From a virus (taxonomy: Duplodnaviria > Caudoviricetes), in IMG/VR virus record IMGVR_UViG_3300030330_001640, positions 3,123 through 67,122 of that record: DNA of 64,000 bases, one strand, 5' to 3'. Position numbers and translations under genes: made by a program. Below, piece after piece: positions 1 to 64,000 of this stretch. Within the stretch, counting starts at the first letter, position 1. Each line of letters begins with the position of its first letter. The notes under the pieces are model-generated. The model was not told the origin of the DNA and made no database searches. It was given only the letters and a program-made list of their open reading frames with translations.

Positions 1-35
1 GCTTGAAAGTCTTCTTGTGTTATTTCTATTGTCAT
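1..35 (-). CDS. 5' fragment of a small early protein (MTIEITQEDFQA...), runs off the left edge
   Basis: ATG at 35-33 after an A/T-rich spacer; frame open to position 1; same strand as neighbours. Confidence 0.35.
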   Translation of the reverse strand, partial: MTIEITQEDFQ

Positions 36-52
36 ATTATTAATTATTATAG

Positions 53-268
53 TTATTTCAACATAGTACCATAGCCACGTCTACGCGTTTTCTTAAGTAT
101 ATAAGCTGCTTCTTCGCTTGACATGATTTGAATCTCGTTACCGGTCTTGTGATTTGTTATTGGTATACAACCATAACGCATTACTGATGAGCAGTTAACG
201 CAAACCTTGTAGCCAAGATCGAGTCGACCTTGTGGTATGGTACTATTACATTTTAAACATTTTTTCAT
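53..268 (-). CDS. TraR/DksA-like C4 zinc-finger protein
   Basis: CLKC-NSTIPQGRL-x6-CVNC resembles the CxxC..IP..R..CxxC pattern of TraR/DksA zinc fingers. Confidence 0.55.
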   Translation of the reverse strand: MKKCLKCNSTIPQGRLDLGYKVCVNCSSVMRYGCIPITNHKTGNEIQIMSSEEAAYILKKTRRRGYGTMLK

Positions 269-275
269 ACAATAT

Positions 276-306
276 TATTATCTAATAGCTGTCGTATTTA
301 TTTTGT
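276..306 (-). promoter_or_regulatory. class I (early) promoter-like motif, copy 1
   Basis: ACAAAATAAATACGA-N7-TAGATAATA; same spacing in 4 copies, all oriented into the early genes. Confidence 0.7.
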
Positions 307-567
307 GTTTACTAATTCACAAGAATCTAACTTAGCACCTAAATCCATTTGTGTTATTAGCAAAGAATCTATTGTCCCTTTTTGTATTTCAATAGTTCTT
401 TCCCAAGCATGAGTGACCGTATGTCTTGTTATATGGTCTAATTTTTTTTCTATTTTATTAAAATGACTATGATTATGCAAGTCATTTACTACTAAAAAAG
501 CACCAATACCAATTAGTGCTAAAGTTTTCTTATTTTTCATATATTTATTTATTTTAATATTCTTCAT
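298..567 (-). CDS. hypothetical protein with N-terminal hydrophobic anchor
   Basis: ORF track; hydrophobic LALIGIGAFLVV segment; start may be the second Met. Confidence 0.65.
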   Translation of the reverse strand: MKNIKINKYMKNKKTLALIGIGAFLVVNDLHNHSHFNKIEKKLDHITRHTVTHAWERTIEIQKGTIDSLLITQMDLGAKLDSCELVNTK

Positions 568-739
568 CTTCTGTTACATATTGCTCTATTACCATTAAAG
601 CTGACTTGTAACCGTCAATTCTACCAGTTCTATAACACTGTATTTCATCTTCTGTCATAGAAGTATTTTCTCTCCAATGAGTATAATCAAAACATTGTTC
701 CATTTCTGCTTCAATTAAATCTTTTATTGCTTGTTTCAT
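554..739 (-). CDS. hypothetical early protein
   Basis: ORF tightly packed with neighbours. Confidence 0.65.
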   Translation of the reverse strand: MKQAIKDLIEAEMEQCFDYTHWRENTSMTEDEIQCYRTGRIDGYKSALMVIEQYVTEDEEY

Positions 740-740
740 A

Positions 741-1370
741 TTAACTTAATTTATAACGGTGACCGTTGATTATTACTTGAATATCATTTTGTGGTGTAGA
801 ATCTGGGTCAACCATATCACCAAATGGTATATTATTATCTATATTATCTTCTAATATTTTATTCACCGCATTATCTACAAATGGTAATTGTTGGTCGCTT
901 TCTTCATCTTTCCAGTAATTATTACTATATCTTTCCATTAGTTCTACTTGGTAATCATTTATTCTGTAAAAACTAGCACCAGTTTGATTTCTGTAATAGT
1001 TTTTAAGTATATAATTACAAAGATATACTAATCTATCATCTTCGTTATATATCATAGCTCGCTTAATTGTGTTAAAAGTACGATATTCTTTATAGTAACT
1101 ATTGAAATACTTTCTTTTACTTTTGTACTTCTTATTAAGTTGATAACAACACCAACTAGCGCCTTTGCTGTTAACTAGCATTTTACGTACATAGCCACTT
1201 CTGTAAATAGAAAATCTATTTATTTCTTTACAACCATTGGCGTACATAGTCTTAAATGGTAACTCAAAAACTCTAGTTTCTTTCTTCTTTTGCCACTCTT
1301 TTGTGACTTCTTTTATGCCAAGAAGATCGAACACTTTCAAAGCTTCTTCGCCTGTTTTTACTTGTTTCAT
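741..1370 (-). CDS. hypothetical early protein
   Basis: 209-aa ORF with 1-bp spacing to neighbours. Confidence 0.75.
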   Translation of the reverse strand: MKQVKTGEEALKVFDLLGIKEVTKEWQKKKETRVFELPFKTMYANGCKEINRFSIYRSGYVRKMLVNSKGASWCCYQLNKKYKSKRKYFNSYYKEYRTFNTIKRAMIYNEDDRLVYLCNYILKNYYRNQTGASFYRINDYQVELMERYSNNYWKDEESDQQLPFVDNAVNKILEDNIDNNIPFGDMVDPDSTPQNDIQVIINGHRYKLS

Positions 1371-1371
1371 A

Positions 1372-1551
1372 TTATTTTATATATATTGTAGCATCTTCGT
1401 GTACCATCCAGTAGCATTCATTTGTATTATGTTCATTACCTTCAAGAAAAACTTCTATACTTTGCAAGTCGATTTTCCATCTGTCGACATTATATTGAGT
1501 GACTTTGCCACTTTCATAGTCTAATACTGTTATTACTTTAAATTTATCCAT
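1372..1551 (-). CDS. hypothetical early protein (start more likely 1551, MDKFKV, than 1653)
   Basis: ORF track 1372..1653; the ATG at 1551 follows an A-rich tract typical of starts here. Confidence 0.55.
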   Translation of the reverse strand: MDKFKVITVLDYESGKVTQYNVDRWKIDLQSIEVFLEGNEHNTNECYWMVHEDATIYIK

Positions 1552-1683
1552 TATTTTTATGTTTTTTCTTACGTGAATAAGTCTTTTTACTTTTATGGAC
1601 GCGCTTAAAACGTGAAAACTGCCAAAAAGGATTACCTTTTGACACATCTTCACGCTTTATTTTTATTATTTCTCGTCTCATAT

Positions 1684-1890
1684 TTAAAATTTTAGTGGTT
1701 CTGGCAAGTATTTATCATACAAAGCATCAGCTTCTTTACCAAAACCCGCGTCTTTTAGCGCATTTATTACTTCATTTATAGTATTCCAAGCGTTTTGACC
1801 ACGCTCATATACACTATAATCATCACTATATTGGTAAAACCAGTCGTGATTTTGTAGTAATTTCTCTAATGTTTTTAATTTTGTATTCAT
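1684..1890 (-). CDS. hypothetical phage protein (HDWFYQYSDD motif)
   Basis: ORF track 1684..1911; start re-assigned to 1890 because 1911 lies inside the promoter motif. Confidence 0.65.
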   Translation of the reverse strand: MNTKLKTLEKLLQNHDWFYQYSDDYSVYERGQNAWNTINEVINALKDAGFGKEADALYDKYLPEPLKF

Positions 1891-1895
1891 ATTAT

Positions 1896-1926
1896 TATTA
1901 TCCTTACTCATTCGTATTATATTTGT
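1896..1926 (-). promoter_or_regulatory. class I promoter-like motif, copy 2
   Basis: ACAAATATAATACGA-N7-AGGATAATA. Confidence 0.65.
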
Positions 1927-1999
1927 GACTGAGGTAGGATTCGAACCTACACTCCATACCTTAGAAGGGTATTGCTTTATCCAGTTAAGCTACTCAGCC
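1926..1999 (-). tRNA. tRNA-Arg(UCU), CCA not encoded
   Basis: Cloverleaf read by hand: acceptor GGCTGAG/CTCAGTC, D arm GCTT/AAGC, anticodon stem ATACC/GGTAT with loop CTTCTAA, T arm GTAGG-TTCGAAT-CCTAC. Confidence 0.93.
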
Positions 2000-2000
2000 A

Positions 2001-2135
2001 TTAGTCCACTTCATCACAGTTTTCACACTCAGATGATACTAAAATACCATCAACATAGTGCATTACTTGCGGTTCTTGTGTTATAGTAGCACAAGAAGTA
2101 GTTAAAATTATTAAAAGTATTAATATTTTCTTCAT
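2001..2135 (-). CDS. small lipoprotein (44 aa), not in ORF track
   Basis: MKKILILLIILTTSC-ATITQEPQ...: basic N-terminus, hydrophobic core, lipobox Cys. Confidence 0.7.
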   Translation of the reverse strand: MKKILILLIILTTSCATITQEPQVMHYVDGILVSSECENCDEVD

Positions 2136-2137
2136 AA

Positions 2138-2248
2138 TTAATATTTTTTATAGTTTTTTATATAGTATGGAATCCAAGCTAGCGCTAATAAAGATATTAT
2201 TTTTGTAAAAGTACTAGTTTGATGCCATTGATTTATAAATTCTTCCAT
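2138..2248 (-). CDS. small membrane peptide (36 aa), not in ORF track
   Basis: MEEFINQWHQTSTFTKIISLLALAWIPYYIKNYKKY; fills the gap with 2-bp spacing on both sides. Confidence 0.55.
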   Translation of the reverse strand: MEEFINQWHQTSTFTKIISLLALAWIPYYIKNYKKY

Positions 2249-2250
2249 AG

Positions 2251-2514
2251 TTAATATTCGGTTAATTTATGTATAAAAATATCATAGTCAGCATGCTCTT
2301 TAGCATATTTTTCTTCTAATAGTTCACCACATTTTTCATATTCTTCAGTATTTTCAAAGTATTCTATTACTTCATCAATATCTTCAGTAGTGTAATCAAG
2401 TGGATTACCATAAAACATTGCTTTGTTATCTTTTTCTAAGATATCTTCAACAGTTTTTTCTTTTAATAAACTCGTCATTACTTTATACGAGTTGTTCATA
2501 CATTTATCTATCAT
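2251..2514 (-). CDS. hypothetical protein with UVR-like helix (YFENTEEYEKCGEL)
   Basis: ORF track; motif by eye. Confidence 0.65.
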   Translation of the reverse strand: MIDKCMNNSYKVMTSLLKEKTVEDILEKDNKAMFYGNPLDYTTEDIDEVIEYFENTEEYEKCGELLEEKYAKEHADYDIFIHKLTEY

Positions 2515-2517
2515 AGT

Positions 2518-2649
2518 TTAACTTGTTTTTTCTAGTAACCTATCTTTTATATAAACTAATTCTAGTGTAGATTTAGTATATAATTCTAGTTTACTATGAT
2601 TCTCACTCATTCTGAGTATCATATTTATTACATATTGTTTATAATTCAT
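2518..2649 (-). CDS. small hypothetical protein (43 aa)
   Basis: MNYKQYVINMILRMSENH...; ATGA overlap with the upstream ORF. Confidence 0.5.
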   Translation of the reverse strand: MNYKQYVINMILRMSENHSKLELYTKSTLELVYIKDRLLEKTS

Positions 2650-2786
2650 TTACTTATTTTTTTAGTGGTGGATTCACTACAACATTTCAAGTCATGCGTC
2701 CACTTCCTGTTACCATTAAGGTCTTCAAGTAGTATCAACGCTTTACTTGTCAAGTCTTTTCCACATAGTTTACATATTATTATCAT
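2646..2786 (-). CDS. small Cys-containing protein (46 aa)
   Basis: MIIICKLCGKDL...WTHDLKCC; CxxC plus CC. Confidence 0.55.
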   Translation of the reverse strand: MIIICKLCGKDLTSKALILLEDLNGNRKWTHDLKCCSESTTKKISK

Positions 2787-2788
2787 AG

Positions 2789-2829
2789 TGGTAATGGTGA
2801 GAATCGAACTCACATGAACCATTATTACC
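2789..2829 (-). ncRNA. tRNA minihelix-like element (acceptor stem plus T arm only)
   Basis: GGTAATA-ATGGTTCAT-GTGAG-TTCGATT-CTCAC-CATTACC-A; canonical T loop, 6/7 acceptor pairs, no D or anticodon arm. Confidence 0.45.
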
Positions 2830-2869
2830 TTGTCATTCGTGTTATTTTTAGTCGCTAAATGTTACTCAA

Positions 2870-2986
2870 CTACGACTGAATTATAGTACTGTACACTAAC
2901 ATGCCAAATCCGTAGGCAATTAGTGAGAAGTAACCTGCCAACAATACATTGATGACTACTTCTTTGTGATAAAACTTACGCTTCAT
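2870..2986 (-). CDS. small single-TM membrane protein (38 aa), not in ORF track
   Basis: MKRKFYHKEVVINVLLAGYFSLIAYGFGMLVYSTIIQS; TAATG overlap with the upstream gene. Confidence 0.65.
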   Translation of the reverse strand: MKRKFYHKEVVINVLLAGYFSLIAYGFGMLVYSTIIQS

Positions 2987-3219
2987 TAGGCAATATCTTC
3001 ATTTCTCACTGCTAATGGTAAGTTATTAGTTGCAGTGTAAGATTTATACTTTGCCCAACACGCCATATTTTCTAATTTATCTTTCATTAGTGAAAATACT
3101 TTGTCATGATTATAAGTGGCAGTTTTACCATTTTTGAATTCAACATTGATAGTTGCATTTTTACCAACAAGTGATTGTCTCACTACAAATCTCTTGCTAT
3201 TTATTATATTATTTGTCAT
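2986..3219 (-). CDS. hypothetical early protein, first gene of the leftward arm
   Basis: ORF track; directly downstream of a class I promoter. Confidence 0.75.
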   Translation of the reverse strand: MTNNIINSKRFVVRQSLVGKNATINVEFKNGKTATYNHDKVFSLMKDKLENMACWAKYKSYTATNNLPLAVRNEDIA

Positions 3220-3260
3220 AATTATTTATATTTAAGTTATTATTATTATTTAGTTATTAT

Positions 3261-3291
3261 TATTATCTAAACTGTTTCGTATTTAGTTTGT
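3261..3291 (-). promoter_or_regulatory. class I promoter-like motif, copy 3
   Basis: ACAAACTAAATACGA-N7-TAGATAATA. Confidence 0.7.
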
Positions 3292-3380
3292 AAAAGTATA
3301 TAATTTGTTTATGTATTTAAAATTAGTTACTGTTACTCCGCCGCTTCTCTTTACTCATAATGAAATATCATAATTAATAC

Positions 3381-3427
3381 TATGACATTTAGCTATTAAG
3401 TTATAAGAATAACAGGCAATTGTCACA
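3381..3427. repeat. conserved inverted-repeat element, copy 1
   Basis: TATGACA-N25-CAGGC-N3-TGTCACA; second copy at 63224-63271. Confidence 0.6.
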
Positions 3428-3470
3428 CTACATTTGTTAGTTAATTACTAATTAGTAGTTGTTACATATA

Positions 3471-3501
3471 TATTATCTACATACACTCGTATTTATTTTG
3501 T
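3471..3501 (-). promoter_or_regulatory. class I promoter-like motif, copy 4
   Basis: ACAAAATAAATACGA-N7-TAGATAATA. Confidence 0.7.
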
Positions 3502-3696
3502 GTAAAGAAAGTATAATATAAAATAAAATAGTAATATGAAATACAAAATAGAAAAGAAGTTTAGTCAATACATAACACAAAGATAATACTTAATAGCATA
3601 GATAATTATTATATAATAAATAGAGTAGAAAATATAGTAGATAGATGAAGTAGTATAGAAAATTGAAATGAAGTAGATAGAATAGATAGAAAAGAA

Positions 3697-3755
3697 GGGG
3701 GCTGGGTAAAATAAGTAGGCTTTGGGGGGAGGGGTGGGGCTAGGGGGGAGGGGGG
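3697..3755 (+). other. G-tract cluster, potential G-quadruplex
   Basis: G6-A-G4-T-G4-CTA-G6-A-G6 at 3724-3755, plus G5 and G3 at 3697-3706, in AT-rich intergenic DNA. Confidence 0.75.
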
Positions 3756-3786
3756 TAGCACTTTACTTCTATATTTACAATACGGG

Positions 3787-3815
3787 TAGTAAATATATAA
3801 AGTACCATGTGATTA
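3787..3815 (+). promoter_or_regulatory. class II promoter-like motif at the head of the structural arm
   Basis: TAGTAAA-N14-TGTGATTA; recurs before other operon starts. Confidence 0.6.
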
Positions 3816-3874
3816 TCTTATTTGAAGAATAACGACAAGTAGTCGTATAACATTAAGCTTAAAAACAAAACACA

Positions 3875-4345
3875 ATGGGAATAATAAAACCAACATTAAC
3901 ATTAACAGCAAACGCTAGTTCAGCTACTACAGACGCAGGGCCATTAAGTATAGCCTTATCATTGTCTACTACAGATTCTTTAACAGTAGATACAGTTGAA
4001 GCTGAAATATTTACAATAGGAACAGGAGCAAACACAGAGATTGTAGATGGGAGCGCATTAGACTCAGCTTTTGTGCCTGGTACAAATGGGTGCTATATAT
4101 ACATGAAAAACACAATGACATCGGGTACTGAAAAAATATGCATCGGTATTGGAGCAGATGGTTTATCGCCAGCTGTAGATGATGGTACAGATGATTTAAC
4201 AAGATCAGATACGGCGTCGGCTAGAACTTTTACGCTAATGCCTGGAGAATTTGCTTTCTTCCCTTTTGATTACTGCGGAGATATAGTAGCTCAAGCTACA
4301 GCAGCTAGTCAAACTTTAGAAGTATTTAGATTTGATAGAGGATAA
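3875..4345 (+). CDS. probable virion structural protein, paralog of the next gene
   Basis: beta-rich; shares KPTLxL start and (P/A)(G/D)EF(A/C)F(F/L)P motif with 4359..4781. Confidence 0.6.
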   Translation: MGIIKPTLTLTANASSATTDAGPLSIALSLSTTDSLTVDTVEAEIFTIGTGANTEIVDGSALDSAFVPGTNGCYIYMKNTMTSGTEKICIGIGADGLSPAVDDGTDDLTRSDTASARTFTLMPGEFAFFPFDYCGDIVAQATAASQTLEVFRFDRG

Positions 4346-4358
4346 TAAATAAAACAAT

Positions 4359-4781
4359 ATGGCATCATTAAAACCTACATTATTACTACAAAGTACAGCA
4401 GGTACTACAGGGATTAGCGAAGACTCTTCATTAATATTATCAGTAACTGATGATTTAAATGTAACAGATCCATCTATTGGTATATCGCGTGTGCAATGTA
4501 CTGATACTGGCGCTAGTACTGAAATATTACCAAGTGTTGATGCAACTAGATACGTATATATTAAAAATACAGGCTTAACTGGAGCTGATGCAGCTGATAC
4601 TGAAGCCATAGCAGACGGTGTTACTGTAAAAGTAGAGACTGGTGATGGCGCTAGAATTATAAATTTAGGAGCAGATGAGTTCTGTTTTCTACCATATCAC
4701 AATGAAGGAGCCGGTATACTGCAACTAGAAGCATCGTCAGGCACGGTAGTTGTTGAATACGGCTACTGGACTAAAGTATAA
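4359..4781 (+). CDS. probable virion structural protein
   Basis: tandem paralog of 3875..4345. Confidence 0.6.
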   Translation: MASLKPTLLLQSTAGTTGISEDSSLILSVTDDLNVTDPSIGISRVQCTDTGASTEILPSVDATRYVYIKNTGLTGADAADTEAIADGVTVKVETGDGARIINLGADEFCFLPYHNEGAGILQLEASSGTVVVEYGYWTKV

Positions 4782-4822
4782 TAAGGAAAATCCTTATACC
4801 TAATTAATTAAAACCAAATAAC

Positions 4823-5116
4823 ATGACATACATATACTATAAAAGTAGTGCATACACTACAGAACCTAAAATTTCAGAGAAACAAATAGACGAATGGAAG
4901 CATTTAGCCACTAAAAAGAACTGGAGAATAACTCAATTACCTAATGGTTATTATCAAACAGAGGTTAATAAACCTGATAATAAAGATTCTTGGGTAGATA
5001 TAACAAGAAGAGAAACAATGGAGGGAGCAGAAGCTGCTATTGAAGGAAGCGTAGAGCACTTCAGTAAAAAATTAGAATTTATAAAAGGACCTAAAGTGGT
5101 CAAAACCTTTAAATAA
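4823..5116 (+). CDS. hypothetical phage protein (WRITQLPNGYYQTE)
   Basis: ORF track. Confidence 0.75.
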   Translation: MTYIYYKSSAYTTEPKISEKQIDEWKHLATKKNWRITQLPNGYYQTEVNKPDNKDSWVDITRRETMEGAEAAIEGSVEHFSKKLEFIKGPKVVKTFK

Positions 5117-5123
5117 AAACAAT

Positions 5124-5756
5124 ATGGCATTTAAAATGAAGTTTAGTGGATTTGGCGCTGGCACTGGATCTAATAAAACTAAAACTATATCGGACATAGA
5201 TCGTGACGCTTCGTCAGAAGTAGCAATGGATAGCGCTATGGGTAAAAAAATGCAAGCTCCATTGAAAGCTGTAAACATGACGAAGGAAGAAATGGAAAAA
5301 ACTATAGCCGATCTTAGAGCTGACGCGGCGCAAAAGGAAACTGATAAGGGAAGTTTTGGTGACGCTTTTAATGCCGCGAGATCTGCTGGTAAAAAAGAAT
5401 TTACTTATAAAGGTAAAAAATACCATACTAGAACTAAAGAAGAAGATGATGCCACTGAAAAAACATCTGGAGGCGTTGGTGAAAAAATTGGTGGAGCTGC
5501 GGCTGAAGCAGCTAATGAGCAAACAGCTGCGGCTGAAGCAGATAATGAGCAAACAGCTTCTCCAGAAATAGATAGACCTGATTATCAAAAAAGAAGACAG
5601 CAAAGAAGAATAGATAAAAGAAAAGGTAAGGCTGGTAAAGATCCAGTATATGATGCTAGAACTGCTAAAAAGGAAGCTAGAATGAAATACGGTAGAGATT
5701 CTAAAGAATTTAAAGAAGCAAATAAAGCATTACAAGATGCTAAAGCCAATAGATAA
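5124..5756 (+). CDS. MAFKMK-leader protein with FxxAFxxAR..GKKY module; candidate internal virion protein
   Basis: leader MAFKMKFSGFG; linkers SAMG and APLK; 30-nt direct repeat at 5496-5555. Confidence 0.7.
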   Translation: MAFKMKFSGFGAGTGSNKTKTISDIDRDASSEVAMDSAMGKKMQAPLKAVNMTKEEMEKTIADLRADAAQKETDKGSFGDAFNAARSAGKKEFTYKGKKYHTRTKEEDDATEKTSGGVGEKIGGAAAEAANEQTAAAEADNEQTASPEIDRPDYQKRRQQRRIDKRKGKAGKDPVYDARTAKKEARMKYGRDSKEFKEANKALQDAKANR

Positions 5757-6163
5757 TGGGATTTAAATTAGGCTCAGAGAGAAGAGATTTTAAAAGCTCT
5801 GATAATGTAAAGTTATCTAAAGGTTCTAATTTAAAAGTAGAAAACGTTGATGTTTTCAAAACACCTTTAGACAAAGGTACTATAGCGGAAGCTAGAAATG
5901 ATGGTACCATAGCTATTAACTCAGAAGCTAAACTAAGTGCTGCTATGCTAAAAAGAACTATTAAGCACGAGATGCAGCATTTAAAAGATATGGCAGATGG
6001 TAGAGCTAATTATGGAGATAACTGGGTTATGTGGGAAGGTAAAATATACTTCCGAAAAAACGGTATGATAGATGGGCCAGCAGGTAGATTACCTGAGGGA
6101 CATAAAGATCATCCGTGGGAGAAAGTGGCTATAGAAGCCGAAACAAAAAATGATAACAATTAA
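5756..6163 (+). CDS. small zincin-type metallopeptidase-like protein
   Basis: HEMQH (HExxH) helix preceded by a G-T-I-A-I-N strand, downstream PWE motif; leader variant MGFKLG. Confidence 0.6.
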   Translation: MGFKLGSERRDFKSSDNVKLSKGSNLKVENVDVFKTPLDKGTIAEARNDGTIAINSEAKLSAAMLKRTIKHEMQHLKDMADGRANYGDNWVMWEGKIYFRKNGMIDGPAGRLPEGHKDHPWEKVAIEAETKNDNN

Positions 6164-6181
6164 TTGATTAAATATATATAA

Positions 6182-7135
6182 ATGGCATTTAAAATGAAAG
6201 GTTGGAGTGCAGGGCAAGGTACAGGCTCGCATTCAGCACTATTAAAAAAACAAGAAGCTGCTATGAAATTACAAAAACAAGCAGCAATGAAAAGAATGGA
6301 TTCAGCAATGGACAAACCATTAGTTGGTAACCAAAAGAATTTACCTAAGCATCTTCAAGAAAAAATTGAAGCGGCACCTATGAAAAGAATGGCTCCAGGT
6401 GACGGCTCAACAAAAACAAAAGATAAAAGTACTATGAAAAGAATGTCACCAGGTGACGGTTCGGCAAGAACAAAAGATAAAAGTACTATGAAGCGTATGA
6501 AAGATAGTTCTATGAAGCGCATGAAAGACAGTTCTATGAAACGTATGAAAGATAGTTCTATGAAACGTATGAAAGATAGCGCTATGAAAAAAGATCCTGA
6601 TCCGTTTTTTGAAGCAATGAAGAAAGATCCTAATTTACGTAAACTCGTAGAAGAAAGAAATAAACATAAAAAAGGAACTGATGAGTATGCTGCAGCACAA
6701 AATAGAATTAACAAAGCATACGAAAACGCTAAAAGACACAATGTTAAAACTGAGACAACGTCTAAAACAAATCCAGTAACTGGTAGAAAAAAAGAAACAA
6801 CTGTTGAGACTACACCAGGTATAGGTACAAAAACAACAATTACTAAAAGTAAACAAGATGGTACAGTAACAAAACAAAAAGTTGATGATGTTCCTGATAG
6901 CTACTACAAAGATGAAGAGGCTACTAGAGAAAAGCAGAAAAGAGGAAAAGACAAAGAGTTTGGTACTGAAGACGATAAGAAAAAGAAAAAGAAAAAATTC
7001 AAAGATACTAAAGTCGGTAAGTTTTTAGGTGTAGGTAGAGGAGACGAAAGAAAGAAAAAAAGAGAAGAAGACAAAAAGAAAAAAGATGATAAAGGCAAAG
7101 GTGGACCTTTTGCTAGAATGAAAAACAATAGATAA
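6182..7135 (+). CDS. highly basic MAFKMKG-leader repeat protein
   Basis: leader MAFKMKGWS; 18-aa repeat x2 and 8-aa MKRMKDSS repeat x4; Lys-rich C-terminus. Confidence 0.75.
   Translation: MAFKMKGWSAGQGTGSHSALLKKQEAAMKLQKQAAMKRMDSAMDKPLVGNQKNLPKHLQEKIEAAPMKRMAPGDGSTKTKDKSTMKRMSPGDGSARTKDKSTMKRMKDSSMKRMKDSSMKRMKDSSMKRMKDSAMKKDPDPFFEAMKKDPNLRKLVEERNKHKKGTDEYAAAQNRINKAYENAKRHNVKTETTSKTNPVTGRKKETTVETTPGIGTKTTITKSKQDGTVTKQKVDDVPDSYYKDEEATREKQKRGKDKEFGTEDDKKKKKKKFKDTKVGKFLGVGRGDERKKKREEDKKKKDDKGKGGPFARMKNNR
6380..6583 (+). repeat. coding tandem repeats: 54 nt x2 (6380-6487) then 24 nt x4 (6488-6583)
   Basis: read directly from the sequence. Confidence 0.9.
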
Positions 7136-7185
7136 GAAGTAGAACTTTAAATCTACATAAGTTAAATTAAATTAAATCAAATATT

Positions 7186-8751
7186 ATGGAATATAATTTA
7201 CCAAGTGAGTTGGTAAAAAACTTAGACTTCGGTGGTGAGGCTAAAGATAGAATTATCACCGGAGTTAATAAGTTAGCCCAAGCCGTTAAATCAACATTAG
7301 GTGCATCAGGAAAATGCGTTATATATGAAGATGGTAGAGGCAAGCCGGTCATTACAAAAGATGGGGTAACCGTTGCAGAGAGCGTAGTCTTATATGACCC
7401 GGTTGAAAATATGGGTGCAACTCTAATTAAAGAAGCTGCCAGAAATACAGTTAAGGATGCTGGTGATGGTACAACAACTGCTACAGTATTAGCTGAAGCA
7501 ATAATCAAACAAGTAGACGCTGCGGTCGCAGAAGGTCTTACAATCAGAGAAATTAAAGATGGAGTAACAGAAACGCTAGATAGTGTCATAAGCTATTTAA
7601 ATAATATAGCTATTGATGTAGAAGGCGACATGCTTAAATCTGTTAGCGCTATATCTTGTAACAACGATCAAGAGCTAGGAGCTATAATAGCCGAAGCTTA
7701 TGATAAGGTTGGTAAAAATGGTGTAGTACTAATGGAAGAAAGCGAATCAGAGGATACATACGTTGATATTGTTGATGGTGTAAAAGTTGATTGTGGATTA
7801 ACGTCACCGCATTTTGTAACTAATACAGAGAAACAAACATGCGAGTTAGACAAGCCATTAGTTTTTATATGCTCATCTGAAATACCTAACGTACGTAAGA
7901 TACAAACGATACTAGAGTATGTTATTAAAAATAACAGAGCTTTATTAATTGTAGCACCAGTAGCACAACAAGTTAAAGCTGCTTTACTTATGAATAAAGT
8001 AAAAGGTACTATTAAAGTTAATATTATTGATTTACCAGGCTTTGGTCCTACTAAAAAAGATGCTACAGAAGATTTAGCTATACTTACAGGCGCAACAGTG
8101 CTTAATGAAGAGTTAGGTGATGATTTAGATCTTATGAAGCCAGAACATTTAGGCGAAGCTGAGTTTTCTGTAACTGATGATAAAAATACTGTACTAACAC
8201 TAGAAGGTATGACTCAAGGCATTGAAGATAGAATAGATGAGTTAAATAAACACTTAGCTGAAGAACAAAACGGTTTTATTAAAAAGAAACTTGAAGACAG
8301 GTTAGCTATGTTATCAGGTAGTGTAGGTATAATAAGAGTAGGTGCTAATTCTAAGGTTGAATTAAAGGAAAAGAAAGACAGGGTTGAAGATGCTATATAT
8401 GCTACTAAAGCTGCGTTACAAGAAGGTATAGTACCAGGTGGTGGTATTGCATTATTAAATGCTAGTCAAAAAATTTCGACCGGACAAGCCGGTAAAGTAC
8501 TACTTAATGCTTTATCTTCTCCATATAAAACTATTGTTGATAATGCTGGTATGGAAGTTAGCACTGGTATGAAAGAAGGTTATGGTTGTAATGTTATAAC
8601 TGGTAAGTATACTAAAATGATTGATGAAGGTATTATTGATCCTGTACTTGTAACTAAGTCTGCACTTAAAAATGCTGTAAGTGTAGCATTAACTATTATG
8701 TCAGCAGATTGTGTAATCTCAAATATCAGAATAGAAAATGCAAGCAGTTAA
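7186..8751 (+). CDS. groEL: phage chaperonin GroEL (Cpn60)
   Basis: ITKDGVTVA, AGDGTTTAT, RVEDA, VPGGG and GIIDP motifs; no GGM tail. Confidence 0.97.
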   Translation: MEYNLPSELVKNLDFGGEAKDRIITGVNKLAQAVKSTLGASGKCVIYEDGRGKPVITKDGVTVAESVVLYDPVENMGATLIKEAARNTVKDAGDGTTTATVLAEAIIKQVDAAVAEGLTIREIKDGVTETLDSVISYLNNIAIDVEGDMLKSVSAISCNNDQELGAIIAEAYDKVGKNGVVLMEESESEDTYVDIVDGVKVDCGLTSPHFVTNTEKQTCELDKPLVFICSSEIPNVRKIQTILEYVIKNNRALLIVAPVAQQVKAALLMNKVKGTIKVNIIDLPGFGPTKKDATEDLAILTGATVLNEELGDDLDLMKPEHLGEAEFSVTDDKNTVLTLEGMTQGIEDRIDELNKHLAEEQNGFIKKKLEDRLAMLSGSVGIIRVGANSKVELKEKKDRVEDAIYATKAALQEGIVPGGGIALLNASQKISTGQAGKVLLNALSSPYKTIVDNAGMEVSTGMKEGYGCNVITGKYTKMIDEGIIDPVLVTKSALKNAVSVALTIMSADCVISNIRIENASS

Positions 8752-8995
8752 CGATTACGTAATAGTAGATATAATAAAAGAAGGACCAAAGAAAGTTGGT
8801 GGCTTCATACTAACAGATGAAACAGATGAAACAAACCGATATAGAAAAGCTAATATTATCTCTGTTGGAAATATGGTGGAAGTGGTTAAAACTGGGGATA
8901 GCATATACTATGATGCTGTTGCTGGTCATGATATTGCTTATAATGATAGTATGTACCGGGTGATACGCGCTAGAGATATAGTTATAGTAGAATAA
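8738..8995 (+). CDS. groES: co-chaperonin GroES (Cpn10)
   Basis: AVNDYVIV start, VGGFIL mobile loop, ISVG, DIV end; overlaps groEL. Confidence 0.88.
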   Translation: MQAVNDYVIVDIIKEGPKKVGGFILTDETDETNRYRKANIISVGNMVEVVKTGDSIYYDAVAGHDIAYNDSMYRVIRARDIVIVE

Positions 8996-9014
8996 TTACT
9001 ATTTAGTAAAAACG

Positions 9015-9022
9015 TGTAATTA
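9015..9022 (+). promoter_or_regulatory. class II promoter-like core TGTAATTA
   Basis: core motif in the intergenic gap before the 9110 operon; upstream element not matched at 14-nt spacing. Confidence 0.45.
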
Positions 9023-9109
9023 CTATTAAAGTAGATTATACGTAAACTATAAACCAAAACCCTTAAACATAGAATCATAAATTAATTATAAACTTAAAAA
9101 ATTATTAAC

Positions 9110-9433
9110 ATGGCAACAATGGTAAAATTTGTTAAAGCAGCTGATGCGGCTTTAACTATAAATCCAGCAAACTTCAATGGAGCAGTTATTTCAGCTGCTG
9201 GTAGAATGGAGTTGGATTTTACAAAAACAAATGGTGCTGCAACTGGAACTTCATTAGTAGATTTAAATATTACAGATGGTGCTGCGGGTGTAGAACAAAA
9301 ACGAGTATTTCAAGCTATAGCAAACGCTTTAGGAGGTCATCCTAGACATGGTGCTGTTGTTGAAGTAGCAGATGTATTAACTGGTAAATTTATTCACAAA
9401 GACATAACAGGCATTCAAGCTGTTACTGTATAA
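9110..9433 (+). CDS. probable structural protein, paralog family member 1
   Basis: aligns by eye with 9446 and 9804 proteins. Confidence 0.6.
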   Translation: MATMVKFVKAADAALTINPANFNGAVISAAGRMELDFTKTNGAATGTSLVDLNITDGAAGVEQKRVFQAIANALGGHPRHGAVVEVADVLTGKFIHKDITGIQAVTV

Positions 9434-9445
9434 AACTAAAAAATT

Positions 9446-9802
9446 ATGGCAGAAAATTATTTATACTTCGCTAAAGACGGAGATAACGACGCGGACAAGG
9501 ACGCGATTATGTTCCCAAGATCTAGATTTATAGGAGCCGTTTCAACAGCAGTAACAACTTTAGAGTTCTTTTTTAAAGATAGAGCTAATGCTGCTGAAAA
9601 TGATGACGTATCATGCACAATAACAAGTGGTACACATAAAACGGTTTGTGATAAATTTGCGGAACTAGCAAATGGAAATAGAAACAATACTAACAACTTT
9701 ACAGTTATTAAAGATTTAAACGGTGACTTACCTTCTAACGAAGGAGCAATAAGTGCAACTGGTATATCTGAAATATCTGCAATAGCAATAACAACTTCAT
9801 AA
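9446..9802 (+). CDS. probable structural protein, paralog family member 2
   Basis: YLYF...MFPxSxFxG...TLxFxF...DxVxxTI pattern. Confidence 0.6.
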   Translation: MAENYLYFAKDGDNDADKDAIMFPRSRFIGAVSTAVTTLEFFFKDRANAAENDDVSCTITSGTHKTVCDKFAELANGNRNNTNNFTVIKDLNGDLPSNEGAISATGISEISAIAITTS

Positions 9803-9803
9803 T

Positions 9804-10472
9804 ATGGAAACTTACTTATATTTTAGAAAGTTTAGACCTGCAACTTTCACTTCCACTCAAGGAAGCGCAACGCAGGCATTAAGTGCTCCTTCAGTAGCTT
9901 CCATTGGTGGAGCTGTAGACGCTGCAGGTGTTAAAATAGCTTCAGCTACAGAAATAGCTAGCATGACTGTTACGCCAGCCGATGGCGCTAATAGTAATAT
10001 CGGATCTAACTATAGTCATCCTGGAGCGGGTGTAGCATTAACATTAGCTACTTCGGCAATAAATAGTGTTGCTGATAGTGTTATCACTTTTGACAATGTT
10101 ACTCAAGATACAGCTAATGGCTATAATTTTGAAACAGGTGATATTATTACTGTTACTTTACAACAAGGGCTTGAGACATCAGTCATGTATGCAGCAAGTG
10201 CTTTAAAAGGTATTGAGGCATCAGCTACTGGTTCTACTATACTTAGATTTAATTCTTTAAAAAATGATGGAACTGATGACGTTATAACAATAGCTCATGA
10301 TAATGGAAAGTACGAAGATATCGTTAATGGTATAAACGCTATAATAAATGGCAATAATAAAGGTAAAGCTATTACAGTTATAGATGGTTCTGGTGGGGGA
10401 CTAGTATTATCACCTGAACTTGGAGGTTTAGGAATTGACGGTCTTTCAATAGTTCTTGAGTCAGGCTATTAA
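9804..10472 (+). CDS. probable structural protein, paralog family member 3 with a ~105-aa insertion
   Basis: YLYF start, inserted segment, then MYAASALKG...ILRF...DDVITI. Confidence 0.6.
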   Translation: METYLYFRKFRPATFTSTQGSATQALSAPSVASIGGAVDAAGVKIASATEIASMTVTPADGANSNIGSNYSHPGAGVALTLATSAINSVADSVITFDNVTQDTANGYNFETGDIITVTLQQGLETSVMYAASALKGIEASATGSTILRFNSLKNDGTDDVITIAHDNGKYEDIVNGINAIINGNNKGKAITVIDGSGGGLVLSPELGGLGIDGLSIVLESGY

Positions 10473-10912
10473 TGCGATTAACTAGTCACGATTTACGTGA
10501 TTTACAAATCCTTAAGTATTACAGGCTCGTTCGTAAATGGGCCTGTAAGACTTACGGATTAACAGACGCTGATTTAGAGCTTCTTATTTACTTAGACTGT
10601 AAAGGAAGATTTACGCGTCAAGAATTTATCGACGGTACTTACACAATGAGTTGGGATAAGAACCGTTGGGAGAAATTAAGGAGGAATGGTTGGATAGAGA
10701 CGTGGAGACATAGAAACAGAACAACCATCAAATACTCAGTATTCAAAACCTCCTTTAAGTGCTCACACTTAATTAGTAGAATATATCGTATACTTTTAGG
10801 AGAAGAAGATATACCTACTTCGGAAAAGAGTGTGTTTTTTACTAACCAGTCATACACCGATAAGGTCATGAATAAGTCTATCGATGATATGATAAAAGAT
10901 AATGAAAGATAA
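10472..10912 (+). CDS. winged-helix-like DNA-binding protein
   Basis: LTDADLELLIYL...FTRQEF...LRRNGWIE resembles MarR-type wHTH. Confidence 0.5.
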   Translation: MRLTSHDLRDLQILKYYRLVRKWACKTYGLTDADLELLIYLDCKGRFTRQEFIDGTYTMSWDKNRWEKLRRNGWIETWRHRNRTTIKYSVFKTSFKCSHLISRIYRILLGEEDIPTSEKSVFFTNQSYTDKVMNKSIDDMIKDNER

Positions 10913-11337
10913 TGAAAAATTTAGTAGGTGGCTTATTCGGCAAAATAGTAGATAATGCAGAAGGAATACTTGACAAAGTTATTACAACAGACAAAGAACG
11001 TGATGAGGCAAAACTCGCGCTTAAAAGGGTATTACTCGAAGCCGAGAAAGAAGCTTTCGCAAAGGAAGTTGAAGACAGAAAGAGCGCTAGGGATATGTAT
11101 AAAGACGATGCGTTTATTCAAAAGATACTTGCCACACTCTTCACGGCAGCATACTTTGGATTAAGTTTTATGATGTTTAAATACTTTGTGATGGGTGATA
11201 TTGAAATGGGTGAATTTGAAATAAGCTTTATATCAACAATATTCGGTGCTATGAGTGCCAAGGTAAATACGGTTGTCGATTTCTTTTTCGGCGGATCGTC
11301 TAAGAAAAACGAACAACAACAAATAAATAATAAATAA
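10912..11337 (+). CDS. holin (GTA-type 3TM holin-like)
   Basis: amphipathic N-terminus, DKxITTDKER, SARDM, two hydrophobic segments, FFFG. Confidence 0.7.
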   Translation: MKNLVGGLFGKIVDNAEGILDKVITTDKERDEAKLALKRVLLEAEKEAFAKEVEDRKSARDMYKDDAFIQKILATLFTAAYFGLSFMMFKYFVMGDIEMGEFEISFISTIFGAMSAKVNTVVDFFFGGSSKKNEQQQINNK

Positions 11338-11339
11338 TT

Positions 11340-11771
11340 ATGGGATTAAATTCAACAGCTACGGCTTATAATTTTGGACAATTTGGTTCAACATACCTAA
11401 GTGGTAACGGATCAATACTTGATTTACGTGGAGCTACTGCTAAATACTATGTTTGCGCAATAACGGTAGTTACAATAACTCAACTAGAAGAACTACACAT
11501 ATTAGATGGTGGGGTAGATTTAGGTATGGGTAATACACATTTTATATCGACAGAAGACACTCAAACATTAGATACTGATTGGGGTGCGGTTACAAACCTT
11601 GGCGACAACGACGGTTTAGTGTTAGGCACTGGAGATGGTGGAGACGCTGTAGAGCTTCCAGCTGGTATAACTCTATATGGAATGTGGGACTATGTAGAGC
11701 TACACAGTGGAGATATTATATGTTATGTAGCACCAAGACCAGATTATATATCTAGAAGCGCTTCTATATAA
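11340..11771 (+). CDS. probable structural protein
   Basis: beta-rich, in the structural operon. Confidence 0.55.
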   Translation: MGLNSTATAYNFGQFGSTYLSGNGSILDLRGATAKYYVCAITVVTITQLEELHILDGGVDLGMGNTHFISTEDTQTLDTDWGAVTNLGDNDGLVLGTGDGGDAVELPAGITLYGMWDYVELHSGDIICYVAPRPDYISRSASI

Positions 11772-12121
11772 TGGCATTAGGTAACTCAAATTCATCTGCT
11801 CAGTCTAGGGGTAAAAATAAAGCTATAGTAGTAATAAGAAGAAAAGAGCAAGTATCAGCCGCGGGTTTTACAGCTTTCCAAGGTTCAGCTTTACAAAGCA
11901 GTGACGCCTGTAGCCTTGATAATTCTAATGTTAATATAACATACTACCATGATGGTAGTGGTGTTCTTCCTCAAGTAGGCGATAAAGTTTATACTAGAAA
12001 GCGACTAAATACTAGATTTTTAGTAGATAATGACAAACATTTTAAAGTTGGGCCAGATAGAGGAAGGTACTTTAACGTAAACTATAGAAGTGGTGTTGTA
12101 TCTAATGTATCAGCTTGCTAA
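11771..12121 (+). CDS. probable structural protein
   Basis: small beta-rich domain, YYHDG..P.VGD motif. Confidence 0.55.
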   Translation: MALGNSNSSAQSRGKNKAIVVIRRKEQVSAAGFTAFQGSALQSSDACSLDNSNVNITYYHDGSGVLPQVGDKVYTRKRLNTRFLVDNDKHFKVGPDRGRYFNVNYRSGVVSNVSAC

Positions 12122-12146
12122 TAAAAATTAAATTAAATTAAATATA

Positions 12147-12419
12147 ATGGGAAAAAAAGAAAAGTTGGTTGACTTAAAACCAAAGGTAGATAAAATATCT
12201 GACGAGCATTTAAAAGAAATGCAAGAAATAATAAACGTTATAAATAACGTTCAGTTTAATATAGGTAAATTAGAAGGTCAAAAACATAATTTATTACACG
12301 AACTAGGATTAACTCAAAAGAAAATAATAGACTTACAAGATGTGTTTACTAAAGAGTATGGTTCTTTTGATATTGACATAACTAACGGAACTATTAATTG
12401 GCCTGAAGATGAAAAATAA
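12147..12419 (+). CDS. hypothetical coiled-coil protein
   Basis: heptad pattern, C-terminal YG..DIDI..G.I. Confidence 0.7.
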   Translation: MGKKEKLVDLKPKVDKISDEHLKEMQEIINVINNVQFNIGKLEGQKHNLLHELGLTQKKIIDLQDVFTKEYGSFDIDITNGTINWPEDEK

Positions 12420-12633
12420 TATTATAAGAAAAATAACTATAGGTAAAGACTACAAGAATGATTCTATGCACTACGCTGTGGATCAGGAGGTTTACGGAGG
12501 TCATAAGATATGTGACATAATAGAAGAAGAAGATAAGTATTGTATTTACATTAAAAAAGGTGATGTAGTTATACCATGGAAAGACTTTAATAAAAATATG
12601 GCTATATCTGTTGAGTATAACTTAGAGTACTAA
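12409..12633 (+). CDS. hypothetical phage protein (IRKITIGKDYKNDSMHY)
   Basis: ORF track. Confidence 0.75.
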   Translation: MKNNIIRKITIGKDYKNDSMHYAVDQEVYGGHKICDIIEEEDKYCIYIKKGDVVIPWKDFNKNMAISVEYNLEY

Positions 12634-13220
12634 TGAAAGCTTACAAAGATTTTATAGTATCACCTATAGGTGAGAGATATAATAATTCTAAAAAAGTTGG
12701 CGACAAAGAGTTAATACTTAATACTGAAATATTTAATCATCAGTTTATAAATAGATTAGCTTTAGTGCTAGAAACACCTATATTATTTGATACACCAATA
12801 AGCAAGCGTGACCAAGTAATATTACATCACAATGTATTTAGAAGATGGCACGATGTTAAGGGTAGAGAGAAAAATAGCAGATCTTATTGGAAAGAAGACA
12901 AGTATATAATATCTGCAGATCAAATATTTCTTTACAAGAAAAAAGACTGGATGGCTATGCCAGGCTATAGCTTTGTTCAACCTATAATATCAAGTAATAA
13001 TTTAACTATTGAAGAAGAAGAACCTTTAATGGGTATAATTAAATATAGCGATGGTACTTACAACAAAGAAGAATTAGTTGGGTTTACACCTAGTAGTGAA
13101 TATGAGTTTATCATAGAAGGTAAAAGACTATATCGAGTATTAAATAAATTTATTACAATTAAATATGAGTATCAAGGAAACGAAAAAGAATATAATCCAA
13201 GCTGGGCACAAAGCAGTTGA
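12633..13220 (+). CDS. GroES-like-fold protein (two repeats suspected)
   Basis: DFIVSP / FVQP starts of two halves and LILNTE loop resemble a tandem Cpn10-like fold. Confidence 0.45.
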   Translation: MKAYKDFIVSPIGERYNNSKKVGDKELILNTEIFNHQFINRLALVLETPILFDTPISKRDQVILHHNVFRRWHDVKGREKNSRSYWKEDKYIISADQIFLYKKKDWMAMPGYSFVQPIISSNNLTIEEEEPLMGIIKYSDGTYNKEELVGFTPSSEYEFIIEGKRLYRVLNKFITIKYEYQGNEKEYNPSWAQSS

Positions 13221-13440
13221 AGAATTAATCAAAGTAGCTAAGGAAGCTATTGTTGATTCCGACGATGATATATCAGCTGACAGATTAAAAAACGCGGCAG
13301 CAACTAAAAAGTTAGCTATATTTGATGCGTTTGAAATATTAAATAGAATCCACGAAGAAGAGAATATGCTAGAGGGAAAACCTGTTGAAGAAAAAAAAGA
13401 AAACAAGTTTAAAGGATTCGCAGAAGGTAGATCTAAGTAA
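13165..13440 (+). CDS. probable terminase small subunit
   Basis: helical 91-aa protein directly upstream of TerL. Confidence 0.6.
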   Translation: MSIKETKKNIIQAGHKAVEELIKVAKEAIVDSDDDISADRLKNAAATKKLAIFDAFEILNRIHEEENMLEGKPVEEKKENKFKGFAEGRSK

Positions 13441-15674
13441 TGTACGAACAAACATTAGTTAAGGTTGTAGAACCTATAAAAATAAATACCATTAAAAGGC
13501 TTAATAAGTCTAAGAAATGGAAATATGGTTATAACAAAGAAGCGGATATAGTTTGTATATCTAAAACTGGCATGATAGGTGAGGTGATAGAAATACAAGG
13601 ACTTCAAATAGCTTTACCTAAGCAACCTAAAGAAATATACTCTTGCAGTAAAGTTAAATCAGAACAAAAGTGGAAACAGTTTCCAGCTAACCCTGATTTT
13701 AAAAGAATTAAAACTGTGTTTGATTGGCAAGAATATCCAGATGATTTTAAAGAAAAACATTACGGTTATATAGACGAAGAGTTTAGAAGAAGAGAAGAAG
13801 GATTTTGGTTTATGAATAATGGTAAGCCAACATATATTACAGGCACGCATTATATGTATTTACAATGGAGTAAAATAGATGTAGGTGCTCCAGATTATAG
13901 AGAGGCTAATAGATTATTTTATATATTTTGGGAAGCTTGTAAAGCAGATAGCAGAAGTTATGGAATGTGTTATTTAAAAAATAGACGTTCTGGTTTTTCT
14001 TTTATGAGTTCTGCAGAAACTGTTAACTTAGCAACACTAGCCAGTGATAGTAGATTTGGTATACTATCAAAAACAGGTGCTGATGCTAAAAAGATGTTTA
14101 CAGATAAAGTTGTACCAATAAGTCTCAACTATCCATTTTTCTTTAAACCGATACAAGATGGTATGGACCGACCAAAGTCCGAACTTGCATATAGAGTTCC
14201 AGCTAAAAAGTTTACTCGTAAGAAAATACGTGAGCGTGAAGAAATGGATGACGTTGAAGGACTAGACACAACTATAGACTGGAAGAATACAGGTGATAAT
14301 AGTTATGATGGTGAAAAGCTTTCGTTGTTAGTGCACGATGAAAGTGGCAAATGGGAAAGACCTGATAATATAAAAAATAACTGGAGAGTTACAAAAACTT
14401 GTTTGCGATTAGGTAGTAGAGTAGTTGGTAAGTGTATGATGGGTAGTACTAGTAATGCACTAGATAAAGGAGGTGATAATTTTAAAAACTTATATAATAA
14501 TTCAGATGTTACAAAACGAAATCGCAATGGACAGACTAAGTCAGGATTATATTCTTTGTTTATTCCTATGGAATGGAATTACGAAGGTTTCATCGACGAG
14601 TACGGACAACCTGTATTCAACACTCGTAGAGAACGAACACTTGATCCACATGGATTAGAAATTGAGCACGGAGTTATAGATCATTGGAATAATGAAGCTG
14701 AAGGTTTAAAAGATGATCAAGACGCTTTAAATGAATTTTACCGCCAATTTCCAAGAACTGAAGAGCATGCATTTAGAGATGAAACTAAAAATAGTTTATT
14801 TAATCTTATAAAAATATATGAGCAAATAGATTATAATGAAGGAAACAGAAACTCATCAGTAATAACAATTGGTAATTTTCAGTGGTTGAATGGTAAAAAA
14901 GATACATTAGTTGCATTTAACCCAGATCCTGGTGGTAGGTTTAAAGTAAGTTGGGTACCAAGTGTTAAATTACAAAATAACGTTATTATTAAAAATGGCG
15001 TGAGGTATCCAGGTAACGAACACATGGGCGCATTTGGTTGTGACTCATACGATATATCTGGAACAGTAGATAAACGAGGTTCAAAAGGCGCTTTGCACGG
15101 ATTAACAAAGTTTTCAATGGAAGACGCTCCAGCAAACACTTTTTTCCTTGAGTACATAGCAAGACCACAAACGGCTGAAATATTTTTTGAAGACGTTTTA
15201 ATGTCGTTAGTATTTTACGGCATGCCAATACTTGCAGAAAATAATAAACCAAGATTATTGTACTATTTAAGAAGAAGAGGTTATAGAGGATTTAGTATGA
15301 ATAGACCAGATAAAATTTGGAACAAACTATCAGTAGCAGAAAAAGAGGTTGGTGGAATACCTAACTCTAGTGAAGATATAAAACAAGCTCATGCAGCTGC
15401 TATTGAAATGTATATTAACGATCACGTTGGTTTATTACAAGATGGTACTTACGGTACTATGTATTTTAATGAAACATTAAATGACTGGTCGAAGTTTGAT
15501 ATAAATAGAAGAACTAGGCATGATGCGTCAATAAGCTCTGGGTTAGCAATAATGGCTTGTAATAGACATTTATATAAACCAAATCCAGATCATAAAAAGA
15601 AACCTTTAAACCTGCATATATCAAAATATAATAACAAAGGATTTTCATCACAGATAATTAAAAGTAAAATATGA
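13440..15674 (+). CDS. terL: terminase large subunit
   Basis: Walker A-like KNRRSGFS, Walker B LLVHDESG, coupling motif GST, nuclease GCDSY and HDAS. Confidence 0.93.
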   Translation: MYEQTLVKVVEPIKINTIKRLNKSKKWKYGYNKEADIVCISKTGMIGEVIEIQGLQIALPKQPKEIYSCSKVKSEQKWKQFPANPDFKRIKTVFDWQEYPDDFKEKHYGYIDEEFRRREEGFWFMNNGKPTYITGTHYMYLQWSKIDVGAPDYREANRLFYIFWEACKADSRSYGMCYLKNRRSGFSFMSSAETVNLATLASDSRFGILSKTGADAKKMFTDKVVPISLNYPFFFKPIQDGMDRPKSELAYRVPAKKFTRKKIREREEMDDVEGLDTTIDWKNTGDNSYDGEKLSLLVHDESGKWERPDNIKNNWRVTKTCLRLGSRVVGKCMMGSTSNALDKGGDNFKNLYNNSDVTKRNRNGQTKSGLYSLFIPMEWNYEGFIDEYGQPVFNTRRERTLDPHGLEIEHGVIDHWNNEAEGLKDDQDALNEFYRQFPRTEEHAFRDETKNSLFNLIKIYEQIDYNEGNRNSSVITIGNFQWLNGKKDTLVAFNPDPGGRFKVSWVPSVKLQNNVIIKNGVRYPGNEHMGAFGCDSYDISGTVDKRGSKGALHGLTKFSMEDAPANTFFLEYIARPQTAEIFFEDVLMSLVFYGMPILAENNKPRLLYYLRRRGYRGFSMNRPDKIWNKLSVAEKEVGGIPNSSEDIKQAHAAAIEMYINDHVGLLQDGTYGTMYFNETLNDWSKFDINRRTRHDASISSGLAIMACNRHLYKPNPDHKKKPLNLHISKYNNKGFSSQIIKSKI

Positions 15675-18064
15675 GACTAGAACACTCTATAAATTTCCCA
15701 TCACAAGCTGTTAGCGACTTAGAAAAGTTAAGCGAGGAATATGGTTTAAAAGTAGCAAGAGCAATAAGACATGAATGGTTTTCAGGCACGACATCAAAGT
15801 ATTATAGTCACAAAAATAATTTTCATACACTAAGGCTATATGCTAGAGGAGAGCAACCTATACAAAAATATAAAAATGAATTATCCATAAATGGTGATTT
15901 ATCTTATTTAAACTTAGACTGGAAACCTGTTCCTATAATACCTAAGTTTGTAGATATCGTTGTAAATGGTATGGCACAAAGAAACTATGAGATAAATTGT
16001 TTTTCTCAAGATAAATACGGAGTTACTAAACGTACGGAGTATATGGAGTCATTATTAACAGACATGCGAGCTAAGAATTTTGACAAAATAGCTAGGGAAC
16101 AATTTGAAGTAGAACTAACTGAGAACGATCCTGATGTTATACCAGATACTGAAGAAGAATTAGCGCTACACATGCAACTTAATTACAAACAAGCTGTTGA
16201 GCTAGCTGAAGAACAAGCTATAAACACTTTAATGGAAAATAGCGATTATGAGTTAATAAGAAGAAGATGTTTATATGATTTAACTGTATTAGGTATAGCT
16301 GCAACAAAGACTACGTTTGATTTTAGTAGTGGAGCACAAGCTGAATATGTTGATCCAGCTAACTTGGTTTACTCTTATACTGAATCACCTTATTTTGAAG
16401 ATATATATTATATAGGTGAAGTAAAAGATCTACCAATAAATGAATTAGTAAAAGAATTTCCTGAGTTAACAGAGAAAGAAATAAAAGAATTACTTGACAA
16501 ACGATATAATGCATATAATTACAATAAGCACGATGATAAAAACAAAGTGCAAGTAATTTACTTTAACTATAAAACTCATATGAATAATGTTTATAAGTTA
16601 AAAACTACTGGTAGCGGAGGTGATAAAGTTATAGAAAAAGATGACACATTTAATCCACCAGCTAATAAAGAAGGTGAGTTTCAAAAATTAGAAAGGGTAG
16701 TAGAATCTTTATATGAAGGCGTTTATTTAGTAGGTGCTGATAAAATATTAAGATGGAAAATGTGTGATAACATGATGAGAACTGATTCTGATTTTAGTAG
16801 AGTTAAAATGAATTATCAAGTTGTAGCGCCTAGAATGTATGAAGGTAGAATTGAATCATTAGTAGGTAGAGTAACTAGTTTTGCTGATATGATTCAGTTA
16901 ACTCATTTAAAGTTACAACAAGTAATGGCACGTATGGTACCAGATGGTGTATATCTTGATGTTGACGGTTTAGCTGAAGTTGATTTAGGTAATGGCACTA
17001 ACTATAATCCACAAGAGGCTTTAAATATGTTTTTTCAAACAGGTAGTATAGTTGGTAGAAGTTTCACAGGCGATGGAGATGGTAATCCTGGTAAAGTACC
17101 TATACAGCAAATAAACAACGGAGTTAATAGTGGTAAGATACAAAGTTTAATAACTACTTACAACTATTATCTTCAAATGATTAGAGATACAACCGGGCTA
17201 AATGAAGCTAGAGATGCTAGTACTCCAGATAGAAACGCTTTAGTTGGTGTACAAAAAATTGCAGCCGCTAACTCTAATACAGCTACTAGACACATACTTC
17301 AATCAATGTTATATATAACAGCTGAAGTCGCGGAATGTCTATCGCTACGTATAGCAGACATAATAGAATATTCCCCAACTAAAGATGCCTTCATAAGAGC
17401 ATTAGGTGCTCATAATGTTGCTACGTTGAAAGAAATGTCCGAGTTACATCTATATGATTTTGGTATATTTATAGAGTTATTACCTGATGAAGAAGAAAAA
17501 GCTTTACTAGAAAACAATATACAGATGTCACTACAACAAGGTAGTATTGATTTAGATGACGCTATAGATTTACGTAACATAAGAAACGTAAAATTAGCTA
17601 ATCAAATGCTGAAAGTTAAAAGAAAGAAAAAGCAAAAGAGAGATCAACAAATGCAACAACAAAATATACAAGCGCAGTCTCAAGCAAATCAACAAGCTCA
17701 ACAAGCTGCTGCTCAAGCTGAAATGCAAAAGAATCAACAAAAAATGCAAATAGATGCCCAAATGGAGCAGTCAAGAAATCAAATGAAAATAGCTTACTTA
17801 AAACAAGAAGTGGCTGCTAAAAAAGAATTAATGCAATTTGAGTTTAATTTAAATTCTCAATTAGAAGGTATGAAAACTCAAAACAATAGATCTATGGAAA
17901 TGATGAGAGAAGATAGAAGAGATCAAAGAATAGATCAGCAAGCTGATAGACAAATGCAAATGATAGACAAAAGAAAACAGGGTGATTCCACTAAAAGTTT
18001 TGAATCATCAGGTAATGATATACTTACGGGAAGCGCCAATATGGAAAAGTTTACCCGTGAATAA
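15671..18064 (+). CDS. portal protein
   Basis: 797 aa after TerL; LDWKPVPIIPKF, Gln-rich coiled-coil C-terminus typical of podoviral portals. Confidence 0.88.
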   Translation: MRLEHSINFPSQAVSDLEKLSEEYGLKVARAIRHEWFSGTTSKYYSHKNNFHTLRLYARGEQPIQKYKNELSINGDLSYLNLDWKPVPIIPKFVDIVVNGMAQRNYEINCFSQDKYGVTKRTEYMESLLTDMRAKNFDKIAREQFEVELTENDPDVIPDTEEELALHMQLNYKQAVELAEEQAINTLMENSDYELIRRRCLYDLTVLGIAATKTTFDFSSGAQAEYVDPANLVYSYTESPYFEDIYYIGEVKDLPINELVKEFPELTEKEIKELLDKRYNAYNYNKHDDKNKVQVIYFNYKTHMNNVYKLKTTGSGGDKVIEKDDTFNPPANKEGEFQKLERVVESLYEGVYLVGADKILRWKMCDNMMRTDSDFSRVKMNYQVVAPRMYEGRIESLVGRVTSFADMIQLTHLKLQQVMARMVPDGVYLDVDGLAEVDLGNGTNYNPQEALNMFFQTGSIVGRSFTGDGDGNPGKVPIQQINNGVNSGKIQSLITTYNYYLQMIRDTTGLNEARDASTPDRNALVGVQKIAAANSNTATRHILQSMLYITAEVAECLSLRIADIIEYSPTKDAFIRALGAHNVATLKEMSELHLYDFGIFIELLPDEEEKALLENNIQMSLQQGSIDLDDAIDLRNIRNVKLANQMLKVKRKKKQKRDQQMQQQNIQAQSQANQQAQQAAAQAEMQKNQQKMQIDAQMEQSRNQMKIAYLKQEVAAKKELMQFEFNLNSQLEGMKTQNNRSMEMMREDRRDQRIDQQADRQMQMIDKRKQGDSTKSFESSGNDILTGSANMEKFTRE

Positions 18065-18090
18065 CATTTAATATTTTATAAAATTTTATT

Positions 18091-19272
18091 ATGATAGAAC
18101 TAAACGAAGAAGTTACTGAAGAAGTAACTGACTCTGTTGAAGAAACAACAGACGAAAATCAAGAGCAACCAATTGAAGAGGTTGTAGAAGAAACAATAGA
18201 TGAATCTAAATTCGATAGCGCTGATAATCCAGATGTTATTAAAATAGATTTAGATAAAGCTCCTCAAGTAAAACAAGAGGATAATATAACAAAAGTAAAC
18301 ATAGACGAAAAATCTACTGAAGAAACAGTTGAAACTGAGCAACCAGTAATGGAAGAAGTTACAGAACAGGAAACTCAAGAAGTACAAGAAGTTGTCGAAG
18401 AGGCGATAGCTGAATCAGAAACAACTGGAAAACCTTTACCAGAAGGGGTACAAAAGCTAGTGGAGTTTATGAACGAAACTGGTGGTGATTTAAACGACTA
18501 TGTAAAATTAAACAGGGACGTTAAAGAAATGGACGACTCTGATGTATTAGATGAGTACTATAGAAGTACTAAATCTCACTTAACGCCAGAAGAAAGAAGT
18601 TTTCTTTTAGAAGATAACTTTGGTTATGATGATAGCGTTGATGATGAAAAACAAATACGTAAAAAGAAAATAGCCCTTAAAGAGCAAGTTGCTGAGGCTA
18701 GAGCCTACTTAGACGGGCAGAAGTCTAAATACTATGAAGAAATTAAAGCTGGTTCAAAGTTGACCGATGAACAACAAGAAGCTATTAATTTTTATCATAA
18801 ATACAATAAAGATTCTGAAAATCAGAAGAAACTTACTGAAAAAAGTAATAGAACATTTTTAAATAAAACTGACAGTTTCTTTGGACAAAATTTCAAAGGT
18901 TTTGAATATAATGTTGGAGATAAAAAATATAGGTTTAATGTTAAAGATGTAGATAAAGTAAAGAAAACTCAAAGCGATCTTAATAATTTTGTCAACAAGT
19001 TTGTTGGCGATGATAGTACAACCATTGAAGATGCTGAGGGTTATCACAAGTCTTTATATACCGCTATGAACGCTGATAGCATTGCTAAACATTTTTACGA
19101 GCAAGGTAAAGCTGATGCAATTAAGGAAAGGATAGCTAAAGATAAAAATATAAATCTTAATCCTAGACAAACGCATGGCGAGGTTAACGTAGGTGGTATT
19201 AAAGTAAGAGCTTTAGGTGAATCTTCTTCTGATATGAAAAACAGATCTTTTAAAATTAGAAAGAAAAATTAA
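18091..19272 (+). CDS. capsid scaffolding protein
   Basis: very acidic N-terminal half, helical C-terminus; between portal and capsid genes. Confidence 0.75.
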   Translation: MIELNEEVTEEVTDSVEETTDENQEQPIEEVVEETIDESKFDSADNPDVIKIDLDKAPQVKQEDNITKVNIDEKSTEETVETEQPVMEEVTEQETQEVQEVVEEAIAESETTGKPLPEGVQKLVEFMNETGGDLNDYVKLNRDVKEMDDSDVLDEYYRSTKSHLTPEERSFLLEDNFGYDDSVDDEKQIRKKKIALKEQVAEARAYLDGQKSKYYEEIKAGSKLTDEQQEAINFYHKYNKDSENQKKLTEKSNRTFLNKTDSFFGQNFKGFEYNVGDKKYRFNVKDVDKVKKTQSDLNNFVNKFVGDDSTTIEDAEGYHKSLYTAMNADSIAKHFYEQGKADAIKERIAKDKNINLNPRQTHGEVNVGGIKVRALGESSSDMKNRSFKIRKKN

Positions 19273-19290
19273 CTTAAAAAATTATAAATT

Positions 19291-20799
19291 ATGGCAATTA
19301 CAGGTGGACCTAGTTTGAATAGTGTTCCTGCTCCTCAGCAAGTAGCATTATCAACAAACTACATCGATTTTACAAGTGGCACAAATGATTGGTCACAACA
19401 ATACCTGCCTGACTTAATGGAAAAAGAAGCTGAAGTTTTCGGACCGAGAACTATTTCTGGTTTCTTATCTAAAGTTGGAGCGGAAGAGGCTATGCAATCT
19501 GATCAGGTTGTTTGGTCTGAACAAGGAAGATTACACTTATCATATACTGGTAAAGTTGCTACGGCAGGTGGTGTTAACGTTAACTCTATTGGCGCTGCTT
19601 CTCAAATAACTTTACAGAAAAATATTGATGGTGTAACTATTACATCTGGTGGCTCAACAGCTAATCACGGTGTTAGAGTTAATGATACTATTATAGTAGC
19701 TGACTCTGTTAACGGCGTTGTTAAATGTTTAGTTATAAAAGTAAATGATAACGTTATTGACGTTTCTCCATATACTGTTGATAACTTATCGGATCAAACA
19801 ACTGATAATGCGACAACTATTTTAGTTTATGGTTCTGAATACGCAAAAGGTACTTCTTACTTTTCTAACGCTACGGCGTCTACAAGTGGAAACTCTGCTG
19901 ACTCAAGAACAGCTAACGAACCTGATTTTAAATCATTTTCAAACAAACCAATTATTATGAAAGATTATTACGAAGTATCTGGATCAGACGCTTCTAGAAT
20001 TGGTTGGGTTGAAGTTGCAGCAGAAGCTGGGCAATCAGGTTATTTATGGTACTTAAAAGCTGAAGCTGATACAAGAGCAAGATTTACTGATTACTTAGAA
20101 ATGGCAATGTTAGAAGCTGTTAAAGACGGTACTTCTCATGCTGATGAGGTTTTTATTGCTGGTTCTACTCCAATTGGTAGTCAAGGTTTATTTGACGCTA
20201 TTGAAGATAGAGGTAATATTACTTCTGGTGTTACTGGTGTTAACGCTGCTACTGATTTAGCTGAGTTTGACGCTATCTTAGCTGAGTTTGATAAGCAAGG
20301 TGCTATTGAAGAATACATGATGTTTGTTAACAGAGCTACTAGTTTAGCTATTGACGACATGCTAGCTTCAATGAATTCTTATGGAGCTGGTGGTACTTCT
20401 TACGGAGTATTTGACAACTCAGAAGATATGGCATTAAATTTAGGTTTCTCAGGATTTAGAAGAGGTTCTTATGATTTTTATAAATCTGACTTTAGATACT
20501 TAAATGATCTAGCTACAAGAGGTGGTATTAACGCTGCTGCTGGTGCTAACGCAATTAGAGGTGTTATGATACCTGCAGGTGTTACTACTGTTTATGACCA
20601 ACAAATGGGTAAAAACTTAAAAAGACCTTTCTTGCACGTTAGATATAGAGCTTCTCAAACAGACAATAGAAAAATGAAAACTTGGACTACAGGTTCTGTT
20701 GGGGCTGCTACATCAGCATTAGATGCAATGCAGATTCACTTTTTATCAGAAAGATGTTTAATCACTCAAGGTGCAAACAACTTTATGTTAATGAAGTAA
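19291..20799 (+). CDS. major capsid protein
   Basis: 502 aa after scaffold and followed by a strong terminator; size and position fit HK97-fold MCP. Confidence 0.88.
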   Translation: MAITGGPSLNSVPAPQQVALSTNYIDFTSGTNDWSQQYLPDLMEKEAEVFGPRTISGFLSKVGAEEAMQSDQVVWSEQGRLHLSYTGKVATAGGVNVNSIGAASQITLQKNIDGVTITSGGSTANHGVRVNDTIIVADSVNGVVKCLVIKVNDNVIDVSPYTVDNLSDQTTDNATTILVYGSEYAKGTSYFSNATASTSGNSADSRTANEPDFKSFSNKPIIMKDYYEVSGSDASRIGWVEVAAEAGQSGYLWYLKAEADTRARFTDYLEMAMLEAVKDGTSHADEVFIAGSTPIGSQGLFDAIEDRGNITSGVTGVNAATDLAEFDAILAEFDKQGAIEEYMMFVNRATSLAIDDMLASMNSYGAGGTSYGVFDNSEDMALNLGFSGFRRGSYDFYKSDFRYLNDLATRGGINAAAGANAIRGVMIPAGVTTVYDQQMGKNLKRPFLHVRYRASQTDNRKMKTWTTGSVGAATSALDAMQIHFLSERCLITQGANNFMLMK

Positions 20800-20810
20800 A
20801 ACTATTTATT

Positions 20811-20844
20811 TATAAGGGCGGTCTAGTATCGCCCTTATATTTTT
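20811..20844 (+). terminator. intrinsic terminator
   Basis: TATAAGGGCG/CGCCCTTATA 10-bp stem followed by T run. Confidence 0.85.
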
Positions 20845-20868
20845 ATTAATTATATTATATATTATATT

Positions 20869-21699
20869 ATGGCAAAGAAAAAAGTAACAACTAAGGTTGA
20901 AGAGCCTGTAGTTGAAGAAACAGTGGTTGTTGAACAACCTAAGGTTGAAGCTCCTAAAACAAAAGCTGAACCAAAAGATAATTGGGAGATAAAAGATAGA
21001 GTTTATTATTTAAAAGGAAGAAAAAAACCTTTATCACACTCTATAAGATCCGCTAATTTATTTTGGTTTGATGAAGAAAAAGGATACGAAAGAGAAATAA
21101 AATACTGTCAAAACCAAAGCACTTGTTTTGTTGACGAAATGAAAGGTCAACAAAGATTAGAGCATATAGTTTTTAGAACTGGTAGTTTGTTTGTTCCTAA
21201 AGAAAAGGTTACGTTGCAAAAATTTTTATCTTTGTATCACCCTCATAATGGCCAATTGTTCTATGAATTTAAACCAGTTGAGTTAGCTAAAAGTCAATTA
21301 GATTGGTTAGAGTTTGAAGTTGAGGCACTTAAAATAGCTAAAGATTTAGATATAGATATGGCTGAAGCTATAATGAGAGCTGAGATTGGATCTGAGGTAA
21401 ATAACTTAAGTTCTAAAGAATTAAGAAGAGATTTAATTCTTTTTGCTAGAAAAAATCCTAAGTTATTTATAGAATTAACAACAGATGAAAATGTTCAACT
21501 TAGAAACTTTGGTATTAAAGCTGTTGAGGCTGGTATATTAAGATTATCTAGCGATCAAAGATATTTTATGTGGGGATCAAATGATAGAAAGTTAATGACA
21601 GTACCTTTTGATGAACACCCATATTCAGCTTTAGCTTCATGGTTTAAAACTGATGAAGGTATGGAAATTTATTCTAATATAGAAAAAAGAATGAATTAA
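20869..21699 (+). CDS. conserved hypothetical protein after MCP
   Basis: ORF track; low-complexity N-terminus, helical C-terminus. Confidence 0.75.
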   Translation: MAKKKVTTKVEEPVVEETVVVEQPKVEAPKTKAEPKDNWEIKDRVYYLKGRKKPLSHSIRSANLFWFDEEKGYEREIKYCQNQSTCFVDEMKGQQRLEHIVFRTGSLFVPKEKVTLQKFLSLYHPHNGQLFYEFKPVELAKSQLDWLEFEVEALKIAKDLDIDMAEAIMRAEIGSEVNNLSSKELRRDLILFARKNPKLFIELTTDENVQLRNFGIKAVEAGILRLSSDQRYFMWGSNDRKLMTVPFDEHPYSALASWFKTDEGMEIYSNIEKRMN

Positions 21700-21716
21700 C
21701 AATTTTAAACAATATT

Positions 21717-21746
21717 AATAGCCACTCATTTTGGGTGGCTATTTTT
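21717..21746 (+). terminator. intrinsic terminator
   Basis: AATAGCCACTC/GGGTGGCTATT stem followed by T run. Confidence 0.85.
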
Positions 21747-21753
21747 ATTTAGG

Positions 21754-21782
21754 GGCTAACCTTCCGCTTTATTATGTAACTA
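21754..21782 (+). promoter_or_regulatory. class II promoter-like motif
   Basis: GGCTAAC-N14-TGTAACTA right after the terminator. Confidence 0.55.
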
Positions 21783-21808
21783 TAATATAGTAAAATATAT
21801 TGTAAAAA

Positions 21809-22567
21809 ATGGTAAATATAAATAGTGTATATCAAAAAGTATTAGCTTTAGCAAACAAAGAGCAAAGAGGTTATATAACCCCACAAGAATTTAATCTATA
21901 TTCTGATAAAGCTCAGCTTGAAATATTTAATGATTACTTTCATAAGATTAAAATGACAGAGCGTAAACCTAAAAGTCAAATGGATTATGCTGATGAATTA
22001 GAAATGATAGAAGAAAAGTTACATCCTTTTCATGTAGATGAAACTGTAAATTATGATACTACTAATAATTATTTAACGTTACCTGCTAGTACTCATAAAA
22101 TAATTAGTATAACTAGAAACAGTAATCAAGTAACTCAAGTAAACAAAACTCAAATAGCTTATACTCAAAACCAACCTTTATTAAAAGCTAATAAATCTAG
22201 ATCTGTTTTTGTAAGAGAAGATTCTGGTGTAGTACATATATATCCAGAACCTACACAATCTGATTATAATTTTAACACGGTGGCTAGTTTAAATTTAACA
22301 CCATCAACGTTAAATGATACAGAGCAATTTGAAGTAAGCTATTATAAAAAACCAGCGGCTCCTAACTGGACATACATAGTATTAAATAACAAAGCTATGT
22401 TTAATGCTAACGCTAGTGATTTACAAAACTTTGAGTTACACGGATCAGAAGAAGAACACTTAGTGTATAAAATATTAATGTTAGCAGGATTTACAATGAA
22501 ACAACCTGACATACAACAGTCAGCTGCGGCAGGATTACAAATGACTAAACAAGAACAAAATAGTTAA
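21809..22567 (+). CDS. head-tail adaptor / tail ring protein
   Basis: ANKEQRGYITPQEFN start, YYKKP..P.W motif; position after MCP. Confidence 0.7.
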   Translation: MVNINSVYQKVLALANKEQRGYITPQEFNLYSDKAQLEIFNDYFHKIKMTERKPKSQMDYADELEMIEEKLHPFHVDETVNYDTTNNYLTLPASTHKIISITRNSNQVTQVNKTQIAYTQNQPLLKANKSRSVFVREDSGVVHIYPEPTQSDYNFNTVASLNLTPSTLNDTEQFEVSYYKKPAAPNWTYIVLNNKAMFNANASDLQNFELHGSEEEHLVYKILMLAGFTMKQPDIQQSAAAGLQMTKQEQNS

Positions 22568-22569
22568 TT

Positions 22570-23475
22570 ATGGGATTACTAGACGGAACAACACAAGCTC
22601 AATATTACGCATCAAGTAATAGTGGTAATTATGGTAATTATCAATTTGTTACTTTAGAAAACATAATAAATGCTTTTATGTATGTATATGTTGGAGAGGG
22701 TAAAATAATATCTAAAGCAAATAGAACTGATGTACAGTTTCATGCCATGCGTGCTATACAAGAGTTATCATACGATGTGCTTAAATCTTTTAAATCTCAA
22801 GAGATAGAAGTACCCAACACTTTGTCAATGATATTACCTCAAGATTACGTTAATTACATAAAGCTAGTTAGAATAGGTGAAGATGGTTTAGAAAGACCTT
22901 TGTATCCAGCTAATAGAACTTCAGATCCATTTGCTATATCTCAAGACAGTGATGGTAACTATCAGTTTACAGATACAGATAGTGATGAAGTAACTGATAC
23001 TTTAACAGAGCAAATACCAAGTAATACGTCTACAAATTTTCAAAGTCAATCACCAATAAATTATCAAATGTATGATATAAATTATGCCTCTGATATAGAG
23101 ATATCTGTAGAGGGTAGAAGATATGGTTTAGATCCAAGCCACGCTCAAATGAATGGTAGTTTTTTTATAGATAACTTAAGAGGGTTGATAAAATTTGGAT
23201 CAGCATTAGCTGGCGTAACTGTAACACTTCATTATGTTAGTGATGGTTTAGGTACAGACTCAGAAATGATTGTACATAAGTTTTGTGAAGAAGCTTGTTA
23301 CAAACATATAGCATACGGTATATTATCTACAAAATCTAATATACCAGAATATTTAGTACAAAGATACAAAAAAGAAAGATTTGCTGAAACTAGAAAAGCA
23401 AAAATAAGATTATCAAATATTAAGATAGAAGAATTTACTCAAGTACTTAGAGGTATGGGTAAACAAATTAAGTAA
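22570..23475 (+). CDS. second tail ring / structural protein
   Basis: LPQDYVNYIKL, LHYVSDG motifs; position. Confidence 0.65.
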   Translation: MGLLDGTTQAQYYASSNSGNYGNYQFVTLENIINAFMYVYVGEGKIISKANRTDVQFHAMRAIQELSYDVLKSFKSQEIEVPNTLSMILPQDYVNYIKLVRIGEDGLERPLYPANRTSDPFAISQDSDGNYQFTDTDSDEVTDTLTEQIPSNTSTNFQSQSPINYQMYDINYASDIEISVEGRRYGLDPSHAQMNGSFFIDNLRGLIKFGSALAGVTVTLHYVSDGLGTDSEMIVHKFCEEACYKHIAYGILSTKSNIPEYLVQRYKKERFAETRKAKIRLSNIKIEEFTQVLRGMGKQIK

Positions 23476-23477
23476 TT

Positions 23478-26400
23478 ATGCCGGAAATTAAAAGAACATT
23501 TACAGCCGGTAAAATGAACAAAGATCTCGATGAGAGATTAGTTCGTAACGGTGAATATAGAGACGCTTTAAATATACAAGTTAGAACTACTGATGGCGAA
23601 GGCACTGGCATTGGTGATGCTGGTACTGTTCAAAATATAAAAGGTAATAATAACTTTACACCTGAAATATATAAAACTATAGGTTATAACCAAAGTGTTG
23701 ACGCGGAAGGTGAAAACAACACTAATATAACTAGATTTTTAGGTAGCGTAGCTGATGAAAAAAACGATAAGGCGTATTTTCTTGCGGCCGCTCCTTGGCC
23801 AATAATTACAAACAACGGGCTTGATATACCTATTGTAGACTTTGAATACTTACCACACGATGTTATTACTAACAATCAAATAGCTGACAGCGAATTAGTT
23901 TCTAATGATGAAGACTTTGACCCGCATAATAATGTAGATGATGCTATAACTCAAGGATCGTCTCCAAAAATATGGGTTGATAGTATAATAGAATTAGACG
24001 CGGTTAATGAATCAACTAATCCTATATTTATTGATAAGTATGCTGTAACAGGTAGATGGCACGATTGTATATCCGTTGCTGATGATGCTGTTCAACCACC
24101 TTCACCAGGTTTTACTCAAATAAACGTTATTGATGGCTCTTTATATAGAGTTGGTATGATTATGTATATTCAAAACAATGATGGTGAGCATTTATTATTT
24201 CGTAATGGTGAAAACAACAACGATGGTAATGGTGCAGAAATAGTAGATATACAAGGTAATACTTTAACACTATCTAAACCACAAGTATCTGACTTATATG
24301 ATTTATATCTTAATAGTAGTTTAGATTGGAGTAGTGCGGTTAAGTTTGTAGCAGAAAGAGTTTTAGAGTTTGATTACTGGAAAATTGTAAGTAAAGGTAG
24401 TGTTAAACTAAACTTAATACCTAACGTAAATCTTATAAATGATTTATTATTTTGGACAGACGGAATAAATGAACCTAAAAAAATAAACATTACAAGATCT
24501 AAAAGAGGTACTAGTCTTAGTGGTTATAGCTCAAATCCTATGCACACTAAACTTTTTGTTAGTGATCCTAGTGATCAAACAGCTACTTATCCTGATGATT
24601 TAGTAGACGTAAGAGATTTAGAACCTTCACTTGTAGTAGAAGGTGGTGATGTATTAAAAGAAAATGTAACTGTTATTAGAGAAGCTCCTAAGTCTCCTCC
24701 TAGTTTATATATGAGGAATACTGATAGAACTTCTGAAATAAATTTCGTTGTTTCATATAACTTTACAGATGAAGAGCTAGTACCACCTTTACCAAATGTT
24801 GGTACTTTAAGGACTATAACAGATGACGTATTTTTAGGTATAGATATTAGGATAAATGACGTACTTACTTTTACTAACACTTTTTATGATCAAAACCCAA
24901 TAATTATAAAAGCTGTTGTTACAGAAGTAAATGATAATACTATAACTGTACGAATAATGTTTTTAGATAATGATTACGATCAAGTAACTTTAGAACAGAA
25001 TTTGTGGAATGTATTAATAGAGCAGAAGAAACCTTTGTTTGAAACTAAATTTGGTAGAGTTGCTTACAGATATAAATATGAAGACGGTGAGTATTCTACA
25101 TATTCACCTTGGTCTGAATTAGCTTTTTTACCTGGACCGTTTTCGTATACACCTAGCCAAGGATTTAACAATGGTATGTCTAATAATTTAAGGTATTTAG
25201 TTGTTAAAGATTTTATACCTGATACTTCAATTAGACCACTTGATGTACAAGCTATTGATATACTTTGGAAAACAACTGATGATCAAAATGTTTATATAGT
25301 TAAAACTATAACTAGAGAAATAGATTCAGAGTGGGAGGATTATGTGGATCCAGATTTAATAGAAGGTGAGTTAGAAAATACGGGCGCTTTAGTTATTACT
25401 TCTGAAATGATACATAGAGTATTACCAACTAATCAATTATTTAGAGGTTATGACAATGTACCTAAAACTGCTGTAACACAAGAGATAACAGCTAACAGAC
25501 TTGTTTATGGTAATTATACTCAAGGTTATGATATAAAGAAAGTAGTAGGTTTAAAACAGCTAGTAGTTAGTGATGAAATAAATTTCCCTAGAGCAGAAAA
25601 ATCTGTAAAGTCATTAAGAAGCTACAAGTTCGGTATGGTGTTTGGCGATAGATATGGTAGAGAAACACCTGTTATTGCTAATGGTTATAAAGTAGTAGAA
25701 GGTGAACTAGTATCTGGTGATATTAGTGTTGAAAAAAGTTTAGCTCATTTTAGTAATAAGTTTAACGTTAAACAACAATGGGGATCTAATGGTAATTCTA
25801 GTCCATTAAACTGGATAGACTATGTTAAATATTACGTAAAAGAAACTAGCAATGAATATTATAATTTAGTACTAGACAGATGGTATGATGCGGGTGATGG
25901 TAATATATGGTTAGCTTTCCCTTCAGTTGATAGAAATAAAGTTGACGAACAAACTTATTTAATATTAAAAAATGAACATGGTAATCAAAACCCTGTGGCA
26001 GAAAGAGCTAGATATAAAATATTAGCTATAGCAAATGAAGCTCCTGATTTTGTGAAAACAGATCATAGAACAATGGGTAGGGTTCAAATAGATAGACAAG
26101 GTATATATGACGTAGAACAAGGAACACAAATAACTGATGGTGTTCCTGATGGATTAATTAGCACAAGAAAAATAAGAACTTCTGATGATAATTTTGGAGG
26201 CGTAGATTTATCAGAATCTAATGGACCTGGTATAACAACAACTGATTTTAAAGGCACTATAAAAGTAAGAATAGTTGGTACATACGTCCCAGATGGTGGA
26301 GACGCAAATAATCCTATAGAGGCGTTTAGTCCTTGGAGAACAGCGTCTAGAATTAAAGCAACTGGTTCTAGAAGAGGTTGTGATATTAGAGAGGTTTATT

Positions 26401-29400
26401 CAGCAGATGATGTAAATATGTTTACTAAAATACAAGCTGTACTTAGTAATCCAGCTGAGTTAGATGTTGATGACGTAGATCAAGGTGATGGTGATAACGC
26501 AGCTGATCAAATAAAATACTTCATGGAATTTAAAGATGAAGTTGTAGAAAACAAACCTCAGTTTGATGGTAGATTTTTTGTTAAGATATTAAAAGACGAA
26601 GTACTTAGTCAAGCTGTTTTAAATATATCAGCCGGCACAGGTAACTATCAAGTGCAAGATACTTACTCAATAGGTTATATAGCTAACTGGGATTCTAACC
26701 CAGCACAAGATTCACCTTTTTATGGAGCTGGACCTCAAGCTACTTTTGCTTGGCCAACTGACGCTAATGGTGAAGATGTTGCTGGTTTTACAGAAGCAAA
26801 TATAGACTCATGGCCAAATGGCGTACCAAACTTTGGTATTGGTAATACTGATTCAACTGAATTATTTTGGGAGTGGTGGTCAGAGCAAGTTGAAGAAGGT
26901 AACGCGCCGAGTATATTTGTGGATCAAGTACCTTGCTACTCTGATTATGTTTATTTTCAAGAACTTGATTATGTTAATTTACCAGAAGATGTGCCACCAG
27001 GTGGATCGCTTGAAGGATCGATACTACAATTTTACGGTTCGGGACTTGGGCCACTTAATTATGCCGGTGCTGGTGGTAACTGGCAGCCAGCTGGTTTATC
27101 TATTGGTAGATGTACAGAACCAGATAATTTTGGTCAATTAACTTTATCTACTTGTACTAAAGACGGATCTGGTTTTAGAGCTGGAAAAGATAGTATATTT
27201 AAATCAATAATGCAAGAACCTGGTACTTTGTTTAGATTCCAAGGTGATCCAGATCAAACAGTGTATAGAGTTATACCAATGACTCAATTGTTTACAGGTA
27301 ATACCCCTGAAAGTGATGTGTGGGATAGCTATACATATACTGATTTATTTTTGGAAAGTGGTATAAGTGGTGCAGAGCAAGCCCAAGCTTTTATGGACGA
27401 TTATTTAGTACAAAATCCATCTTGTAATTCTATAGAGATAAATGATACAAATTATCCTGCGTCTTGGGTTCAATTTTTAGCAGAATACACTGTTACGGCA
27501 CAAATGGGTCCTGTAGAAGGGCCTATATCAATAAGCGGGGCTGTTAACTTCCCGCTTAGTGGCGAACAAGTAGATGGAGATTATGATGCTTTGTATCCAC
27601 AAAAAAGACATTCTATAATAACAAGATTTGGTAGAGTAGGTACAGATGGTGTTACAGATACTTCTCGTGGTGTAGATATTTCAAGATGGGATCCAAGAGG
27701 TGAAGTAAAACACACTGGACTCGAGGGATTCGTAATAGAGGTACTAGACGAAGTAAATGAAGGTGAATTATTAGAAGATACAGTAGCAACTAGTTCAGCT
27801 TGTTGGGAGACAGAACCAAAAGAAAACATTGATGTTGATATATACTACGAAGCTAGTAGAGGTATACCAATGTATTTAACAAAGAACAATATTAACGAAT
27901 ATGTAGATCCATCTTATAATATAGACAATGCTTGTTTATTTCATGTTGATAGAAGAACTTTAGCTAATGGTAGTGTACACCCTGTTAATTTTATTAACGC
28001 ATATGTACAAAGAACACTTGGTGACGATTGTGTTCACATAGTTAAAAATACGCCAGATGGCGCAAAAGCTTTGACTACGCAAATAATAACTTTTACCGAT
28101 GCTAGAGGCGTTTCAATAGGTGATGTTGTTGCTTTTCATCATATAGGATATCATAGTAATACTAATAAAAGATATGCTTTGATGACTAGATCAAAAGTAT
28201 TAGATCATATGAAGCCTAGAGTTTATGGTAACGCGTTTGATAATATAGTTGACGTACCTGTACAGTCTGATAGATACGGACCTATAACAGGTGATAGTGT
28301 TAATCTTTTAACCGAAGAATTAAATCCTTATCGTATAACTTTTGATATTTCTGATTGGACTAATGGTGGTGGTGGTACAGTTTCGGACATGAATATAACA
28401 GAAGGTATGGAAGTTATAAGTGGCAACACTGATGTTGGCACTTTTGTTACAGATATACTTGTTACAGCTAATCAACAACAAGTTATAGTAATAGTTAATA
28501 AACCTGTTTTAGTAAAAGGTACTGGTAGATTTACTTTTATAGACGTTACCGGTTGGTTTAGAATAGAAAGAGATACTTGGAAATTTGATGTAGACTTAGG
28601 TTGGTTTAATTGCTACTCGTTTGGTAATGGCGTTGAGTCAGATAGAATTAGAGATGACTTTAATGCACCACAAATAGATAATGGTGTTAGAGTATCTTCT
28701 ACGTTTTTAGAGTACAGAGAAGAGCATCTAAGCAGCAATCTGATACATTCATCTGAGATATTTAACTCTACATCTGGAATCAATGGTTTAAATCAGTTTA
28801 ATATGGCTGAAAAAATAACTAAAAGTTTAAACCCAATATATGGTTCTATACAAAGATTAAAAACAAGGGATACTAATTTAGTTACATTTTGTGAAGATAA
28901 AGTTTTAAAAGTATTAGCAAGCAAAGATGCTTTATTCAATGCTGATGGAAACACAAATCTTACTGCTACGGATAGAGTATTAGGTACAGCAATACCATTT
29001 GTAGGTGATTATGGAATATCTAAAAATCCAGAGTCATTAGCAACTGATACATACAGATTATATTTTACAGATAAACAAAGAGGCGCTGTATTAAGATTAT
29101 CTGGTGACGGATTAACACCTATATCTAACGTAGGTATGAAAACTTATTTTAGAGAGTTTTTACCTAAGTGTGATAATATAATAGGTACATATGATGTCGT
29201 TAATGGTGAATACAATGTAACACTCAGTATAAATGAAGTTGAGCAAGGTGAAACAGTATGTGCTTGTACTACCTGTTGTGGATGCGGTTGTAGCCAAGCT
29301 GTTAAACCTCAAACTATAACATTTAATGAAGGCGGCAAAGCGTGGGTTAGTTTTAAATCTTTTGTTTTTGCATGTGGCTCTTCTGTAAGTGGTAAATATT

Positions 29401-29993
29401 TTACAGCTCCACTTCCTTTTCATAGAGGTGATCAAGCTGGTGGTTCTGGCGCTACCGTTGAGGCGCAAAATCAAAATGGATCTCCACTTACTAAAATATG
29501 GATGCATCATGATGAAACCGTAAATAGAAATAACTTCTATGGAGCTGGGTTTCAATCTGAAATAGAAGTTACATTTAATGACATGCCTGATACAGTTAAA
29601 TCGTTTAAGGCTATAAATTATGAAGGATCAAGAGCTAATATTGAACCGTTTACACAAACAGTTGGTTATGACGTTGAAAATCCACTAGGCACTGTTTATA
29701 CAGATGGAAATTATTATAATCTATCAAATCAAAATGGATGGAAAGTAAATTCTTTTGATACTGATTTACAAAATGGTTTTGTACCTGAATTTATACAAAA
29801 AGAAAATAAGTGGTTTAATTTTATTCACGGTGAGGTAACTACTGTTAATAATTTAGATACAACAGCAATAACTGGTAACGTTGCTGCGTTTAATGTACAA
29901 GGTATAGGATTTATATTAGAAGATCCTACTGATACTCAAACTGAAGCAAACGTAGAAGTACAAGGAAACAATCCACAAAATGAAGAAGATTAA
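23478..29993 (+). CDS. tail nozzle / stabilisation protein (P22 gp10-like position) with large insertions
   Basis: F..GKMNKDLDERLV..GEYRDALN start; YGISKNPES, FTDKQRGAVLRL, WVSFKS and KSFKAINYEG C-terminal motifs. Confidence 0.75.
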   Translation: MPEIKRTFTAGKMNKDLDERLVRNGEYRDALNIQVRTTDGEGTGIGDAGTVQNIKGNNNFTPEIYKTIGYNQSVDAEGENNTNITRFLGSVADEKNDKAYFLAAAPWPIITNNGLDIPIVDFEYLPHDVITNNQIADSELVSNDEDFDPHNNVDDAITQGSSPKIWVDSIIELDAVNESTNPIFIDKYAVTGRWHDCISVADDAVQPPSPGFTQINVIDGSLYRVGMIMYIQNNDGEHLLFRNGENNNDGNGAEIVDIQGNTLTLSKPQVSDLYDLYLNSSLDWSSAVKFVAERVLEFDYWKIVSKGSVKLNLIPNVNLINDLLFWTDGINEPKKINITRSKRGTSLSGYSSNPMHTKLFVSDPSDQTATYPDDLVDVRDLEPSLVVEGGDVLKENVTVIREAPKSPPSLYMRNTDRTSEINFVVSYNFTDEELVPPLPNVGTLRTITDDVFLGIDIRINDVLTFTNTFYDQNPIIIKAVVTEVNDNTITVRIMFLDNDYDQVTLEQNLWNVLIEQKKPLFETKFGRVAYRYKYEDGEYSTYSPWSELAFLPGPFSYTPSQGFNNGMSNNLRYLVVKDFIPDTSIRPLDVQAIDILWKTTDDQNVYIVKTITREIDSEWEDYVDPDLIEGELENTGALVITSEMIHRVLPTNQLFRGYDNVPKTAVTQEITANRLVYGNYTQGYDIKKVVGLKQLVVSDEINFPRAEKSVKSLRSYKFGMVFGDRYGRETPVIANGYKVVEGELVSGDISVEKSLAHFSNKFNVKQQWGSNGNSSPLNWIDYVKYYVKETSNEYYNLVLDRWYDAGDGNIWLAFPSVDRNKVDEQTYLILKNEHGNQNPVAERARYKILAIANEAPDFVKTDHRTMGRVQIDRQGIYDVEQGTQITDGVPDGLISTRKIRTSDDNFGGVDLSESNGPGITTTDFKGTIKVRIVGTYVPDGGDANNPIEAFSPWRTASRIKATGSRRGCDIREVYSADDVNMFTKIQAVLSNPAELDVDDVDQGDGDNAADQIKYFMEFKDEVVENKPQFDGRFFVKILKDEVLSQAVLNISAGTGNYQVQDTYSIGYIANWDSNPAQDSPFYGAGPQATFAWPTDANGEDVAGFTEANIDSWPNGVPNFGIGNTDSTELFWEWWSEQVEEGNAPSIFVDQVPCYSDYVYFQELDYVNLPEDVPPGGSLEGSILQFYGSGLGPLNYAGAGGNWQPAGLSIGRCTEPDNFGQLTLSTCTKDGSGFRAGKDSIFKSIMQEPGTLFRFQGDPDQTVYRVIPMTQLFTGNTPESDVWDSYTYTDLFLESGISGAEQAQAFMDDYLVQNPSCNSIEINDTNYPASWVQFLAEYTVTAQMGPVEGPISISGAVNFPLSGEQVDGDYDALYPQKRHSIITRFGRVGTDGVTDTSRGVDISRWDPRGEVKHTGLEGFVIEVLDEVNEGELLEDTVATSSACWETEPKENIDVDIYYEASRGIPMYLTKNNINEYVDPSYNIDNACLFHVDRRTLANGSVHPVNFINAYVQRTLGDDCVHIVKNTPDGAKALTTQIITFTDARGVSIGDVVAFHHIGYHSNTNKRYALMTRSKVLDHMKPRVYGNAFDNIVDVPVQSDRYGPITGDSVNLLTEELNPYRITFDISDWTNGGGGTVSDMNITEGMEVISGNTDVGTFVTDILVTANQQQVIVIVNKPVLVKGTGRFTFIDVTGWFRIERDTWKFDVDLGWFNCYSFGNGVESDRIRDDFNAPQIDNGVRVSSTFLEYREEHLSSNLIHSSEIFNSTSGINGLNQFNMAEKITKSLNPIYGSIQRLKTRDTNLVTFCEDKVLKVLASKDALFNADGNTNLTATDRVLGTAIPFVGDYGISKNPESLATDTYRLYFTDKQRGAVLRLSGDGLTPISNVGMKTYFREFLPKCDNIIGTYDVVNGEYNVTLSINEVEQGETVCACTTCCGCGCSQAVKPQTITFNEGGKAWVSFKSFVFACGSSVSGKYFTAPLPFHRGDQAGGSGATVEAQNQNGSPLTKIWMHHDETVNRNNFYGAGFQSEIEVTFNDMPDTVKSFKAINYEGSRANIEPFTQTVGYDVENPLGTVYTDGNYYNLSNQNGWKVNSFDTDLQNGFVPEFIQKENKWFNFIHGEVTTVNNLDTTAITGNVAAFNVQGIGFILEDPTDTQTEANVEVQGNNPQNEED

Positions 29994-29998
29994 AAAAT

Positions 29999-31873
29999 AT
30001 GGCTAATTATACAACAACTAGATTTAAGGCTACAGAAACTATAGGTGATTCTATTTTTAATAAAAATATGATTACTGAAGCTAGTATAAATATTTTACCC
30101 GATAAAGGTTATGTTGTTACTGCTAGTGATTTTTCTATGTCATCTTTACCAAATGGTATATCAGCTGTTACTTTCACTGATACTAAGACAGCTGGTCAAC
30201 CTGGTAATGAAGTTAAAGTGGTAGCTACTTTTGCAGATACTTTTGTTGTAGCTAAAAGAAATAAAATAGTTTTAGATTTTATTGGCGAAGCTAAAAAATG
30301 GAACGAGGAAACTAGTACAACCGTTAATACTAATATTGTTTTAATTGACGATAAAAATATAAATAAAAATGGTAGCGTAACAGTTACAGCTCAAACTAAT
30401 TATACCGTTGATACGGTAAATAATGTTGGTACTGATGGTAACTTTGATGTTATTAATAATACTGTAACAGGTAATGTTGTAAGAGGTACATCAACCAAAA
30501 TAGCTACGGTAGTGATAACGGCTGACACTGGTTATTACTTTACAAAAAAACCTGTAATGAAATTTTATAATGGATTTAATTATAACAATATAAAATCATT
30601 ATCTAATTTAAGATTAAAATTATCTAGTTCTAGTAGAAATGCTAATAAAAGAGTTACTAGTTATACTTTTAATTTATTTTATAGAAATAGTTATAATGTA
30701 GACGCTATTAATCCTTTAAGTTTTTCTTTAGAATACAACGCTATATTAGAACCAGTTTCAGTAAAAGAAGTAATAAGCATAGAGTGTTCAGGAGATAGTA
30801 TATCAGAAAGAGGTGATACTAAAAACATTTTAGTATATGGTAATGATGGCGCAGAGTTTGATCTTACTATAACTAAGAAGACAGATCCTACGGTATCTAT
30901 ATTAAATAATCCTAGTTCTTTATTAAATCCTAATGCGCCTGACACGGGTTTAGGCACTGTTGATGTTAATACACCTTTTGGTGTAGTTAAAGGTATTAAT
31001 AAAAAAATAACTTCAAGAGGTAGAAAAAAATCAAATATATCTTATTGTGCTATAATTCAAGAGTTTCCAGCATATAATGAAGTAATAAGAACGACAGCCT
31101 TAGACATGGGTAGCGGATTAAGTGGTACCACTGCTATATTTGATAGTATAGCCGACGTTAAAGTAGGTGATAGATTATTTATGGACGCGATACCTACTAA
31201 TACCATAGTTAAAGTCGCTCAAGTGCTAACATCAACAAGGTGCGAATTAGATACAACTGTTCAAGCTGCTGATGACGCAGTTGCTGTGTTTAGAAGACAA
31301 GAAAGTTATGATATAAACATATATCCAAAAGCTGGAACTACTTTAGGTTCTAGAATACCAATACAAATACCACATAAAACAATTAATCAATATAAAGATC
31401 CTGTTTTAAAATTAACAGCAACTACAGCTAATGCTAAAATAACAGCCCCAGCAGATGTTAGTATAACTGGTAGAGCTAATACTTCAGCTAGTAAACTTAG
31501 AGAAAGTTTAACAGCTACAGCAGCTAGTGGAACATCTGTAATATCTTATTATAAAGCTGGTAAAGATCGCGGAAGAAGAGACTTTTTTAGATTAACTTAT
31601 ACAGTAGCTTCTTCACACGCTGTTACTATTGATAATCAACCTGTTTTTTCTAATTTACTTTTACTTAACGCAGATGGTACTACAGCTAGTAATTGGACAA
31701 ATTGTGTTACAGCTGATAACGGAGGTACTCAAATATTAATAGGTAATATAGTTAGCGGTGTTGTTTCCTCACCATCACACGTGTATACTTTGGCATTCGA
31801 TGTTTTAATTAAGAAATTCGGCTCTGAAGATACCACCATGGTTTTAAATTTAGATAACTTAATAAGCACTTAA
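29999..31873 (+). CDS. tail-associated structural protein (Ig/beta-rich)
   Basis: Thr/Val-rich beta-strand composition; follows the nozzle gene. Confidence 0.6.
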   Translation: MANYTTTRFKATETIGDSIFNKNMITEASINILPDKGYVVTASDFSMSSLPNGISAVTFTDTKTAGQPGNEVKVVATFADTFVVAKRNKIVLDFIGEAKKWNEETSTTVNTNIVLIDDKNINKNGSVTVTAQTNYTVDTVNNVGTDGNFDVINNTVTGNVVRGTSTKIATVVITADTGYYFTKKPVMKFYNGFNYNNIKSLSNLRLKLSSSSRNANKRVTSYTFNLFYRNSYNVDAINPLSFSLEYNAILEPVSVKEVISIECSGDSISERGDTKNILVYGNDGAEFDLTITKKTDPTVSILNNPSSLLNPNAPDTGLGTVDVNTPFGVVKGINKKITSRGRKKSNISYCAIIQEFPAYNEVIRTTALDMGSGLSGTTAIFDSIADVKVGDRLFMDAIPTNTIVKVAQVLTSTRCELDTTVQAADDAVAVFRRQESYDINIYPKAGTTLGSRIPIQIPHKTINQYKDPVLKLTATTANAKITAPADVSITGRANTSASKLRESLTATAASGTSVISYYKAGKDRGRRDFFRLTYTVASSHAVTIDNQPVFSNLLLLNADGTTASNWTNCVTADNGGTQILIGNIVSGVVSSPSHVYTLAFDVLIKKFGSEDTTMVLNLDNLIST

Positions 31874-31876
31874 AAT

Positions 31877-32326
31877 ATGCCAGACGTAATATATCAATTT
31901 CCAAGAAATCAATATCCATCTTTACAAATAGGTGATATAGGATACTACGCCGCTATGGGTAATGCAACGGGTGGTTTTGAAGTAAACAATCCTAACGCTG
32001 AAGCACCATTAGTGCTTATGGGTCCTATAAAAGCTATAGATCATACAACATCATTGTCTAATGGTACGCTAACAACTACTATAACATTTGAAATGGATGA
32101 TGAAACAGAGCAACCAACAGCTAATAATCAATATATATTTTTTGTAAAAAGTGATAGAGTTAGAACAGCATTTAACACGTTATCAGGTTCAACAAATGAT
32201 GGCGCTGTTGGTATAAACGGTGTATCACCTGTAGGTTACTACGCTTCTGTTAAATATGTAAACAGTGACACATCTAAAGCGGAGATGTATGCGACTAGTT
32301 GTGAGGTAGCAGAAAGTAGTAAATAA
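31877..32326 (+). CDS. small tail structural protein
   Basis: SLQIGD start and GYYASVK..N..K.E motif; last gene before a promoter. Confidence 0.6.
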   Translation: MPDVIYQFPRNQYPSLQIGDIGYYAAMGNATGGFEVNNPNAEAPLVLMGPIKAIDHTTSLSNGTLTTTITFEMDDETEQPTANNQYIFFVKSDRVRTAFNTLSGSTNDGAVGINGVSPVGYYASVKYVNSDTSKAEMYATSCEVAESSK

Positions 32327-32345
32327 CTACTAAAAAATGTAACTA
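32317..32345 (+). promoter_or_regulatory. class II promoter-like motif before the ejection-protein operon
   Basis: TAGTAAA-N14-TGTAACTA. Confidence 0.6.
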
Positions 32346-32372
32346 TTATAATGATAAATATAAAATAAAATT

Positions 32373-33236
32373 ATGTCAAAAAAAGATAATTCTCCATTTA
32401 ATGTATTAGCAGACGGCTCTAATTATGGTGGTGCGCCACAGTATGGGCCTTTACCACAAGGAACGAATCCTGTTGGAGGCGGGCTTATGAATTTTTTAGA
32501 TCAAGCCGCAACACCTTTAGGTATAGCCACATCTATAGGTTCAAGTATATTTGGTGCTATAAAAGCTAGAAAAGAAGAAAGAAGAGCTAAAAGAAAAATG
32601 AAGAAAGAGCAAAAGAAGATGAAGGAATTAGAAAATATTTATGCAAACATAGATACTAGTAATCCTTATCTTAATATGGAGAATACAATGGAAGACTTAA
32701 CTGTTAATCAACAACAAGCAGATTTTCAAAGACAATCATTTCAACAGACTCAAGCCAATGTAATGGCTAATCTTAGAGGCGCTGCGGGTGGTAGTGGTAT
32801 AGCTGGTTTAGCGCAAGCATTAGCTCAACAGGGGCAAATAGCAGCACAACAACAATCAGCTGATATAGGTAGGCAAGAAGCTCAGAACCAAATGGCTGAA
32901 AGACAAATGGCTGGGCAAATACAAAGCATGGAAAGACAAGGTGAGCTTATTTCAAGAAAGCAACAAACAGAACAAACTGGTACTTTATTAGGTATGGCAC
33001 AACAAAGAACAGCAGCAGCTGCAGGTCAAGTAGCAGCGGCTAAACAAGCTAAGTTCGACGCTATATCAGGTGGTATAATGGGTGCAGCTAAAATGGTACC
33101 TGGATTTGGTGAAGGTTTACAAGGTGGTGGTATATTTGGAGAATCAGGAGCTGGTACGGGTGACGGAACAGATAGTGGTGGATTATTTACTGGTTACAAA
33201 GACGGTAAGTATTATATAGATGGTGTAGCACAATAA
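32373..33236 (+). CDS. internal virion / ejection protein 1
   Basis: Gly/Ala/Gln-rich helical protein with hydrophobic G-rich segments, typical of pilot/ejection proteins. Confidence 0.65.
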   Translation: MSKKDNSPFNVLADGSNYGGAPQYGPLPQGTNPVGGGLMNFLDQAATPLGIATSIGSSIFGAIKARKEERRAKRKMKKEQKKMKELENIYANIDTSNPYLNMENTMEDLTVNQQQADFQRQSFQQTQANVMANLRGAAGGSGIAGLAQALAQQGQIAAQQQSADIGRQEAQNQMAERQMAGQIQSMERQGELISRKQQTEQTGTLLGMAQQRTAAAAGQVAAAKQAKFDAISGGIMGAAKMVPGFGEGLQGGGIFGESGAGTGDGTDSGGLFTGYKDGKYYIDGVAQ

Positions 33237-33252
33237 TAATAAATAATATAAT

Positions 33253-34626
33253 ATGGCAGATAAAACATTAATATCAGGTGCGGCTCAGGTAGCAGCAACA
33301 AAAGGATCTGGAAACTTAGCGGCAGCGCAAGCGGGTACGCAAGTTGGCGCCTTCTTAGCTGACAATTTAGGTAAGATGATTCAAAAAAGAAACAATGAGT
33401 TTAATAAACTTATGGAAGCTGAGTTGGAAGCTGCTGGAGAGTTATCTCATGAAGATGCACAAAAGTTAATTAAAAGACTAAAAGGTAAAAGAGCTGGTTA
33501 TGTAATGCTAAATAAACGTGGCATGGTTGCAGCAGAAAAAGAATTACTTGAGGATGCTAAAAAAATAAAAGACAAAAAAATTACTAAAACTAAGATAATA
33601 GAAAAAATAATAGATGACTGTGAAGACAAAACGCCTTGTGATTGTTTAGAGCAAGAAATTGAAGAAACAGAAGATGGATGGGAAATAGATCCAAGGACTA
33701 AATGGGCCATAGAAAATGCTCCAGATGAAGTAATGCATACACCAGAAGGTAAGCCATATATACTTTCGTATGATCAAGCTTGGAATAATGTTGATAAAGA
33801 AGGTAATGAATTAGAAAATCCTAGATTTACTGAATCTGCAGATGGTAAAACTAAAACATCTATACATGGACATGTCTATCCAAATACTCCAGAAGGACAA
33901 GCTATATACAGAGCGCATGCAGAATCCAATTGGCAATCAGAAGGAGGTCAAGCTCTTGATTTTACTAATGAAGAAACGCTAAAAGAAACTTGGTATAAAT
34001 CTGCTACATATCAAGATCTTAAAGATAAAGATATAAAAGTTGTTGAGTCTTGGGCACAAGGTAACGAAAAGGTTAATATGACTAATATGGAATACGAAGG
34101 TCTAGTTAATTATTTATCGGTAGACAAAGAGAGTCAAACAAAAATAAGTACAGTAGTTCAAGCTGTCACAGAAGACGCTAACGCTTTTGTTGGAGGCGAT
34201 ACAACTAAGACATTTAATTATGATGCTACAAGAAATAATATTATGACTAACGTTATAAACGCTGATGGCGCAAACTTAAGATCACTAGCTAAAGATTCCA
34301 TATGGGGTGGTACATCATGGGAGACTGACATGCAAGAAGCTTTAACAAATGGTACGTATCAAGACTTAGGTATAACACAAGAGCAGGCTGAAAATCTAGA
34401 TCCAAATGGTGGTAATATAACAGCTGAAGATGCTAAAGTTATAACACAAGCTATCATGAAAGATGATGCTTTACTAAAAGAAACTTTAGGAGATTACTAT
34501 ACTAAGATCGCTGAAAATAATTACAATTTACAATCTAAAAAACCAAATGCTGATTTAAATCAAGGTGGTGGTGATACAGGTGATACTAGTGGAAGTGGTG
34601 ATGTAAATCTAGAAGAATTTGAATAA
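33253..34626 (+). CDS. internal virion / ejection protein 2
   Basis: MADKTLISGA start; helical; position. Confidence 0.6.
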   Translation: MADKTLISGAAQVAATKGSGNLAAAQAGTQVGAFLADNLGKMIQKRNNEFNKLMEAELEAAGELSHEDAQKLIKRLKGKRAGYVMLNKRGMVAAEKELLEDAKKIKDKKITKTKIIEKIIDDCEDKTPCDCLEQEIEETEDGWEIDPRTKWAIENAPDEVMHTPEGKPYILSYDQAWNNVDKEGNELENPRFTESADGKTKTSIHGHVYPNTPEGQAIYRAHAESNWQSEGGQALDFTNEETLKETWYKSATYQDLKDKDIKVVESWAQGNEKVNMTNMEYEGLVNYLSVDKESQTKISTVVQAVTEDANAFVGGDTTKTFNYDATRNNIMTNVINADGANLRSLAKDSIWGGTSWETDMQEALTNGTYQDLGITQEQAENLDPNGGNITAEDAKVITQAIMKDDALLKETLGDYYTKIAENNYNLQSKKPNADLNQGGGDTGDTSGSGDVNLEEFE

Positions 34627-34635
34627 TATATTAAT

Positions 34636-35415
34636 ATGAGCACAGACAAAACTAAAACTCACTATACATTTAAAATTACTAAAGACGGTAAACAATATCA
34701 ACTTAAAGTTAATCCTGAAAAGTTGAATCAGTTTTTTTTAAAATATCCAAACGCTATTCTTGTAAGTAGCCCACAAAACATGGTAGATGAGTTTAACAAA
34801 ACTTCTAGTCCTATTGAAGAAAGAGGTAACAATCCAAACGTGTTTGATCCAGATAATCCTGACGCATCATTGAGTGTATATAGTGATATTAGTGAGTTTA
34901 GCGTAGAAGGAAATGAACCTACCACTATACAAAACGAACCAGAGCCAGCTCCATCCGATATAAGAAAAACTCAATTCCATGATAGTTCGCCTTGTTTTGT
35001 TTCTGGTACTTTGATAGATATGTTTGATGGTTCAACTAAAGAAATACAAGATATAAAAGAAGGTGATTTAGTAAAATCATTTAAAGATGGTGAGTACGTT
35101 TCTGGAAAAGTAACTAAAAAACTAATATACGAAATAAACGATATAATGCCTGTAGCGCTATTAGAAGGTATAACGGGTTCTATTTATCATCCAGTTTTAA
35201 TTAATAATAAATGGATTGAACTTGGTGAGGCACCAATAGAAAAAGAACTAGACAATATGTTCATAGATACATATTACAATTTAGAAATAGATGGTGATAA
35301 TAATAATAGCAATCACAATTATATTATAAACGGACATATAATGTCTGGGCTTGGCGATTGCGAACATTTAAATAATAAATTCAAAAGACAAAATATATAC
35401 AAAGAAATTGTATAA
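34636..35415 (+). CDS. protein with C-terminal Hint (Hedgehog/intein) autoprocessing domain
   Basis: P|CFVSGTLI (Cys1 at 34993), IQDIKEGDLV, GSIYHPV, YYNLEIDG..HNYIING blocks; no terminal HN. Confidence 0.8.
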   Translation: MSTDKTKTHYTFKITKDGKQYQLKVNPEKLNQFFLKYPNAILVSSPQNMVDEFNKTSSPIEERGNNPNVFDPDNPDASLSVYSDISEFSVEGNEPTTIQNEPEPAPSDIRKTQFHDSSPCFVSGTLIDMFDGSTKEIQDIKEGDLVKSFKDGEYVSGKVTKKLIYEINDIMPVALLEGITGSIYHPVLINNKWIELGEAPIEKELDNMFIDTYYNLEIDGDNNNSNHNYIINGHIMSGLGDCEHLNNKFKRQNIYKEIV

Positions 35416-35442
35416 TTAATAACGGGTAACTAACGAAACAGT

Positions 35443-38400
35443 ATGGGTAAAATATATAGACTATCTAATGGTGGCCTTGTCACTGTAATGGTAGATGATG
35501 AAACTAATTTTTTTAATATATTAAAGGAAAGAAATTTAACAGCTGAGCTGGTAAATGATCCTAATACAGAATATGATAATGTACCTTCATATAAAGTATC
35601 GCTTTCTTCAAATGATACACAAGAAGATCCTACTGTAGAAGTAGAACAAAAAACAACTTTAAATCAAGAAATATCTACAATCAACAAAGTCGTTGAAATA
35701 ATTCCAAAAGAACAAGTAAAAGATTATGTAATAGGCGAGGGTTTAGATTTTGCTAAATCAACACCTAATGAAATACTAACATATCAAAATGCTAAAGATT
35801 ATTTTAATCAAAGATCTGAAGTAATGTCATACTTTAATTCAGATGATTATAAAGAACTTGACACAATGGACAAAGTTGTAAATAACTCAATGACAAAAAA
35901 TAGTGGTTATTTATCATTAGATATATATGGTCCTGTAAGCACTTGGGATGAAAATGCTACCATGCGTAATAAGGAAGTTAGAGATAAAATATTCGCTGGA
36001 ACACACGGTTATAATCCATATGAAGATAAACTATACAAATTACAAGATCCAGTTGAGGTAGATCTTGGCGCTAAAACGTATGCCTTAAAGCAACAAACAA
36101 GTTATCAAACTTTTAATAGTTTCATGGAAAGTCTTGAGAACCCAAAAAAATATCCAGAATATGTAGATGAAACCGGTAAGGTAATAAGTATGGAGCCATC
36201 AACTAAAACAAGTGATATGTTTCCTGATAGTGGTATATCCGAAGACGCTGGTATGGTTGCTTATAATACACCACCTATTTTAGATGTAAATGCTTTAAGT
36301 AAATACGAAAAAGATTTTGTTGATACTTTTGGTCCAATTTATTATTCTTATGGATTTAATATGGAACAGGCTAAAGGCTTTCATTTAATTAAAAGTTGGG
36401 ATCAACAAGCTGTTAAGGTAACCGCAATGAACGGTAAGTCAATAACTATAGATGTTGATGTTAAGGGTGATACCGCTAAAGAGCAATTAAAAATATTTAT
36501 GGATTTTGTTAACGCAAATACTCATAGTAAAGGTGGTGAGGATATGCTAGGTGAAATGTTTTATGAAGAAACTAAACCTACAGAAGAACAAATACATAAT
36601 ATAGAGACAAATTTTACCGTTGCTAATGAGATAATAGACAAAATGAGAATAGCGTTTAATATGCCTGACGCTACAGATGCTGAAATAATAAATATATACA
36701 ATGATTTTTCTAGATATAGAGAAAATGAAATTGGTGATATTACTAAACATAGCGATGCATATCATAGTGATCTTGATATTAGGTTTGAAGGATCAAACAT
36801 TAACTGGTCTTTAGAGAAAGTTAAATATTTTCAAGATGCCTTGGCTAACGAATTAGGTGAAAACTATACTGATTTTATTAGTGAATATATTGGTGCTTTA
36901 AATCATATAGTAAGTTACGAAAAAGATTTTTATGAAGGTGAAAACGGGGTTATATTAGAAGCGTTTTTACAAGACAGCAAAGCTGTTAGTGAATTTGTTA
37001 AAGGTGAAGGGGTTTACATGAGCGATTTTTACAAAGATAAACCTAAAGAATTTTTTACTAAACACGCTATGGGGCAAACGCTTTGGAAGGAATTACTTGA
37101 ATCAGAGTATTACAAAACTTGGCGTAAAAATTGGATAAAGCAAAATAAAAATAACTACGATCAAACTGTAGATATTAATTCTAAAAAGCTTTATAGATTT
37201 AATGAAACTATAGATATAATACAAAAGAACGCATCTGAGCACGTAGAATTTTTTTCTTCTAATGCTTTCGATAGATCTGAATTACAAGAAGTTGTATACA
37301 AGGACATGGTCTTAGATATAAAAAATGTTGAGAAAGAAATAGCCGAATCACTTGTTGAGATTGATTTTCTAACAGAAACTATGGACGATCTGTATTCAAC
37401 ACAGATAGCTATGGAAGAAGAATTAATATCTATGGGTATTAATCAATATGACGTTTTAGAAGATATAGCTGAAAAATATAACATAACAAGTCAAGAAGAT
37501 TTTTTGTCTAATGAAAATGCAATGGCTGAGTTTAGAGAGTATGAAAAAAAATACTCTGATTTATATAATGAATATGAAATTTTAATAACTCAGACTATAC
37601 CAGCTAATAATAAATTACTTTACGAAAAATACGATGTTATAGACACCAGCGCATGGAAAGCTGAAGAAATGAAATTGATGATGGATGTGTTAGGTAGAAA
37701 CAGCGAGTGGGGAACTTACTATAGTACAATAGGTGGTATAGCTATTATGGAAACTGTAATAGGTGGTACCGCAGCGCTTGTTAGTTCTGTCACAGACGCA
37801 TATCTTGAACTAGGTGAATACCACCCTGCTATGCAAATGGTTCTTGAAGATTTAAATAGTTGGGGTGATAGCTTAGGAACTGAGGTAAAGAAACGAGCAG
37901 AGTATGGTCGTAGTACGCTTGCTTTACCTACTCAATGGGGTGATATAACTGGCGTTTCATCAGCTATGGATTATTTAGTTACAAACACGCTTCAAACGGC
38001 GCCAATACTAATTTTAGCAAGCGCGTCAGGTGGTTATGCTTTACCAGTTATGGGTGTATACTCTGGTAGTCAGAAGTACGATAACATGAGAAGATCTAGA
38101 AATCTTTTTGAAGATACAGCCGGTATGTTTGGGCAAGATTTTACATTAGGTGAAATGTTATTAAACTCTGTTGTTACTGGTACAGCGGAAGGTTTAACTG
38201 AAAAAATAACCTTTGGTCAGTGGAGAAAGTTAGGTTATTTTGCTAATAATCCAGCGGCTAAGTTAGGTTTTGAAAAGGCTCTTCGTAAAAGTATCTATAC
38301 TCCAAAAAAAATGGCTCAATTTGTAGCTTATAATGGTAAACAATTTACTGAAGAAGGTGTCTCTGAGATGATAGCAGATTTTTCTAGTAATACTATGGAT

Positions 38401-41400
38401 GTGTGGACTGGTGTTGAAGGCGCTAATTACTGGGAAGGTATAGATGAGTCTTTCGTAAATGGTTTCTTTTTATCTACATTAATGCACATGCCTGCTATAG
38501 CTAATCAAGCTGTTATACAACCTTTTACTAAATCTGATACAAATCAAAGATTAGGAGAAATAGCTGAAAAATTAGCTGAGCTTAAATCGTACAAAGGTAA
38601 ATCATACGAAGAGTTAACTGATAAAGAAAAAGAAGAAGTTGATAAGCAGGTTGCTGAATTAGGCTTGCAAGCAGAAGAGTTATTAACTAGAGAATTATTT
38701 AAGGTAGATTTACTTACCAATGAACAAAAACAAAGATTACTAGAAATAAATAGATTAGATTTAGAAGCTCGTAAATCATACGAGATAATAATGGCTGATA
38801 GAAGTATAAAATCTGAAGATAAAATAAAAAGATTAACTGAGATAGAACAAGGTATAGAATCAAGAAGAGGTGAAAAGGATAAAATACTAGCTACAGTTAA
38901 TCCAGAAGCTGCTGAGAAAAAGTATAAAGAAAGCATGCAAAACATTAAAGATCAAGCTGATCTTGCTAACGAAATGGGTGGAGTTGAAGTAGAATTATAC
39001 GAACAAACTGATGAGCAATTTCAAGAAGATCAATCTAAAGATGAACAAAATAAATCTGCTGATGAAGTAGCAGATATAACCGCAGAATCAGAGGCTACAA
39101 TCGTTACGTTAACTGAGTCGATTGAAGAATCTGACAAAAATATAAAAGAATCTAAAGATAAAATTACTGAGACAAGAAAAGAAATAAAAGATATAAAGAA
39201 CGATAAGAAAAAAAATGACAATCAGAAGCTGAAAGAAATTGATAAAAAGAAAAAAGAGATTGACAAGGAAAAGAAAAAAATAATAAACGAAAGTAAGAAT
39301 AAAAAAGATGCTGAAAATTTAATAAGAGATAAAGGCGTACTACAAACAAACGTAAAAGTTGGGGCAAGTATTTTAAAAGATAATCCTTATGGTAGAATGA
39401 GACCTATATACGATAAAAACGGTAATCTTACTAAACTTAAACTATATGTCAATAAAGATAAGTCTATTGCTGATGGCATGTGGACTACAGGTGCTCATGA
39501 AATGATCCACGCTGTTTTTGCTAATACTATAAAATCAGATCCAGCCATGAGATTAAAACTTGGTGGAGCAATGGCCAAGATACTTAAAGGTAAAAATATA
39601 GAATTTAAAACAATGTCTGCTGCTGATATGTTTAATAAAAGGGTGGCTCAGTATAGTATCGATAAACAAGGTGAAGAAGCTTTAGCTATAGCTTCTGAAA
39701 TGTTAATAAAAGGAGATATAATACTAAAAGAAAGTACGTTAGGTAAGTTAGGTAGTATATTTAGAAGATGGTCTATGGATAGATATGGTACGACTTTTAA
39801 TTTTAATAACTCAAATGATATATTAAATTTTATAAAAGACTATCATTATTCTATTAAAAATAATAAACCAAGTAAAGCTATAGCAAAAATGTTAGCTAAA
39901 GGAGCTAATGGTAAAATGTTTGAAGGCGCTAAAACACCGCAAGATAGATCTAATTTAGACATGCATAGCGCTGTAGTTGGTAAATCTATAGAATCAGATC
40001 CTGATTTAAGACCGTTTTTTGATGATGTGGTTAAAGATAAAGGTGGGAAAGTTAAACATAGAAATCATGAAGATTTTAAAGCTTCCCCAGAATATATAGA
40101 AGGTTATGAAAAAATAGTTGATACTAATAAATTAAATGGTATAATACAAGCAGGCATGACAGAAAGAGGTTTACCTCCAGATGCGTTAAAAGATTTTACT
40201 AGAAAAGTTAAAGAAGAATTAGGTATAAGATACTTAAAAAATTATAATGTAGACAAAAACGACAGTTTATTCGGTTGGTTAACAGGTGTAGCAGGTGGAC
40301 AAGGCCAATCAATAATATATAGAGCGAAAGGCGATGTGATGAATGAGTACAAAAAACAAGTACCTAAGACATCTATAGATAAACCTATAAGTGAGTCTGG
40401 CACAGTAGCTGACGTAATACAAGCGGAAAAAGATGTGTTAATAGATAAAATTGAAAACGCAGACATGTCACCTGAATTATTACAAGAGTCTGTTCAAGAT
40501 GTTAATGACTTAATAATGGTAATGGATATGCTTGGTTTTTCAAATAATGTTAAGCAAGCTGTAAAAGATATTGTTAAAAGATCTAATATTAATTTGGATA
40601 ACTTAACTTATAAAGGTGTAAGAGATTTATTACTATCTGTTCAAAGTAAAGCTACTACTGAAAAAAATGTTGTACCTACAGGACCTTTGTTTGAAATATT
40701 AAATGCTATATCAGCTGAGTTTGGAGTTGATCCCCTTAGAATATTAGCTAAACAAGATTTAAATGCTGAACAAAGAAAAGCAGCACAAGAATATATATAT
40801 AATAAATCTACCAACGATGATGGTTCTTTTAATACAAGTTTGCTAGATATATTACCTGAAGGCCAAGACAGAGATGGTAGAGCCACTGGTGTTGCTAATA
40901 CTAAATTAGGGGAGTTCTATACTAAAGGCGATAGACTTAAGGTAAGGGAAGGCGCTAAAAAAGGTTTAGGCCAAAAGTTCGCTCAAAATAAAAGAACTAA
41001 CGTAACTAGAGAGCAGTTATTAGGTTTGTTTGGTATAAATACTGATGGTACTTTTCAACCTGGTACTAAAGCAGATGGAGCTATTAGAGAGCTAATAGTT
41101 CAAGTATCTCAATTAGCAGCTAATCAAGAAATAAGATTAGATGCTGTAGAAAATAGAGTAGAAGCAGCTAGTAATATAGCTAGATTAAAAGATGGCACTT
41201 CTTTAACTATGTACTCAAACCCTCCTAAAATTAATACTAAACAAAAAGTCGAGTTGGCAAAACAACTTTTCGATAAAAATTCAAATGTTTATGCTGAAAA
41301 TATACCAACAATACGTATTCAAACATTAACGCACATTTTAAAGTATGGTGATGATATAAAAAAGCTACAAGAGAAAAGACAGAGAATTATATATTACGAC

Positions 41401-44400
41401 GCTCCATCACCACTTAACCCGGATATAACAATGGGTGAACAGTTGAAACTTGATGTAGATGACTTCTTAAAACAGTATCCACAATATTACGATCAATTAA
41501 GAAATACAATGACTGGTGGAATAGGGATAAGTACTTTCTTTTCTGTAGAAAACTTTGAAAAAATGTTTCCTAGAGAAAAGTATGAACTTGGCGGATTATT
41601 TGCACAACAATCGCTTCCAAGAAATAGTTATACTTTTAAAAGCGATACAAAAACTGGTAAAAAAAGAAGATTTAATCCAAAGACTTTAAATAAAAAAGAT
41701 GACTCTAAACAAAGGTTAGATATACTTTACAACTTTGCTAAAGCAATGGAGGGTTACGTAAAAACAAATAAAAATCCTAAACCAGGGAATATTTACTTAT
41801 TCTCATTAATGGCATCTGATACTGTTAATAATCAGAATGGTGCTATAACTAGAATATTATCTCCATTTAGTTTTTATACTATAATGAAAAATGGTCAGCC
41901 AGATACAACTAATATAATGACAGAAGAGCACGCTGGTCCACAAAAGAGTATAATGGATATGTTAGTTAACGCAGCTAGAGTAGGTAAAGTTGATACAGTT
42001 TGGCCTATAGTTGAAGCTGTATTTGCACAAGGAACTTTATTAGATGTAATTGATAAAAGATTAAAAGACGTTAAAAATAGAGATGGTAAAAATCTTCAAG
42101 AAAATTTACCAGATATATTTTGGGATAGCATAGCAGAAAGAGTACTTGATGGTAAACTAGATGATCTACCACAAGGCTCTATAGCTATGGTTAGATATTT
42201 TGTGGCTGGTAAAGAGTTAAATATAGACATAATAAATACCATAAAATGGAAAAACGGTAAAACACTAGCCGAAATATTTGGGGTTAAAGTAGATGGTGAG
42301 ATATCACCAACTATATTTCAAGCTCAATATGACTTAGTATTAGATTATTTATCAGGTAATATAACTAAAGAAAAATTAGCTGAAGCTGTTAATAAGTTAA
42401 ACATAGAAGGTATAAACTATGTTGATGCTGTTAAAGAAGCACGCGATGTTAAAACAGGAGTACTTACATTGAATAACAATATGTACGATAGCTATAGTAA
42501 ACCTGTTAAAGTTAGAGGTATGTCTACATTTGATTTTGATGACACGTTAGCTAGAACTAAATCAGGTGTTAGGTACACAATGCCAAATAATACTGGTGAG
42601 CCAGCGCCTGGCAGAAAAGTTATATTCTTAGCTGGTAGTGCTGGTAGCGGTAAATCAAATGTTGTTAAGCAGTTAGGTTTACAAGAAAAAGGTTTTAAAA
42701 TAGTAAACCAAGATATAGCTTTAGAGTGGTTAACTAAAAATAGTGGACTACCTACAGATATGAGAGACTTTACACCTGAGCAAGCTAGTAAATGGGGAGA
42801 ATTACAATGGGAGGCTAGAGATATAGCACAACGTAAAGCTATTAAATTTAGAGGTAGAGGAGATGGTGTTGTGGTAGATGGCACAGGGGCAAGTACTGTT
42901 TCTTTATTTACACAAGCTCAAAAATATAAAGACGCGGGATATGATGTTAAAATGTTGTTTGTAGAAAGTTCTTTAGATACAGCTTTAGCTAGAAATAAAG
43001 CTAGAAAAGAAAGATCGTTAAAAGATTTTATAGTTGAACGTAACTGGAAAGCTGTACAAAAAAATAAAAAAGCTTTTAAAGAAGAGTTTGGTAATAATTT
43101 TACAGAAGTAAATACTGATAACTTAAAACAAGGTGATGCTATGCCTAACAACGTTGTCGTAGCTATAGATAACTTTACTAGTGGTTACATAAAAGGTAGA
43201 TTAACAGCAGAAGAATTTGCTAGCAAGGGTGGAGATTTATTAGATCAAGGCGCTTCATTTGATTTTTCTGAATTTAATAAAGTTGTAGATGGCACGCCAG
43301 GTCCTTTACTTGATAAAGCTAGAAACAGAGCTAAGAAGTTTGGTACAAAAGATATGTTTGTTTTAACGGCTAGACCTCAACAATCTGCTTTTGCTATACA
43401 ACAGTTTTTAAAAGGACAAGGTTTAGATATACCAATAGAAAACATAACTGGTTTAGCTAATAGTTCTGGTAATGCTAAAGCACAGTGGATGTTAGATAAG
43501 TTTGCTGAAGGATATAACGACATGTACTTTGTAGACGATGCTCTACAAAATGTTGAAGCTGTAAAAGCCGTACTAGATCAATTAGATATTAAATCTAAAG
43601 TAGTTCAAGCTAAATTAAAAGATCAAGGTAAGTTAGTAGAACCAGGTAATAATACTATGTATAGCAAAGTAGTTAATCCTGATAACATTAATATAGATAA
43701 AGAGTTTAATAATATTCTTGAGGTTAAAAAAGGTGTTGATGCTAATAAAAGGTTTTCATCTGCAGAAGCTAGAAAAAGAGGGGCTAAATTTAGATTAAGA
43801 CTTTACATACCACCATCAGCAGAAGACTTTAAAGGTTTATTATATTATTTCTTACCTAAAGGTAAAGAAGGTGAAAAGGCTTTAAAGTTTTTCGAAAAAA
43901 CATTATTAAAACCTTTTGCAAGAGGTATTAGAGCTTGGAACTCGTACAAACAAAATATGGTTAACGAGTATAACGATTTAAGAAAAAAATTTCCAGATGT
44001 AACTAAAGTTTTAAATGATAGAGTACCTGGAACTAGTTTTACAAATGATACCGCTATAAGAGTTTATTTGTGGACAAAAGCAGGATTTGATATTCCAGGT
44101 ATATCAAAAGCATTACAAAAAAGATTAGTAACTCACGTTAATGGAAACCCTAATTTAAAAGCGTTTGCTGATGGCTTATCAAAAGTTACTCGTAGAAAAG
44201 ATGGTTATCTTCCGCCAAATAAAAATTGGATGATGGAAGCTATACCCACTGATTTAAGAAATCTTGTAGACAAAGTAGGTAGAAAAGAGTTTTTACAAGA
44301 GTGGATTAATAATAAAGAAGAAATATTTTCTCAAGAAAATATTAATAAAATAGAAGCCTTGTATGGCTCAGACTTTAAATCAGCTTTATTAGATATACTA

Positions 44401-46011
44401 TTCCGTATGGAAAATGGTGGTAATAGAAAGCAAGGAAAAAGTAAATTAGTTAATAATCTTACTGATTGGATAAACGGGTCTATAGGTGCTATTATGTTCT
44501 TTAATATGAGATCTGCTTTATTACAAACACTATCAACTGTTAACTTTATAAACTGGAGTGATAACAATATGTTCAAAGCAGCAGCAGCATTTGCTAATCA
44601 AAAACAGTTTTGGCAAGACTTTGTAATGTTATTTAATTCACCAATGTTAAAACAAAGAAGAAAAGGTTTGCAAACAGATGTATCAGCAGCAGAATTAACA
44701 AAGTCATTTAAAGAAAGAGGGTATAGTCCAACTACAGTTATTAGTTATTTATTACAAAAAGGTTTTTTACCTACGCAAATAGCAGATAGTTTTGCTATTG
44801 CTTTTGGTGGCGCTAGTTTTTATAGAAATAGATATAACAAATATATTAAACAAGGTATGTCTGCTAAAGAAGCTCATGATAAAACTATGTTAGAGTTTCA
44901 AGAGATAGCTGAAGAAACTCAACAGTCATCAAGAGAAGATTTAGTATCACCACAACAAGCTGGACCATTAGGTAGGTTAATATTGGCTTTTCAAAATGTT
45001 ACAATGCAGTATGGTAGGTTGACTAAGAAAGCCTTGTCTGATACTGTTAATGGTAGAGGTGATATGAAAACTAATGTGTCAAAGTTAATATACTATGGTA
45101 TGGTGCAGAATGTAATATTCGCTGCACTACAGTCTGCTTTAGCATTTATAATGTGGGGCGACGATGAGGAAGAGATAAAAGATCAAACAACTAGAACAGC
45201 TAATAGTGTATTAGATTCTTTCTTACGTGGTACTGGAATATATGGAGCTATAGTTTCTACAATTAAAAATACTATAATACAATGGGATTTACAAAGCAAT
45301 AAAGATTATGGTAAAGCTAGACCCGAAAAAATACTATTAGAAATAGTTAATATATCCCCGCCAATAGGTAGTAAGCTTAGAAAAGTAATGAACGCTTATT
45401 ATGCTGAAGAATTTAATAGAGGTTTATCAGATGAGTTGGGATTAAGATTAGAAAATCCAACAATAAAAAAGTGGGCTAGTCTTGTAGAAGCTGCTACTAA
45501 TATACCTTTAGCTAGATTACTTAATAAAGCTAATAACTTAGAAGAAGCGATAACTGGTAATCATGAACTGTGGAAAAGAATAGCTATGTTTGCTGGTTGG
45601 AGTATGTGGAATATAGGCGTTGAAGATGAAGAAGTAGTAGCTGCTAAAGAAAGTCTAGCTGAGAAAAAAGAAATTGAAAAAGAAAAAGAAAAGGAAGAAA
45701 AGAAAATAGAGAAAGAAAAAGAAAAAGAAGAAAAGAAAAAAGCAGAAGAAGAAGAGAAGAAAAGAAAAGGTATTAAAACTGTAAGATGTTCTGGTATAAG
45801 ATCTAATGGTGAAAGATGTAAGTTAACAACTGAAACAGCTGAAAAGAAATATCTGTGCCCACATCACATGGAATTTACAGATGGTATGGACAGAGATGGC
45901 GATGGTATTAAAGAATATAGATGTACTTTTATTAAGAAAAACGGAGAACAGTGTAAGATGAAAGGTGAGTACGGAAAAGAAAAAAGATGTTATCATCATG
46001 TAGACAAGTAA
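35443..46011 (+). CDS. giant (3522 aa) multidomain ejection protein with metallopeptidase, HAD phosphatase, P-loop kinase and C-terminal zinc fingers
   Basis: HEMIH at 39496; DFDDT at 42532; GSAGSGKS at 42634; LTAR and FVDD HAD motifs; two C-x9-C..C-x2-H repeats. Confidence 0.75.
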   Translation: MGKIYRLSNGGLVTVMVDDETNFFNILKERNLTAELVNDPNTEYDNVPSYKVSLSSNDTQEDPTVEVEQKTTLNQEISTINKVVEIIPKEQVKDYVIGEGLDFAKSTPNEILTYQNAKDYFNQRSEVMSYFNSDDYKELDTMDKVVNNSMTKNSGYLSLDIYGPVSTWDENATMRNKEVRDKIFAGTHGYNPYEDKLYKLQDPVEVDLGAKTYALKQQTSYQTFNSFMESLENPKKYPEYVDETGKVISMEPSTKTSDMFPDSGISEDAGMVAYNTPPILDVNALSKYEKDFVDTFGPIYYSYGFNMEQAKGFHLIKSWDQQAVKVTAMNGKSITIDVDVKGDTAKEQLKIFMDFVNANTHSKGGEDMLGEMFYEETKPTEEQIHNIETNFTVANEIIDKMRIAFNMPDATDAEIINIYNDFSRYRENEIGDITKHSDAYHSDLDIRFEGSNINWSLEKVKYFQDALANELGENYTDFISEYIGALNHIVSYEKDFYEGENGVILEAFLQDSKAVSEFVKGEGVYMSDFYKDKPKEFFTKHAMGQTLWKELLESEYYKTWRKNWIKQNKNNYDQTVDINSKKLYRFNETIDIIQKNASEHVEFFSSNAFDRSELQEVVYKDMVLDIKNVEKEIAESLVEIDFLTETMDDLYSTQIAMEEELISMGINQYDVLEDIAEKYNITSQEDFLSNENAMAEFREYEKKYSDLYNEYEILITQTIPANNKLLYEKYDVIDTSAWKAEEMKLMMDVLGRNSEWGTYYSTIGGIAIMETVIGGTAALVSSVTDAYLELGEYHPAMQMVLEDLNSWGDSLGTEVKKRAEYGRSTLALPTQWGDITGVSSAMDYLVTNTLQTAPILILASASGGYALPVMGVYSGSQKYDNMRRSRNLFEDTAGMFGQDFTLGEMLLNSVVTGTAEGLTEKITFGQWRKLGYFANNPAAKLGFEKALRKSIYTPKKMAQFVAYNGKQFTEEGVSEMIADFSSNTMDVWTGVEGANYWEGIDESFVNGFFLSTLMHMPAIANQAVIQPFTKSDTNQRLGEIAEKLAELKSYKGKSYEELTDKEKEEVDKQVAELGLQAEELLTRELFKVDLLTNEQKQRLLEINRLDLEARKSYEIIMADRSIKSEDKIKRLTEIEQGIESRRGEKDKILATVNPEAAEKKYKESMQNIKDQADLANEMGGVEVELYEQTDEQFQEDQSKDEQNKSADEVADITAESEATIVTLTESIEESDKNIKESKDKITETRKEIKDIKNDKKKNDNQKLKEIDKKKKEIDKEKKKIINESKNKKDAENLIRDKGVLQTNVKVGASILKDNPYGRMRPIYDKNGNLTKLKLYVNKDKSIADGMWTTGAHEMIHAVFANTIKSDPAMRLKLGGAMAKILKGKNIEFKTMSAADMFNKRVAQYSIDKQGEEALAIASEMLIKGDIILKESTLGKLGSIFRRWSMDRYGTTFNFNNSNDILNFIKDYHYSIKNNKPSKAIAKMLAKGANGKMFEGAKTPQDRSNLDMHSAVVGKSIESDPDLRPFFDDVVKDKGGKVKHRNHEDFKASPEYIEGYEKIVDTNKLNGIIQAGMTERGLPPDALKDFTRKVKEELGIRYLKNYNVDKNDSLFGWLTGVAGGQGQSIIYRAKGDVMNEYKKQVPKTSIDKPISESGTVADVIQAEKDVLIDKIENADMSPELLQESVQDVNDLIMVMDMLGFSNNVKQAVKDIVKRSNINLDNLTYKGVRDLLLSVQSKATTEKNVVPTGPLFEILNAISAEFGVDPLRILAKQDLNAEQRKAAQEYIYNKSTNDDGSFNTSLLDILPEGQDRDGRATGVANTKLGEFYTKGDRLKVREGAKKGLGQKFAQNKRTNVTREQLLGLFGINTDGTFQPGTKADGAIRELIVQVSQLAANQEIRLDAVENRVEAASNIARLKDGTSLTMYSNPPKINTKQKVELAKQLFDKNSNVYAENIPTIRIQTLTHILKYGDDIKKLQEKRQRIIYYDAPSPLNPDITMGEQLKLDVDDFLKQYPQYYDQLRNTMTGGIGISTFFSVENFEKMFPREKYELGGLFAQQSLPRNSYTFKSDTKTGKKRRFNPKTLNKKDDSKQRLDILYNFAKAMEGYVKTNKNPKPGNIYLFSLMASDTVNNQNGAITRILSPFSFYTIMKNGQPDTTNIMTEEHAGPQKSIMDMLVNAARVGKVDTVWPIVEAVFAQGTLLDVIDKRLKDVKNRDGKNLQENLPDIFWDSIAERVLDGKLDDLPQGSIAMVRYFVAGKELNIDIINTIKWKNGKTLAEIFGVKVDGEISPTIFQAQYDLVLDYLSGNITKEKLAEAVNKLNIEGINYVDAVKEARDVKTGVLTLNNNMYDSYSKPVKVRGMSTFDFDDTLARTKSGVRYTMPNNTGEPAPGRKVIFLAGSAGSGKSNVVKQLGLQEKGFKIVNQDIALEWLTKNSGLPTDMRDFTPEQASKWGELQWEARDIAQRKAIKFRGRGDGVVVDGTGASTVSLFTQAQKYKDAGYDVKMLFVESSLDTALARNKARKERSLKDFIVERNWKAVQKNKKAFKEEFGNNFTEVNTDNLKQGDAMPNNVVVAIDNFTSGYIKGRLTAEEFASKGGDLLDQGASFDFSEFNKVVDGTPGPLLDKARNRAKKFGTKDMFVLTARPQQSAFAIQQFLKGQGLDIPIENITGLANSSGNAKAQWMLDKFAEGYNDMYFVDDALQNVEAVKAVLDQLDIKSKVVQAKLKDQGKLVEPGNNTMYSKVVNPDNINIDKEFNNILEVKKGVDANKRFSSAEARKRGAKFRLRLYIPPSAEDFKGLLYYFLPKGKEGEKALKFFEKTLLKPFARGIRAWNSYKQNMVNEYNDLRKKFPDVTKVLNDRVPGTSFTNDTAIRVYLWTKAGFDIPGISKALQKRLVTHVNGNPNLKAFADGLSKVTRRKDGYLPPNKNWMMEAIPTDLRNLVDKVGRKEFLQEWINNKEEIFSQENINKIEALYGSDFKSALLDILFRMENGGNRKQGKSKLVNNLTDWINGSIGAIMFFNMRSALLQTLSTVNFINWSDNNMFKAAAAFANQKQFWQDFVMLFNSPMLKQRRKGLQTDVSAAELTKSFKERGYSPTTVISYLLQKGFLPTQIADSFAIAFGGASFYRNRYNKYIKQGMSAKEAHDKTMLEFQEIAEETQQSSREDLVSPQQAGPLGRLILAFQNVTMQYGRLTKKALSDTVNGRGDMKTNVSKLIYYGMVQNVIFAALQSALAFIMWGDDEEEIKDQTTRTANSVLDSFLRGTGIYGAIVSTIKNTIIQWDLQSNKDYGKARPEKILLEIVNISPPIGSKLRKVMNAYYAEEFNRGLSDELGLRLENPTIKKWASLVEAATNIPLARLLNKANNLEEAITGNHELWKRIAMFAGWSMWNIGVEDEEVVAAKESLAEKKEIEKEKEKEEKKIEKEKEKEEKKKAEEEEKKRKGIKTVRCSGIRSNGERCKLTTETAEKKYLCPHHMEFTDGMDRDGDGIKEYRCTFIKKNGEQCKMKGEYGKEKRCYHHVDK

Positions 46012-46026
46012 TTATACATGTAATTA
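45998..46026 (+). promoter_or_regulatory. class II promoter-like motif
   Basis: ATGTAGA-N14-TGTAATTA at the end of the giant gene. Confidence 0.5.
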
Positions 46027-46052
46027 TATTAGAGAATCAATAAATTAAAAAT

Positions 46053-46238
46053 ATGATAAATTGGATAAATTCTTGGAAATCAAGTAACAAAAAAAATAAA
46101 ATAGACTTTACTTTTAGATTTGGATGGTTAACAATATGGGAGATAAAATGGTGTGCCGCTTGTAAAAGCGAAGACACTTGTTGTAAAAATAAGTTTAGAT
46201 TAATGTTACTAAACTTTGGATTTGAAATAGGACTATAA
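46053..46238 (+). CDS. small hypothetical protein
   Basis: ORF track; first gene after a class II motif. Confidence 0.6.
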   Translation: MINWINSWKSSNKKNKIDFTFRFGWLTIWEIKWCAACKSEDTCCKNKFRLMLLNFGFEIGL

Positions 46239-46315
46239 TGTGTCCTTGTCCAATATGTACAACAGCTGCTATTGTTGGTTTAATAATATTTAAAGTAGCA
46301 GTAAAAAGAAAATAA
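46238..46315 (+). CDS. 25-aa CxCxxC membrane peptide, not in ORF track
   Basis: MCPCPICTTAAIVGLIIFKVAVKRK; TAATG coupling upstream, 1-bp gap downstream. Confidence 0.45.
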   Translation: MCPCPICTTAAIVGLIIFKVAVKRK

Positions 46316-46316
46316 A

Positions 46317-47402
46317 ATGAAATGGATAGGTCAACACATATGGGATTTTATATCTAGATTTCGTTCTACAGTTTATATTGAAAACTTAGAAACGTCATCA
46401 GAAGAAAATGTACTTGTAGTTGACTCAGATGGTAAGGTAACAAAGAATACTACATTAGGTGGTAGTGATTTAACTATAACTAATGCTAGTGATAACAGAG
46501 TCGTCACATCTACTGGCGGCTCTGGATTAAATGCTGAATCTGGAGTTACATATGATGGTACAACTTTTGCAGTTGGAGGTCTTTCTTATATTGATGCTTC
46601 AGAATTACTAGCGGTATCTGGTAATGACGCTAGTAGTACACCTGCTTTACTTTTGCAAAACAATCATACAGGAGCCGTTGGCCCAGCGTTAAACTTTGCT
46701 AAAACCGCTAGTGGTGAAGATGATGATCAATTAGGTAAGATTAATTTTTCTGGAAAAGATGACGGTAATGCATCTCAGACATACGCTGAAATAGAGTGTT
46801 ATATAGCTGACGCTTCCGCTGGCGCTGAAGAAGGTAAATTAATATTAAGTGTAGCTAGTCACGATGGGGAGATACAACCAGGATTAACTATAGCATCTGG
46901 TGATGCTGAAGATGAAGTAGATGTAACTATAGGTAATGGAGCAAACTCAGTTATAGATACAGCTGGTATTTTTAGAGGAAGTAATATAGGTACTATACAA
47001 GATACCTTTATACCAGTGTTGCCAATTGATTTTAACAATAGTAGTAGTTATAGGTTTTTAGCAAACGTAGGTGGAGACGGTCAATACATAACAGCTAGTG
47101 GTGCTAGTGTTTATTATTACGCTCAAAAAATAATACCAAAAGGATATACCGCAACTTCGTGTACAATATTTGGTATAGATAGTGATGCTAATAGCCAATT
47201 ACGATGTTACCAAACTGATATACTTGGTACAGCCGCATCTCCTGTTGTAGGTGCTGTTACTATATCATCTGGAGCTTGGACTATGAATTTTACATCTAAT
47301 ATAGTTGGAGACGGTCAAAAGGCTTGTACTATTTATTTTGATCCTGGCGATACTGCTGATAGAATTTATGGAGGAAAAATAGAAATAACTAAAACAACAT
47401 AA
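46317..47402 (+). CDS. tail fibre / spike-like structural protein
   Basis: MKWIGQHIWDFISRFR start, DNRVVTSTG..LNAE repeat-like segment, beta-rich C-terminus. Confidence 0.6.
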   Translation: MKWIGQHIWDFISRFRSTVYIENLETSSEENVLVVDSDGKVTKNTTLGGSDLTITNASDNRVVTSTGGSGLNAESGVTYDGTTFAVGGLSYIDASELLAVSGNDASSTPALLLQNNHTGAVGPALNFAKTASGEDDDQLGKINFSGKDDGNASQTYAEIECYIADASAGAEEGKLILSVASHDGEIQPGLTIASGDAEDEVDVTIGNGANSVIDTAGIFRGSNIGTIQDTFIPVLPIDFNNSSSYRFLANVGGDGQYITASGASVYYYAQKIIPKGYTATSCTIFGIDSDANSQLRCYQTDILGTAASPVVGAVTISSGAWTMNFTSNIVGDGQKACTIYFDPGDTADRIYGGKIEITKTT

Positions 47403-47695
47403 TGGCAATATTTTATAAAAACATATCATCAATAGCAACTACTACTTTAATAACTAAAGGTAGTAGCAATAGTGGTGGTATACGTAAAATAACTATAGCT
47501 AATCATGATAACTCAGATCTTGTTATAGTAAAATTATATTTAGATGATGGTAGTACTACTTATACAATAACAGAAACTACAATACCACCTTTAGTAACAC
47601 TTGTGTTAGAAGATAATTTAGGGTTTGACTCAAGTATATATAATTTAAAATTAGATACGAGTACTACAGCCGAAATAACCGTAATAGTAAAATAA
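47402..47695 (+). CDS. small structural protein
   Basis: beta-rich, ITIAN and IP..TLVLED motifs. Confidence 0.55.
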   Translation: MAIFYKNISSIATTTLITKGSSNSGGIRKITIANHDNSDLVIVKLYLDDGSTTYTITETTIPPLVTLVLEDNLGFDSSIYNLKLDTSTTAEITVIVK

Positions 47696-48186
47696 TGAGA
47701 TTAGAAGTAATTAGATTTTCAAGTGGCGCTGATAGTACTAATGGTATACTATTGGAGGCTATAGAACAAGGTAATGATATAGATGGAATTTTTTTCCAAA
47801 AAAAGTTTTTAGCATATACATTAGAAGATGAACAAAGAGATACAAAAGTTTATGGCGAAACAAGAATACCAGACGGTACTTACAAACTGGGTCTCAGAAA
47901 AGTGGGTGGGTATCACGCAAGGTACACGAAAAGATTTCCGCACATACATGTGGGTATGCTTCATGTTCTTGATGTTCCTGGCTTTGAGTATATACTTATC
48001 CATTGTGGAAACACCGATGAGCATACCGCCGGTTGTTTGTTGGTAGGTGATTCACAAGAAAATAATCAAATAGTAAAAAATGGATTTATAGGTAAATCTA
48101 CTCAAGCTTATAAAAGAATATATCCACGTATAGCAGAAGCTATAGAATGTGGAGAAAATGTAACAATAACATATAAAACTATATAA
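47695..48186 (+). CDS. DUF5675-like protein, candidate cell-wall peptidase (endolysin)
   Basis: TLED..GETRIP.GTY, ILIHCGN...TAGCLLVG with His/Cys arrangement like L,D-transpeptidase folds. Confidence 0.65.
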   Translation: MRLEVIRFSSGADSTNGILLEAIEQGNDIDGIFFQKKFLAYTLEDEQRDTKVYGETRIPDGTYKLGLRKVGGYHARYTKRFPHIHVGMLHVLDVPGFEYILIHCGNTDEHTAGCLLVGDSQENNQIVKNGFIGKSTQAYKRIYPRIAEAIECGENVTITYKTI

Positions 48187-49241
48187 TGAAAAAATTATTA
48201 TTAATATTAGTTATATTACTAATATCGTGTGCTACACCAAAGAAATGTTGTGCACAAGAGTTTTTTAAATACTCTACTTTTTATACATCAATAACAACTA
48301 ATACACCATTTACAGAAAGAGAAGATTATATAGCGGTTGATAAAGGTTATGAGGATGTAACGTGGGTCTCTCCTTACGACTACAATTTAACGTTAGGCCT
48401 GCGCAAAATAGCAAGATTCGATTATGAAACAAAACGTCAAACATGGTATACAGGTACTGAAAGAAATACTGCAGACAACGTTACTATTGGTAACGCTCCT
48501 GGTTGGGAGTACCTTTTTAATTATTCTTTTATACGGAATCGCGGTGACAAGTTTACTGAGCAAAATTTCTGGCTTAGATACCTTGGAAATAAATTCGTTG
48601 CGAAAGCGCAATACACAGATAATCAAAGAGTAAATTTAAAATACTCTTCTTTAGATTTTAGATTAAGATTAAATAAAGGTAATTGGGATTTAACTATTGG
48701 TTCTGTATTTAGAATACATCCAGTATATGGTATAAATCCGATAGAAGACTTCTGGACACCAGGTGAAAATACGTTTCAAGAATTAGCAGAAGACTTTGGT
48801 TATGCATCAGAGCAATGGGTACAGGGTTTTTATGTAGATCAAAACTGGTATGATGTTAGTAGCGGTGATTCTATATTAATAGCTACATCAAATGATGAGT
48901 TTTATAACTGGTGGTTTGGCGATGCTGTAGCAAGATTTAATGAACAAGAATTAGAGAAGTTAGGTTTACAAAAAGAGCTTAGTGCTGTAGTAGGTTTAGC
49001 TTATTATAAATATACACCAACAACGTGGATACACGGTTGGTTTAATTGTCTTCCATATCACTATGGATTAGATGACTACTCATATGATTATGAAGATAGC
49101 ACTATAGAGTGGGATGCTGGTTTAATATTTGGAACTAAAGTAACAAGAAGCCTTGGTCTTTTCGTGGAAGGAACCCACATGAGATACTGGGGTAAAGAAA
49201 TTTTTGAGGTAAAGTTTGGGTTTAACTATTTAATATTTTAA
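48186..49241 (+). CDS. secreted outer-membrane beta-barrel-like protein
   Basis: signal peptide; alternating aromatic/hydrophobic strands; ends EVKFGFNYLIF. Confidence 0.65.
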   Translation: MKKLLLILVILLISCATPKKCCAQEFFKYSTFYTSITTNTPFTEREDYIAVDKGYEDVTWVSPYDYNLTLGLRKIARFDYETKRQTWYTGTERNTADNVTIGNAPGWEYLFNYSFIRNRGDKFTEQNFWLRYLGNKFVAKAQYTDNQRVNLKYSSLDFRLRLNKGNWDLTIGSVFRIHPVYGINPIEDFWTPGENTFQELAEDFGYASEQWVQGFYVDQNWYDVSSGDSILIATSNDEFYNWWFGDAVARFNEQELEKLGLQKELSAVVGLAYYKYTPTTWIHGWFNCLPYHYGLDDYSYDYEDSTIEWDAGLIFGTKVTRSLGLFVEGTHMRYWGKEIFEVKFGFNYLIF

Positions 49242-49243
49242 TT

Positions 49244-50002
49244 ATGAAGAAATACATTATAATTTTATTTGCGTTTATTAGCTCGTTTGCTAATGCGCAG
49301 CTTGACTTTCAAACACTGTGCTTAGAGTGTGCTGCACAAAACGGTTTTTATTGTGGAGATGATCCAGCTAACTGGACACAATACTCACCTAATGGTTGCG
49401 TGCCTAACGGGCAAGGTGGTTTGTTTTATCTTAACGATGGTTGGGAAGATTGCGTTGATGGTAGTGACGAAAACAATGCTGTTGCAACCACATTACTAGA
49501 CTGTGCTCCTCCACCACCTCCACCGTGTGATACGGTTTACGTAGACGTACCAGTTTATATCTATGAAACTTTATTCCAAACAGATACTATATACCAAACA
49601 GAATATATCACTCAAATACTTTTTGATACTATAGTAGAAATTGAATATGAAACTATATTTGAAGAGATATTTGTTACAGATACTTTATATATGGAAGGAG
49701 CTTTAGATACTTTATTCGTAGATGTTATTGAGTATGTAGACGTATTTGTGTTTGATACAATAGTACAAATAGAAACTGAATACATAGAATTTTTTACTAC
49801 GGATACTATAATAGAATATGTAGAAATAATAAATACAGAATATTTAGACTGTGAAACTGGATTACCTTGCACTTCAAATATTCCTGATTTACTAATAAAA
49901 TCTATTAATAGTAATGTAATATATAATATTAATGGACAAGCTATAAAAGAACCCGAAGGATTATATATTCAAGATGGTAAAGTTAAATTTTTAATACGAT
50001 AA
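49244..50002 (+). CDS. secreted protein: LDL-receptor-A-like domain, poly-Pro linker, DT-repeat stalk, T9SS-like C-terminal domain
   Basis: MKKYIIILFAFISSFANA|Q; DGWEDCVDGSDE; PPPPPP; repeated DT(V/I/L)x; IYNINGQ...GLYIQDGKVK. Confidence 0.65.
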   Translation: MKKYIIILFAFISSFANAQLDFQTLCLECAAQNGFYCGDDPANWTQYSPNGCVPNGQGGLFYLNDGWEDCVDGSDENNAVATTLLDCAPPPPPPCDTVYVDVPVYIYETLFQTDTIYQTEYITQILFDTIVEIEYETIFEEIFVTDTLYMEGALDTLFVDVIEYVDVFVFDTIVQIETEYIEFFTTDTIIEYVEIINTEYLDCETGLPCTSNIPDLLIKSINSNVIYNINGQAIKEPEGLYIQDGKVKFLIR

Positions 50003-50005
50003 ACA

Positions 50006-50287
50006 ATGGCGTTTAAAAGAAAACCTTTCTCTGGTTTTGGTAATAAAATAAAAACCGCAAGAGCGAAAAGATTAACAAGGAAATTTGTTGGATCAACTAC
50101 TGTTGATGGTCCTGATACCTATAATATTTCTGAAAAAAAATATCTTAAAGCAGAAAAAAAAATGATGAAAGCTGATAAGCTTTTAAAAAAAGCTGGGTAT
50201 GGGCTTGAGTATAGAGAAGGAGCTTTAGGCGCTGAGGGTTATCAAACAGCTATGGATTGGGCTAGTAAAAATAAAAAAAGAAAATAA
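50006..50287 (+). CDS. basic MAFK-leader protein
   Basis: MAFKRKPFSGFG start. Confidence 0.7.
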   Translation: MAFKRKPFSGFGNKIKTARAKRLTRKFVGSTTVDGPDTYNISEKKYLKAEKKMMKADKLLKKAGYGLEYREGALGAEGYQTAMDWASKNKKRK

Positions 50288-50631
50288 TGGCTAAAGAATT
50301 ATCAGAAGAAAGTAAATTTCAAATTAGCGTTAAGACATTAATAACTATTGTTGTTGGTGTTGCTACTATTATATCAGCTTACTTTGGTTTAATGGCTAGT
50401 ATAAATTCTAAGTTTGCAGAACTAGAAGATAAAGTAGAAAAAGCCTTAGAGCTACCCAAACCAGGGACAGGTACTTATACTATAGATATGGGTGATCCAG
50501 CTGCTAGTAATACATGGCCGCCAACACGTATGGAGTTTAACATGAAAGATCAAATGGCCCGTAACCAAATTGATGCATTAGTAAAGGAGATAGATGAGAT
50601 GAAAGAAGAGATAAAACTATTAAGAAAATGA
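50287..50631 (+). CDS. single-TM coiled-coil membrane protein (spanin-like topology)
   Basis: TM LITIVVGVATIISAYFGL followed by coiled coil. Confidence 0.55.
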   Translation: MAKELSEESKFQISVKTLITIVVGVATIISAYFGLMASINSKFAELEDKVEKALELPKPGTGTYTIDMGDPAASNTWPPTRMEFNMKDQMARNQIDALVKEIDEMKEEIKLLRK

Positions 50632-51029
50632 TTAGAAGAATAGATATATCTAACTATTTGTATTTACTAATAATGTTGTTCATGTTTTTATGTGGTACAG
50701 CATTTGGTCAAGACTTTGTTACAGCTGATAATTTTAAAAACAAAATAGCTAAAGACGTTGTTGTCGTTGAATTTTGGGCTGACTGGAATAAGATGAATCA
50801 GTTTAATGAATTAAATAAATTAAAAGGATGTAATGTATATCGAATCGATATCATGTCATATATGGACATCCAGATGAATTATAATGTCACGGCTATACCT
50901 ACTGTTATTATATTTGATAATGGTATAGAAAAAGAAAGGTTTAATGCTAATGTAATGTTCAAGCTTGACGCCGACAGAAAAACAGTGCAGCACTCAGTTG
51001 ATACTATAACACTTAACAAATTTCAATAA
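50628..51029 (+). CDS. secreted thioredoxin-fold protein lacking CxxC
   Basis: signal peptide ending AFG|Q; VVVEFWADWN, YNVTAIPTVIIFDNG (cis-Pro motif). Confidence 0.75.
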   Translation: MIRRIDISNYLYLLIMLFMFLCGTAFGQDFVTADNFKNKIAKDVVVVEFWADWNKMNQFNELNKLKGCNVYRIDIMSYMDIQMNYNVTAIPTVIIFDNGIEKERFNANVMFKLDADRKTVQHSVDTITLNKFQ

Positions 51030-51031
51030 TT

Positions 51032-51367
51032 ATGGCTTACGTACAAAAAAATAATCCTATACCTATTACCGGCTGTGGTAGACGTAGATCAGAACAAATG
51101 AATAATCCATTTAAAAAGGTAGACATAAAGGCTTTAAAAAAGGTTTCTAAAGAATTAAAGAAAGCTAGTAAAACACACGCTGGTCAAGCAGAAAAAATAG
51201 CTTCTGCATTAACAATGAAAAGCCCTATGAACAAAGGTATAAGTGGGCCTTGCAAAGCTGCTGCTAAAAAGAAATTTAAAGTATGGCCTAGTGCTTATGC
51301 TTCAGGTTGGGGCGTAAGATGTACTAAAGCTGGTGGACCTGGTAGTATGGGTAAAAGTAAAAAGTAA
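51032..51367 (+). CDS. basic modular protein with WPSAYASG module
   Basis: MAYVQKNNP leader; NPFK and SPMN linkers; KFKVWPSAYASGWGVRC. Confidence 0.7.
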   Translation: MAYVQKNNPIPITGCGRRRSEQMNNPFKKVDIKALKKVSKELKKASKTHAGQAEKIASALTMKSPMNKGISGPCKAAAKKKFKVWPSAYASGWGVRCTKAGGPGSMGKSKK

Positions 51368-51909
51368 TGGCTAAAAAAACTTCTAAGTCTATTACATGGC
51401 ACGACTCAGACGCTCCTGACGCTAAAGGTAAATTTAGAGATTTATCAGCATCAGCGTTAGCTTCATGGTTAATTAAAACTAGAGATGGTAATCTTAAAAA
51501 AATTATAGGTAGTTTAAATCAACAATACGTTTTCAACAGGGGTAAAAAACCTGCTTATGCTCGTAAGATGAAAACGGTTATGAATATAGTTAGAAAAAGA
51601 TTAGGTAAAAAAGAGGACTCACCATTAAAAAGGAAAGACCCTTTAGTTGGTACTGGTAAAAAACCTAAAGGTAGTGGTAGAAGATTATATACTGATGAAA
51701 ACCCTAAAGATACAGTAGGTATTAAGTTTGCAACAGTAGCTGATGCTAGAAAAACAATTGCTAAGGTTATGAATATAAATAAACCTTATGCTAGAAAAGT
51801 ACAGATATTAACTGTACTAGAGCAGAGAGCTAAGGTAATGGGTAAAATGGAACAAGCTAGATTAGCTAAATCAGCTAAAGCTACATTAAAAAAACAAAAT
51901 AATGCTTAA
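51367..51909 (+). CDS. basic two-module protein (GTGKKPKGSGRRLYTDENP)
   Basis: two modules separated by EDSPLKRK. Confidence 0.7.
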   Translation: MAKKTSKSITWHDSDAPDAKGKFRDLSASALASWLIKTRDGNLKKIIGSLNQQYVFNRGKKPAYARKMKTVMNIVRKRLGKKEDSPLKRKDPLVGTGKKPKGSGRRLYTDENPKDTVGIKFATVADARKTIAKVMNINKPYARKVQILTVLEQRAKVMGKMEQARLAKSAKATLKKQNNA

Positions 51910-52423
51910 AGATTTTAATATAGATAAATTTAAAAAAAATAAACCTCCATCTGATAATTCATTTGACACGATGCAAGAGATTAAGCAGTTGCAAAAAATT
52001 AATATGGATAAAAGTTTTGTTAAAAAATTTGATGATGGCAAAAAAGTTTTTACTAATGTAGTTGGTAAAGATCCATTAATAAGTAAATTAATAGATCAGT
52101 CGACTCCTCATATAATGAGTTTAAAAAAATATTTTAATAGACCTAGACCAGCTGTATTAGCTCGTAAATTAAAATTAAAACTACATGATATAAAACTAAA
52201 GTCTATGGATACACCGGCTTACCCTTCTGGTCATGCTACTCAGGCTACATTATTACAATTAGCTTTATCTGATAAGTATCCTAATAAAAAAAAAGAACTT
52301 AAAGCCCTTGCAGAAAACATAATTAAAAGTAGACATTTGGCTCATACTCATTATAAGTCAGATAGTGATATGGGTAGAAAATTAGGCGAAGCAATGTATC
52401 AACATATAAAAAATAAATTATAA
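51902..52423 (+). CDS. PAP2-superfamily phosphatase / haloperoxidase-like, soluble
   Basis: all three motifs: K-x6-RP (KKYFNRPRP), PSGH, SR-x5-H-x3-D (SRHLAHTHYKSD). Confidence 0.85.
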   Translation: MLKDFNIDKFKKNKPPSDNSFDTMQEIKQLQKINMDKSFVKKFDDGKKVFTNVVGKDPLISKLIDQSTPHIMSLKKYFNRPRPAVLARKLKLKLHDIKLKSMDTPAYPSGHATQATLLQLALSDKYPNKKKELKALAENIIKSRHLAHTHYKSDSDMGRKLGEAMYQHIKNKL

Positions 52424-52797
52424 TGGCGTTTAAAATGAAAGGATTTTCTGGATTTGTAGATGACTCACCAATGAATTGTTGGAAGGGTTATGAGCGCGTA
52501 CCTGGTACAGCTAAAGGCTCAAAAGGTAGTTGTCGTAAACCATCGCCAATTAAAAAACAAAAAGGTGGTGGTACAACTAAAACCTGTTTACCAGCTGCTA
52601 AAATACGTAGCTTAAGTAAAGAAAAAAGACAACAATTAGTTAGCTCTAAACGATCAGCTGGAGCTCAAGGTAAATATAAAAGATCATCTAAAACAAATGT
52701 TAAAGGCGCTCGTAAAAAAGGAGCAACATTGAGAGACTGGTTTGAAAAAGAAGACTGGAGAAGAGTAGATGATCCATCTAAAAAATGTGGAGAATAG
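52423..52797 (+). CDS. basic MAFKMKG-leader modular protein (CWKGY module plus DUF5872-like module)
   Basis: MAFKMKGFSGF; SPMN then CWKGYERV; SPIK then KTCLP..LRDWFEKEDW. Confidence 0.7.
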   Translation: MAFKMKGFSGFVDDSPMNCWKGYERVPGTAKGSKGSCRKPSPIKKQKGGGTTKTCLPAAKIRSLSKEKRQQLVSSKRSAGAQGKYKRSSKTNVKGARKKGATLRDWFEKEDWRRVDDPSKKCGE

Positions 52798-52798
52798 T

Positions 52799-53113
52799 AT
52801 GGCGTTTAAAATGAAGGGCTGGAGCCCATATACAAAAGCAGATCCAAGGCGTACCATAGGCCCTGGTAAAAATTTTAATAAAGCAAACCCAACGGGCACG
52901 GGTGCTGCTGCTGGTGGAGGTATGACTCAAAAAGGTGTTGATGAATATAAACGTAATAATCCAGGAAGTAAATTGCAGACCGCTGTCACCACACCGCCTT
53001 CACAATTAAAAGCAGGTAGTAGAAAGGCTAAACGTAGAAAAGCGTTTTGTGCTAGGTCAAGAAGCTGGAAAAGTGAAAGAGGTAAAGCAGCTAGAAGAAG
53101 ATGGAACTGTTAA
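52799..53113 (+). CDS. basic MAFKMKG-leader protein with DUF6321-like module
   Basis: start re-assigned to 52799 (MAFKMKGWSPY); GGMTQKGV..NPGSKL..RRKAFCAR..RWNC. Confidence 0.75.
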   Translation: MAFKMKGWSPYTKADPRRTIGPGKNFNKANPTGTGAAAGGGMTQKGVDEYKRNNPGSKLQTAVTTPPSQLKAGSRKAKRRKAFCARSRSWKSERGKAARRRWNC

Positions 53114-53141
53114 AAAAAAAGGGAGCAATTAAGCTCCCTTT
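53111..53141. terminator. bidirectional intrinsic terminator between the convergent arms
   Basis: AAAGGGAGC/GCTCCCTTT stem with A run before and T-rich tract after. Confidence 0.85.
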
Positions 53142-53146
53142 ATTAT

Positions 53147-53329
53147 TTAAGAATTGTTTTTCATTTCTTGAACTTCAACCCTAATATTCTGGGCTAAGCT
53201 CTTTACATTTTGCATGTGTTTCCTAACTCTAGTACCAGCTGCTTTATTACCAGCACTAAACTTATCTGCTTCATGCATTGCTATACTTACTTCATCTTTC
53301 ATTGTTTCCATTAAGTTTCCTAAATTCAT
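53147..53329 (-). CDS. histone H1-like protein (Hc1 family)
   Basis: KF..GNKAAGTRVRK.MQ..K..AQ..R.EV pattern of Bacteroidota Hc1-like proteins. Confidence 0.8.
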   Translation of the reverse strand: MNLGNLMETMKDEVSIAMHEADKFSAGNKAAGTRVRKHMQNVKSLAQNIRVEVQEMKNNS

Positions 53330-53345
53330 ATTATATTATTTTAAA

Positions 53346-55211
53346 TTAAACAATTTCACAATTACCACCAGCGCAAGCTAACTCGCCTGATAGATCTGTA
53401 TTATCATCTGTTTCAACAACTTTAGTTAAATCAATATTAGATAATACTTTGGACATTTTATTATAATCAGACTCGCTAATGTCCTCAAACGGAGCCTGAG
53501 TGTACGTACCACCATCATATGGTAGTACTGATAATCCATTATAATAATCTCTATTACTCCACATCCACTCACCTGCCTTTTCCCATTCATCTTTTTTCAA
53601 AGATATTGTAGCAGATACATTATGTGTATTACTACCTCGTCTATGACCAGGTTTAATCCACTCTTGTGCTACACGTTTTACTCTTTCAAGAGTGTCAAAT
53701 GGTGATTCAGTTCTGAGTATTGATTCAGCCGGAGCTTTCTGTGGTACAGAAATAACAGCTGTATCGTGTGGCCTGAAGTACTCATCTTCAATTAATTCAG
53801 GATGTGACTTAGATAAATATTTATATATGGCCTCGTTTTTCCCTACGCGCATCCTACGAACATAATAATCATTATGCCATGCATGAATACCCGAAGACGT
53901 TCCGAGGACCAGAGATGTTGTCCCTGCAGGTTTTACGGTTGTACATCTAGCCGAAGATTTAATTCCTAAAATCTTTGCTACTCTCGTGTTTTCTTTTGTT
54001 ACGATATTTGCAGCGGCCTTCATATCCATTTGGAGCACAGCGGCACTCCCTATTCCTGTCATTGACACACCTATAAGAGCGTCTTTCTCTGTTGTCTCTT
54101 TCCATATTTCTCTAAGATAATGGAAGTCGGTATACGCAGCTTGTAACGTTCCAATAAACGCTGCTGCTTTAACTCTATTATTAAAGTCTTCTTGATCTTT
54201 AACATCAGATACATTAACTTCACATAGATTACAAAACTGAAACGGCCTAAGCGCTATCTCACAACAAGGATTAGTTCCCCAGTCTTTGTCGTTATTAAGA
54301 TATATACCAGGTTCTCCAGCTCCTGATAATTCAACTCTTTTCCATAAGTCCATAAAAAACTCTTTTGTTACTTTATGTCTCATTAAAACAGCAGAATTAT
54401 TTGCTCTACCTCTTTGTGGGTTAGTTTCCCACCAAGATCCAGATTTACACGCTATCATTTCATTATCAGTGGCTGTAAACAAACTGATTAACGCAGCTCG
54501 TCTAATACCACCAGCTAATACAGCATCTGCTATATGGCATATAATATCGTGTACTTCTAATGAAGTTAAAGCTGTACCGTCTTCTTTAGATTGAAGTATA
54601 CCTTCAACCTTAGTTAAACATTCTTTTAATGGCTGTGGACCAGGCGCTTTACCACCTGATGTCACTAGCCTAGCACCTTTCGGTCTTATGCATGTATAGT
54701 CAAAGTTTACTTTGGAAAGCTTCTTGTTGCTAAGATATGTTTTCATAAGTACTTTAACTGCATCAGACCAACCTTCAATTGAATCACCTATAACAAACCT
54801 CCTAGATCTTTTCACAAAAGGTTTAGTTACGTTAGGTAAATCTTTTATATGATGCTGTTGAACGGAATAACCGACTCCACATCCTGAAAGTAATAGAAAC
54901 ATTATTTCATTAAAAGCTTCTACATCATCTACAGGTAAATATGAACAGTTGTATAATCTGTTTGGACTTACTTGTATTGGTTTACCAGCAAATTGTAAAC
55001 TACGCATTGATGGTAGTATTTTCTTGGTAAATACATATGAATAAGCTTTTCTTATTTCAATCTCCAACTTTGGATAATTCTTAATATGCATCTGCATATT
55101 TCTATCAACTAGCTCGTCCCAAGTTTCTCTACGATTTAACTCAGGCATATACCTAGCATATTTCATATGAACAGTGATATCAGAAAGTATGTTTCTATTT
55201 ATATCTTTCAT
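53346..55211 (-). CDS. nrdJ: class II (adenosylcobalamin) ribonucleotide reductase, monomeric type
   Basis: PSMRSLQFAG, NCSY, GGIRRAA, TNPCCEIAL, CNL, TVKPAGT, C-terminal CAGGNCE. Confidence 0.93.
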   Translation of the reverse strand: MKDINRNILSDITVHMKYARYMPELNRRETWDELVDRNMQMHIKNYPKLEIEIRKAYSYVFTKKILPSMRSLQFAGKPIQVSPNRLYNCSYLPVDDVEAFNEIMFLLLSGCGVGYSVQQHHIKDLPNVTKPFVKRSRRFVIGDSIEGWSDAVKVLMKTYLSNKKLSKVNFDYTCIRPKGARLVTSGGKAPGPQPLKECLTKVEGILQSKEDGTALTSLEVHDIICHIADAVLAGGIRRAALISLFTATDNEMIACKSGSWWETNPQRGRANNSAVLMRHKVTKEFFMDLWKRVELSGAGEPGIYLNNDKDWGTNPCCEIALRPFQFCNLCEVNVSDVKDQEDFNNRVKAAAFIGTLQAAYTDFHYLREIWKETTEKDALIGVSMTGIGSAAVLQMDMKAAANIVTKENTRVAKILGIKSSARCTTVKPAGTTSLVLGTSSGIHAWHNDYYVRRMRVGKNEAIYKYLSKSHPELIEDEYFRPHDTAVISVPQKAPAESILRTESPFDTLERVKRVAQEWIKPGHRRGSNTHNVSATISLKKDEWEKAGEWMWSNRDYYNGLSVLPYDGGTYTQAPFEDISESDYNKMSKVLSNIDLTKVVETDDNTDLSGELACAGGNCEIV

Positions 55212-55332
55212 TTATTACTTATTATTTATTGTTAAACAAAAATCTACTAGTGGTAGATATACTACATAATTTACTTTTTTTCTTTCAATATAGGTTCTAA
55301 AACCAAAAAGAAAGCCGGGATAAAACCCTATA

Positions 55333-55797
55333 CTAAATTCCCAATCCATATAATTTATTTTTTATAGTTAATAATTCTATTACTTGATCACATTCCTTTT
55401 GGTTTTGAGGCTTATATAAAGTTACACGCGGATAACATTTGTTTATAAATTTTTTAAACAATTTCCATCTCATTGGGAAACTTTCATTAGCTCTACCTTT
55501 TGTTTCAATTATAAAATCTTCTCCAACAAAATCTGGAGTATATTTTATAGGTTGAATTTTTTTATTTCCTCTGTCTACAAACTGCCCTTTACCGTTAGAC
55601 TGTCTTTCATAACTTGAGGATTCAAAATCAAAACCTTCTACTAAAGTATATGTCTTACCTTCGTATTTAGCTTTTATCTTAGCTTTTTTTAACGCTTGAT
55701 ACATATACTTTTCTAGACCGGACGCGAAGGTTACACCGTCATATGTAACCTTCTTAGATCTTACTGGTCCTTTTTTACGTTTAATTTTCCTTTTCAT
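55333..55797 (-). CDS. PD-(D/E)xK endonuclease, T7 endonuclease I-like
   Basis: FASGLE, YTPDF, IIETKG. Confidence 0.75.
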   Translation of the reverse strand: MKRKIKRKKGPVRSKKVTYDGVTFASGLEKYMYQALKKAKIKAKYEGKTYTLVEGFDFESSSYERQSNGKGQFVDRGNKKIQPIKYTPDFVGEDFIIETKGRANESFPMRWKLFKKFINKCYPRVTLYKPQNQKECDQVIELLTIKNKLYGLGI

Positions 55798-56071
55798 CTA
55801 AATGTTCTTTAAGTTCTTCTTGTGCGGTTTGTATATACAATATCGCATCCATAAGTTCTTCTTGAATATCAATTAAATATTTCATTAAACCTTTCATTTT
55901 TGTTGTTCGCTCTTCATCAAGAGTCGTGCCGTATTTTAAGAAGCCTTCATCAGACCTTAACCTAAATTTATCTACAACACGTTTTACAACAGGATCTCTA
56001 AACTCTCCGTTATAATCATCTCTGATTTCAACGATACGACCCTTAGCGTTCATTATTTCTCTACTACTCAT
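55781..56071 (-). CDS. small all-alpha NTP-pyrophosphatase-like protein
   Basis: KYGTTL...QEELMDAILY (EExxD motif). Confidence 0.5.
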   Translation of the reverse strand: MSSREIMNAKGRIVEIRDDYNGEFRDPVVKRVVDKFRLRSDEGFLKYGTTLDEERTTKMKGLMKYLIDIQEELMDAILYIQTAQEELKEHLDEKEN

Positions 56072-56072
56072 A

Positions 56073-56861
56073 TTAATTATTTTTTACAAACGTTCCATTA
56101 ATCATCTTACCTTTTCTATTAACTATTTCAGCGTAAGCTCTTTCAGTACATTCTTCTATTGTTGTACCACAGAGTTCAGCTAAGTTAGTTAATACAACTA
56201 CCATATCACCTATACCGTCCATAATATCATTATCATTATCTTTTAGTATAGCTCTACCAACTTCGCCGGCCTCTTCCATTAGTTTAACATACTGAGTTTT
56301 AGCATCGCCAGATTCGTATATCCCTCTTTGTTCTGCCCATTCTCTAATCATATCAAACATAGGCACATACTCATGTTCAACAATTTCATTTGTTCTGTTA
56401 TTTAAATATTTAGCCATAGCTTTATTATATACATAACATCTATCATTATTATACATAGAGGTTACTGCGTTTTTAATTATCCACTTTGTAAGATCGTTAT
56501 CTAATGTAACGCTTCCATGTTCTGTTTCCCAGCTCATTTCTTGGTTATCCATTAGTTGACCTTTTAATTTGTTAAGTGGACATGGAAATGTTGTTGTTTG
56601 TTCTGTCACATTTATTTTCATATTACTATTAAATTTATTATTATTAAACAATTGACTATATGGTTTCATATCAACTCTGTAACCATATTCTTTTTGAAGT
56701 TCTAGCTCACGTTTAGATATATAATCTATATCTGTAGATGAATCTAAAATTTCATACTCACCTACCTCATATCCTTGTTGACGTTCAACTCTATTGTACA
56801 AGTCGTTTGTAACACCGATTTTTTTACCTGGTATGTGGTATATTGTATATTCTTTACTCAT
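56073..56861 (-). CDS. GIY-YIG-like N-terminal domain fused to a MazG-like nucleotide pyrophosphohydrolase
   Basis: IYHI..KKIGVT..L..R..E N-terminus; KLMEEAGEV...DGIGDMVVVL C-terminus. Confidence 0.7.
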   Translation of the reverse strand: MSKEYTIYHIPGKKIGVTNDLYNRVERQQGYEVGEYEILDSSTDIDYISKRELELQKEYGYRVDMKPYSQLFNNNKFNSNMKINVTEQTTTFPCPLNKLKGQLMDNQEMSWETEHGSVTLDNDLTKWIIKNAVTSMYNNDRCYVYNKAMAKYLNNRTNEIVEHEYVPMFDMIREWAEQRGIYESGDAKTQYVKLMEEAGEVGRAILKDNDNDIMDGIGDMVVVLTNLAELCGTTIEECTERAYAEIVNRKGKMINGTFVKNN

Positions 56862-57531
56862 TTATTTTATCTATTATATTGTTATACAAATGTAAGTTAT
56901 GTGCAAAGTGAAAGTATTCACCAACTAGTAATCCAAGTTCATCAGCAACCATTAATTGTAGTTTTGAAAAACAATATTGGTCATTGCAAAAACCGTACCA
57001 TAGATCGTTAGAACGCATTGTAACACACATATTAAGATGCTGGGCTACAATTGTAAACTGTATAGCATAAGTACATGGTGTATCAAATTCATAATCACTA
57101 ATTTCTTTAGCGTCATATATGCTTATAGCAGCCTGTCTAGTTCTAGGGTTTTTCTTTAACATATCAATAACTATATCTAATTGACTGGTTCTTTCCCATT
57201 GCCAACCGTAATTAGAATTAACATTACCATCTTTGTCAGCCATACGTTTCCATATCTCAGGTACTTTACCATATATATCACCTAGTGTTTTAATGTTTCT
57301 ATCACCAGTTAAATACCAATGCCATTCAGAATCAGCGTAACTCCATTTCCACTTACGTTGTTCACATTTAATAAAGTTATCCATAGGTTTTGTTATTGTA
57401 AAACCTACATTAAATAAAGCTTTAGTATCATCAAAATCAATACCATAATCTAGTATTTGCCTTTTATAATAACTAAATGCTTTATCTGCGTTTTTAAATC
57501 TATTCATATTACTTTCTTTTTCTTGGGTCAT
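56854..57531 (-). CDS. thymidylate-synthase-fold enzyme of the T4 gp42 (dCMP hydroxymethylase) type
   Basis: P.IW..A..G..NSNYGW, catalytic PCT, MRSNDLWYGFCND with Asp at the ThyA Asn177 position, NLHLY. Confidence 0.8.
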   Translation of the reverse strand: MTQEKESNMNRFKNADKAFSYYKRQILDYGIDFDDTKALFNVGFTITKPMDNFIKCEQRKWKWSYADSEWHWYLTGDRNIKTLGDIYGKVPEIWKRMADKDGNVNSNYGWQWERTSQLDIVIDMLKKNPRTRQAAISIYDAKEISDYEFDTPCTYAIQFTIVAQHLNMCVTMRSNDLWYGFCNDQYCFSKLQLMVADELGLLVGEYFHFAHNLHLYNNIIDKINE

Positions 57532-57841
57532 ACATATCTCCCCAAACTGGTTTACGTTTTTTTCTTATTGCTTCTATTTGTTTGTTACTATATTTATCGT
57601 AATAGTATTCGCAATATTTGTAAACTTTTTCCATGACATCTTTTTTGTCATAAGTTTTAGGATCGAGATTTTTTTTACCCTTTATTGTTATACCTATTCG
57701 CCATTGAGAATCACCGTTTACATAATGATACTCTGGGTTTACAACTATATCATTTTCCTCACACCAGAAATAAGGTATTAATCCTTCATATTCTCTTGAG
57801 TGATCTGGAAACTCTGAATTATCATTATCTAACTTTCCCAT
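57509..57841 (-). CDS. hypothetical protein
   Basis: ORF track; overlaps both neighbours. Confidence 0.6.
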   Translation of the reverse strand: MGKLDNDNSEFPDHSREYEGLIPYFWCEENDIVVNPEYHYVNGDSQWRIGITIKGKKNLDPKTYDKKDVMEKVYKYCEYYYDKYSNKQIEAIRKKRKPVWGDMYDPRKRK

Positions 57842-59547
57842 GGCAAATCTCCTACATTAGTCTCAGCTACTATTGGTATATAACTACCAGACTTTGGTTC
57901 CCAGTTAAAATGAGCTTCAGCTTGGTTTTCACCTAAGTTTTGAAATTTAACTTTCAATACTTTAGCTTTAACAGTTTGAGCTTCATAATCTCTATGAACT
58001 AATAACCCGTGGTAGCTAGCGTCGTACCATTCACCACCGCCTTTAATGCTATACATCGTTGGCTCTTCAATCTTACCTTCTTTGTCTCTATACATTTTAG
58101 TAGGATGTGCTACAACAATAACTAGTACATCATACTTTTTAGCAAACGTTTCTATTTTAGTAAGATATTCCATAGTATAACGATTAACATCTTCAGACTT
58201 GCAATCAACATCTCTAATCTTATTAAAAGGATCGATAACTAAACATTTAATACCTTTACGTTTAACAAGCTCAGCGCCTTTACGTAGTACATCTTCAAGT
58301 GTATATCTATCCATATCAATAAAGAAATAATTATCATTAACATGATCAGTTACTTGTTTCCATTTAGCAGTACCAATATCATCTTTAGTTGGCATACCTT
58401 CCCATGTCTTACGTATTAGCTTGTGAGCATGTAAAAAATTAGGTTTGTTTTCTGGTGATGCAAATGCTGTTTTCCAACCGTAGTTTCTATTATAACCTAT
58501 ACACATTTGGTCTACAAAATCTGATTTACCTGATGATGGTATACCTGTTACAGTTATAAACTGTGAAGTATATGTAGAAAATATTTTATCAAAATTTTCT
58601 AAACCAACTTGATAACCAGGTTTAAAACCATTGTGTACAAAGTCTAATAAGTCAGCTTCAAGATCTCGTAATGTTGATACACCTTCAAGTGGTACTTGAG
58701 TAGCAGACGTTATAACTTTTCTAAGTTTTTCTGCCCCGTGTTCTATTAAAAAATCATTAGCATCTTTGTTACCATTGAAGTCTACTAAATAACAAACTTC
58801 TGCACCAAGACGTCTAATAAATTCATACCTTAAAGCTTGACCAGCTTCATCAGCATCAACTGCTAGTATTATTTTTTCTTTATCTTCAAAATAATCTATA
58901 CAGTTATCTAAATAATCTAGATTATTACTATTTAACGTGGCTCCGTTAGGAACTGATATTACGTTTTTAATTCCAGCTTCATGTAACGCCAACGCGTCCA
59001 TTTCGCCTTCAACTATAACACACCAGTCGTAACCTACAATACTATTAATATTATAGAAAATTTTCTCAGCACCTTTATACAGTTTAAAGTTTTTTCTACC
59101 ATCTCTATACTTTATATTGATAAGCTCATCACCCATCATATAATTAAATTGTATAGTATTTTCTTTCTTCCCAGTTTGAGGCATATACTCTTCACCTGTG
59201 GTAACTTTTAAATCACGAAGGGAAGCTGGTGATATACCTCTACTCTCAAACCATTGAACTGCCTTGTCTTTAACTGGTTCAAATACTTCAACCGGTATTG
59301 GTTTTACGTATTCTCTAGTTGCACTACCTTTACGTTGATACGTGTGTAATTGAAAACTATTGTTACAGTTATGACAAGTACCGAGACCACGTTCCCAATC
59401 ATAAGAAGCACATTTTTTCTTCCTATTTTCAGGTTTCCTACATTCGGCAGACCAAGGGCATACACCCTGGGTCTTACCTACTTCTAGGCCATGTTGATTG
59501 AACTTATCAATCACAAATCCATTGATCTCTGTATTCTCTACTTTCAT
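57829..59547 (-). CDS. T7 gp4/Twinkle-type primase-helicase
   Basis: Zn-binding CPW..C and CHNC; TOPRIM VEGEMD and DADEAG; helicase GIPSSGKS and VIDP. Confidence 0.92.
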   Translation of the reverse strand: MKVENTEINGFVIDKFNQHGLEVGKTQGVCPWSAECRKPENRKKKCASYDWERGLGTCHNCNNSFQLHTYQRKGSATREYVKPIPVEVFEPVKDKAVQWFESRGISPASLRDLKVTTGEEYMPQTGKKENTIQFNYMMGDELINIKYRDGRKNFKLYKGAEKIFYNINSIVGYDWCVIVEGEMDALALHEAGIKNVISVPNGATLNSNNLDYLDNCIDYFEDKEKIILAVDADEAGQALRYEFIRRLGAEVCYLVDFNGNKDANDFLIEHGAEKLRKVITSATQVPLEGVSTLRDLEADLLDFVHNGFKPGYQVGLENFDKIFSTYTSQFITVTGIPSSGKSDFVDQMCIGYNRNYGWKTAFASPENKPNFLHAHKLIRKTWEGMPTKDDIGTAKWKQVTDHVNDNYFFIDMDRYTLEDVLRKGAELVKRKGIKCLVIDPFNKIRDVDCKSEDVNRYTMEYLTKIETFAKKYDVLVIVVAHPTKMYRDKEGKIEEPTMYSIKGGGEWYDASYHGLLVHRDYEAQTVKAKVLKVKFQNLGENQAEAHFNWEPKSGSYIPIVAETNVGDLPWES

Positions 59548-59548
59548 A

Positions 59549-59863
59549 TTAAAATGGTAAATCCTCTTTAGCTTCAGCAGTTACAGCTGGTCCTGATGCT
59601 GCTGGTTGATTATCTCTAGGCGCAGTACCAACGTTAGTTCCGTTAGTCCATACAACTTTAACATTACCTAAGTAAGTCTTAGAAGCTTTAGCCTCTCTTT
59701 CTTCCTTCGTTTGCTCAACAATTACTGGACCTTGATTACCAAACTGGTCTACATCATCATTAAGCGTTATTGTTATTGGTAAGTACTTACCTTTTTTACC
59801 TACAAATATTTTATCTTTCGGTATTTCAGAAAGATTTATTGAAGTTTTTATTATACTAGCCAT
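59549..59863 (-). CDS. probable single-stranded DNA-binding protein
   Basis: small beta protein with flexible linker and acidic C-terminal EDLPF. Confidence 0.7.
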   Translation of the reverse strand: MASIIKTSINLSEIPKDKIFVGKKGKYLPITITLNDDVDQFGNQGPVIVEQTKEEREAKASKTYLGNVKVVWTNGTNVGTAPRDNQPAASGPAVTAEAKEDLPF

Positions 59864-59865
59864 AT

Positions 59866-60054
59866 TTATCCATTTATTAAGTTAATTAATTCTTTTACTC
59901 TATCTACAGATACTCCTGTTACACGTCTAAAATTATCCATGCTTTTAGAATAAGGATGTAATCCGTCTTTTGAATTTTTATTTACATAAAAATTTTTGCT
60001 ATTTGCTCTATATTTTTTACCTGATATAGCGCAAGTTTTCATTTTATATCCCAT
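59866..60054 (-). CDS. small protein with degenerate zinc-ribbon motif
   Basis: CAISG...F...KDGLHPYSK resembles CxxC..F..DG...CK with Cys replaced by Ser. Confidence 0.55.
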   Translation of the reverse strand: MGYKMKTCAISGKKYRANSKNFYVNKNSKDGLHPYSKSMDNFRRVTGVSVDRVKELINLING

Positions 60055-60058
60055 AGGT

Positions 60059-60802
60059 TTATAAGGTTTTAGTTATTAAATATTGCTTACTGTCAAAATC
60101 TTCTGTTTTAAAGAACAGATCGTACGCGTCAGTAGCTTTACGTACTTTTTCTTCACCAGATTTATAAAAGTCTGGTGAACAGTCGAACAAACCTATTTGA
60201 TGTGTTTCTTTGTCTATAACCATAAACAACATCTCATAACCAAATAGGTTGCTATAGATATAAGCTTGACTATCATAGTTAAACTTAGAAGCTGACCATC
60301 TAAATCTATCTATATCACTAGTAGTTTTAAGATCGATTACCAATTGTTCGTCATGATTAACAATATCTGCTTTACCTTTCCATTTATTACCGAATATTTC
60401 AGTAATACCTGGCATTTCGTACTCTACAGTACCGAGACCTTCTATAAGTCCTCTACATATATTATTATCCATCATAGCTTCTGTCATTAATTCTATTTTA
60501 TCAACCTCATGTTGTAGTAAACATATCTCACCATCAGACATCTCTTTATATTTCTTAGTATTCCTAGTACTAGAATCTATAATCTTAAATCTTTTAAGTT
60601 TATCTGGTTCTAGTATTGCTGTATGAAAGTAACCGCCTACAACCATAGCTGTAGTACGTTCTTTTTGTTGGTGCAATAGTTTAGGATTTTTAAGTAATAT
60701 ATTTATATCTGAATTACTTAAGAACTGTTTACCATAATCTCCATAGTAATGTTCGTCCTGTTTTAATTTTTCTATTATTTTTTCTTTATCCATTAACTCC
60801 AT
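60059..60802 (-). CDS. RecE/exonuclease VIII-like PD-(D/E)xK nuclease
   Basis: LSNSDI, GGYFHTAILEP, KGKADI, IDLKTT, YDSQAYIY. Confidence 0.85.
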   Translation of the reverse strand: MELMDKEKIIEKLKQDEHYYGDYGKQFLSNSDINILLKNPKLLHQQKERTTAMVVGGYFHTAILEPDKLKRFKIIDSSTRNTKKYKEMSDGEICLLQHEVDKIELMTEAMMDNNICRGLIEGLGTVEYEMPGITEIFGNKWKGKADIVNHDEQLVIDLKTTSDIDRFRWSASKFNYDSQAYIYSNLFGYEMLFMVIDKETHQIGLFDCSPDFYKSGEEKVRKATDAYDLFFKTEDFDSKQYLITKTL

Positions 60803-61343
60803 TTTTTAATGCTTTCATTTGTTCTGGTGTAACGGTATATTTAGACTCGATAGCAGTAATTGCCCCTCCTCCTTTTACAAACTCAACAGCTTTTCTTAAT
60901 TGGTCTTCATTCATTTTAGCTTTAGCTTTATTCACAATTCTACTTGCTTTCCCATGACTATTAGTTGAGTCAGCATCTGCTGTATCATCAATTAGAAATA
61001 AGTTGCCTAATGCATACTTCTTTCCATAAGATGAAGCCGCTCCAAATTGTTGTGCCGTTTGCATACCTTTTTGTGTAAGGTCTACGCCGACTATCGCTGT
61101 TGCTGTGATTGAATTTGCACCATCAGACAAGATGGCCGTTGATTTAATTACAGGTACGTGAGTTGTATCAATTAATTCTTCTTCTACTCTAACTGATACT
61201 TTCTCTCGTAATAAGAAAGGCTTTACTGCCTCGAGTATGTCTTCTGCTTTACGGAAATAGTATTTTCCGAAAGAATTATAAGAAGACTTTTTTGCTTTTA
61301 ATTCAGTCTGTATGACTGCTAGTTTTTGGTTTAAATCTTTCAT
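60786..61343 (-). CDS. ERF-family single-strand annealing protein
   Basis: KSSYNSFGKYYFRKAEDILEAVKP; FGAASSYGKKYALGNLFLIDD. Confidence 0.88.
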   Translation of the reverse strand: MKDLNQKLAVIQTELKAKKSSYNSFGKYYFRKAEDILEAVKPFLLREKVSVRVEEELIDTTHVPVIKSTAILSDGANSITATAIVGVDLTQKGMQTAQQFGAASSYGKKYALGNLFLIDDTADADSTNSHGKASRIVNKAKAKMNEDQLRKAVEFVKGGGAITAIESKYTVTPEQMKALKNGVNG

Positions 61344-61369
61344 TGTTTATTGGTTTTGGTCTATATATA

Positions 61370-61398
61370 TAATTACATATTTCTAATGTTATTTACAA
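61370..61398 (-). promoter_or_regulatory. class II promoter-like motif before the ERF/replication operon
   Basis: TTGTAAA-N14-TGTAATTA on the minus strand, immediately downstream of the sigma gene. Confidence 0.6.
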
Positions 61399-61416
61399 TA
61401 GTAAATCGAGTGTAAC

Positions 61417-62172
61417 TTACAGGTAATCAACCACTTGCGAGTACTCAACTTTCTCGATTAACTTATCAATTGCAAGCTTTTTTAGTTGTGAAATACGTAC
61501 ATAAGAGCTACTACCTTTTATACCTAATATTTCAGCGATTTCTTTAGCAGAATGCTTTTCACAATCAAGTCCATATGATAATCTTAATACTTGAAATTCT
61601 TTAGGGTTTAAGTATTGTAACATCAAAGCTTTTATATATATTGATAGTAATTGTTTATTGTAATTACTTTTATCTGGTATATTATACGCAGCACTTTGTT
61701 GCTCTGGCGTACCATCATCAAGACTTGTAAATACTGAGTTAAAAAATAACTCAACAGCTTTTTTATCTTCACCAAAATCTTTTCTAATTTCATTTAGTTT
61801 ATGTTCAGGTATTCTCATGCTACCTCTATTGCTGTCAATTCCTCTACGTATAGCTCCTTTAATTCTTTTAGATAAAAAAGATTTTAAAGTTTTTTCTTGA
61901 TCTTTAGCTTCTAATATTGTATCCCAGTCTATTCTGTCTGCGCCTGCTGTTAAACCATAATTACCTTCTTGTATAAGATCGTTTATAGTCATAACGCCAC
62001 TAGCCGCTTGAGCTGTTGAGAATTTTCTAGCTAAGTTTTCCACAAGTGGTAGAAATTTTTGTATTAGTTGATCTCTACTTAATTCATGATATTCTAAATC
62101 TGGAAGCTTGCTGAGAGTTCTACTCAAATCATGTTTCCATCTAACGTAATTTTGTATATTATACTTTTTCAT
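61417..62172 (-). CDS. phage sigma-70-family factor
   Basis: region 2 LPLVENLARKF..DLIQEGNYGL..IRR; region 4 L.PKE.QVLRLSYGL..KEIAEILG..RISQL. Confidence 0.9.
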   Translation of the reverse strand: MKKYNIQNYVRWKHDLSRTLSKLPDLEYHELSRDQLIQKFLPLVENLARKFSTAQAASGVMTINDLIQEGNYGLTAGADRIDWDTILEAKDQEKTLKSFLSKRIKGAIRRGIDSNRGSMRIPEHKLNEIRKDFGEDKKAVELFFNSVFTSLDDGTPEQQSAAYNIPDKSNYNKQLLSIYIKALMLQYLNPKEFQVLRLSYGLDCEKHSAKEIAEILGIKGSSSYVRISQLKKLAIDKLIEKVEYSQVVDYL

Positions 62173-62605
62173 AGTCTTTTTCTAAAGTTTTAATGTATTC
62201 TAAACACGCTTCCCAGTTTCTATTACTCCAGTCTTTATTAAACCAAAACCAATTACCTTGGAAATCTGGTTGACCCCTGAATCTAGTGTCGTCGATTAGA
62301 ACATCACCGATTAATAAATCTTTTCTGTGCGTAAGTATTAACTTACGTTTTAAGTATGGAAAATGCTCTTCAATCCATTCTCTTTTATGACCCCATACTT
62401 CAGGTCTTGTCCAGGGAGGAGTTGATGCTATAAAAATCTCGTGGTCTGCATTTAGCTTGGCTACAGCTTTTATAGCACCTTCCATTACTGGTAGTGTTCT
62501 GTAGTTTACTACAAGATCTGGTCTTTTACTAAGTTTGTAACCTTGATGTTCCTGACCTTTTTTAAAATCAGTAATAACTCCGTCCATGTCTATATATATT
62601 CTCAT
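62159..62605 (-). CDS. 5'(3')-deoxyribonucleotidase (HAD)
   Basis: IYIDMDGV, IAST, KREWIEEHF, KDLLIGDVLIDD. Confidence 0.9.
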   Translation of the reverse strand: MRIYIDMDGVITDFKKGQEHQGYKLSKRPDLVVNYRTLPVMEGAIKAVAKLNADHEIFIASTPPWTRPEVWGHKREWIEEHFPYLKRKLILTHRKDLLIGDVLIDDTRFRGQPDFQGNWFWFNKDWSNRNWEACLEYIKTLEKDYEKV

Positions 62606-63231
62606 ATTTCTTCGTTTAATCTTTCTTTCTCTTGTTTTAATTCGTCATTCATGTGACGATATATTGTCCTTGGTGTTACATTTAACATTTTTGCAAGCTT
62701 TGATATTATTATCTTATAACCTTCGTAATTAATTTGTATCATAGCTTCATATATATCTGACTTATCTATACCATTCATTTTACCTATTAATTGGCCTACA
62801 ATGCTTAACTTCTCTGATTTAGTTAACCCGCAGTTCCACTTAAATATAATCTTTCTAAGTTTATTTGTTGGTGGTTGTTCTAAATCTACAACACTTAAAT
62901 CATTTATAAGTCTAGCTACATTCCATTTATTAATATTAAAAGTAACAAAACCATTTTGCCTGTCAGTTATATACATCGCAATATCCATAGCATCGTGCTC
63001 GTCCCAATCAGGATTTAAATACCACAATACTAACATGTGCCATTTTAAACTTCTGTAAGTTGTTATTTTAGCTTTACTTCTAAAAAGATTATAACACTGG
63101 TATGTACCATTTTTATAGAACATGTACTTGTCTGTTTCTATATCAGGTATATCTGTAACTGGTTCTCTTCTCCATATTACACGTTTATGTATTAAATAAT
63201 CAAATCGTCTTTCCATGTTACTATATGACAT
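62602..63231 (-). CDS. DNA-binding protein with C-terminal HTH; possible replication-related protein
   Basis: ISKLAKMLNVTPRTIYRHM HTH; start codon overlapped by the inverted-repeat element. Confidence 0.6.
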   Translation of the reverse strand: MSYSNMERRFDYLIHKRVIWRREPVTDIPDIETDKYMFYKNGTYQCYNLFRSKAKITTYRSLKWHMLVLWYLNPDWDEHDAMDIAMYITDRQNGFVTFNINKWNVARLINDLSVVDLEQPPTNKLRKIIFKWNCGLTKSEKLSIVGQLIGKMNGIDKSDIYEAMIQINYEGYKIIISKLAKMLNVTPRTIYRHMNDELKQEKERLNEEI

Positions 63232-63271
63232 AAGCCTGTTACTATTTAGATCTTTTCAGGCTGTTGTCACA
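63224..63271. repeat. conserved inverted-repeat element, copy 2
   Basis: TGACATAAGCCTG ... CAGGCTGTTGTCA (11/13 inverted match); TATGACA-N26-CAGGC-N3-TGTCACA. Confidence 0.65.
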
Positions 63272-63370
63272 GTTTGGTTTTAAGGTTCCTATAATAATTC
63301 TTTTAGAATTATTTTTTTTATAGGGTATTTTGTTAAACTTATCTATTGTTAGTTTTAATCTTTTATTCAT
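63242..63370 (-). CDS. small basic hypothetical protein (42 aa)
   Basis: MNKRLKLTIDKF...; overlaps the upstream ORF. Confidence 0.4.
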   Translation of the reverse strand: MNKRLKLTIDKFNKIPYKKNNSKRIIIGTLKPNCDNSLKRSK

Positions 63371-63473
63371 AATACTTTGCATTTTCTTCCCAGCAATCAC
63401 TACAACAACTAGGGTGATCACCTACGGTTAATTCCGCACCGCAGTGGTCACAATCTGGTTTATCTTTATTCAT
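63363..63473 (-). CDS. small zinc-ribbon protein (36 aa)
   Basis: MNKDKPDCDHCG...CCSDCWE; CxxC..CxxC. Confidence 0.55.
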   Translation of the reverse strand: MNKDKPDCDHCGAELTVGDHPSCCSDCWEENAKYYE

Positions 63474-64000
63474 AATTTCTTATACATTTAAATAGCGGGT
63501 GTCGGTAACTACCTGCTTTAGTTCTTTCAAAAAAAGTGAAGGTGGCACGTTGGCCCATATATTCATGGATATTTTCTAAAATTCTTGCAAGATCTTTATA
63601 ATTATGACCTTTACCTGGTGGACAACCGAACTGGTTACCATCATCATCTTGCATTAGAAACTTACCTAACGTACCGGCTCTCTTGCCTTTACCTTCCTCA
63701 TAACCAACTATATTAGCTTCAGCATCTTCAAAATCTTTGAACTTTCTAAGACTATGTGAACGCTTACATTGATAAGGTGTATCTAATCTTACAATAGAAC
63801 CTTCGTAACCAGCTTTTAAATTAACCGCGTGAGTTAATCTAGCACCATCTTCAGATGTCATTTGTACAGTTGGTACTGTTATAACACAGTAGCTTTCTTG
63901 CAAATTATCTTTAATCCACTTGTCACGTGTACTAAACTTCATCTTTTTATTTACAATGTCATAACAATGAAATTGTACGTTATCGCGTGATTTAGCACGT
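63466..64000 (-). CDS. ATP-dependent DNA ligase, C-terminal part (5' end beyond the window)
   Basis: GYEGSIVR, KRS..L.K.K, OB-fold GKGK..GTLG, YRHP; frame stays open from 63942 to 64000 (..FHCYD..). Confidence 0.9.
   Translation of the reverse strand, partial: RAKSRDNVQFHCYDIVNKKMKFSTRDKWIKDNLQESYCVITVPTVQMTSEDGARLTHAVNLKAGYEGSIVRLDTPYQCKRSHSLRKFKDFEDAEANIVGYEEGKGKRAGTLGKFLMQDDDGNQFGCPPGKGHNYKDLARILENIHEYMGQRATFTFFERTKAGSYRHPLFKCIRNYE

What the first reader, a model, noticed from the sequence alone, without database searches (positions are those of the whole stretch)
5124..53113. Shared MAFKMKG leader on otherwise unrelated basic proteins: candidate capsid-cargo targeting system
Seen: MAFKMKFSGFG (5124), MAFKMKGWS (6182), MAFKRKPFSGFG (50006), MAFKMKGFSGF (52423), MAFKMKGWSPY (52799), plus variants MGFKLG (5756) and MAYVQK (51032). 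The bodies are unrelated, Lys/Arg-rich, and lie in two late-gene clusters about 43 kb apart. Known: T4 internal proteins share a short N-terminal capsid-targeting sequence that is removed by the head protease. Inference: a portable address tag that loads interchangeable payloads into the head for co-injection with DNA.
Basis: partly seen in the sequence, partly recalled or inferred. Interest (0 to 1): 0.85.

Follow-up and report, generated by a model that had tools for sequence, protein, structure and literature searches.

The report
Shared address tag on phage proteins
An uncultured marine phage and its whole clade put the same 11-residue peptide (MAFKMKG...) at the front of dozens of unrelated small basic proteins and of a tiny zinc protease. 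It most likely marks proteins to be loaded into the virus particle, but no experiment has tested this.

Summary
Five ORFs start with MAFK[MR]K, against 0.0001 expected by chance. The two "variants" (5756, 51032) belong to the same leader family.

The tag is selected as a peptide, and it sits at the N-terminus:
- FKMKG occurs 148 times at the start, 17 times within the first 18 residues, and only twice deep inside 461,000 residues.
- Substitutions are conservative and wobble bases vary.

It is specific to one clade. At least 119 IMG/VR contigs carry it, and 38 of 40 tested share the window's capsid protein. It is absent from 50,697 deposited phages. In 596 Gb of cellular genomes it occurs only at chance level.

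About 200 tagged proteins fall into about 95 unrelated body families. They are Lys-rich, poor in hydrophobic residues, and 12-fold enriched in Ser-Pro-hydrophobic-Lys.

The universal and probably original carrier is a ~105-135 aa HExxH zincin (window 5756-6163). In other phages this zincin has no tag and is fused to the C-terminus of the homologue of the window's 3,522-aa giant protein.

Best reading (about 0.45): a docking tag that recruits the zincin and basic cargo into the particle, possibly trimmed by the zincin. This works like the T4 capsid-targeting sequence but shares no sequence with it and no T4-type protease was found. Virion location is untested. The scan has noted other shared phage leaders, and the SPxK motif, on other DNA.

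The parts
5124..5756 (+). Tagged protein, 210 aa: MAFKMKFSGFG leader with a charged, unassigned body
   Evidence: no significant Pfam or PHROG family; K+R 0.21.
5756..6163 (+). Small HExxH zincin, 135 aa, with the variant leader MGFKLGSE. Its family is the universal carrier of the tag.
   Evidence: Invariant H71, E72, H75, W121, E122. AlphaFold2 pLDDT 78.8, leader disordered. Best fold matches are zincins: selecase and abylysin (prob 0.99, E 0.13) and PprI/IrrE (Z 6.1). Found in 10/10 complete clade records.
6182..7135 (+). Tagged protein, 317 aa: MAFKMKGWS leader, then Lys-rich body with (S/A)xMKRM repeats
   Evidence: It belongs to the largest body cluster, the 'AMKMK' proteins (37 members).
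50006..50287 (+). Tagged protein, 93 aa: MAFKRKPFSGFG leader
   Evidence: An orthologue in L058 starts MAFKMKGFSGF.
51032..51367 (+). Protein with the second leader class (MAYVQKNNP), 111 aa, and a WPSAYASGW module
   Evidence: Weak DUF5872 match (E 0.017, below cut-off).
52423..52797 (+). Tagged protein, 124 aa: MAFKMKGFSGF leader on a highly conserved CWKGY...KQKGGGTTKTCLP...RDWFEKEDW body
   Evidence: More than 1,500 homologues, the best 120 at 61-93% identity, with variable N-termini.
52799..53113 (+). Tagged protein, 104 aa: MAFKMKGWSPY leader on a DUF6321 body
   Evidence: Pfam DUF6321 at 2.4e-10. The orthologue in G022 is 82% identical, with only the first ~12 residues swapped to MAYIQSNNPFKK.
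18091..19272 (+). Acidic scaffold-like protein, 393 aa, between portal and capsid genes. It ends in a conserved hydrophobic-Lys alternating tail (..NRSFKIRKKN) that resembles the tag.
   Evidence: The tail is conserved in 20/20 clade relatives and in phi38:1 gp092 and Panino. The resemblance is only modest in a PSSM ranking.
35443..46011 (+). Giant protein, 3,522 aa, with a zeta-toxin/AAA_33 kinase-like domain. Its homologues in other phages carry the untagged zincin at their C-terminus.
   Evidence: Pfam. 46% identity over 652 aa to P0212, E 4e-170. Zincin at residues 2619-2709 of the 2,725 aa of P0212.
19291..20799 (+). Major capsid protein candidate, used to define the clade
   Evidence: phrog_13704, 3.5e-97. 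52-79% identity in 38/40 tag-bearing records; 39-46% identity to cultured Bacteroidota phages.

Best explanation
The 11-residue N-terminal peptide M-A-[FY]-K-[MLI]-K-G-[FWSM]-[SP]-[FMLY]-x is a portable docking (address) tag that acts as a peptide.

It is the native N-terminus of a small phage zincin. In the window's subclade it has been copied onto 5-8 other genes per genome. These genes encode small, Lys-rich, largely disordered proteins rich in SP-hydrophobic-K, which probably bind DNA.

The tag most likely attaches these proteins non-covalently to an internal component of the assembling particle, so that they are carried in the virion and delivered with the DNA. Candidate components are the giant protein, the scaffold-like protein or the capsid interior. 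For the zincin, the tag would do what covalent fusion to the giant protein does in other phages. The zincin may also trim the tag.

Shown: the tag's reality, N-terminal position, peptide-level selection, portability, clade distribution and zincin linkage.
Inferred: virion location, the binding partner and any cleavage.
For: - Chance is excluded: 5 observed against 0.00012 expected.
- The tag is positional. FKMKG occurs 148 times at the N-terminus, 17 times within the first 18 residues behind a short extension, and twice deep inside 461,078 residues.
- Selection is on the peptide. Third-codon positions vary (GCA/GCG/GCT, TTT/TTC, AAA/AAG). Upstream there is only a generic A-rich stretch at -13..-9 and an A at -3. 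There are 50 conservative variants (MAFKLK, MAFKMR, MGFKMK, MAYKMK) against 1 hit for a permuted control pattern.
- The tag is portable. 201-208 tagged proteins fall into 94-95 body clusters, 73 of them singletons. Of 94 representatives, 2 match DUF6321 and 2 have single weak hits to other Pfam families (E 3.6e-4 and 5e-4); the rest match nothing. One orthologue pair is 82% identical with only the tag exchanged.
- The tag is confined to one clade. 38/40 tag-bearing records share the capsid protein. All 66 copies in those 38 records lie on the capsid-gene strand. No match was found in deposited phages, and cellular genomes show only chance or internal matches.
- The zincin is present in 10/10 complete clade records. 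In the divergent subclade genomes G012 and G033 it is the only tagged gene.
- Across 1.84 billion proteins, free-standing or N-terminal zincins mostly start M[AGS][FY]K[LMI]. Thirteen giants of 1,886-2,912 aa carry the zincin untagged at their C-terminus. One of these giants, P0212, was compared with the window's giant protein and is its homologue.
- Small basic proteins gp69 and gp80, and the giant last gene gp101, are annotated as structural in phi38:1, from proteomics of phi18:1.
Against: - There are no virion data for any member of the clade.
- No canonical prohead protease was found, and there is no conserved cleavage motif after the tag. Information content simply fades after residue 11.
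- AlphaFold2 leaves the tag disordered and does not dock it on the zincin.
- The same body families occur untagged in a sister clade and with other N-termini in hundreds of relatives. So the tag is not essential to those bodies.
- The virion location of the giant protein rests on gene order and a marginal BLASTP match to phi38:1 gp101 (E 8e-4).
- The resemblance of the tag to the scaffold tail is weak: it ranks 1-4 among non-N-terminal sites in only 4 of 6 genomes.
- None of the window's tagged proteins shows detectable homology to proteins of phi38:1 or Panino.
Confidence: 0.45

Rival explanations
1. Leader-peptide and peptidase system without capsid targeting. The tag is the recognition and pro-sequence of the zincin, which trims itself and every protein that carries a copy of its N-terminus, and perhaps also cuts at SP-hydrophobic-K sites. 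This would release mature basic peptides in the infected cell.
For: The zincin is universal in the clade and is the ancestral tag carrier. SP[LMFIAV][KNQ] is 12-fold enriched in tagged bodies. It also sits at the linker-zincin junction of the giant fusions, as ..KSP[TA]KKLE... Hydrophobic residues at tag positions 3, 5, 8 and 10-11 would suit a zincin that prefers a hydrophobic residue just after the cut (my own knowledge, not tested).
Against: In G012 and G033 the zincin is the only tagged gene, so it would have no other substrate there. The models show no docking of the tag in the active-site cleft. The active-site assignment rests on weak fold matches. This reading does not explain why fused zincins lack the tag.
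Confidence: 0.2
2. Docking motif for a host factor, or a degron. The tag binds one host hub, such as a protease adaptor, the ribosome or the nucleoid, giving many phage proteins the same destination or a short half-life.
For: The tag is N-terminal, short, alternates hydrophobic and basic residues, and tolerates a 2-10 residue extension. From my own knowledge, its hydrophobic-hydrophobic-basic-hydrophobic pattern resembles the ClpX N-terminal recognition motif of lambda O. This was not tested.
Against: All copies lie on the structural-gene arm. The untagged zincin is fused to the giant protein of the structural operon. No cellular protein uses the tag at its start.
Confidence: 0.13
3. A by-product of cassette shuffling or common descent. 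The conserved 5' end is a recombination joint, or the remnant of one fast-evolving paralogue family, with no addressing function.
For: Tag classes are exchanged between close orthologues. Tagged genes cluster at the two ends of the structural arm and vary in number from 1 to 8 per genome. The bodies are low-complexity and could have diverged beyond recognition.
Against: Wobble positions vary while the amino acids are kept. The upstream DNA is not conserved. Folded, clearly unrelated bodies carry the tag: the zincin, DUF6321, the Cys-containing CW module, and 505-561 aa proteins. The position dependence is extreme.
Confidence: 0.1
4. An RNA-level signal, such as a translation-initiation enhancer or an operator for a translational repressor that overlaps the start codon.
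For: The start region is A/U-rich with A at -3 and at -13..-9. This resembles the start-site context reported for Bacteroidota (my own knowledge).
Against: In 17 genes FKMKG is displaced 2-15 codons downstream of the ATG. K-to-R and M-to-L/I replacements keep the peptide but not the RNA. Wobble bases vary.
Confidence: 0.04

Closest known systems
Capsid targeting sequence (CTS) of phage T4 internal proteins IPII/IPIII, removed by the gp21 prohead protease (PMC9958956, section 3.1; Mullaney and Black 1996, cited there)
   Same: A ~10-residue N-terminal peptide shared by otherwise unrelated, polymorphic small basic proteins encoded by a tailed phage. Its portability is inferred here from comparative data.
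   Different: There is no sequence similarity. The phage is a podovirus-type relative of Bacteroidota phages, not a T4-like myovirus. No T4-type serine protease and no Glu-type cut site were found. The tag's original owner is a zinc metallopeptidase. Packaging and cleavage are untested here.
Minimal zincins (minigluzincins selecase, abylysin, jannalysin) and the DNA-responsive zincins IrrE/PprI, CapP, SprT/Wss1
   Same: HExxH helix plus a downstream Glu; about 100 residues; a beta-sheet plus active-site helix. These are the best fold matches.
   Different: The scores are weak (Foldseek E 0.13, VIA Z 6.1). No Pfam family matched; the best was DUF7664 at E 0.081. The second half is beta-hairpin rich. 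Peptidase activity, metal binding and DNA dependence are untested.
SPKK / S-P-x-K minor-groove-binding motifs of histone H1 and sperm H2B (my own knowledge)
   Same: Lys-rich disordered proteins with recurrent Ser-Pro-x-Lys, enriched 12-fold over shuffled sequence, in an AT-rich genome (32.65% GC).
   Different: The third position here is hydrophobic (L/M/F/I/A). DNA binding was not tested. The motif may instead mark module borders or cut sites.
Cargo or ejection proteins of other phages: P22 and T7 internal proteins, N4 virion RNA polymerase, and the capsid and muzzle cargo of crAss-like Bacteroidota phages (my own knowledge)
   Same: Proteins stored in the head and delivered with the DNA. 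There is a giant protein at the end of the structural operon, and a weak match of the 2,171-aa protein to the crAss muzzle C-terminal domain (E 0.0019).
   Different: As far as I know, those systems are not described as using a shared short N-terminal tag on many unrelated proteins.

Membership tests
T4-type capsid targeting sequence system | A short N-terminal peptide shared by otherwise unrelated phage proteins | tested here: met
T4-type capsid targeting sequence system | Sequence similarity to the T4 CTS, and a cleavage site ending in Glu for a gp21-type serine protease encoded by the phage | tested here: not met
   The tag contains no Glu, and no conserved motif follows residue 11. No prohead protease family was found in Pfam or PHROG scans of the window's + arm ORFs. 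The T4 consensus is from my own knowledge and PMC9958956.
T4-type capsid targeting sequence system | Tagged proteins are present inside the head, and the tag is sufficient to package a foreign protein | not testable with these tools
   The clade is uncultured, and no proteome was found in deposited phages.
Zincin metallopeptidase (HExxH plus a third ligand) | Invariant HExxH on a helix and a conserved downstream Glu | tested here: met
   H71, E72, H75 and W121-E122 are invariant in 18 sequences. The helix spans residues 62-80 in the model.
Zincin metallopeptidase (HExxH plus a third ligand) | Zincin fold, or membership of a curated family | tested here: inconclusive
   The hit lists are dominated by zincins but the scores are weak (Foldseek E 0.13, prob 0.99; VIA Z 6.1). 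No Pfam family reached its cut-off. PHROG 16532 and 10499 match but have unknown function.
DUF6321 (Pfam PF19846) | Profile match above the gathering score | tested here: met
   Window 52799-53113 scores 41.3 bits against a cut-off of 28.5.
SPKK-type DNA-binding motif proteins | Recurrent S-P-x-K in basic disordered proteins | tested here: met
   1.93 per 1,000 residues, against 0.16 in shuffled sequence and 0.19 in other proteins.
SPKK-type DNA-binding motif proteins | Binding to the DNA minor groove | not testable with these tools
   This needs biochemistry.
Pervagoviridae-like Bacteroidota podoviruses (phi38:1 group) | Shared terminase, portal and capsid genes, and the same gene order | tested here: met
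   PHROG terminase at 6.4e-173 and portal at 2.3e-148. Capsid protein 39-46% identical to Flavobacterium and Maribacter phages and an uncultured Caudoviricetes record, with weaker (<60%) matches in Cellulophaga phages. Same order GroES-terminase-portal-scaffold-like-capsid. The window's clade is a distant, uncultured sister group.

The most novel reading that the evidence does not exclude
The tag, the zincin and the SP-hydrophobic-K motif form one system. A zinc metallopeptidase, related in fold to DNA-activated zincins such as IrrE/PprI and SprT, is loaded into the particle by its own N-terminal tag. Inside the particle or just after ejection, it trims the same tag and/or SPxK junctions from a changing set of histone-like core proteins bound to the phage DNA. 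This would be a metalloprotease-based counterpart of adenovirus core-protein maturation, and a head-maturation or cargo-processing chemistry not known in tailed phages.
Probability: 0.15. Interest if true: 0.85.

Novelty: new variant of a known kind. Interest (0 to 1): 0.68.

Why it matters
If the tag is an address label, it identifies by sequence alone the full, fast-changing set of proteins that an abundant, uncultured group of marine Bacteroidota phages carries into its hosts. That set is about 95 body families so far, nearly all without a known function.

It would also be a second, independent case of the T4 capsid-targeting principle, in a very different phage lineage and linked to a metalloprotease rather than a serine protease. 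It would give a simple handle for loading foreign proteins into such particles.

The link between a free, tagged zincin and an untagged zincin fused to the giant protein gives a concrete hypothesis for the binding partner that can be tested.

Tried and rejected
- Cultured carriers of the tag: none found. Panino (whole genome) and phi38:1 lack it. A blastn search with the 36-nt consensus against 50,697 phage records gave only noise. tblastn with the window's zincin gave nothing. A typical zincin hit only distant, untagged homologues in Ochrobactrum, Xanthomonas and Methylophilales phages.
- Literature: no paper contains MAFKMKG or its variants. DUF5872 and DUF6321 appear in one unrelated paper.
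- Homology of the window's tagged proteins to phi38:1 or Panino proteins, including the mass-spectrometry-supported gp69, gp77 and gp80: none.
- 'The tag is an internal repeat or linker motif': rejected, because it is almost exclusively N-terminal.
- 'The second ATG (MKG..) is the true start': unlikely. The Bacteroidota-type A-rich context precedes the first ATG, and codon 2 varies only at its wobble base.
- Cellular use of the tag: rejected. The hits in 596 Gb of genomes are at chance level or are an internal stretch of an asparaginase-like enzyme.
- Tag docking in the zincin cleft: not seen in two AlphaFold2 models.
- 'The tag mimics the scaffold tail': kept only as a weak lead.
- Whether clades with a fused zincin lack tagged small proteins: inconclusive. 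The one sister-clade contig at hand (L151/L152) has neither a tag nor a zincin in the 12 kb held.

Full report
**What the window is.** The window is bases 3123-67122 of a 67,122-bp IMG/VR virus record that CheckV rates complete. It has 32.65% GC.
- A single + strand arm (3875-53113) holds GroEL, a GroES-like gene, terminase, portal, a scaffold-like protein, the capsid protein, tail-type giants and lysis-type genes. Small genes on the - strand and nucleotide-metabolism genes fill the rest.
- The capsid protein is 39-46% identical to those of Flavobacterium 'elemo' phages, Maribacter phage Panino and an uncultured Caudoviricetes record, with weaker matches in Cellulophaga phages of the phi38:1 group. 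Gene order matches phi38:1 and Panino.
- The phage is therefore an uncultured relative of podoviruses that infect Bacteroidota.

**The observation.**
- By composition, 0.00012 ORFs should start MAFK[MR]K. Five do.
- With the first 11 residues removed, no pair of the seven bodies reaches BLASTP E<0.05.
- Pfam assigns only 52799 (DUF6321, 2.4e-10). The untagged neighbour 51902 is a PAP2 phosphatase.

**How widespread the tag is.**
- These gave 147 sites, nearly all 0-14 codons after a stop. The median protein length is 113 aa.
- Of 40 of the larger records, 38 encode a capsid protein 52-79% identical to the window's.
- In those 38 records, every one of 66 tag copies lies on the capsid-gene strand.
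- Complete records are 61-69 kb. The tag therefore marks one uncultured marine clade.
- It is absent from Panino and phi38:1 and from 50,697 deposited phage records.
- In 596 Gb of prokaryote genomes the pattern occurs 74 times, about chance level. None is the start of a small phage-like ORF. About 25 are an internal stretch of a Bacteroidota asparaginase-like enzyme.

**Peptide or nucleotide signal.**
- Wobble positions vary: GCA 102, GCG 25, GCT 15; TTT 126, TTC 16; the two Lys codons AAA 127/120 against AAG 15/22.
- The upstream DNA shows only an A-rich stretch at -13..-9 and an A at -3.
- Among 3,313 ORFs in the loci, 208 match a relaxed pattern. The substitutions are conservative (MAFKLK, MAFKMR, MGFKMK, MAFKIK, MAYKMK). 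A permuted control pattern matches once.
- FKMKG occurs 148 times at the very N-terminus. It occurs 17 times within the first 18 residues behind a short extension (MSIPFKMKG, MARKSKAKFKMKG). Only 2 occurrences are deep inside 461,078 residues.
- The information profile gives M-A-F-K-M-K-G-[FSMPW]-[PS]-[FMLY]-[FKYH] and then fades. There is a weak S-P-x-K-K at residues 14-18.
- The tag is therefore an N-terminal peptide signal, not an RNA element and not an internal repeat.

**Portability.**
- 201-208 tagged proteins fall into 94-95 body clusters, 73 of them singletons.
- Of 94 representatives, 2 match DUF6321 and 2 have single weak hits to other Pfam families (E 3.6e-4 and 5e-4). The rest match nothing.
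- The bodies are 17% Lys and 22% hydrophobic, against about 32% hydrophobic for the phage's folded proteins. 74 of 94 have a net positive charge.
- A second class, MAY[IV]Q[KS]NNP, heads three body families. Hybrids such as MAYKQKGFSPF link the two classes.
- The window's DUF6321 protein and its orthologue in G022 are 82% identical overall and differ mainly in the first 12 residues: MAFKMKGWSPYTK against MAYIQSNNPFKK.
- The 52423 body has more than 1,500 homologues, the best 120 at 61-93% identity, with many different N-termini.
- A sister clade carries the same body families with no shared tag.

**The zincin.**
- Window 5756-6163 has invariant H71, E72, H75, W121 and E122 in an 18-member alignment.
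- AlphaFold2 gives a confident fold (pLDDT 78.8) with a disordered tag. The same holds for a member with the canonical tag.
- Foldseek's top hits are selecase, abylysin and jannalysin, with IrrE/PprI lower in the list (E 0.13-1). The exhaustive aligner ranks PprI first (Z 6.1), followed by many other zincins. These scores are weak but consistent.
- The gene is present in 10/10 complete clade records.
- In the divergent subclade genomes G012 and G033 it is the only tagged gene. The window, G019 and G022 have 5-8 tagged genes.
- A profile search of 1.84 billion proteins finds 1,202 clusters. Of the best 150, 67 of the 137 non-giant proteins start M[AGS][FY]K[LMI].. .
- Thirteen giants of 1,886-2,912 aa carry the domain at their extreme C-terminus without the tag. 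It follows a Lys-rich linker that in several ends ..KSP[TA]KKLE...
- One such giant, P0212, is a clear homologue of the window's 3,522-aa protein: 46% identity over 652 aa, E 4e-170. Both contain a zeta-toxin/AAA_33 kinase-like domain.
- The window's giant ends instead in two Cys/His-rich knuckles.
- So the zincin is either fused, untagged, to the giant protein or free with the tag. This is the pattern expected if the tag replaces a covalent link.

**Is the giant protein in the virion?** This is an inference.
- It is the long gene near the end of the structural gene block, followed only by small tail-fibre-like and lysis-type genes.
- In phi38:1 the corresponding last gene, gp101, is annotated structural from proteomics of phi18:1.
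- Direct similarity is marginal (E 8e-4). PHROGs give only the kinase.
- Small basic proteins gp69 and gp80 of phi38:1 are also annotated structural, but they are not detectably homologous to the window's proteins.

**Other leads.**
- The scaffold-like protein between portal and capsid genes ends in a conserved alternating tail: DFKFKIKNK, SSFKFKMKSKK, NRSFKIRKKN. In phi38:1 it is SKLRFKRKK and in Panino AKIKLRNY. It resembles the tag, but a PSSM scan ranks it only 1st to 4th among non-N-terminal sites in 4 of 6 genomes. I keep it as a weak candidate for a shared binding site.
- SP[LMFIAV][KNQ] occurs 1.93 times per 1,000 residues in tagged bodies. That compares with 0.16 in shuffled sequence and 0.19 in other proteins. 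The reversed motif is not enriched.
- The phage also encodes an Hc1 histone-like protein.

**Verdict.**
- The capsid-cargo reading is the best explanation (0.45) but untested.
- It works like the T4 CTS (PMC9958956) without being a member of that system.
- Rivals: a leader-peptidase system without packaging (0.20); a host-hub or degron motif (0.13); a shuffling by-product (0.10); an RNA signal (0.04). The first rival is compatible with the main reading.
- Earlier notes of this scan describe other shared leaders in unrelated phages, and the SPxK motif in other marine phages. None mentions this tag.

Noticed in passing
window:53147-53329 (-): A 60-aa histone H1-like Hc1 protein (Pfam PF07432, 2.3e-19), encoded by the phage next to the tagged cluster. 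A homologue lies in the same position in the sister-clade contig L151.
   Followed up: partly
window:35443-46011 (+): The 3,522-aa giant protein has a zeta-toxin/AAA_33/polynucleotide-kinase-like domain at residues 2392-2576 and ends in two Cys/His-rich knuckles. Homologous giants in other phages end in the zincin domain instead.
   Followed up: partly
tagged proteins of the window and loci L011-L129: Ser-Pro-hydrophobic-Lys/Asn is 12-fold enriched in tagged bodies. It also sits at the linker-zincin junction of the giant fusion proteins. It may be a DNA-binding turn, a module border or a cut site.
   Followed up: partly
window:18091-19272 (+): An acidic scaffold-like protein whose extreme C-terminal tail of alternating hydrophobic and Lys/Arg residues is conserved across the clade and in phi38:1 and Panino. 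Its phi38:1 homologue gp092 is annotated structural from proteomics.
   Followed up: partly
window:34636-35415 (+): A 259-aa protein with a Hint/Vint autoprocessing domain (Pfam PF14623, 7.5e-09), directly upstream of the giant protein.
   Followed up: no
window:23478-29993 (+): A 2,171-aa virion-type protein (phrog_14478, 5.7e-108) with a sub-threshold match to the crAss-virus muzzle protein C-terminal domain (E 0.0019).
   Followed up: no
window:59866-60054 (-): A small conserved ORF on the early arm starts MGYKMKTC, and MGYKMKTCLISGK in G022. It looks like the tag but lacks the G-[FW]-[SP] continuation and lies on the opposite strand, so it is probably unrelated.
   Followed up: no
window:50628-51029 (+) and 48186-50002 (+): A thioredoxin-fold protein with an N-terminal hydrophobic segment (Pfam 1.7e-08), and two proteins with hydrophobic signal-peptide-like N-termini, lie between the lysis-type genes and the second tagged cluster.
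   Followed up: no
window:51902-52423 (+): A soluble PAP2-family phosphatase (Pfam 4.7e-08) lies in conserved order PAP2, CW-module protein, DUF6321 protein, both in the window and in related contigs L007-L010.
   Followed up: partly
window:1925-1999 (-): A single tRNA-Arg(TCT) among the small early genes.
   Followed up: no

What the first reader, a model, noticed from the sequence alone, without database searches (positions are those of the whole stretch)
34636..35415. Hedgehog/Vint-type Hint autoprocessing protein inserted in the ejection-protein operon
Seen: an N-terminal ~119 aa segment, then SSP|CFVSGT, a block B-like SIYHP, and block F YYNLEI..HNYIING, ending in HIMSGLG plus a short tail instead of the intein HN. 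Its first 45 aa (Y.L.V......FF.KYPNA.LV) loosely resemble the start of the adjacent giant protein (Y.L....V.V......FF......AELV). Known: Hedgehog-type Hint domains cleave at Cys1 and transfer the N-domain to a nucleophile. Inference: the phage covalently couples an ejection-type N-domain to a small molecule, lipid or partner protein during assembly or injection.
Basis: partly seen in the sequence, partly recalled or inferred. Interest (0 to 1): 0.7.

Follow-up and report, generated by a model that had tools for sequence, protein, structure and literature searches.

The report
Self-cleaving Hint tail on phage protein
A small gene in the virion-protein block of an uncultured marine flavobacterial-type phage fuses a copy of the neighbouring giant protein's N-terminal module to an intact, selectively maintained Hedgehog/intein-type (Hint) self-cutting domain. 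That domain belongs to an unstudied subfamily found at the very end of many phage structural proteins.

Summary
ORF 34636-35415 (+, 259 aa) has a 119-aa N-part followed by a complete Hint domain. Pfam Vint scores 36 bits against a cut-off of 27, and the AF2 Hint part has pLDDT above 90. The best solved matches are BIL2, a bacterial intein-like (BIL) domain and Vint.

Cys120, His185 (S-x-x-H-P) and the block F/G residues are invariant in 30 relatives. The intein His-Asn end is replaced by a family signature, SGLGD..LN..F.RQ, and the protein stops soon after. The Hint part is under purifying selection (dN/dS 0.14), so it is not a dead insert.

A profile built only from giant-protein N-termini of 22 related phages hits the window's giant protein (E 2e-8) and this ORF (E 4e-5), and nothing else.

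The gene is rare. None of 80 related loci carries this Hint. Of 45 that cover the slot, only the closest relative has a gene there, a 75-aa homologue of the N-part without Hint. In sister phages the same Hint type ends the large tail protein.

My best reading is a self-removing C-terminal module that releases a docking-module fragment. Transfer to a partner is possible but untested. I found no isolate phage or paper with it. This scan had already noted similar Hint tails in giant viruses.

The parts
34636..35415 (+). Whole ORF, 259 aa plus stop (P0001): N-fragment plus C-terminal Hint domain
   Evidence: Seven homologue clusters at 63-98% identity. In L114, L115 and L116 the gene lies in the same position, directly upstream of the giant gene.
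34636..34779 (+). N-terminal module, residues 1-48. It has a beta-beta-alpha-beta fold (residues 10-44) and is a paralogue of the giant protein's N-terminal module.
   Evidence: AF2 pLDDT is about 90 for residues 10-44. HMM of giant N-termini: E 3.6e-5. phmmer against L079: 2.7e-6. hhalign: E 2e-4. No solved fold match, Z at most 3.8.
34780..34992 (+). Linker, residues 49-119, predicted disordered. It carries a conserved linear motif N-V-[FY]-D-P-x-N-P..S.[ST]V.SD...F..EG...T (residues 68-96) and ends at the predicted scissile bond Pro119|Cys120.
   Evidence: pLDDT below 50 for residues 50-115. Invariant columns N68 V69 D71 P72 N74 P75 S78 V81 S83 D84 F88 E91 G92 T96. The motif is shared with the 75-aa ORF of L034.
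34993..35355 (+). Hint core, residues 120-240. Features: Cys120-Phe121 (block A); G-S182-x-x-H185-P186 (block B, 35179-35193); Y213-YNLEIDGD...S.H227-NYIING (blocks F/G, 35272-35334); S237-G-L-G240 in place of the intein His-Asn.
   Evidence: Pfam Vint, residues 119-240. Invariant columns in 30 sequences. Foldseek hits to BIL2, BIL and Vint. dN/dS 0.14 against L115.
35356..35412 (+). Family-specific C-terminal tail, residues 241-259: D241...L245-N246..F.R251-Q252, two short helices. The stop codon is at 35413-35415.
   Evidence: The signature occurs in 72 of the 149 best cluster representatives, and 67 of those end within 30 aa after RQ. Helices 243-249 and 253-256 in the model.
35443..35574 (+). 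N-terminal module of the 3522-aa giant virion protein (gene 35443-46011), the paralogue of the N-terminal module of this ORF
33253..34626 (+). Upstream 457-aa gene of the virion block. In 43 of 44 related loci its counterpart is followed directly by the giant gene.

Best explanation
P0001 is most likely an autoprocessing pro-protein.

1. Its C-terminal Hint domain is a Vint/BIL-like subfamily with a conserved SGLGD..LN..F.RQ tail and no terminal Asn. I infer that it carries out an N-to-S acyl shift at Pro119|Cys120.
2. I infer that the resulting thioester is then resolved, most simply by hydrolysis.
3. This would release a fragment of about 13 kDa and discard the 140-aa Hint part.
4. The released fragment is the working product. 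It consists of a copy of the roughly 40-aa N-terminal module that heads the neighbouring giant virion protein, plus a conserved acidic linear motif.
5. I infer that the fragment binds whatever the giant protein's N-terminus binds during virion assembly or ejection.

The Hint part is an accessory, horizontally exchanged C-terminal cassette that marine phages carry on structural proteins.

Shown: domain identity, intact catalytic residues, purifying selection, paralogy of the N-module, rarity of the gene, and recurrence of the cassette on other virion proteins.

Inferred: cleavage, the fate of the thioester, and the docking role.
For: Hint identity and fold.

Catalytic residues: Cys1, block B His and block F/G residues are invariant in 30 sequences, and Gly replaces the splice Asn.

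Selection: window against L115 gives Hint dN/dS 0.14 at dS 0.31. The N-part has diverged to 44% identity with dS 1.16. The adjacent giant gene start has dS 0.32.

Conserved architecture: of the 149 listed best cluster representatives (605 hits at E<=1e-3 in all), 72 carry the signature, and 67 of those end within 30 aa after it. Host proteins range from about 160 to 1566 aa.

Recurrence on virion proteins:
- L008 has the large tail protein plus Hint.
- L020 and L024 have the N-half of that protein plus Hint, followed by the C-half as a separate ORF. Relatives encode both halves in a single ORF.
- Other Hint-carrying proteins lie after a tape-measure gene, a baseplate wedge gene or a portal gene.

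The N-fragment is a unit of its own. The closest relative, L034, has a 75-aa Hint-less homologue in the same slot. It is the only hit among 17,025 frames of 84 related loci (E 6.6e-4).

N-module paralogy.

Synteny: the gene lies directly upstream of the giant gene in three further lineages.
Against: - No cleavage has been shown for any member of this subfamily.
- Pro precedes Cys1 in this allele; close homologues have Ala. Pro is rare in the family (1 of 53). By general knowledge of engineered inteins it strongly slows the acyl shift.
- The conserved tail is not explained by simple hydrolysis.
- The docking role of the N-module rests only on its position and conservation.
- The L034 homologue stops about 40 residues before the equivalent of the predicted cut, not at it.
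Confidence: 0.55

Rival explanations
1. Hint-driven ligation. The thioester at residue 119 is attacked by an amine of a partner, such as a Lys side chain of a virion protein or another nucleophile. This would covalently attach the N-fragment, as Tetrahymena BIL2 does with ubiquitin-like domains. In L020 and L024 the same chemistry could re-join the two halves of the split tail protein.
For: The closest solved relative by both fold and sequence is BIL2. BIL2 forms a Lys isopeptide bond to substrates without ATP (PMC8616854). The tail and several polar residues (E217, D219, N246, R251, Q252) are invariant and have no role in plain cleavage. The Hint sits exactly at the break of a split tail protein in L020 and L024.
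Against: No acceptor has been identified. BIL2 has a terminal Asn and a C-terminal ubiquitin-like acceptor, and both are absent here. ORF2 of L020 starts Met-Ala-Ala, so it has no N-terminal Cys/Ser. Most hosts of the cassette are unsplit proteins.
Confidence: 0.17
2. Mainly selfish cassette. The Hint plus tail plus stop is a mobile element that spreads by recombination onto or into phage structural genes. It is kept intact only because it must cut itself off to stay harmless. The small gene in this phage would be a by-product with little function.
For: Sporadic occurrence: 0 of 80 related loci carry this Hint, and the slot is empty in 43 of 44. In a FastTree of 90 Hint domains, the Hints of related phages (window, L008, L020/L024) fall in separate clades (topology not tested for support). 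The Hint part has lower G+C (27%) than the N-part (34%) and the window (33%). The N-part has been swapped relative to the Hint.
Against: No homing endonuclease or other mobility gene lies next to it. The N-fragment has its own conserved motifs and a Hint-less homologue. Position upstream of the giant gene is stable across lineages at 65-97% identity. This rival overlaps with the best explanation, because self-removal is the same chemistry.
Confidence: 0.15
3. Non-cleaving Hint. With Pro at -1 the domain does not process itself. It would then act as a folded binding or structural domain tethered to the docking module.
For: Pro at -1 in the window, P0003 and P0005. Some family members have N-parts of only about 20-35 aa, so in those the Hint is almost the whole protein.
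Against: Cys1 and block B His are invariant across all 30 aligned members and the wider family. That is hard to explain without catalysis. Sister alleles have Ala at -1.
Confidence: 0.1

Closest known systems
Vint domain (Pfam PF14623; Tetrahymena structure 8r2c; Burglin 2008, PMC2362128)
   Same: It is the only Pfam family above its cut-off (36 bits against 27). Motifs A and B are conserved, and it is a C-terminal Hint without the intein splice end. Foldseek to 8r2c gives E 1e-5.
   Different: Only profile positions 1-114 of 166 match. There are no VWA or Vwaint domains. The host is a phage rather than a eukaryote. The C-terminal SGLGD..LN..F.RQ signature is specific to this subfamily. Sequence similarity to 8r2c (E 2.6e-4) is weaker than to BIL2.
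BIL2 domain of the Tetrahymena BUBL1 locus (PDB 6y75, 6tmm) and the Clostridium thermocellum BIL domain (2lwy)
   Same: These are the best structural matches (E about 2e-7) and the second-best sequence match among solved structures (E 7e-9; an intein-domain protein, 8w20, scores 4e-9). Block A is similar: [CA]FVS.T.I.M.D. BIL2 shows that such a domain can pass its N-flank to an external lysine.
   Different: BIL2 ends in Asn and is flanked on both sides by ubiquitin-like domains. Here there is no Asn and no C-flank, and the N-flank is not ubiquitin-like by any test run here (inconclusive).
Hedgehog C-terminal autoprocessing (Hog) domain (PF01079; PDB 1at0, 6tyy)
   Same: The overall logic is the same: an N-terminal cargo, a Cys-Phe start of the Hint, and N-terminal cleavage only.
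   Different: PF01079 scores 14.5 bits, below its cut-off of 29.7. Foldseek gives only E about 1e-3. There is no sterol-recognition region, since only 19 aa follow the Hint. There is no signal peptide. The residue at -1 is Pro or Ala rather than Gly.
Inteins, including phage mini-inteins
   Same: HINT fold, Cys1, block B His, and a block F/G-like YNLE..H.Y..NG.
   Different: There is no C-extein, no terminal Asn, no +1 nucleophile and no homing endonuclease. The ORF stops after the domain.
Self-cleaving C-terminal intramolecular chaperone domains of phage tail spikes and fibres (Peptidase S74 type). This is a functional analogy from general knowledge.
   Same: Both are removable C-terminal modules on phage tail proteins. 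The Hint cassette sits at the end of tail-module proteins in several phage types.
   Different: The fold and chemistry are unrelated. Hint cleavage passes through a thioester that could be transferred.
Hint tails on giant-virus membrane proteins noted earlier in this scan (for example e1-5493798, e1-5566391)
   Same: Vint-type Hint at the C-terminus of viral proteins, with relatives that lack it. Atlas look-alike clusters are viral and include Nucleocytoviricota.
   Different: The hosts differ (membrane proteins of giant viruses) and, by those notes, so does the C-terminal ending. I did not check those notes myself.

Membership tests
Hint superfamily (Hedgehog/intein fold) | Nucleophilic Cys/Ser as first residue of the domain | tested here: met
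   Cys120 is invariant in 30 of 30 aligned members, and the domain starts CF in the 68 full-length matches.
Hint superfamily (Hedgehog/intein fold) | Block B T/S-x-x-H | tested here: met
   S182-I-Y-H185-P. His185 and Pro186 are invariant, and position -3 is mostly S/T.
Hint superfamily (Hedgehog/intein fold) | HINT fold | tested here: met
   AF2 pLDDT above 90 for residues 120-250. Foldseek probability 1.00 to BIL, Vint, intein and Hedgehog structures.
Hint superfamily (Hedgehog/intein fold) | Autocatalytic cleavage at the N-terminal junction | not testable with these tools
   This needs expression of the wild type against C120A. Pro at -1 is a caveat.
Vint (PF14623) | Profile score above the curated cut-off | tested here: met
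   36.0 bits against 27, E 7.5e-9, covering profile positions 1-114 of 166 only.
Vint (PF14623) | VWA - Vwaint - Vint architecture (Burglin 2008) | tested here: not met
   No VWA or Vwaint hit. The N-part is 119 aa and is related to the giant protein's N-terminus.
Hedgehog Hog domain | PF01079 above cut-off | tested here: not met
   14.5 bits against 29.7.
Hedgehog Hog domain | Sterol-recognition region after the Hint module | tested here: not met
   Only 19 residues follow SGLG. In the wider family a median of 10 residues follows the RQ of the signature.
Intein | C-terminal (His-)Asn followed by a Cys/Ser/Thr of a C-extein | tested here: not met
   M-S-G-L-G-D stands in place of H-N, with Gly238 invariant. 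The stop codon comes 19 aa later.
Intein | In-frame insertion in a conserved host protein that is continuous in intein-less homologues | tested here: not met
   Relatives have no gene in the slot, or a 75-aa Hint-less ORF. The giant gene keeps its own N-module.
Bacterial intein-like (BIL) domains | Closest similarity to solved BIL domains | tested here: met
   6y75/6tmm and 2lwy are the top Foldseek hits. BIL2 scores E 7e-9 by profile.
Bacterial intein-like (BIL) domains | Terminal Asn, as in BIL2 (N143) | tested here: not met
   There is no Asn at the equivalent position. The mutant name C1A-N143A appears in the entry titles.

The most novel reading that the evidence does not exclude
The cassette is a phage-borne, ATP-independent protein-ligation device. 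The Hint charges the C-terminus of its N-flank as a thioester and hands it to a lysine or another nucleophile of a virion partner.

In this phage that would covalently plant a copy of the giant protein's docking module at the giant protein's binding site. In sister phages it would stitch together the two halves of a split tail protein. The conserved SGLGD..LN..F.RQ tail would be the acceptor-recognition element.
Probability: 0.15. Interest if true: 0.85.

Novelty: new variant of a known kind. Interest (0 to 1): 0.6.

Why it matters
Hint domains are known as inteins, as Hedgehog processing domains and as a few bacterial and protist oddities. I found no study of a conserved Hint subfamily that sits at the very end of phage virion proteins. 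It was absent from 50,697 GenBank phage records searched with two members and from my full-text searches.

If it simply cuts itself off, it is a new kind of removable pro-domain for phage tail and internal proteins. It would also be a compact (about 140 aa) natural self-cleaving tag.

If it transfers its cargo, as its closest solved relative BIL2 does, it would be a virus-encoded covalent assembly step and a natural ligation tool.

The pairing with a duplicated N-terminal module also points to a roughly 40-aa module that probably directs the giant protein to its place in the virion.

Tried and rejected
- Direct BLASTP of the ORF against the first 200 aa of the giant protein gave nothing (E 1.8). 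Only profiles from relatives showed the relation.
- PHROGs and NCBIfam gave no family for the ORF.
- tblastn against GenBank phages found only inteins in helicases.
- The N-module alone has no convincing solved fold (VIA-align Z at most 3.8). This is inconclusive and does not show a new fold.
- A search for free-standing N-part homologues in the 5.8-billion protein set found only a frameshifted fragment.
- A single-sequence scan for relatives of the giant protein in viral contigs found nothing. A scan based on an alignment of the tail protein worked.
- I checked whether the downstream ORF is in frame with the Hint ORF, as a test for readthrough or a former intein. It is in frame in the window, L008 and L020/L024, but in none of 11 other loci, and here two stop codons intervene. 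This is consistent with chance.
- DNA repeats between the two N-modules are weak and AT-rich, so they are not evidence of a recent duplication.
- The large 2171-aa protein matches the crAss muzzle C-terminal domain only below the cut-off (19 bits against 27). I therefore call it the large tail/virion protein rather than the muzzle.

Full report
**What is there.** The window is most of a 67-kb, complete-looking viral record. Its terminase, portal, capsid and tail genes relate it to marine Flavobacteriia podophages of the Cellulophaga phi38:1 type (Pervagoviridae) and to Flavobacterium 'elemo' phages.

ORF 34636-35415 (+) encodes 259 aa. It lies 9 nt after a 457-aa gene and 27 nt before a 3522-aa gene. 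The block runs from a 2171-aa large tail/virion protein to that giant protein. Its counterparts in phi38:1 are annotated as virion structural proteins. So 'virion block' is supported, while 'ejection operon' remains an inference.

**The Hint domain is real and intact.** Pfam Vint (PF14623) matches residues 119-240 at E 7.5e-9, with 36 bits against a cut-off of 27. Hedgehog Hint, Hint_2 and Hom_end_hint match only the first 30-40 residues and fall below their cut-offs.

An AF2 model built on 30 sequences has pLDDT above 90 across residues 120-250. Foldseek places it in the HINT fold, in this order:
- Tetrahymena BIL2 (6y75/6tmm, E 2e-7)
- the C. thermocellum BIL domain (2lwy)
- the Tetrahymena Vint domain (8r2c, E 1e-5)
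- mini-inteins
- Hedgehog (E about 1e-3)

By profile against PDB sequences, BIL2 scores 7e-9, Vint 2.6e-4 and Sonic hedgehog 0.02.

In 30 aligned members these residues are invariant: C120, F121, H185, P186, W193, N215, L216, E217, D219, H227, S237, G238, G240, L245, N246 and R251. This gives Cys1, an S/T-x-x-H-P block B and an intein-like block F/G (YNLE.D...S.H.Y..NG). The splice His-Asn is replaced by S-G-L-G-D, followed by a conserved LN..F.RQ tail. With no Asn and no C-flank, only N-terminal cleavage or transfer is chemically expected. That last step follows from the established intein and Hedgehog mechanism.

**A defined, unstudied subfamily.** A profile search of 1.84 billion cluster representatives gave 605 hits at E<=1e-3 and 126 at 1e-10. 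Of the best 149, 72 carry the signature. In 67 of those the protein ends within 30 residues of it (median 10). The upstream parts range from about 20 aa to over 1400 aa and are unrelated to each other.

None of the members looked up carries a name. PHROGs, NCBIfam and Pfam say nothing about the N-parts. No GenBank phage record holds a member.

Twenty-five IMG/VR contigs do hold one. In those, the Hint is always the last domain of its ORF.

Three of these contigs are relatives of this phage. In L008 the large tail protein, extended, ends in this Hint. In L020 and L024 the tail protein is split: ORF1 (1420 aa) is its N-part plus the Hint, and ORF2 (479 aa) is its C-part. At least eight relatives encode both parts in a single ORF.

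Other Hint-carrying proteins lie a few genes after a tape-measure gene, a baseplate-wedge gene or a portal gene. A group of about 750-aa proteins carries an intein-like Hint followed by this one.

**The N-part.** Residues 10-44 fold as beta-beta-alpha-beta with pLDDT about 90. Residues 50-115 are predicted disordered. They nevertheless contain invariant positions, N-V-[FY]-D-P-x-N-P..S..V.SD...F..EG...T.

BLASTP does not support it (E 1.8). However, the giant proteins of relatives start with a shared module, Y.L.NGK..V.PE.E..FL.KYPNA..L, and three tests link it to this ORF:
- BLASTP of the ORF against the L005 giant N-terminus gives E 0.002.
- hhalign gives E 2e-4.
- phmmer of residues 1-60 against 45 giant N-termini gives 2.7e-6 for L079.

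The cleanest test used an HMM built from 22 such N-termini, with no window sequence in it. It was searched against all 431 frames of the window. It finds the giant protein (1.9e-8) and this ORF (3.6e-5), and then nothing below 0.32. So the ORF starts with a paralogue of the giant protein's N-terminal module. That module has no convincing solved fold match.

**Distribution.** I fetched the 80 closest of 295 related viral loci through the tail protein. None has this Hint within 10 kb. Forty-five reach the giant gene, and in 43 of the other 44 it follows the preceding gene within 54 nt. L005 and MW202828.1 are the same.

The exception is L034, the closest relative (76% identity in the tail protein). 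It has a 75-aa ORF in the slot that carries the N-module and the DPNNPD motif but no Hint. That ORF is the only hit of an N-fragment profile among 17,025 frames of 84 related loci (E 6.6e-4; hhalign 3.4e-4).

Seven homologue clusters of the full gene exist in metagenomes. For the three whose DNA I could fetch, the gene again sits directly upstream of the giant gene.

**Selection.** Comparing the window with L115:

| Region | aa identity | dS | dN/dS |
|---|---|---|---|
| Hint part | 91% | 0.31 | 0.14 |
| First 157 codons of the giant gene | 86% | 0.32 | not computed |
| N-part | 44% | 1.16 | 0.48 |

The Hint is therefore kept by purifying selection. The N-part is a diverged or exchanged allele between conserved flanks.

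**How it most likely works.** I commit, at about 55%, to a self-removing C-terminal Hint. It would release a 119-aa fragment made of the docking-type module plus the linear motif. That fragment would act where the giant protein's N-terminus acts. The Hint-less L034 gene shows that such a fragment can stand alone.

The main caveat is that Pro precedes Cys1 in this allele, whereas sister alleles have Ala, and Pro is rare in the family.

Rivals:
- Ligation to a partner nucleophile, about 17%. It is supported by the BIL2 precedent (PMC8616854), by the unexplained conserved tail and by the split tail protein. No acceptor is known.
- A mainly selfish mobile cassette, about 15%. It is supported by sporadic occurrence, by separate Hint clades in related phages (untested topology) and by lower G+C. 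Against it, there is no mobility gene.
- A non-cleaving binding domain, about 10%.

**Comparison and novelty.** The domain works like a Hedgehog/BIL-type autoprocessing domain. It passes the Vint profile but lacks the VWA-Vwaint architecture and the last third of the profile. It fails the Hog and intein definitions.

I found no paper on Hint domains at the ends of phage structural proteins. Earlier notes of this scan describe Vint-type 'self-removing tails' on giant-virus membrane proteins. The Atlas look-alikes are viral, including Nucleocytoviricota. I did not test those notes.

I rate this a new variant of a known kind, of moderate to good interest. Its value rests on the first biochemical test.

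Noticed in passing
L020:4158-9890 and L024:4170-9905: In two related phages the large tail protein is split into two ORFs. The first ends in the same type of Hint domain (...GGNTC|CFIEGDEVEMYD...). The second starts 30 nt later with MAAIIEV. Relatives encode both parts in one ORF of 1525-3219 aa.
   Followed up: partly
L016:6132-8414, L023, L025-L030, L032, L017-L019, L021 (contigs up to 202 kb): Proteins of about 735-765 aa from large phage contigs carry two Hint domains in tandem. The first (around residues 461-600) is intein/PT-HINT-like. The second, at the very C-terminus, is of the SGLGD-tail type. The 460-aa N-part has no family.
   Followed up: no
window 35443-35574 and the starts of giant genes in L034-L086: The giant virion proteins of at least 22 related phages begin with a shared module of about 40 aa (Y.L.NGK..V.PE.E..FL.KYPNA). 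It is a candidate docking or targeting module. More distant relatives start differently.
   Followed up: partly
L003/L004:5099-10699: A 1866-aa phage structural protein has a Pro-rich stretch, then GCGC|FIADTLIDMFDGS, a Hint domain of another subtype, and about 100 further residues.
   Followed up: no
L002:2-1732: An ORF of uncertain identity contains a classical intein (CLVGDTRVLM ... VSHNT). An overlapping 156-aa ORF in another frame has Cys/His motifs, which suggests a possible nested endonuclease.
   Followed up: no
window 34731-34739: There is a run of eight T inside the ORF, at the codons for Q-F-F-L. A 71-aa database protein (P0010) is identical up to this point and then diverges. It looks like a frameshift in another assembly at this homopolymer.
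   Followed up: no
window 34636-35415, residues 44-46, 57-59 and 117-119: The tripeptide Ser-Ser-Pro occurs three times, the last directly before Cys120. Only the first occurrence is conserved in homologues (S.P).
   Followed up: no
protein P0160 (member of the P0007 cluster): One metagenomic copy of the gene is 378 aa long. It has an unrelated stretch of about 110 aa (MKKYEAMVLSCMDPRF...) in front of the N-module. This could be a different context or a chimeric assembly.
   Followed up: no

Follow-up and report, generated by a model that had tools for sequence, protein, structure and literature searches.

Alignment with relatives and a predicted structure place a complete P-loop kinase inside a phosphatase of the HAD superfamily, within a giant protein encoded by the stretch of viral DNA analysed here (64,000 nucleotides; the window), and we consider it reasonably likely that the two domains together form a nested Pnkp-like 5'-kinase/3'-phosphatase, an end-healing module carried by a probably virion-delivered protein. 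The unit occupies positions 42508-43623 (this and all following positions on the + strand) of the giant ORF P0001 (35443..46011; 3522 aa), and all of the HAD and kinase motifs that the initial annotation of this DNA had listed are found in that one open frame. The N-terminal piece of the HAD (42508..42594) comprises beta1 with motif I, the squiggle and the first strand of the flap hairpin (TKSGVRYTMPNNT). It is followed by the inserted kinase of 199 aa (42595..43191), recognized by Pfam, by PHROG and by fold match, and then by the C-terminal piece of the HAD (43192..43623), with the second flap strand KGRLTAEEF, the element FDFSEF and motifs II-IV. Motif I, DFDDT (42532), supplies the predicted nucleophile D2364 together with D2366; the HAD resumes after the kinase at GRLTAEEF (43195) in the second flap strand and continues with motif II, LTAR (43363; T2642, R2644), the motif III lysine K2679 in NAKAQW (43477) and motif IV, YFVDD (43525; D2698, D2699). 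The kinase motifs are the P-loop GSAGSGKS (42634; K2404, S2405), VNQD (42703), whose D2424 lies 20 residues past the P-loop Lys, VVVDGTG (42868; D2479) and the lid RNKARKERS (42991; R2517, R2521). FDFSEF (43258), a small helical/beta element, was considered as a degenerate second motif I of a tandem HAD and rejected as such, because HAD strand 1 has its counterpart in the DFDDT strand of the N-terminal piece; the element is kept in uninterrupted HADs, with F257 and F260 invariant.

Relatives of the unit were found as 2542 cluster representatives, and topology was counted in the best 150 of these. The whole unit is colinear in 60 of the 150, whereas in 62 the kinase is missing as a clean block and the HAD pieces directly abut, so that residues 12-45 of the segment adjoin residues 245-388. 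The N-terminal piece aligns to the first 30 residues of uninterrupted HADs and the C-terminal piece to approximately residues 31-178. At the junction, the closest insert-less relatives (L054 and L055) read VLFTAPDG-TKGKLNATEF against VRYTMPNNTG[kinase]KGRLTAEEF in the window, which puts the insert in a hairpin turn of 2-4 residues; in the plain homologues this turn joins two flap strands, and the kinase replaces it. Unit boundaries were taken from HMMER coordinates, since in the insert-less sequences MAFFT set the first flap strand wrongly, near the end of the kinase. An AlphaFold2 model built with a 56-sequence alignment (pLDDT 86.6, pTM 0.72) has a strand E7-13 ending in motif I and, on either side of the insert, strands E24-30 and E231-237, with pLDDT 85-95 in the junction blocks; a single-sequence model (pLDDT 41) was set aside. 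By alignment and in the model alike, the kinase enters at the flap hairpin's tip, where HADs canonically bear the C1 cap, and the nesting proposed in the initial annotation is borne out by both the insert-less homologues and the model. In the literature searched, neither a HAD nor a Pnkp with a kinase insert is described, nor is a topology in which a whole P-loop kinase is the C1-cap insert. The family itself is abundant (2542 cluster representatives; 215 IMG/VR stretches), is drawn from contigs of metagenomes and viruses, in part marine, and is currently either without annotation or auto-named 'UDP-N-acetylglucosamine kinase'.

At the level of sequence, the catalytic motifs of both domains are intact in the window and conserved across relatives. 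In the HAD, residues D13, D15, T17, T291, R293, K328, D347 and D348 (model numbering) are invariant over 56 aligned sequences. Motif conservation was further scored in 59-60 nested representatives of 45-90% identity: the kinase P-loop is found in all, NxD in 59/60, DGTG in 59/59 and RNxxRx[ED]R in 59/60, and the HAD motifs DxDxT and LTAR in 56/60 and 58/60, respectively. Gly replaces the Ser/Thr that follows the P-loop Lys in 18/59 nested relatives, as might be expected were the unit a catalytically dead structural remnant in a scaffold protein. We regard such a remnant as very improbable, for in both domains the catalytic motifs hardly vary down to approximately 45% identity and the window's own P-loop is the canonical GKS; GKG is, moreover, the normal P-loop of adenylate kinases. 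As the topology is supported as nested and the active-site residues of both domains are present and conserved, neither of the two outcomes that the initial annotation had set against its claim, two sequential domains in the structure and inactive catalytic residues, was seen.

P0001 is the final large gene of the structural module, standing after the genes for terminase, portal and virion structural proteins. When its N-terminal 2339 aa were compared with GenBank phages by tblastn, a single weak match was obtained (23% over 318 aa, E 1e-4), to a 2482-aa 'structural protein' of Tenacibaculum phage Gundel_1; the C-terminal 776 aa had no tblastn match and the giant gene no megablast match among GenBank phages. 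An ESM Atlas search with the C-terminal region returned viral hypothetical clusters only, and the kinase was the sole domain recognized when P0001 was searched against Pfam. Two grounds, the position of P0001 in the structural module and its weak match to an annotated structural protein, lead us to read it as an injected protein, one that is probably packaged in the virion and delivered with the DNA. The source phage (~67 kb) is related to podoviruses of marine Flavobacteriia. The cultured hosts of its relatives belong to the class Flavobacteriia, of which Capnocytophaga is a member. P0001 may belong to the polyvalent proteins, in which several effector domains share one giant polypeptide. A report on this group describes giant, multi-domain proteins, presumed to enter together with the DNA, whose domains include zeta-like kinases (Iyer et al. 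2017, PMC5512222); a term search of that paper gave no match for polynucleotide kinase, PNK or phosphatase, and the three matches to 'had' listed were the verb.

As to what the two domains are, the inserted kinase matches AAA_33 of Pfam above the cut-off (E 1.7e-10, 41.8 bits), and a match to PHROG 505 'polynucleotide kinase' (E 6e-9) covers the kinase but not the HAD. Sequence searches recognize the HAD only weakly (E 0.045 for PF00702 on the window), although DUF2608, which we take to be a HAD-clan family, matches 25/27 uninterrupted relatives (best E 3e-6). In the model, however, its identity is clear by fold, through the T4 Pnkp phosphatase match given below. Motif I lies at the end of strand 1, motifs II-IV follow in order and the cap site is at the flap hairpin, as in the HAD superfamily. 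The best fold match of the kinase (model 36-231) is the Clostridium thermocellum polynucleotide kinase 4gp6_A (VIA; Z 17.0, rmsd 3.0 A, 166/171 residues). Among the 50 best-matching chains out of 48,161 there is a single HAD, the T4 Pnkp 3'-phosphatase 5uj0_B, which aligns across the insert (model 5..361; Z 11.7, rmsd 2.6 A, 120/142 residues). T4 Pnkp 1ltq (224 aa) and Pnkp1 4xrp_A (251 aa, Z 13.3) give matches that run from the kinase into the C-terminal piece of the HAD. The kinase has the PNK-type P-loop, Asp and RNxxR, and the phosphatase is a minimal-cap HAD with [ST]-x-R, as in enzymes of the T4 Pnkp/Pnkp1 type; the tandem kinase-then-phosphatase order of that type is replaced in the window copy by nesting.

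Fold neighbours and motif spacing thus favour the 5'-kinase/3'-phosphatase predicted by the initial annotation, but significant sequence homology to Pnkp families was not found by hhalign or in NCBIfam. Aligned with T4 PseT, hhalign recovered the stretch from P-loop to NxD (35 columns, probability 83%) and a DxDxT match that is not significant. The NCBIfam search of the unit gave nothing near the cut-off (TIGR01663, E 0.017, and TIGR04075, E 0.086, were both far below it), phmmer of the segment against PDB sequences gave no match, and a profile of the plain HAD against PDB sequences reached chance level only (a ResA thioredoxin-like protein, E 0.025; PNKP phosphatase, E 0.8-0.95).

The inserted kinase also matches Zeta_toxin (PF06414) in Pfam above the cut-off (E 1.3e-6, 28.4 bits vs 22.3), one UniProt homologue is auto-named UDP-N-acetylglucosamine kinase, and zeta/PezT structures rank 2-3 in Foldseek. 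The pair might instead consist of a zeta-toxin-like UDP-GlcNAc or nucleotide kinase and a sugar-phosphate/nucleotide phosphatase, which on entry would disturb nucleotide pools or the precursors of the cell wall and whose kinase would be a true substrate-enclosing C1 cap; capped HADs usually act on small molecules. A UDP-GlcNAc/nucleotide-kinase-like role is proposed for the zeta-like kinases of polyvalent proteins (Iyer et al. 2017, PMC5512222). We nevertheless judge action on small molecules unlikely, given that AAA_33 and the polynucleotide kinases score better. The target-normalized Foldseek TM is 0.72-0.74 for polynucleotide kinase against 0.48-0.52 for the zeta/PezT structures (1gvn, 3q8x), values that leave much of the 270-aa zeta fold unmatched, and Z is 17.0 against 14.3. 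The HAD, furthermore, has as its best neighbour a polynucleotide 3'-phosphatase whose cap is minimal. What speaks against the end-healing reading is that other kinases come within ~1-3 Z units of the best match (PSTK 16.1, 2rhm 16.0, zeta toxin 14.3). Nucleotide-signal editing, which the initial annotation had offered beside end healing, found no support in our analysis; the observation made in that annotation is confirmed, and the interpretation given there is, as a whole, partly supported.

In orthologues the kinase and the HAD are also arranged differently. One (L051) has the kinase followed by the HAD, as in T4, and four (L052, L053, P0045 and P0080) have the HAD followed by the kinase, as in mammalian PNKP; the kinase can also lie ~800 aa upstream. 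Among complete representatives that bear the kinase, 62/66 have it either nested within the HAD or immediately beside it, and this adjacency in three topologies at an orthologous place argues for functional coupling. The two could also be independent payloads of a modular polyvalent protein with unrelated targets, the flap tip being merely a permissive loop and the nesting without functional meaning. Other inserts occur at the same flap site, of 85 aa in P0109, of 140 aa with a weak ART-PolyVal match (E 0.024) in P0127, and of 142 aa in P0070, which has its kinase ~900 aa upstream; the kinase of P0081 is degenerate. The HAD is alone in the 62 insert-less relatives of the best 150 of 2542, the same kinase family occurs without the HAD in Atu_ph07 and T4-like marine phages, and the nested state requires six changes on the HAD tree. 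Independent payloads seem to us quite unlikely all the same, in view of the 62/66 count and of the best structural matches of both domains, which belong to the same bifunctional enzyme family. Stand-alone HADs of this family (180 aa) are also seen, as genes amid many small phage ORFs, upstream of DNA ligase.

Our working hypothesis remains that of a nested end-healing module. The kinase, which projects whole from where the flap hairpin turns rather than being fused to the HAD end to end, would phosphorylate 5'-OH ends, and the HAD phosphatase would strip 3'-phosphates. If P0001 is packaged and delivered with the phage DNA, the enzyme would therefore be present before any phage gene expression. 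Breaks made by host nucleases, with 5'-OH and 3'-P (or cyclic-phosphate) ends, would then be turned into 5'-P/3'-OH ends that a ligase could seal, and the phage encodes an ATP-dependent DNA ligase of its own (G000:C1:683-1564). A PF09414 match considered as an RNA ligase partner proved to be this ordinary ATP-dependent DNA ligase and was rejected; an RtcB-type RNA ligase was searched for in the phage and is absent. Topology, folds, conservation of the active sites and the other arrangements in orthologues are observed, and a polynucleotide substrate, be it DNA or RNA, virion delivery and a role against host nucleases are what we infer. It is interesting to speculate further that the kinase is a functional C1 cap, with the 5'-kinase and 3'-phosphatase sites facing a shared cleft, where a single binding event would heal the two sides of a nick or cut, and that the virion-packaged enzyme, acting before phage gene expression, is a pre-emptive counter-defence against nucleases that leave 5'-OH/3'-P ends, such as anticodon nucleases, HEPN RNases and DNA nickases; this fuller scheme is tentative and, taken as a whole, rather unlikely. 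Were P0001 ejected into the cell, it would represent a virion-delivered repair enzyme and a new kind of timing in counter-defence.

A precedent for insertion at the C1-cap position is provided by the P-type ATPases, in which a nucleotide-binding domain is inserted at this position of a HAD-fold domain. That N domain, unlike the kinase here, has no P-loop kinase character, and the residue it phosphorylates is the HAD aspartate itself; its likeness to the window unit implies no homology. In structure, the inserted kinase comes closest to the kinase domain of C. thermocellum Pnkp (4gp6, 4gp7), whose phosphatase partner is a metallophosphoesterase and not a HAD. According to PMC4411300, the two repair complexes have phosphatase domains from different superfamilies. 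Pnkp1 (4xrp_A), with a kinase and a T4-like phosphatase, matches both halves of the window model, at only 16% identity; it is a proven RNA 5'-kinase/3'-phosphatase with T4-like domains and heals ribotoxin-cut RNA (PMC4411300). It is, however, a cellular protein of tandem order that works with Rnl and Hen1, whereas the window unit is nested and encoded by a phage. Mammalian PNKP (1yj5, 3zvl) likewise combines a HAD phosphatase and a P-loop kinase (kinase match Z 12.1), for the healing of DNA ends, but in tandem and with an FHA domain; its HAD-then-kinase order recurs in the relatives L052, L053 and P0045, and its profile match to the plain HAD (E 0.8-0.95) is not significant.

T4 Pnkp (PseT; 1ltq, 2ia5, 5uj0) has the same two folds as the window unit, arranged in tandem with the kinase N-terminal and the HAD C-terminal. 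It is a free early protein of 301 aa with an RNA ligase partner, whereas the window unit forms part of the 3522-aa product of a structural-module gene and no such partner was found in its phage in searches for RtcB and PF09414. The T4 residues R38, R176 and D254 have no obvious counterparts in the window unit, and there is no significant sequence homology beyond the motifs. Within the motifs, the likeness extends to spacing: 20 residues separate the P-loop Lys from the Asp in both (K15-D35 in T4, K2404-D2424 in the window), and 19 separate the HAD Lys from DD in both. The two also share the RNxxR lid (R122/R126 in T4, R2517/R2521 in the window), DxDxT and a [ST]-x-R motif II, which is VSGR in T4 (S211/R213) and LTAR in the window (T2642/R2644). 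The textbook kinase-phosphatase end healers, T4 Pnkp, bacterial Pnkp1 and mammalian PNKP, are all tandem fusions; the present family, with nested, both tandem and separated arrangements at the orthologous place of one protein, offers a natural experiment on domain topology and bifunctionality.

In the segment (window 42508-43623) of the giant protein P0001, a HAD phosphatase opens with motif I (DFDDT, 42532) and is followed by a kinase with a P-loop (GSAGSGKS, 42634), the motifs VNQD (42703) and VVVDGTG (42868) and a lid (RNKARKERS, 42991), after which the HAD resumes at GRLTAEEF (43195) with motif II (LTAR, 43363), the motif III lysine of NAKAQW (43477) and motif IV (YFVDD, 43525); all motifs named in the initial annotation were found where it had placed them. 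Sequence matches of the kinase are significant (AAA_33, E 1.7e-10; Zeta_toxin, E 1.3e-6; PHROG 505 'polynucleotide kinase', E 6e-9), and that of the HAD on the window itself is marginal (PF00702, E 0.045). UniProt homologues are either 'uncharacterized' or auto-named UDP-N-acetylglucosamine kinase. The latter name is also carried by a 70% identical BFVD match from an uncultured virus (A0A218MLT5), presumably by way of its Zeta_toxin Pfam match, and is probably misleading, because the HAD around that kinase is unannotated.

Searched exhaustively with HMMER, 1.84 billion representatives yielded 2542 matches, 820 of them at E < 1e-30, and architectures were re-mapped for the best 150. Among these best 150 of 2542, 60 were nested and colinear with the whole segment, and in 62 segment residues 12-45 abutted residues 245-388 without a kinase; others had an uninterrupted HAD with the kinase ~770-860 aa upstream (3), a HAD with the kinase directly after it (2) or a different or degenerate insert at that point (4), or were truncated or unclassified (20, one also counted as the second HAD-then-kinase form). 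By these counts the kinase forms a cleanly bounded block of 199 aa (segment 46-244; window 42595-43191) in an otherwise contiguous 180-aa domain. Among IMG/VR loci, the closest forms without an insert read ...VLFTAPDG-TKGKLNATEF... across the junction, where the window reads ...VRYTMPNNTG[kinase]KGRLTAEEF...; therefore, the insert takes the place of a 2-4-residue turn in the beta-hairpin after motif I, which is the HAD 'flap', its tip being the canonical C1-cap insertion site. FDFSEF was ruled out as a second motif I, since this element is kept in HADs without the insert too.

An AF2 model built on a 56-sequence alignment (pLDDT 86.6, pTM 0.72; junctions confident) has the order HAD strand 1 (E7-13), flap strand (E24-30), complete kinase (E41 to H229), second flap strand (E231-237) and remaining HAD, and thus predicts a kinase between two flap strands rather than two sequential domains. 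The proposal that the kinase occupies the HAD cap position is borne out both by this order and by the insert-less homologues. When the model was compared with 48,161 PDB representatives by VIA-align, kinases ranked first, headed by the Clostridium thermocellum polynucleotide kinase (4gp6_A; Z 17.0, rmsd 3.0 A, 166/171 residues), with PSTK (Z 16.1), the putative kinase 2rhm (16.0), zeta toxin (14.3) and T4 Pnk (13.9) below it. Only one HAD reached the top 50, the 3'-phosphatase domain of T4 Pnkp (5uj0_B; Z 11.7, rmsd 2.6 A, 120/142 residues), and this match spans the insert, its aligned range on the model being 5..361. Two matches run on from the kinase into the C-terminal part of the HAD, namely T4 Pnkp (1ltq, 224 aa aligned) and Pnkp1 (4xrp_A, 251 aa aligned). 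Foldseek was in agreement. A zeta-like kinase-phosphatase pair for small molecules is a rival reading; the best-supported one is a Pnkp-like 5'-kinase/3'-phosphatase.

The window covers 64 kb of the source record (67,122 bp, 100% complete by CheckV) and holds genes for a portal, a large terminase, several 'virion structural proteins' and, at 7186-8751 (+ strand), a 521-aa GroEL-like chaperonin (PHROG 5725, E 1.7e-134). The terminase shares 45-64% identity with its counterparts in podoviruses of Flavobacterium, Cellulophaga, Tenacibaculum and Maribacter, which makes this a phage of the marine Flavobacteriia type. P0001 (3522 aa; 35443-46011, + strand) is an uninterrupted frame that closes the structural module. 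The sole cultured phage to which it could be linked is Tenacibaculum phage Gundel_1, whose 2482-aa 'structural protein' it matches weakly (23% over 318 aa, E 1e-4). Gene position and size are the grounds on which we infer delivery of P0001 with the virion. The protein also has a zincin-like HExxH motif (HEMIH, ~aa 1352, window ~39496), undetected by any Pfam or PHROG family, and two Cys/His clusters within its last 60 aa; DUF5763 is present in part of the Atlas neighbours of its C-terminal region.

An ATP-dependent DNA ligase (293 aa; G000:C1:683-1564, - strand; PF01068, E 7e-16; DNA_ligase_OB_2; PHROG 114, E 6e-71), encoded by the phage ~1.6 kb ahead of the window, is a possible sealing partner of an end-healing module. 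Because this ligase is present and no RtcB was found in the phage, RNA repair is no more plausible than the healing of DNA ends.

The HAD flap-hairpin tip is a cassette site, holding unrelated inserts in a few relatives, and in another rival reading kinase and HAD are independent payloads sharing a permissive loop. Stand-alone HADs of this family, 180-186 aa long (39-45% identical), occur on metagenome phage contigs (L088:6001-6543, L090:4678-5238) among many small ORFs, with a DNA ligase a few kb downstream and no kinase nearby. In P0127 (L093:5208-5615), the 140 aa inserted at the tip show PARP-like 'FHGG...GFVYFS' motifs and weakly match the Pfam family ART-PolyVal, an ADP-ribosyltransferase (E 0.024); the tips of P0109, P0070 (L094:6600-7031) and P0081 carry, respectively, 85 aa, 142 aa of unknown kind and a kinase with a destroyed P-loop. 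A 778-aa protein of Agrobacterium phage Atu_ph07 (L095:1775-4108) has a kinase of the window's family (DGTG, RNSKR lid; Zeta_toxin, E 1.5e-14) with other fused domains and no HAD, and its N-terminal YRG...STS motifs are reminiscent of R-S-E ADP-ribosyltransferases. In a tree of the HAD part only, nested forms are not one clade (6 changes needed, at least 2 forced by well-supported branches), and their junctions are nevertheless identical, which suggests a single insertion event, with recombination or precise loss afterwards.

The literature searched yielded no account of a kinase lying within a HAD or a Pnkp; in the part of a polyvalent-protein survey reached by term search, zeta-like kinases are present and a polynucleotide kinase/phosphatase module was not found. 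T4 Pnkp and Pnkp1 are end-healing enzymes made of a kinase plus a T4-type phosphatase (PMC4411300). As hhalign against T4 PseT gave a probability of 83% over 35 columns and scores to NCBIfam Pnkp models were far below cut-off, we class the segment as Pnkp-like in its mode of action rather than as a Pnkp family member. Related giant proteins hold the two domains at the orthologous position, within the same flanking sequence, and there the nested form is joined by kinase then HAD (L051), the T4 order, by HAD then kinase (L052, L053, P0045, P0080), the mammalian PNKP order, and by a kinase ~800 aa upstream of the HAD.

A dead remnant is an unlikely rival reading of the segment: both domains look active, because the catalytic motifs are in place and near-invariant over 59-60 nested representatives of 45-90% identity: the P-loop in all, NxD in 59/60, DGTG in 59/59, RNxxRx[ED]R in 59/60, DxDxT in 56/60 and LTAR in 58/60. 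The P-loop reads GKG[NS] instead of GK[ST] in 18/59 (e.g. L013, L016, L034 in alignment A1), with the remaining kinase motifs kept; glycine after the P-loop lysine is the adenylate-kinase pattern as well, and the window copy has the canonical serine. Compared with T4 PseT (sequence from its GenBank record), the window protein has no obvious counterparts of R38, R176 and D254, whereas the P-loop lysine precedes the catalytic aspartate by 20 residues in both (K15 to D35; K2404 to D2424), the lid is R122-N-x-x-R126 in PseT and R2517-N-x-x-R2521 in the window, motif II is S211-x-R213 and T2642-x-R2644, respectively, and 19 residues separate the motif III lysine from the motif IV DD in both proteins alike.
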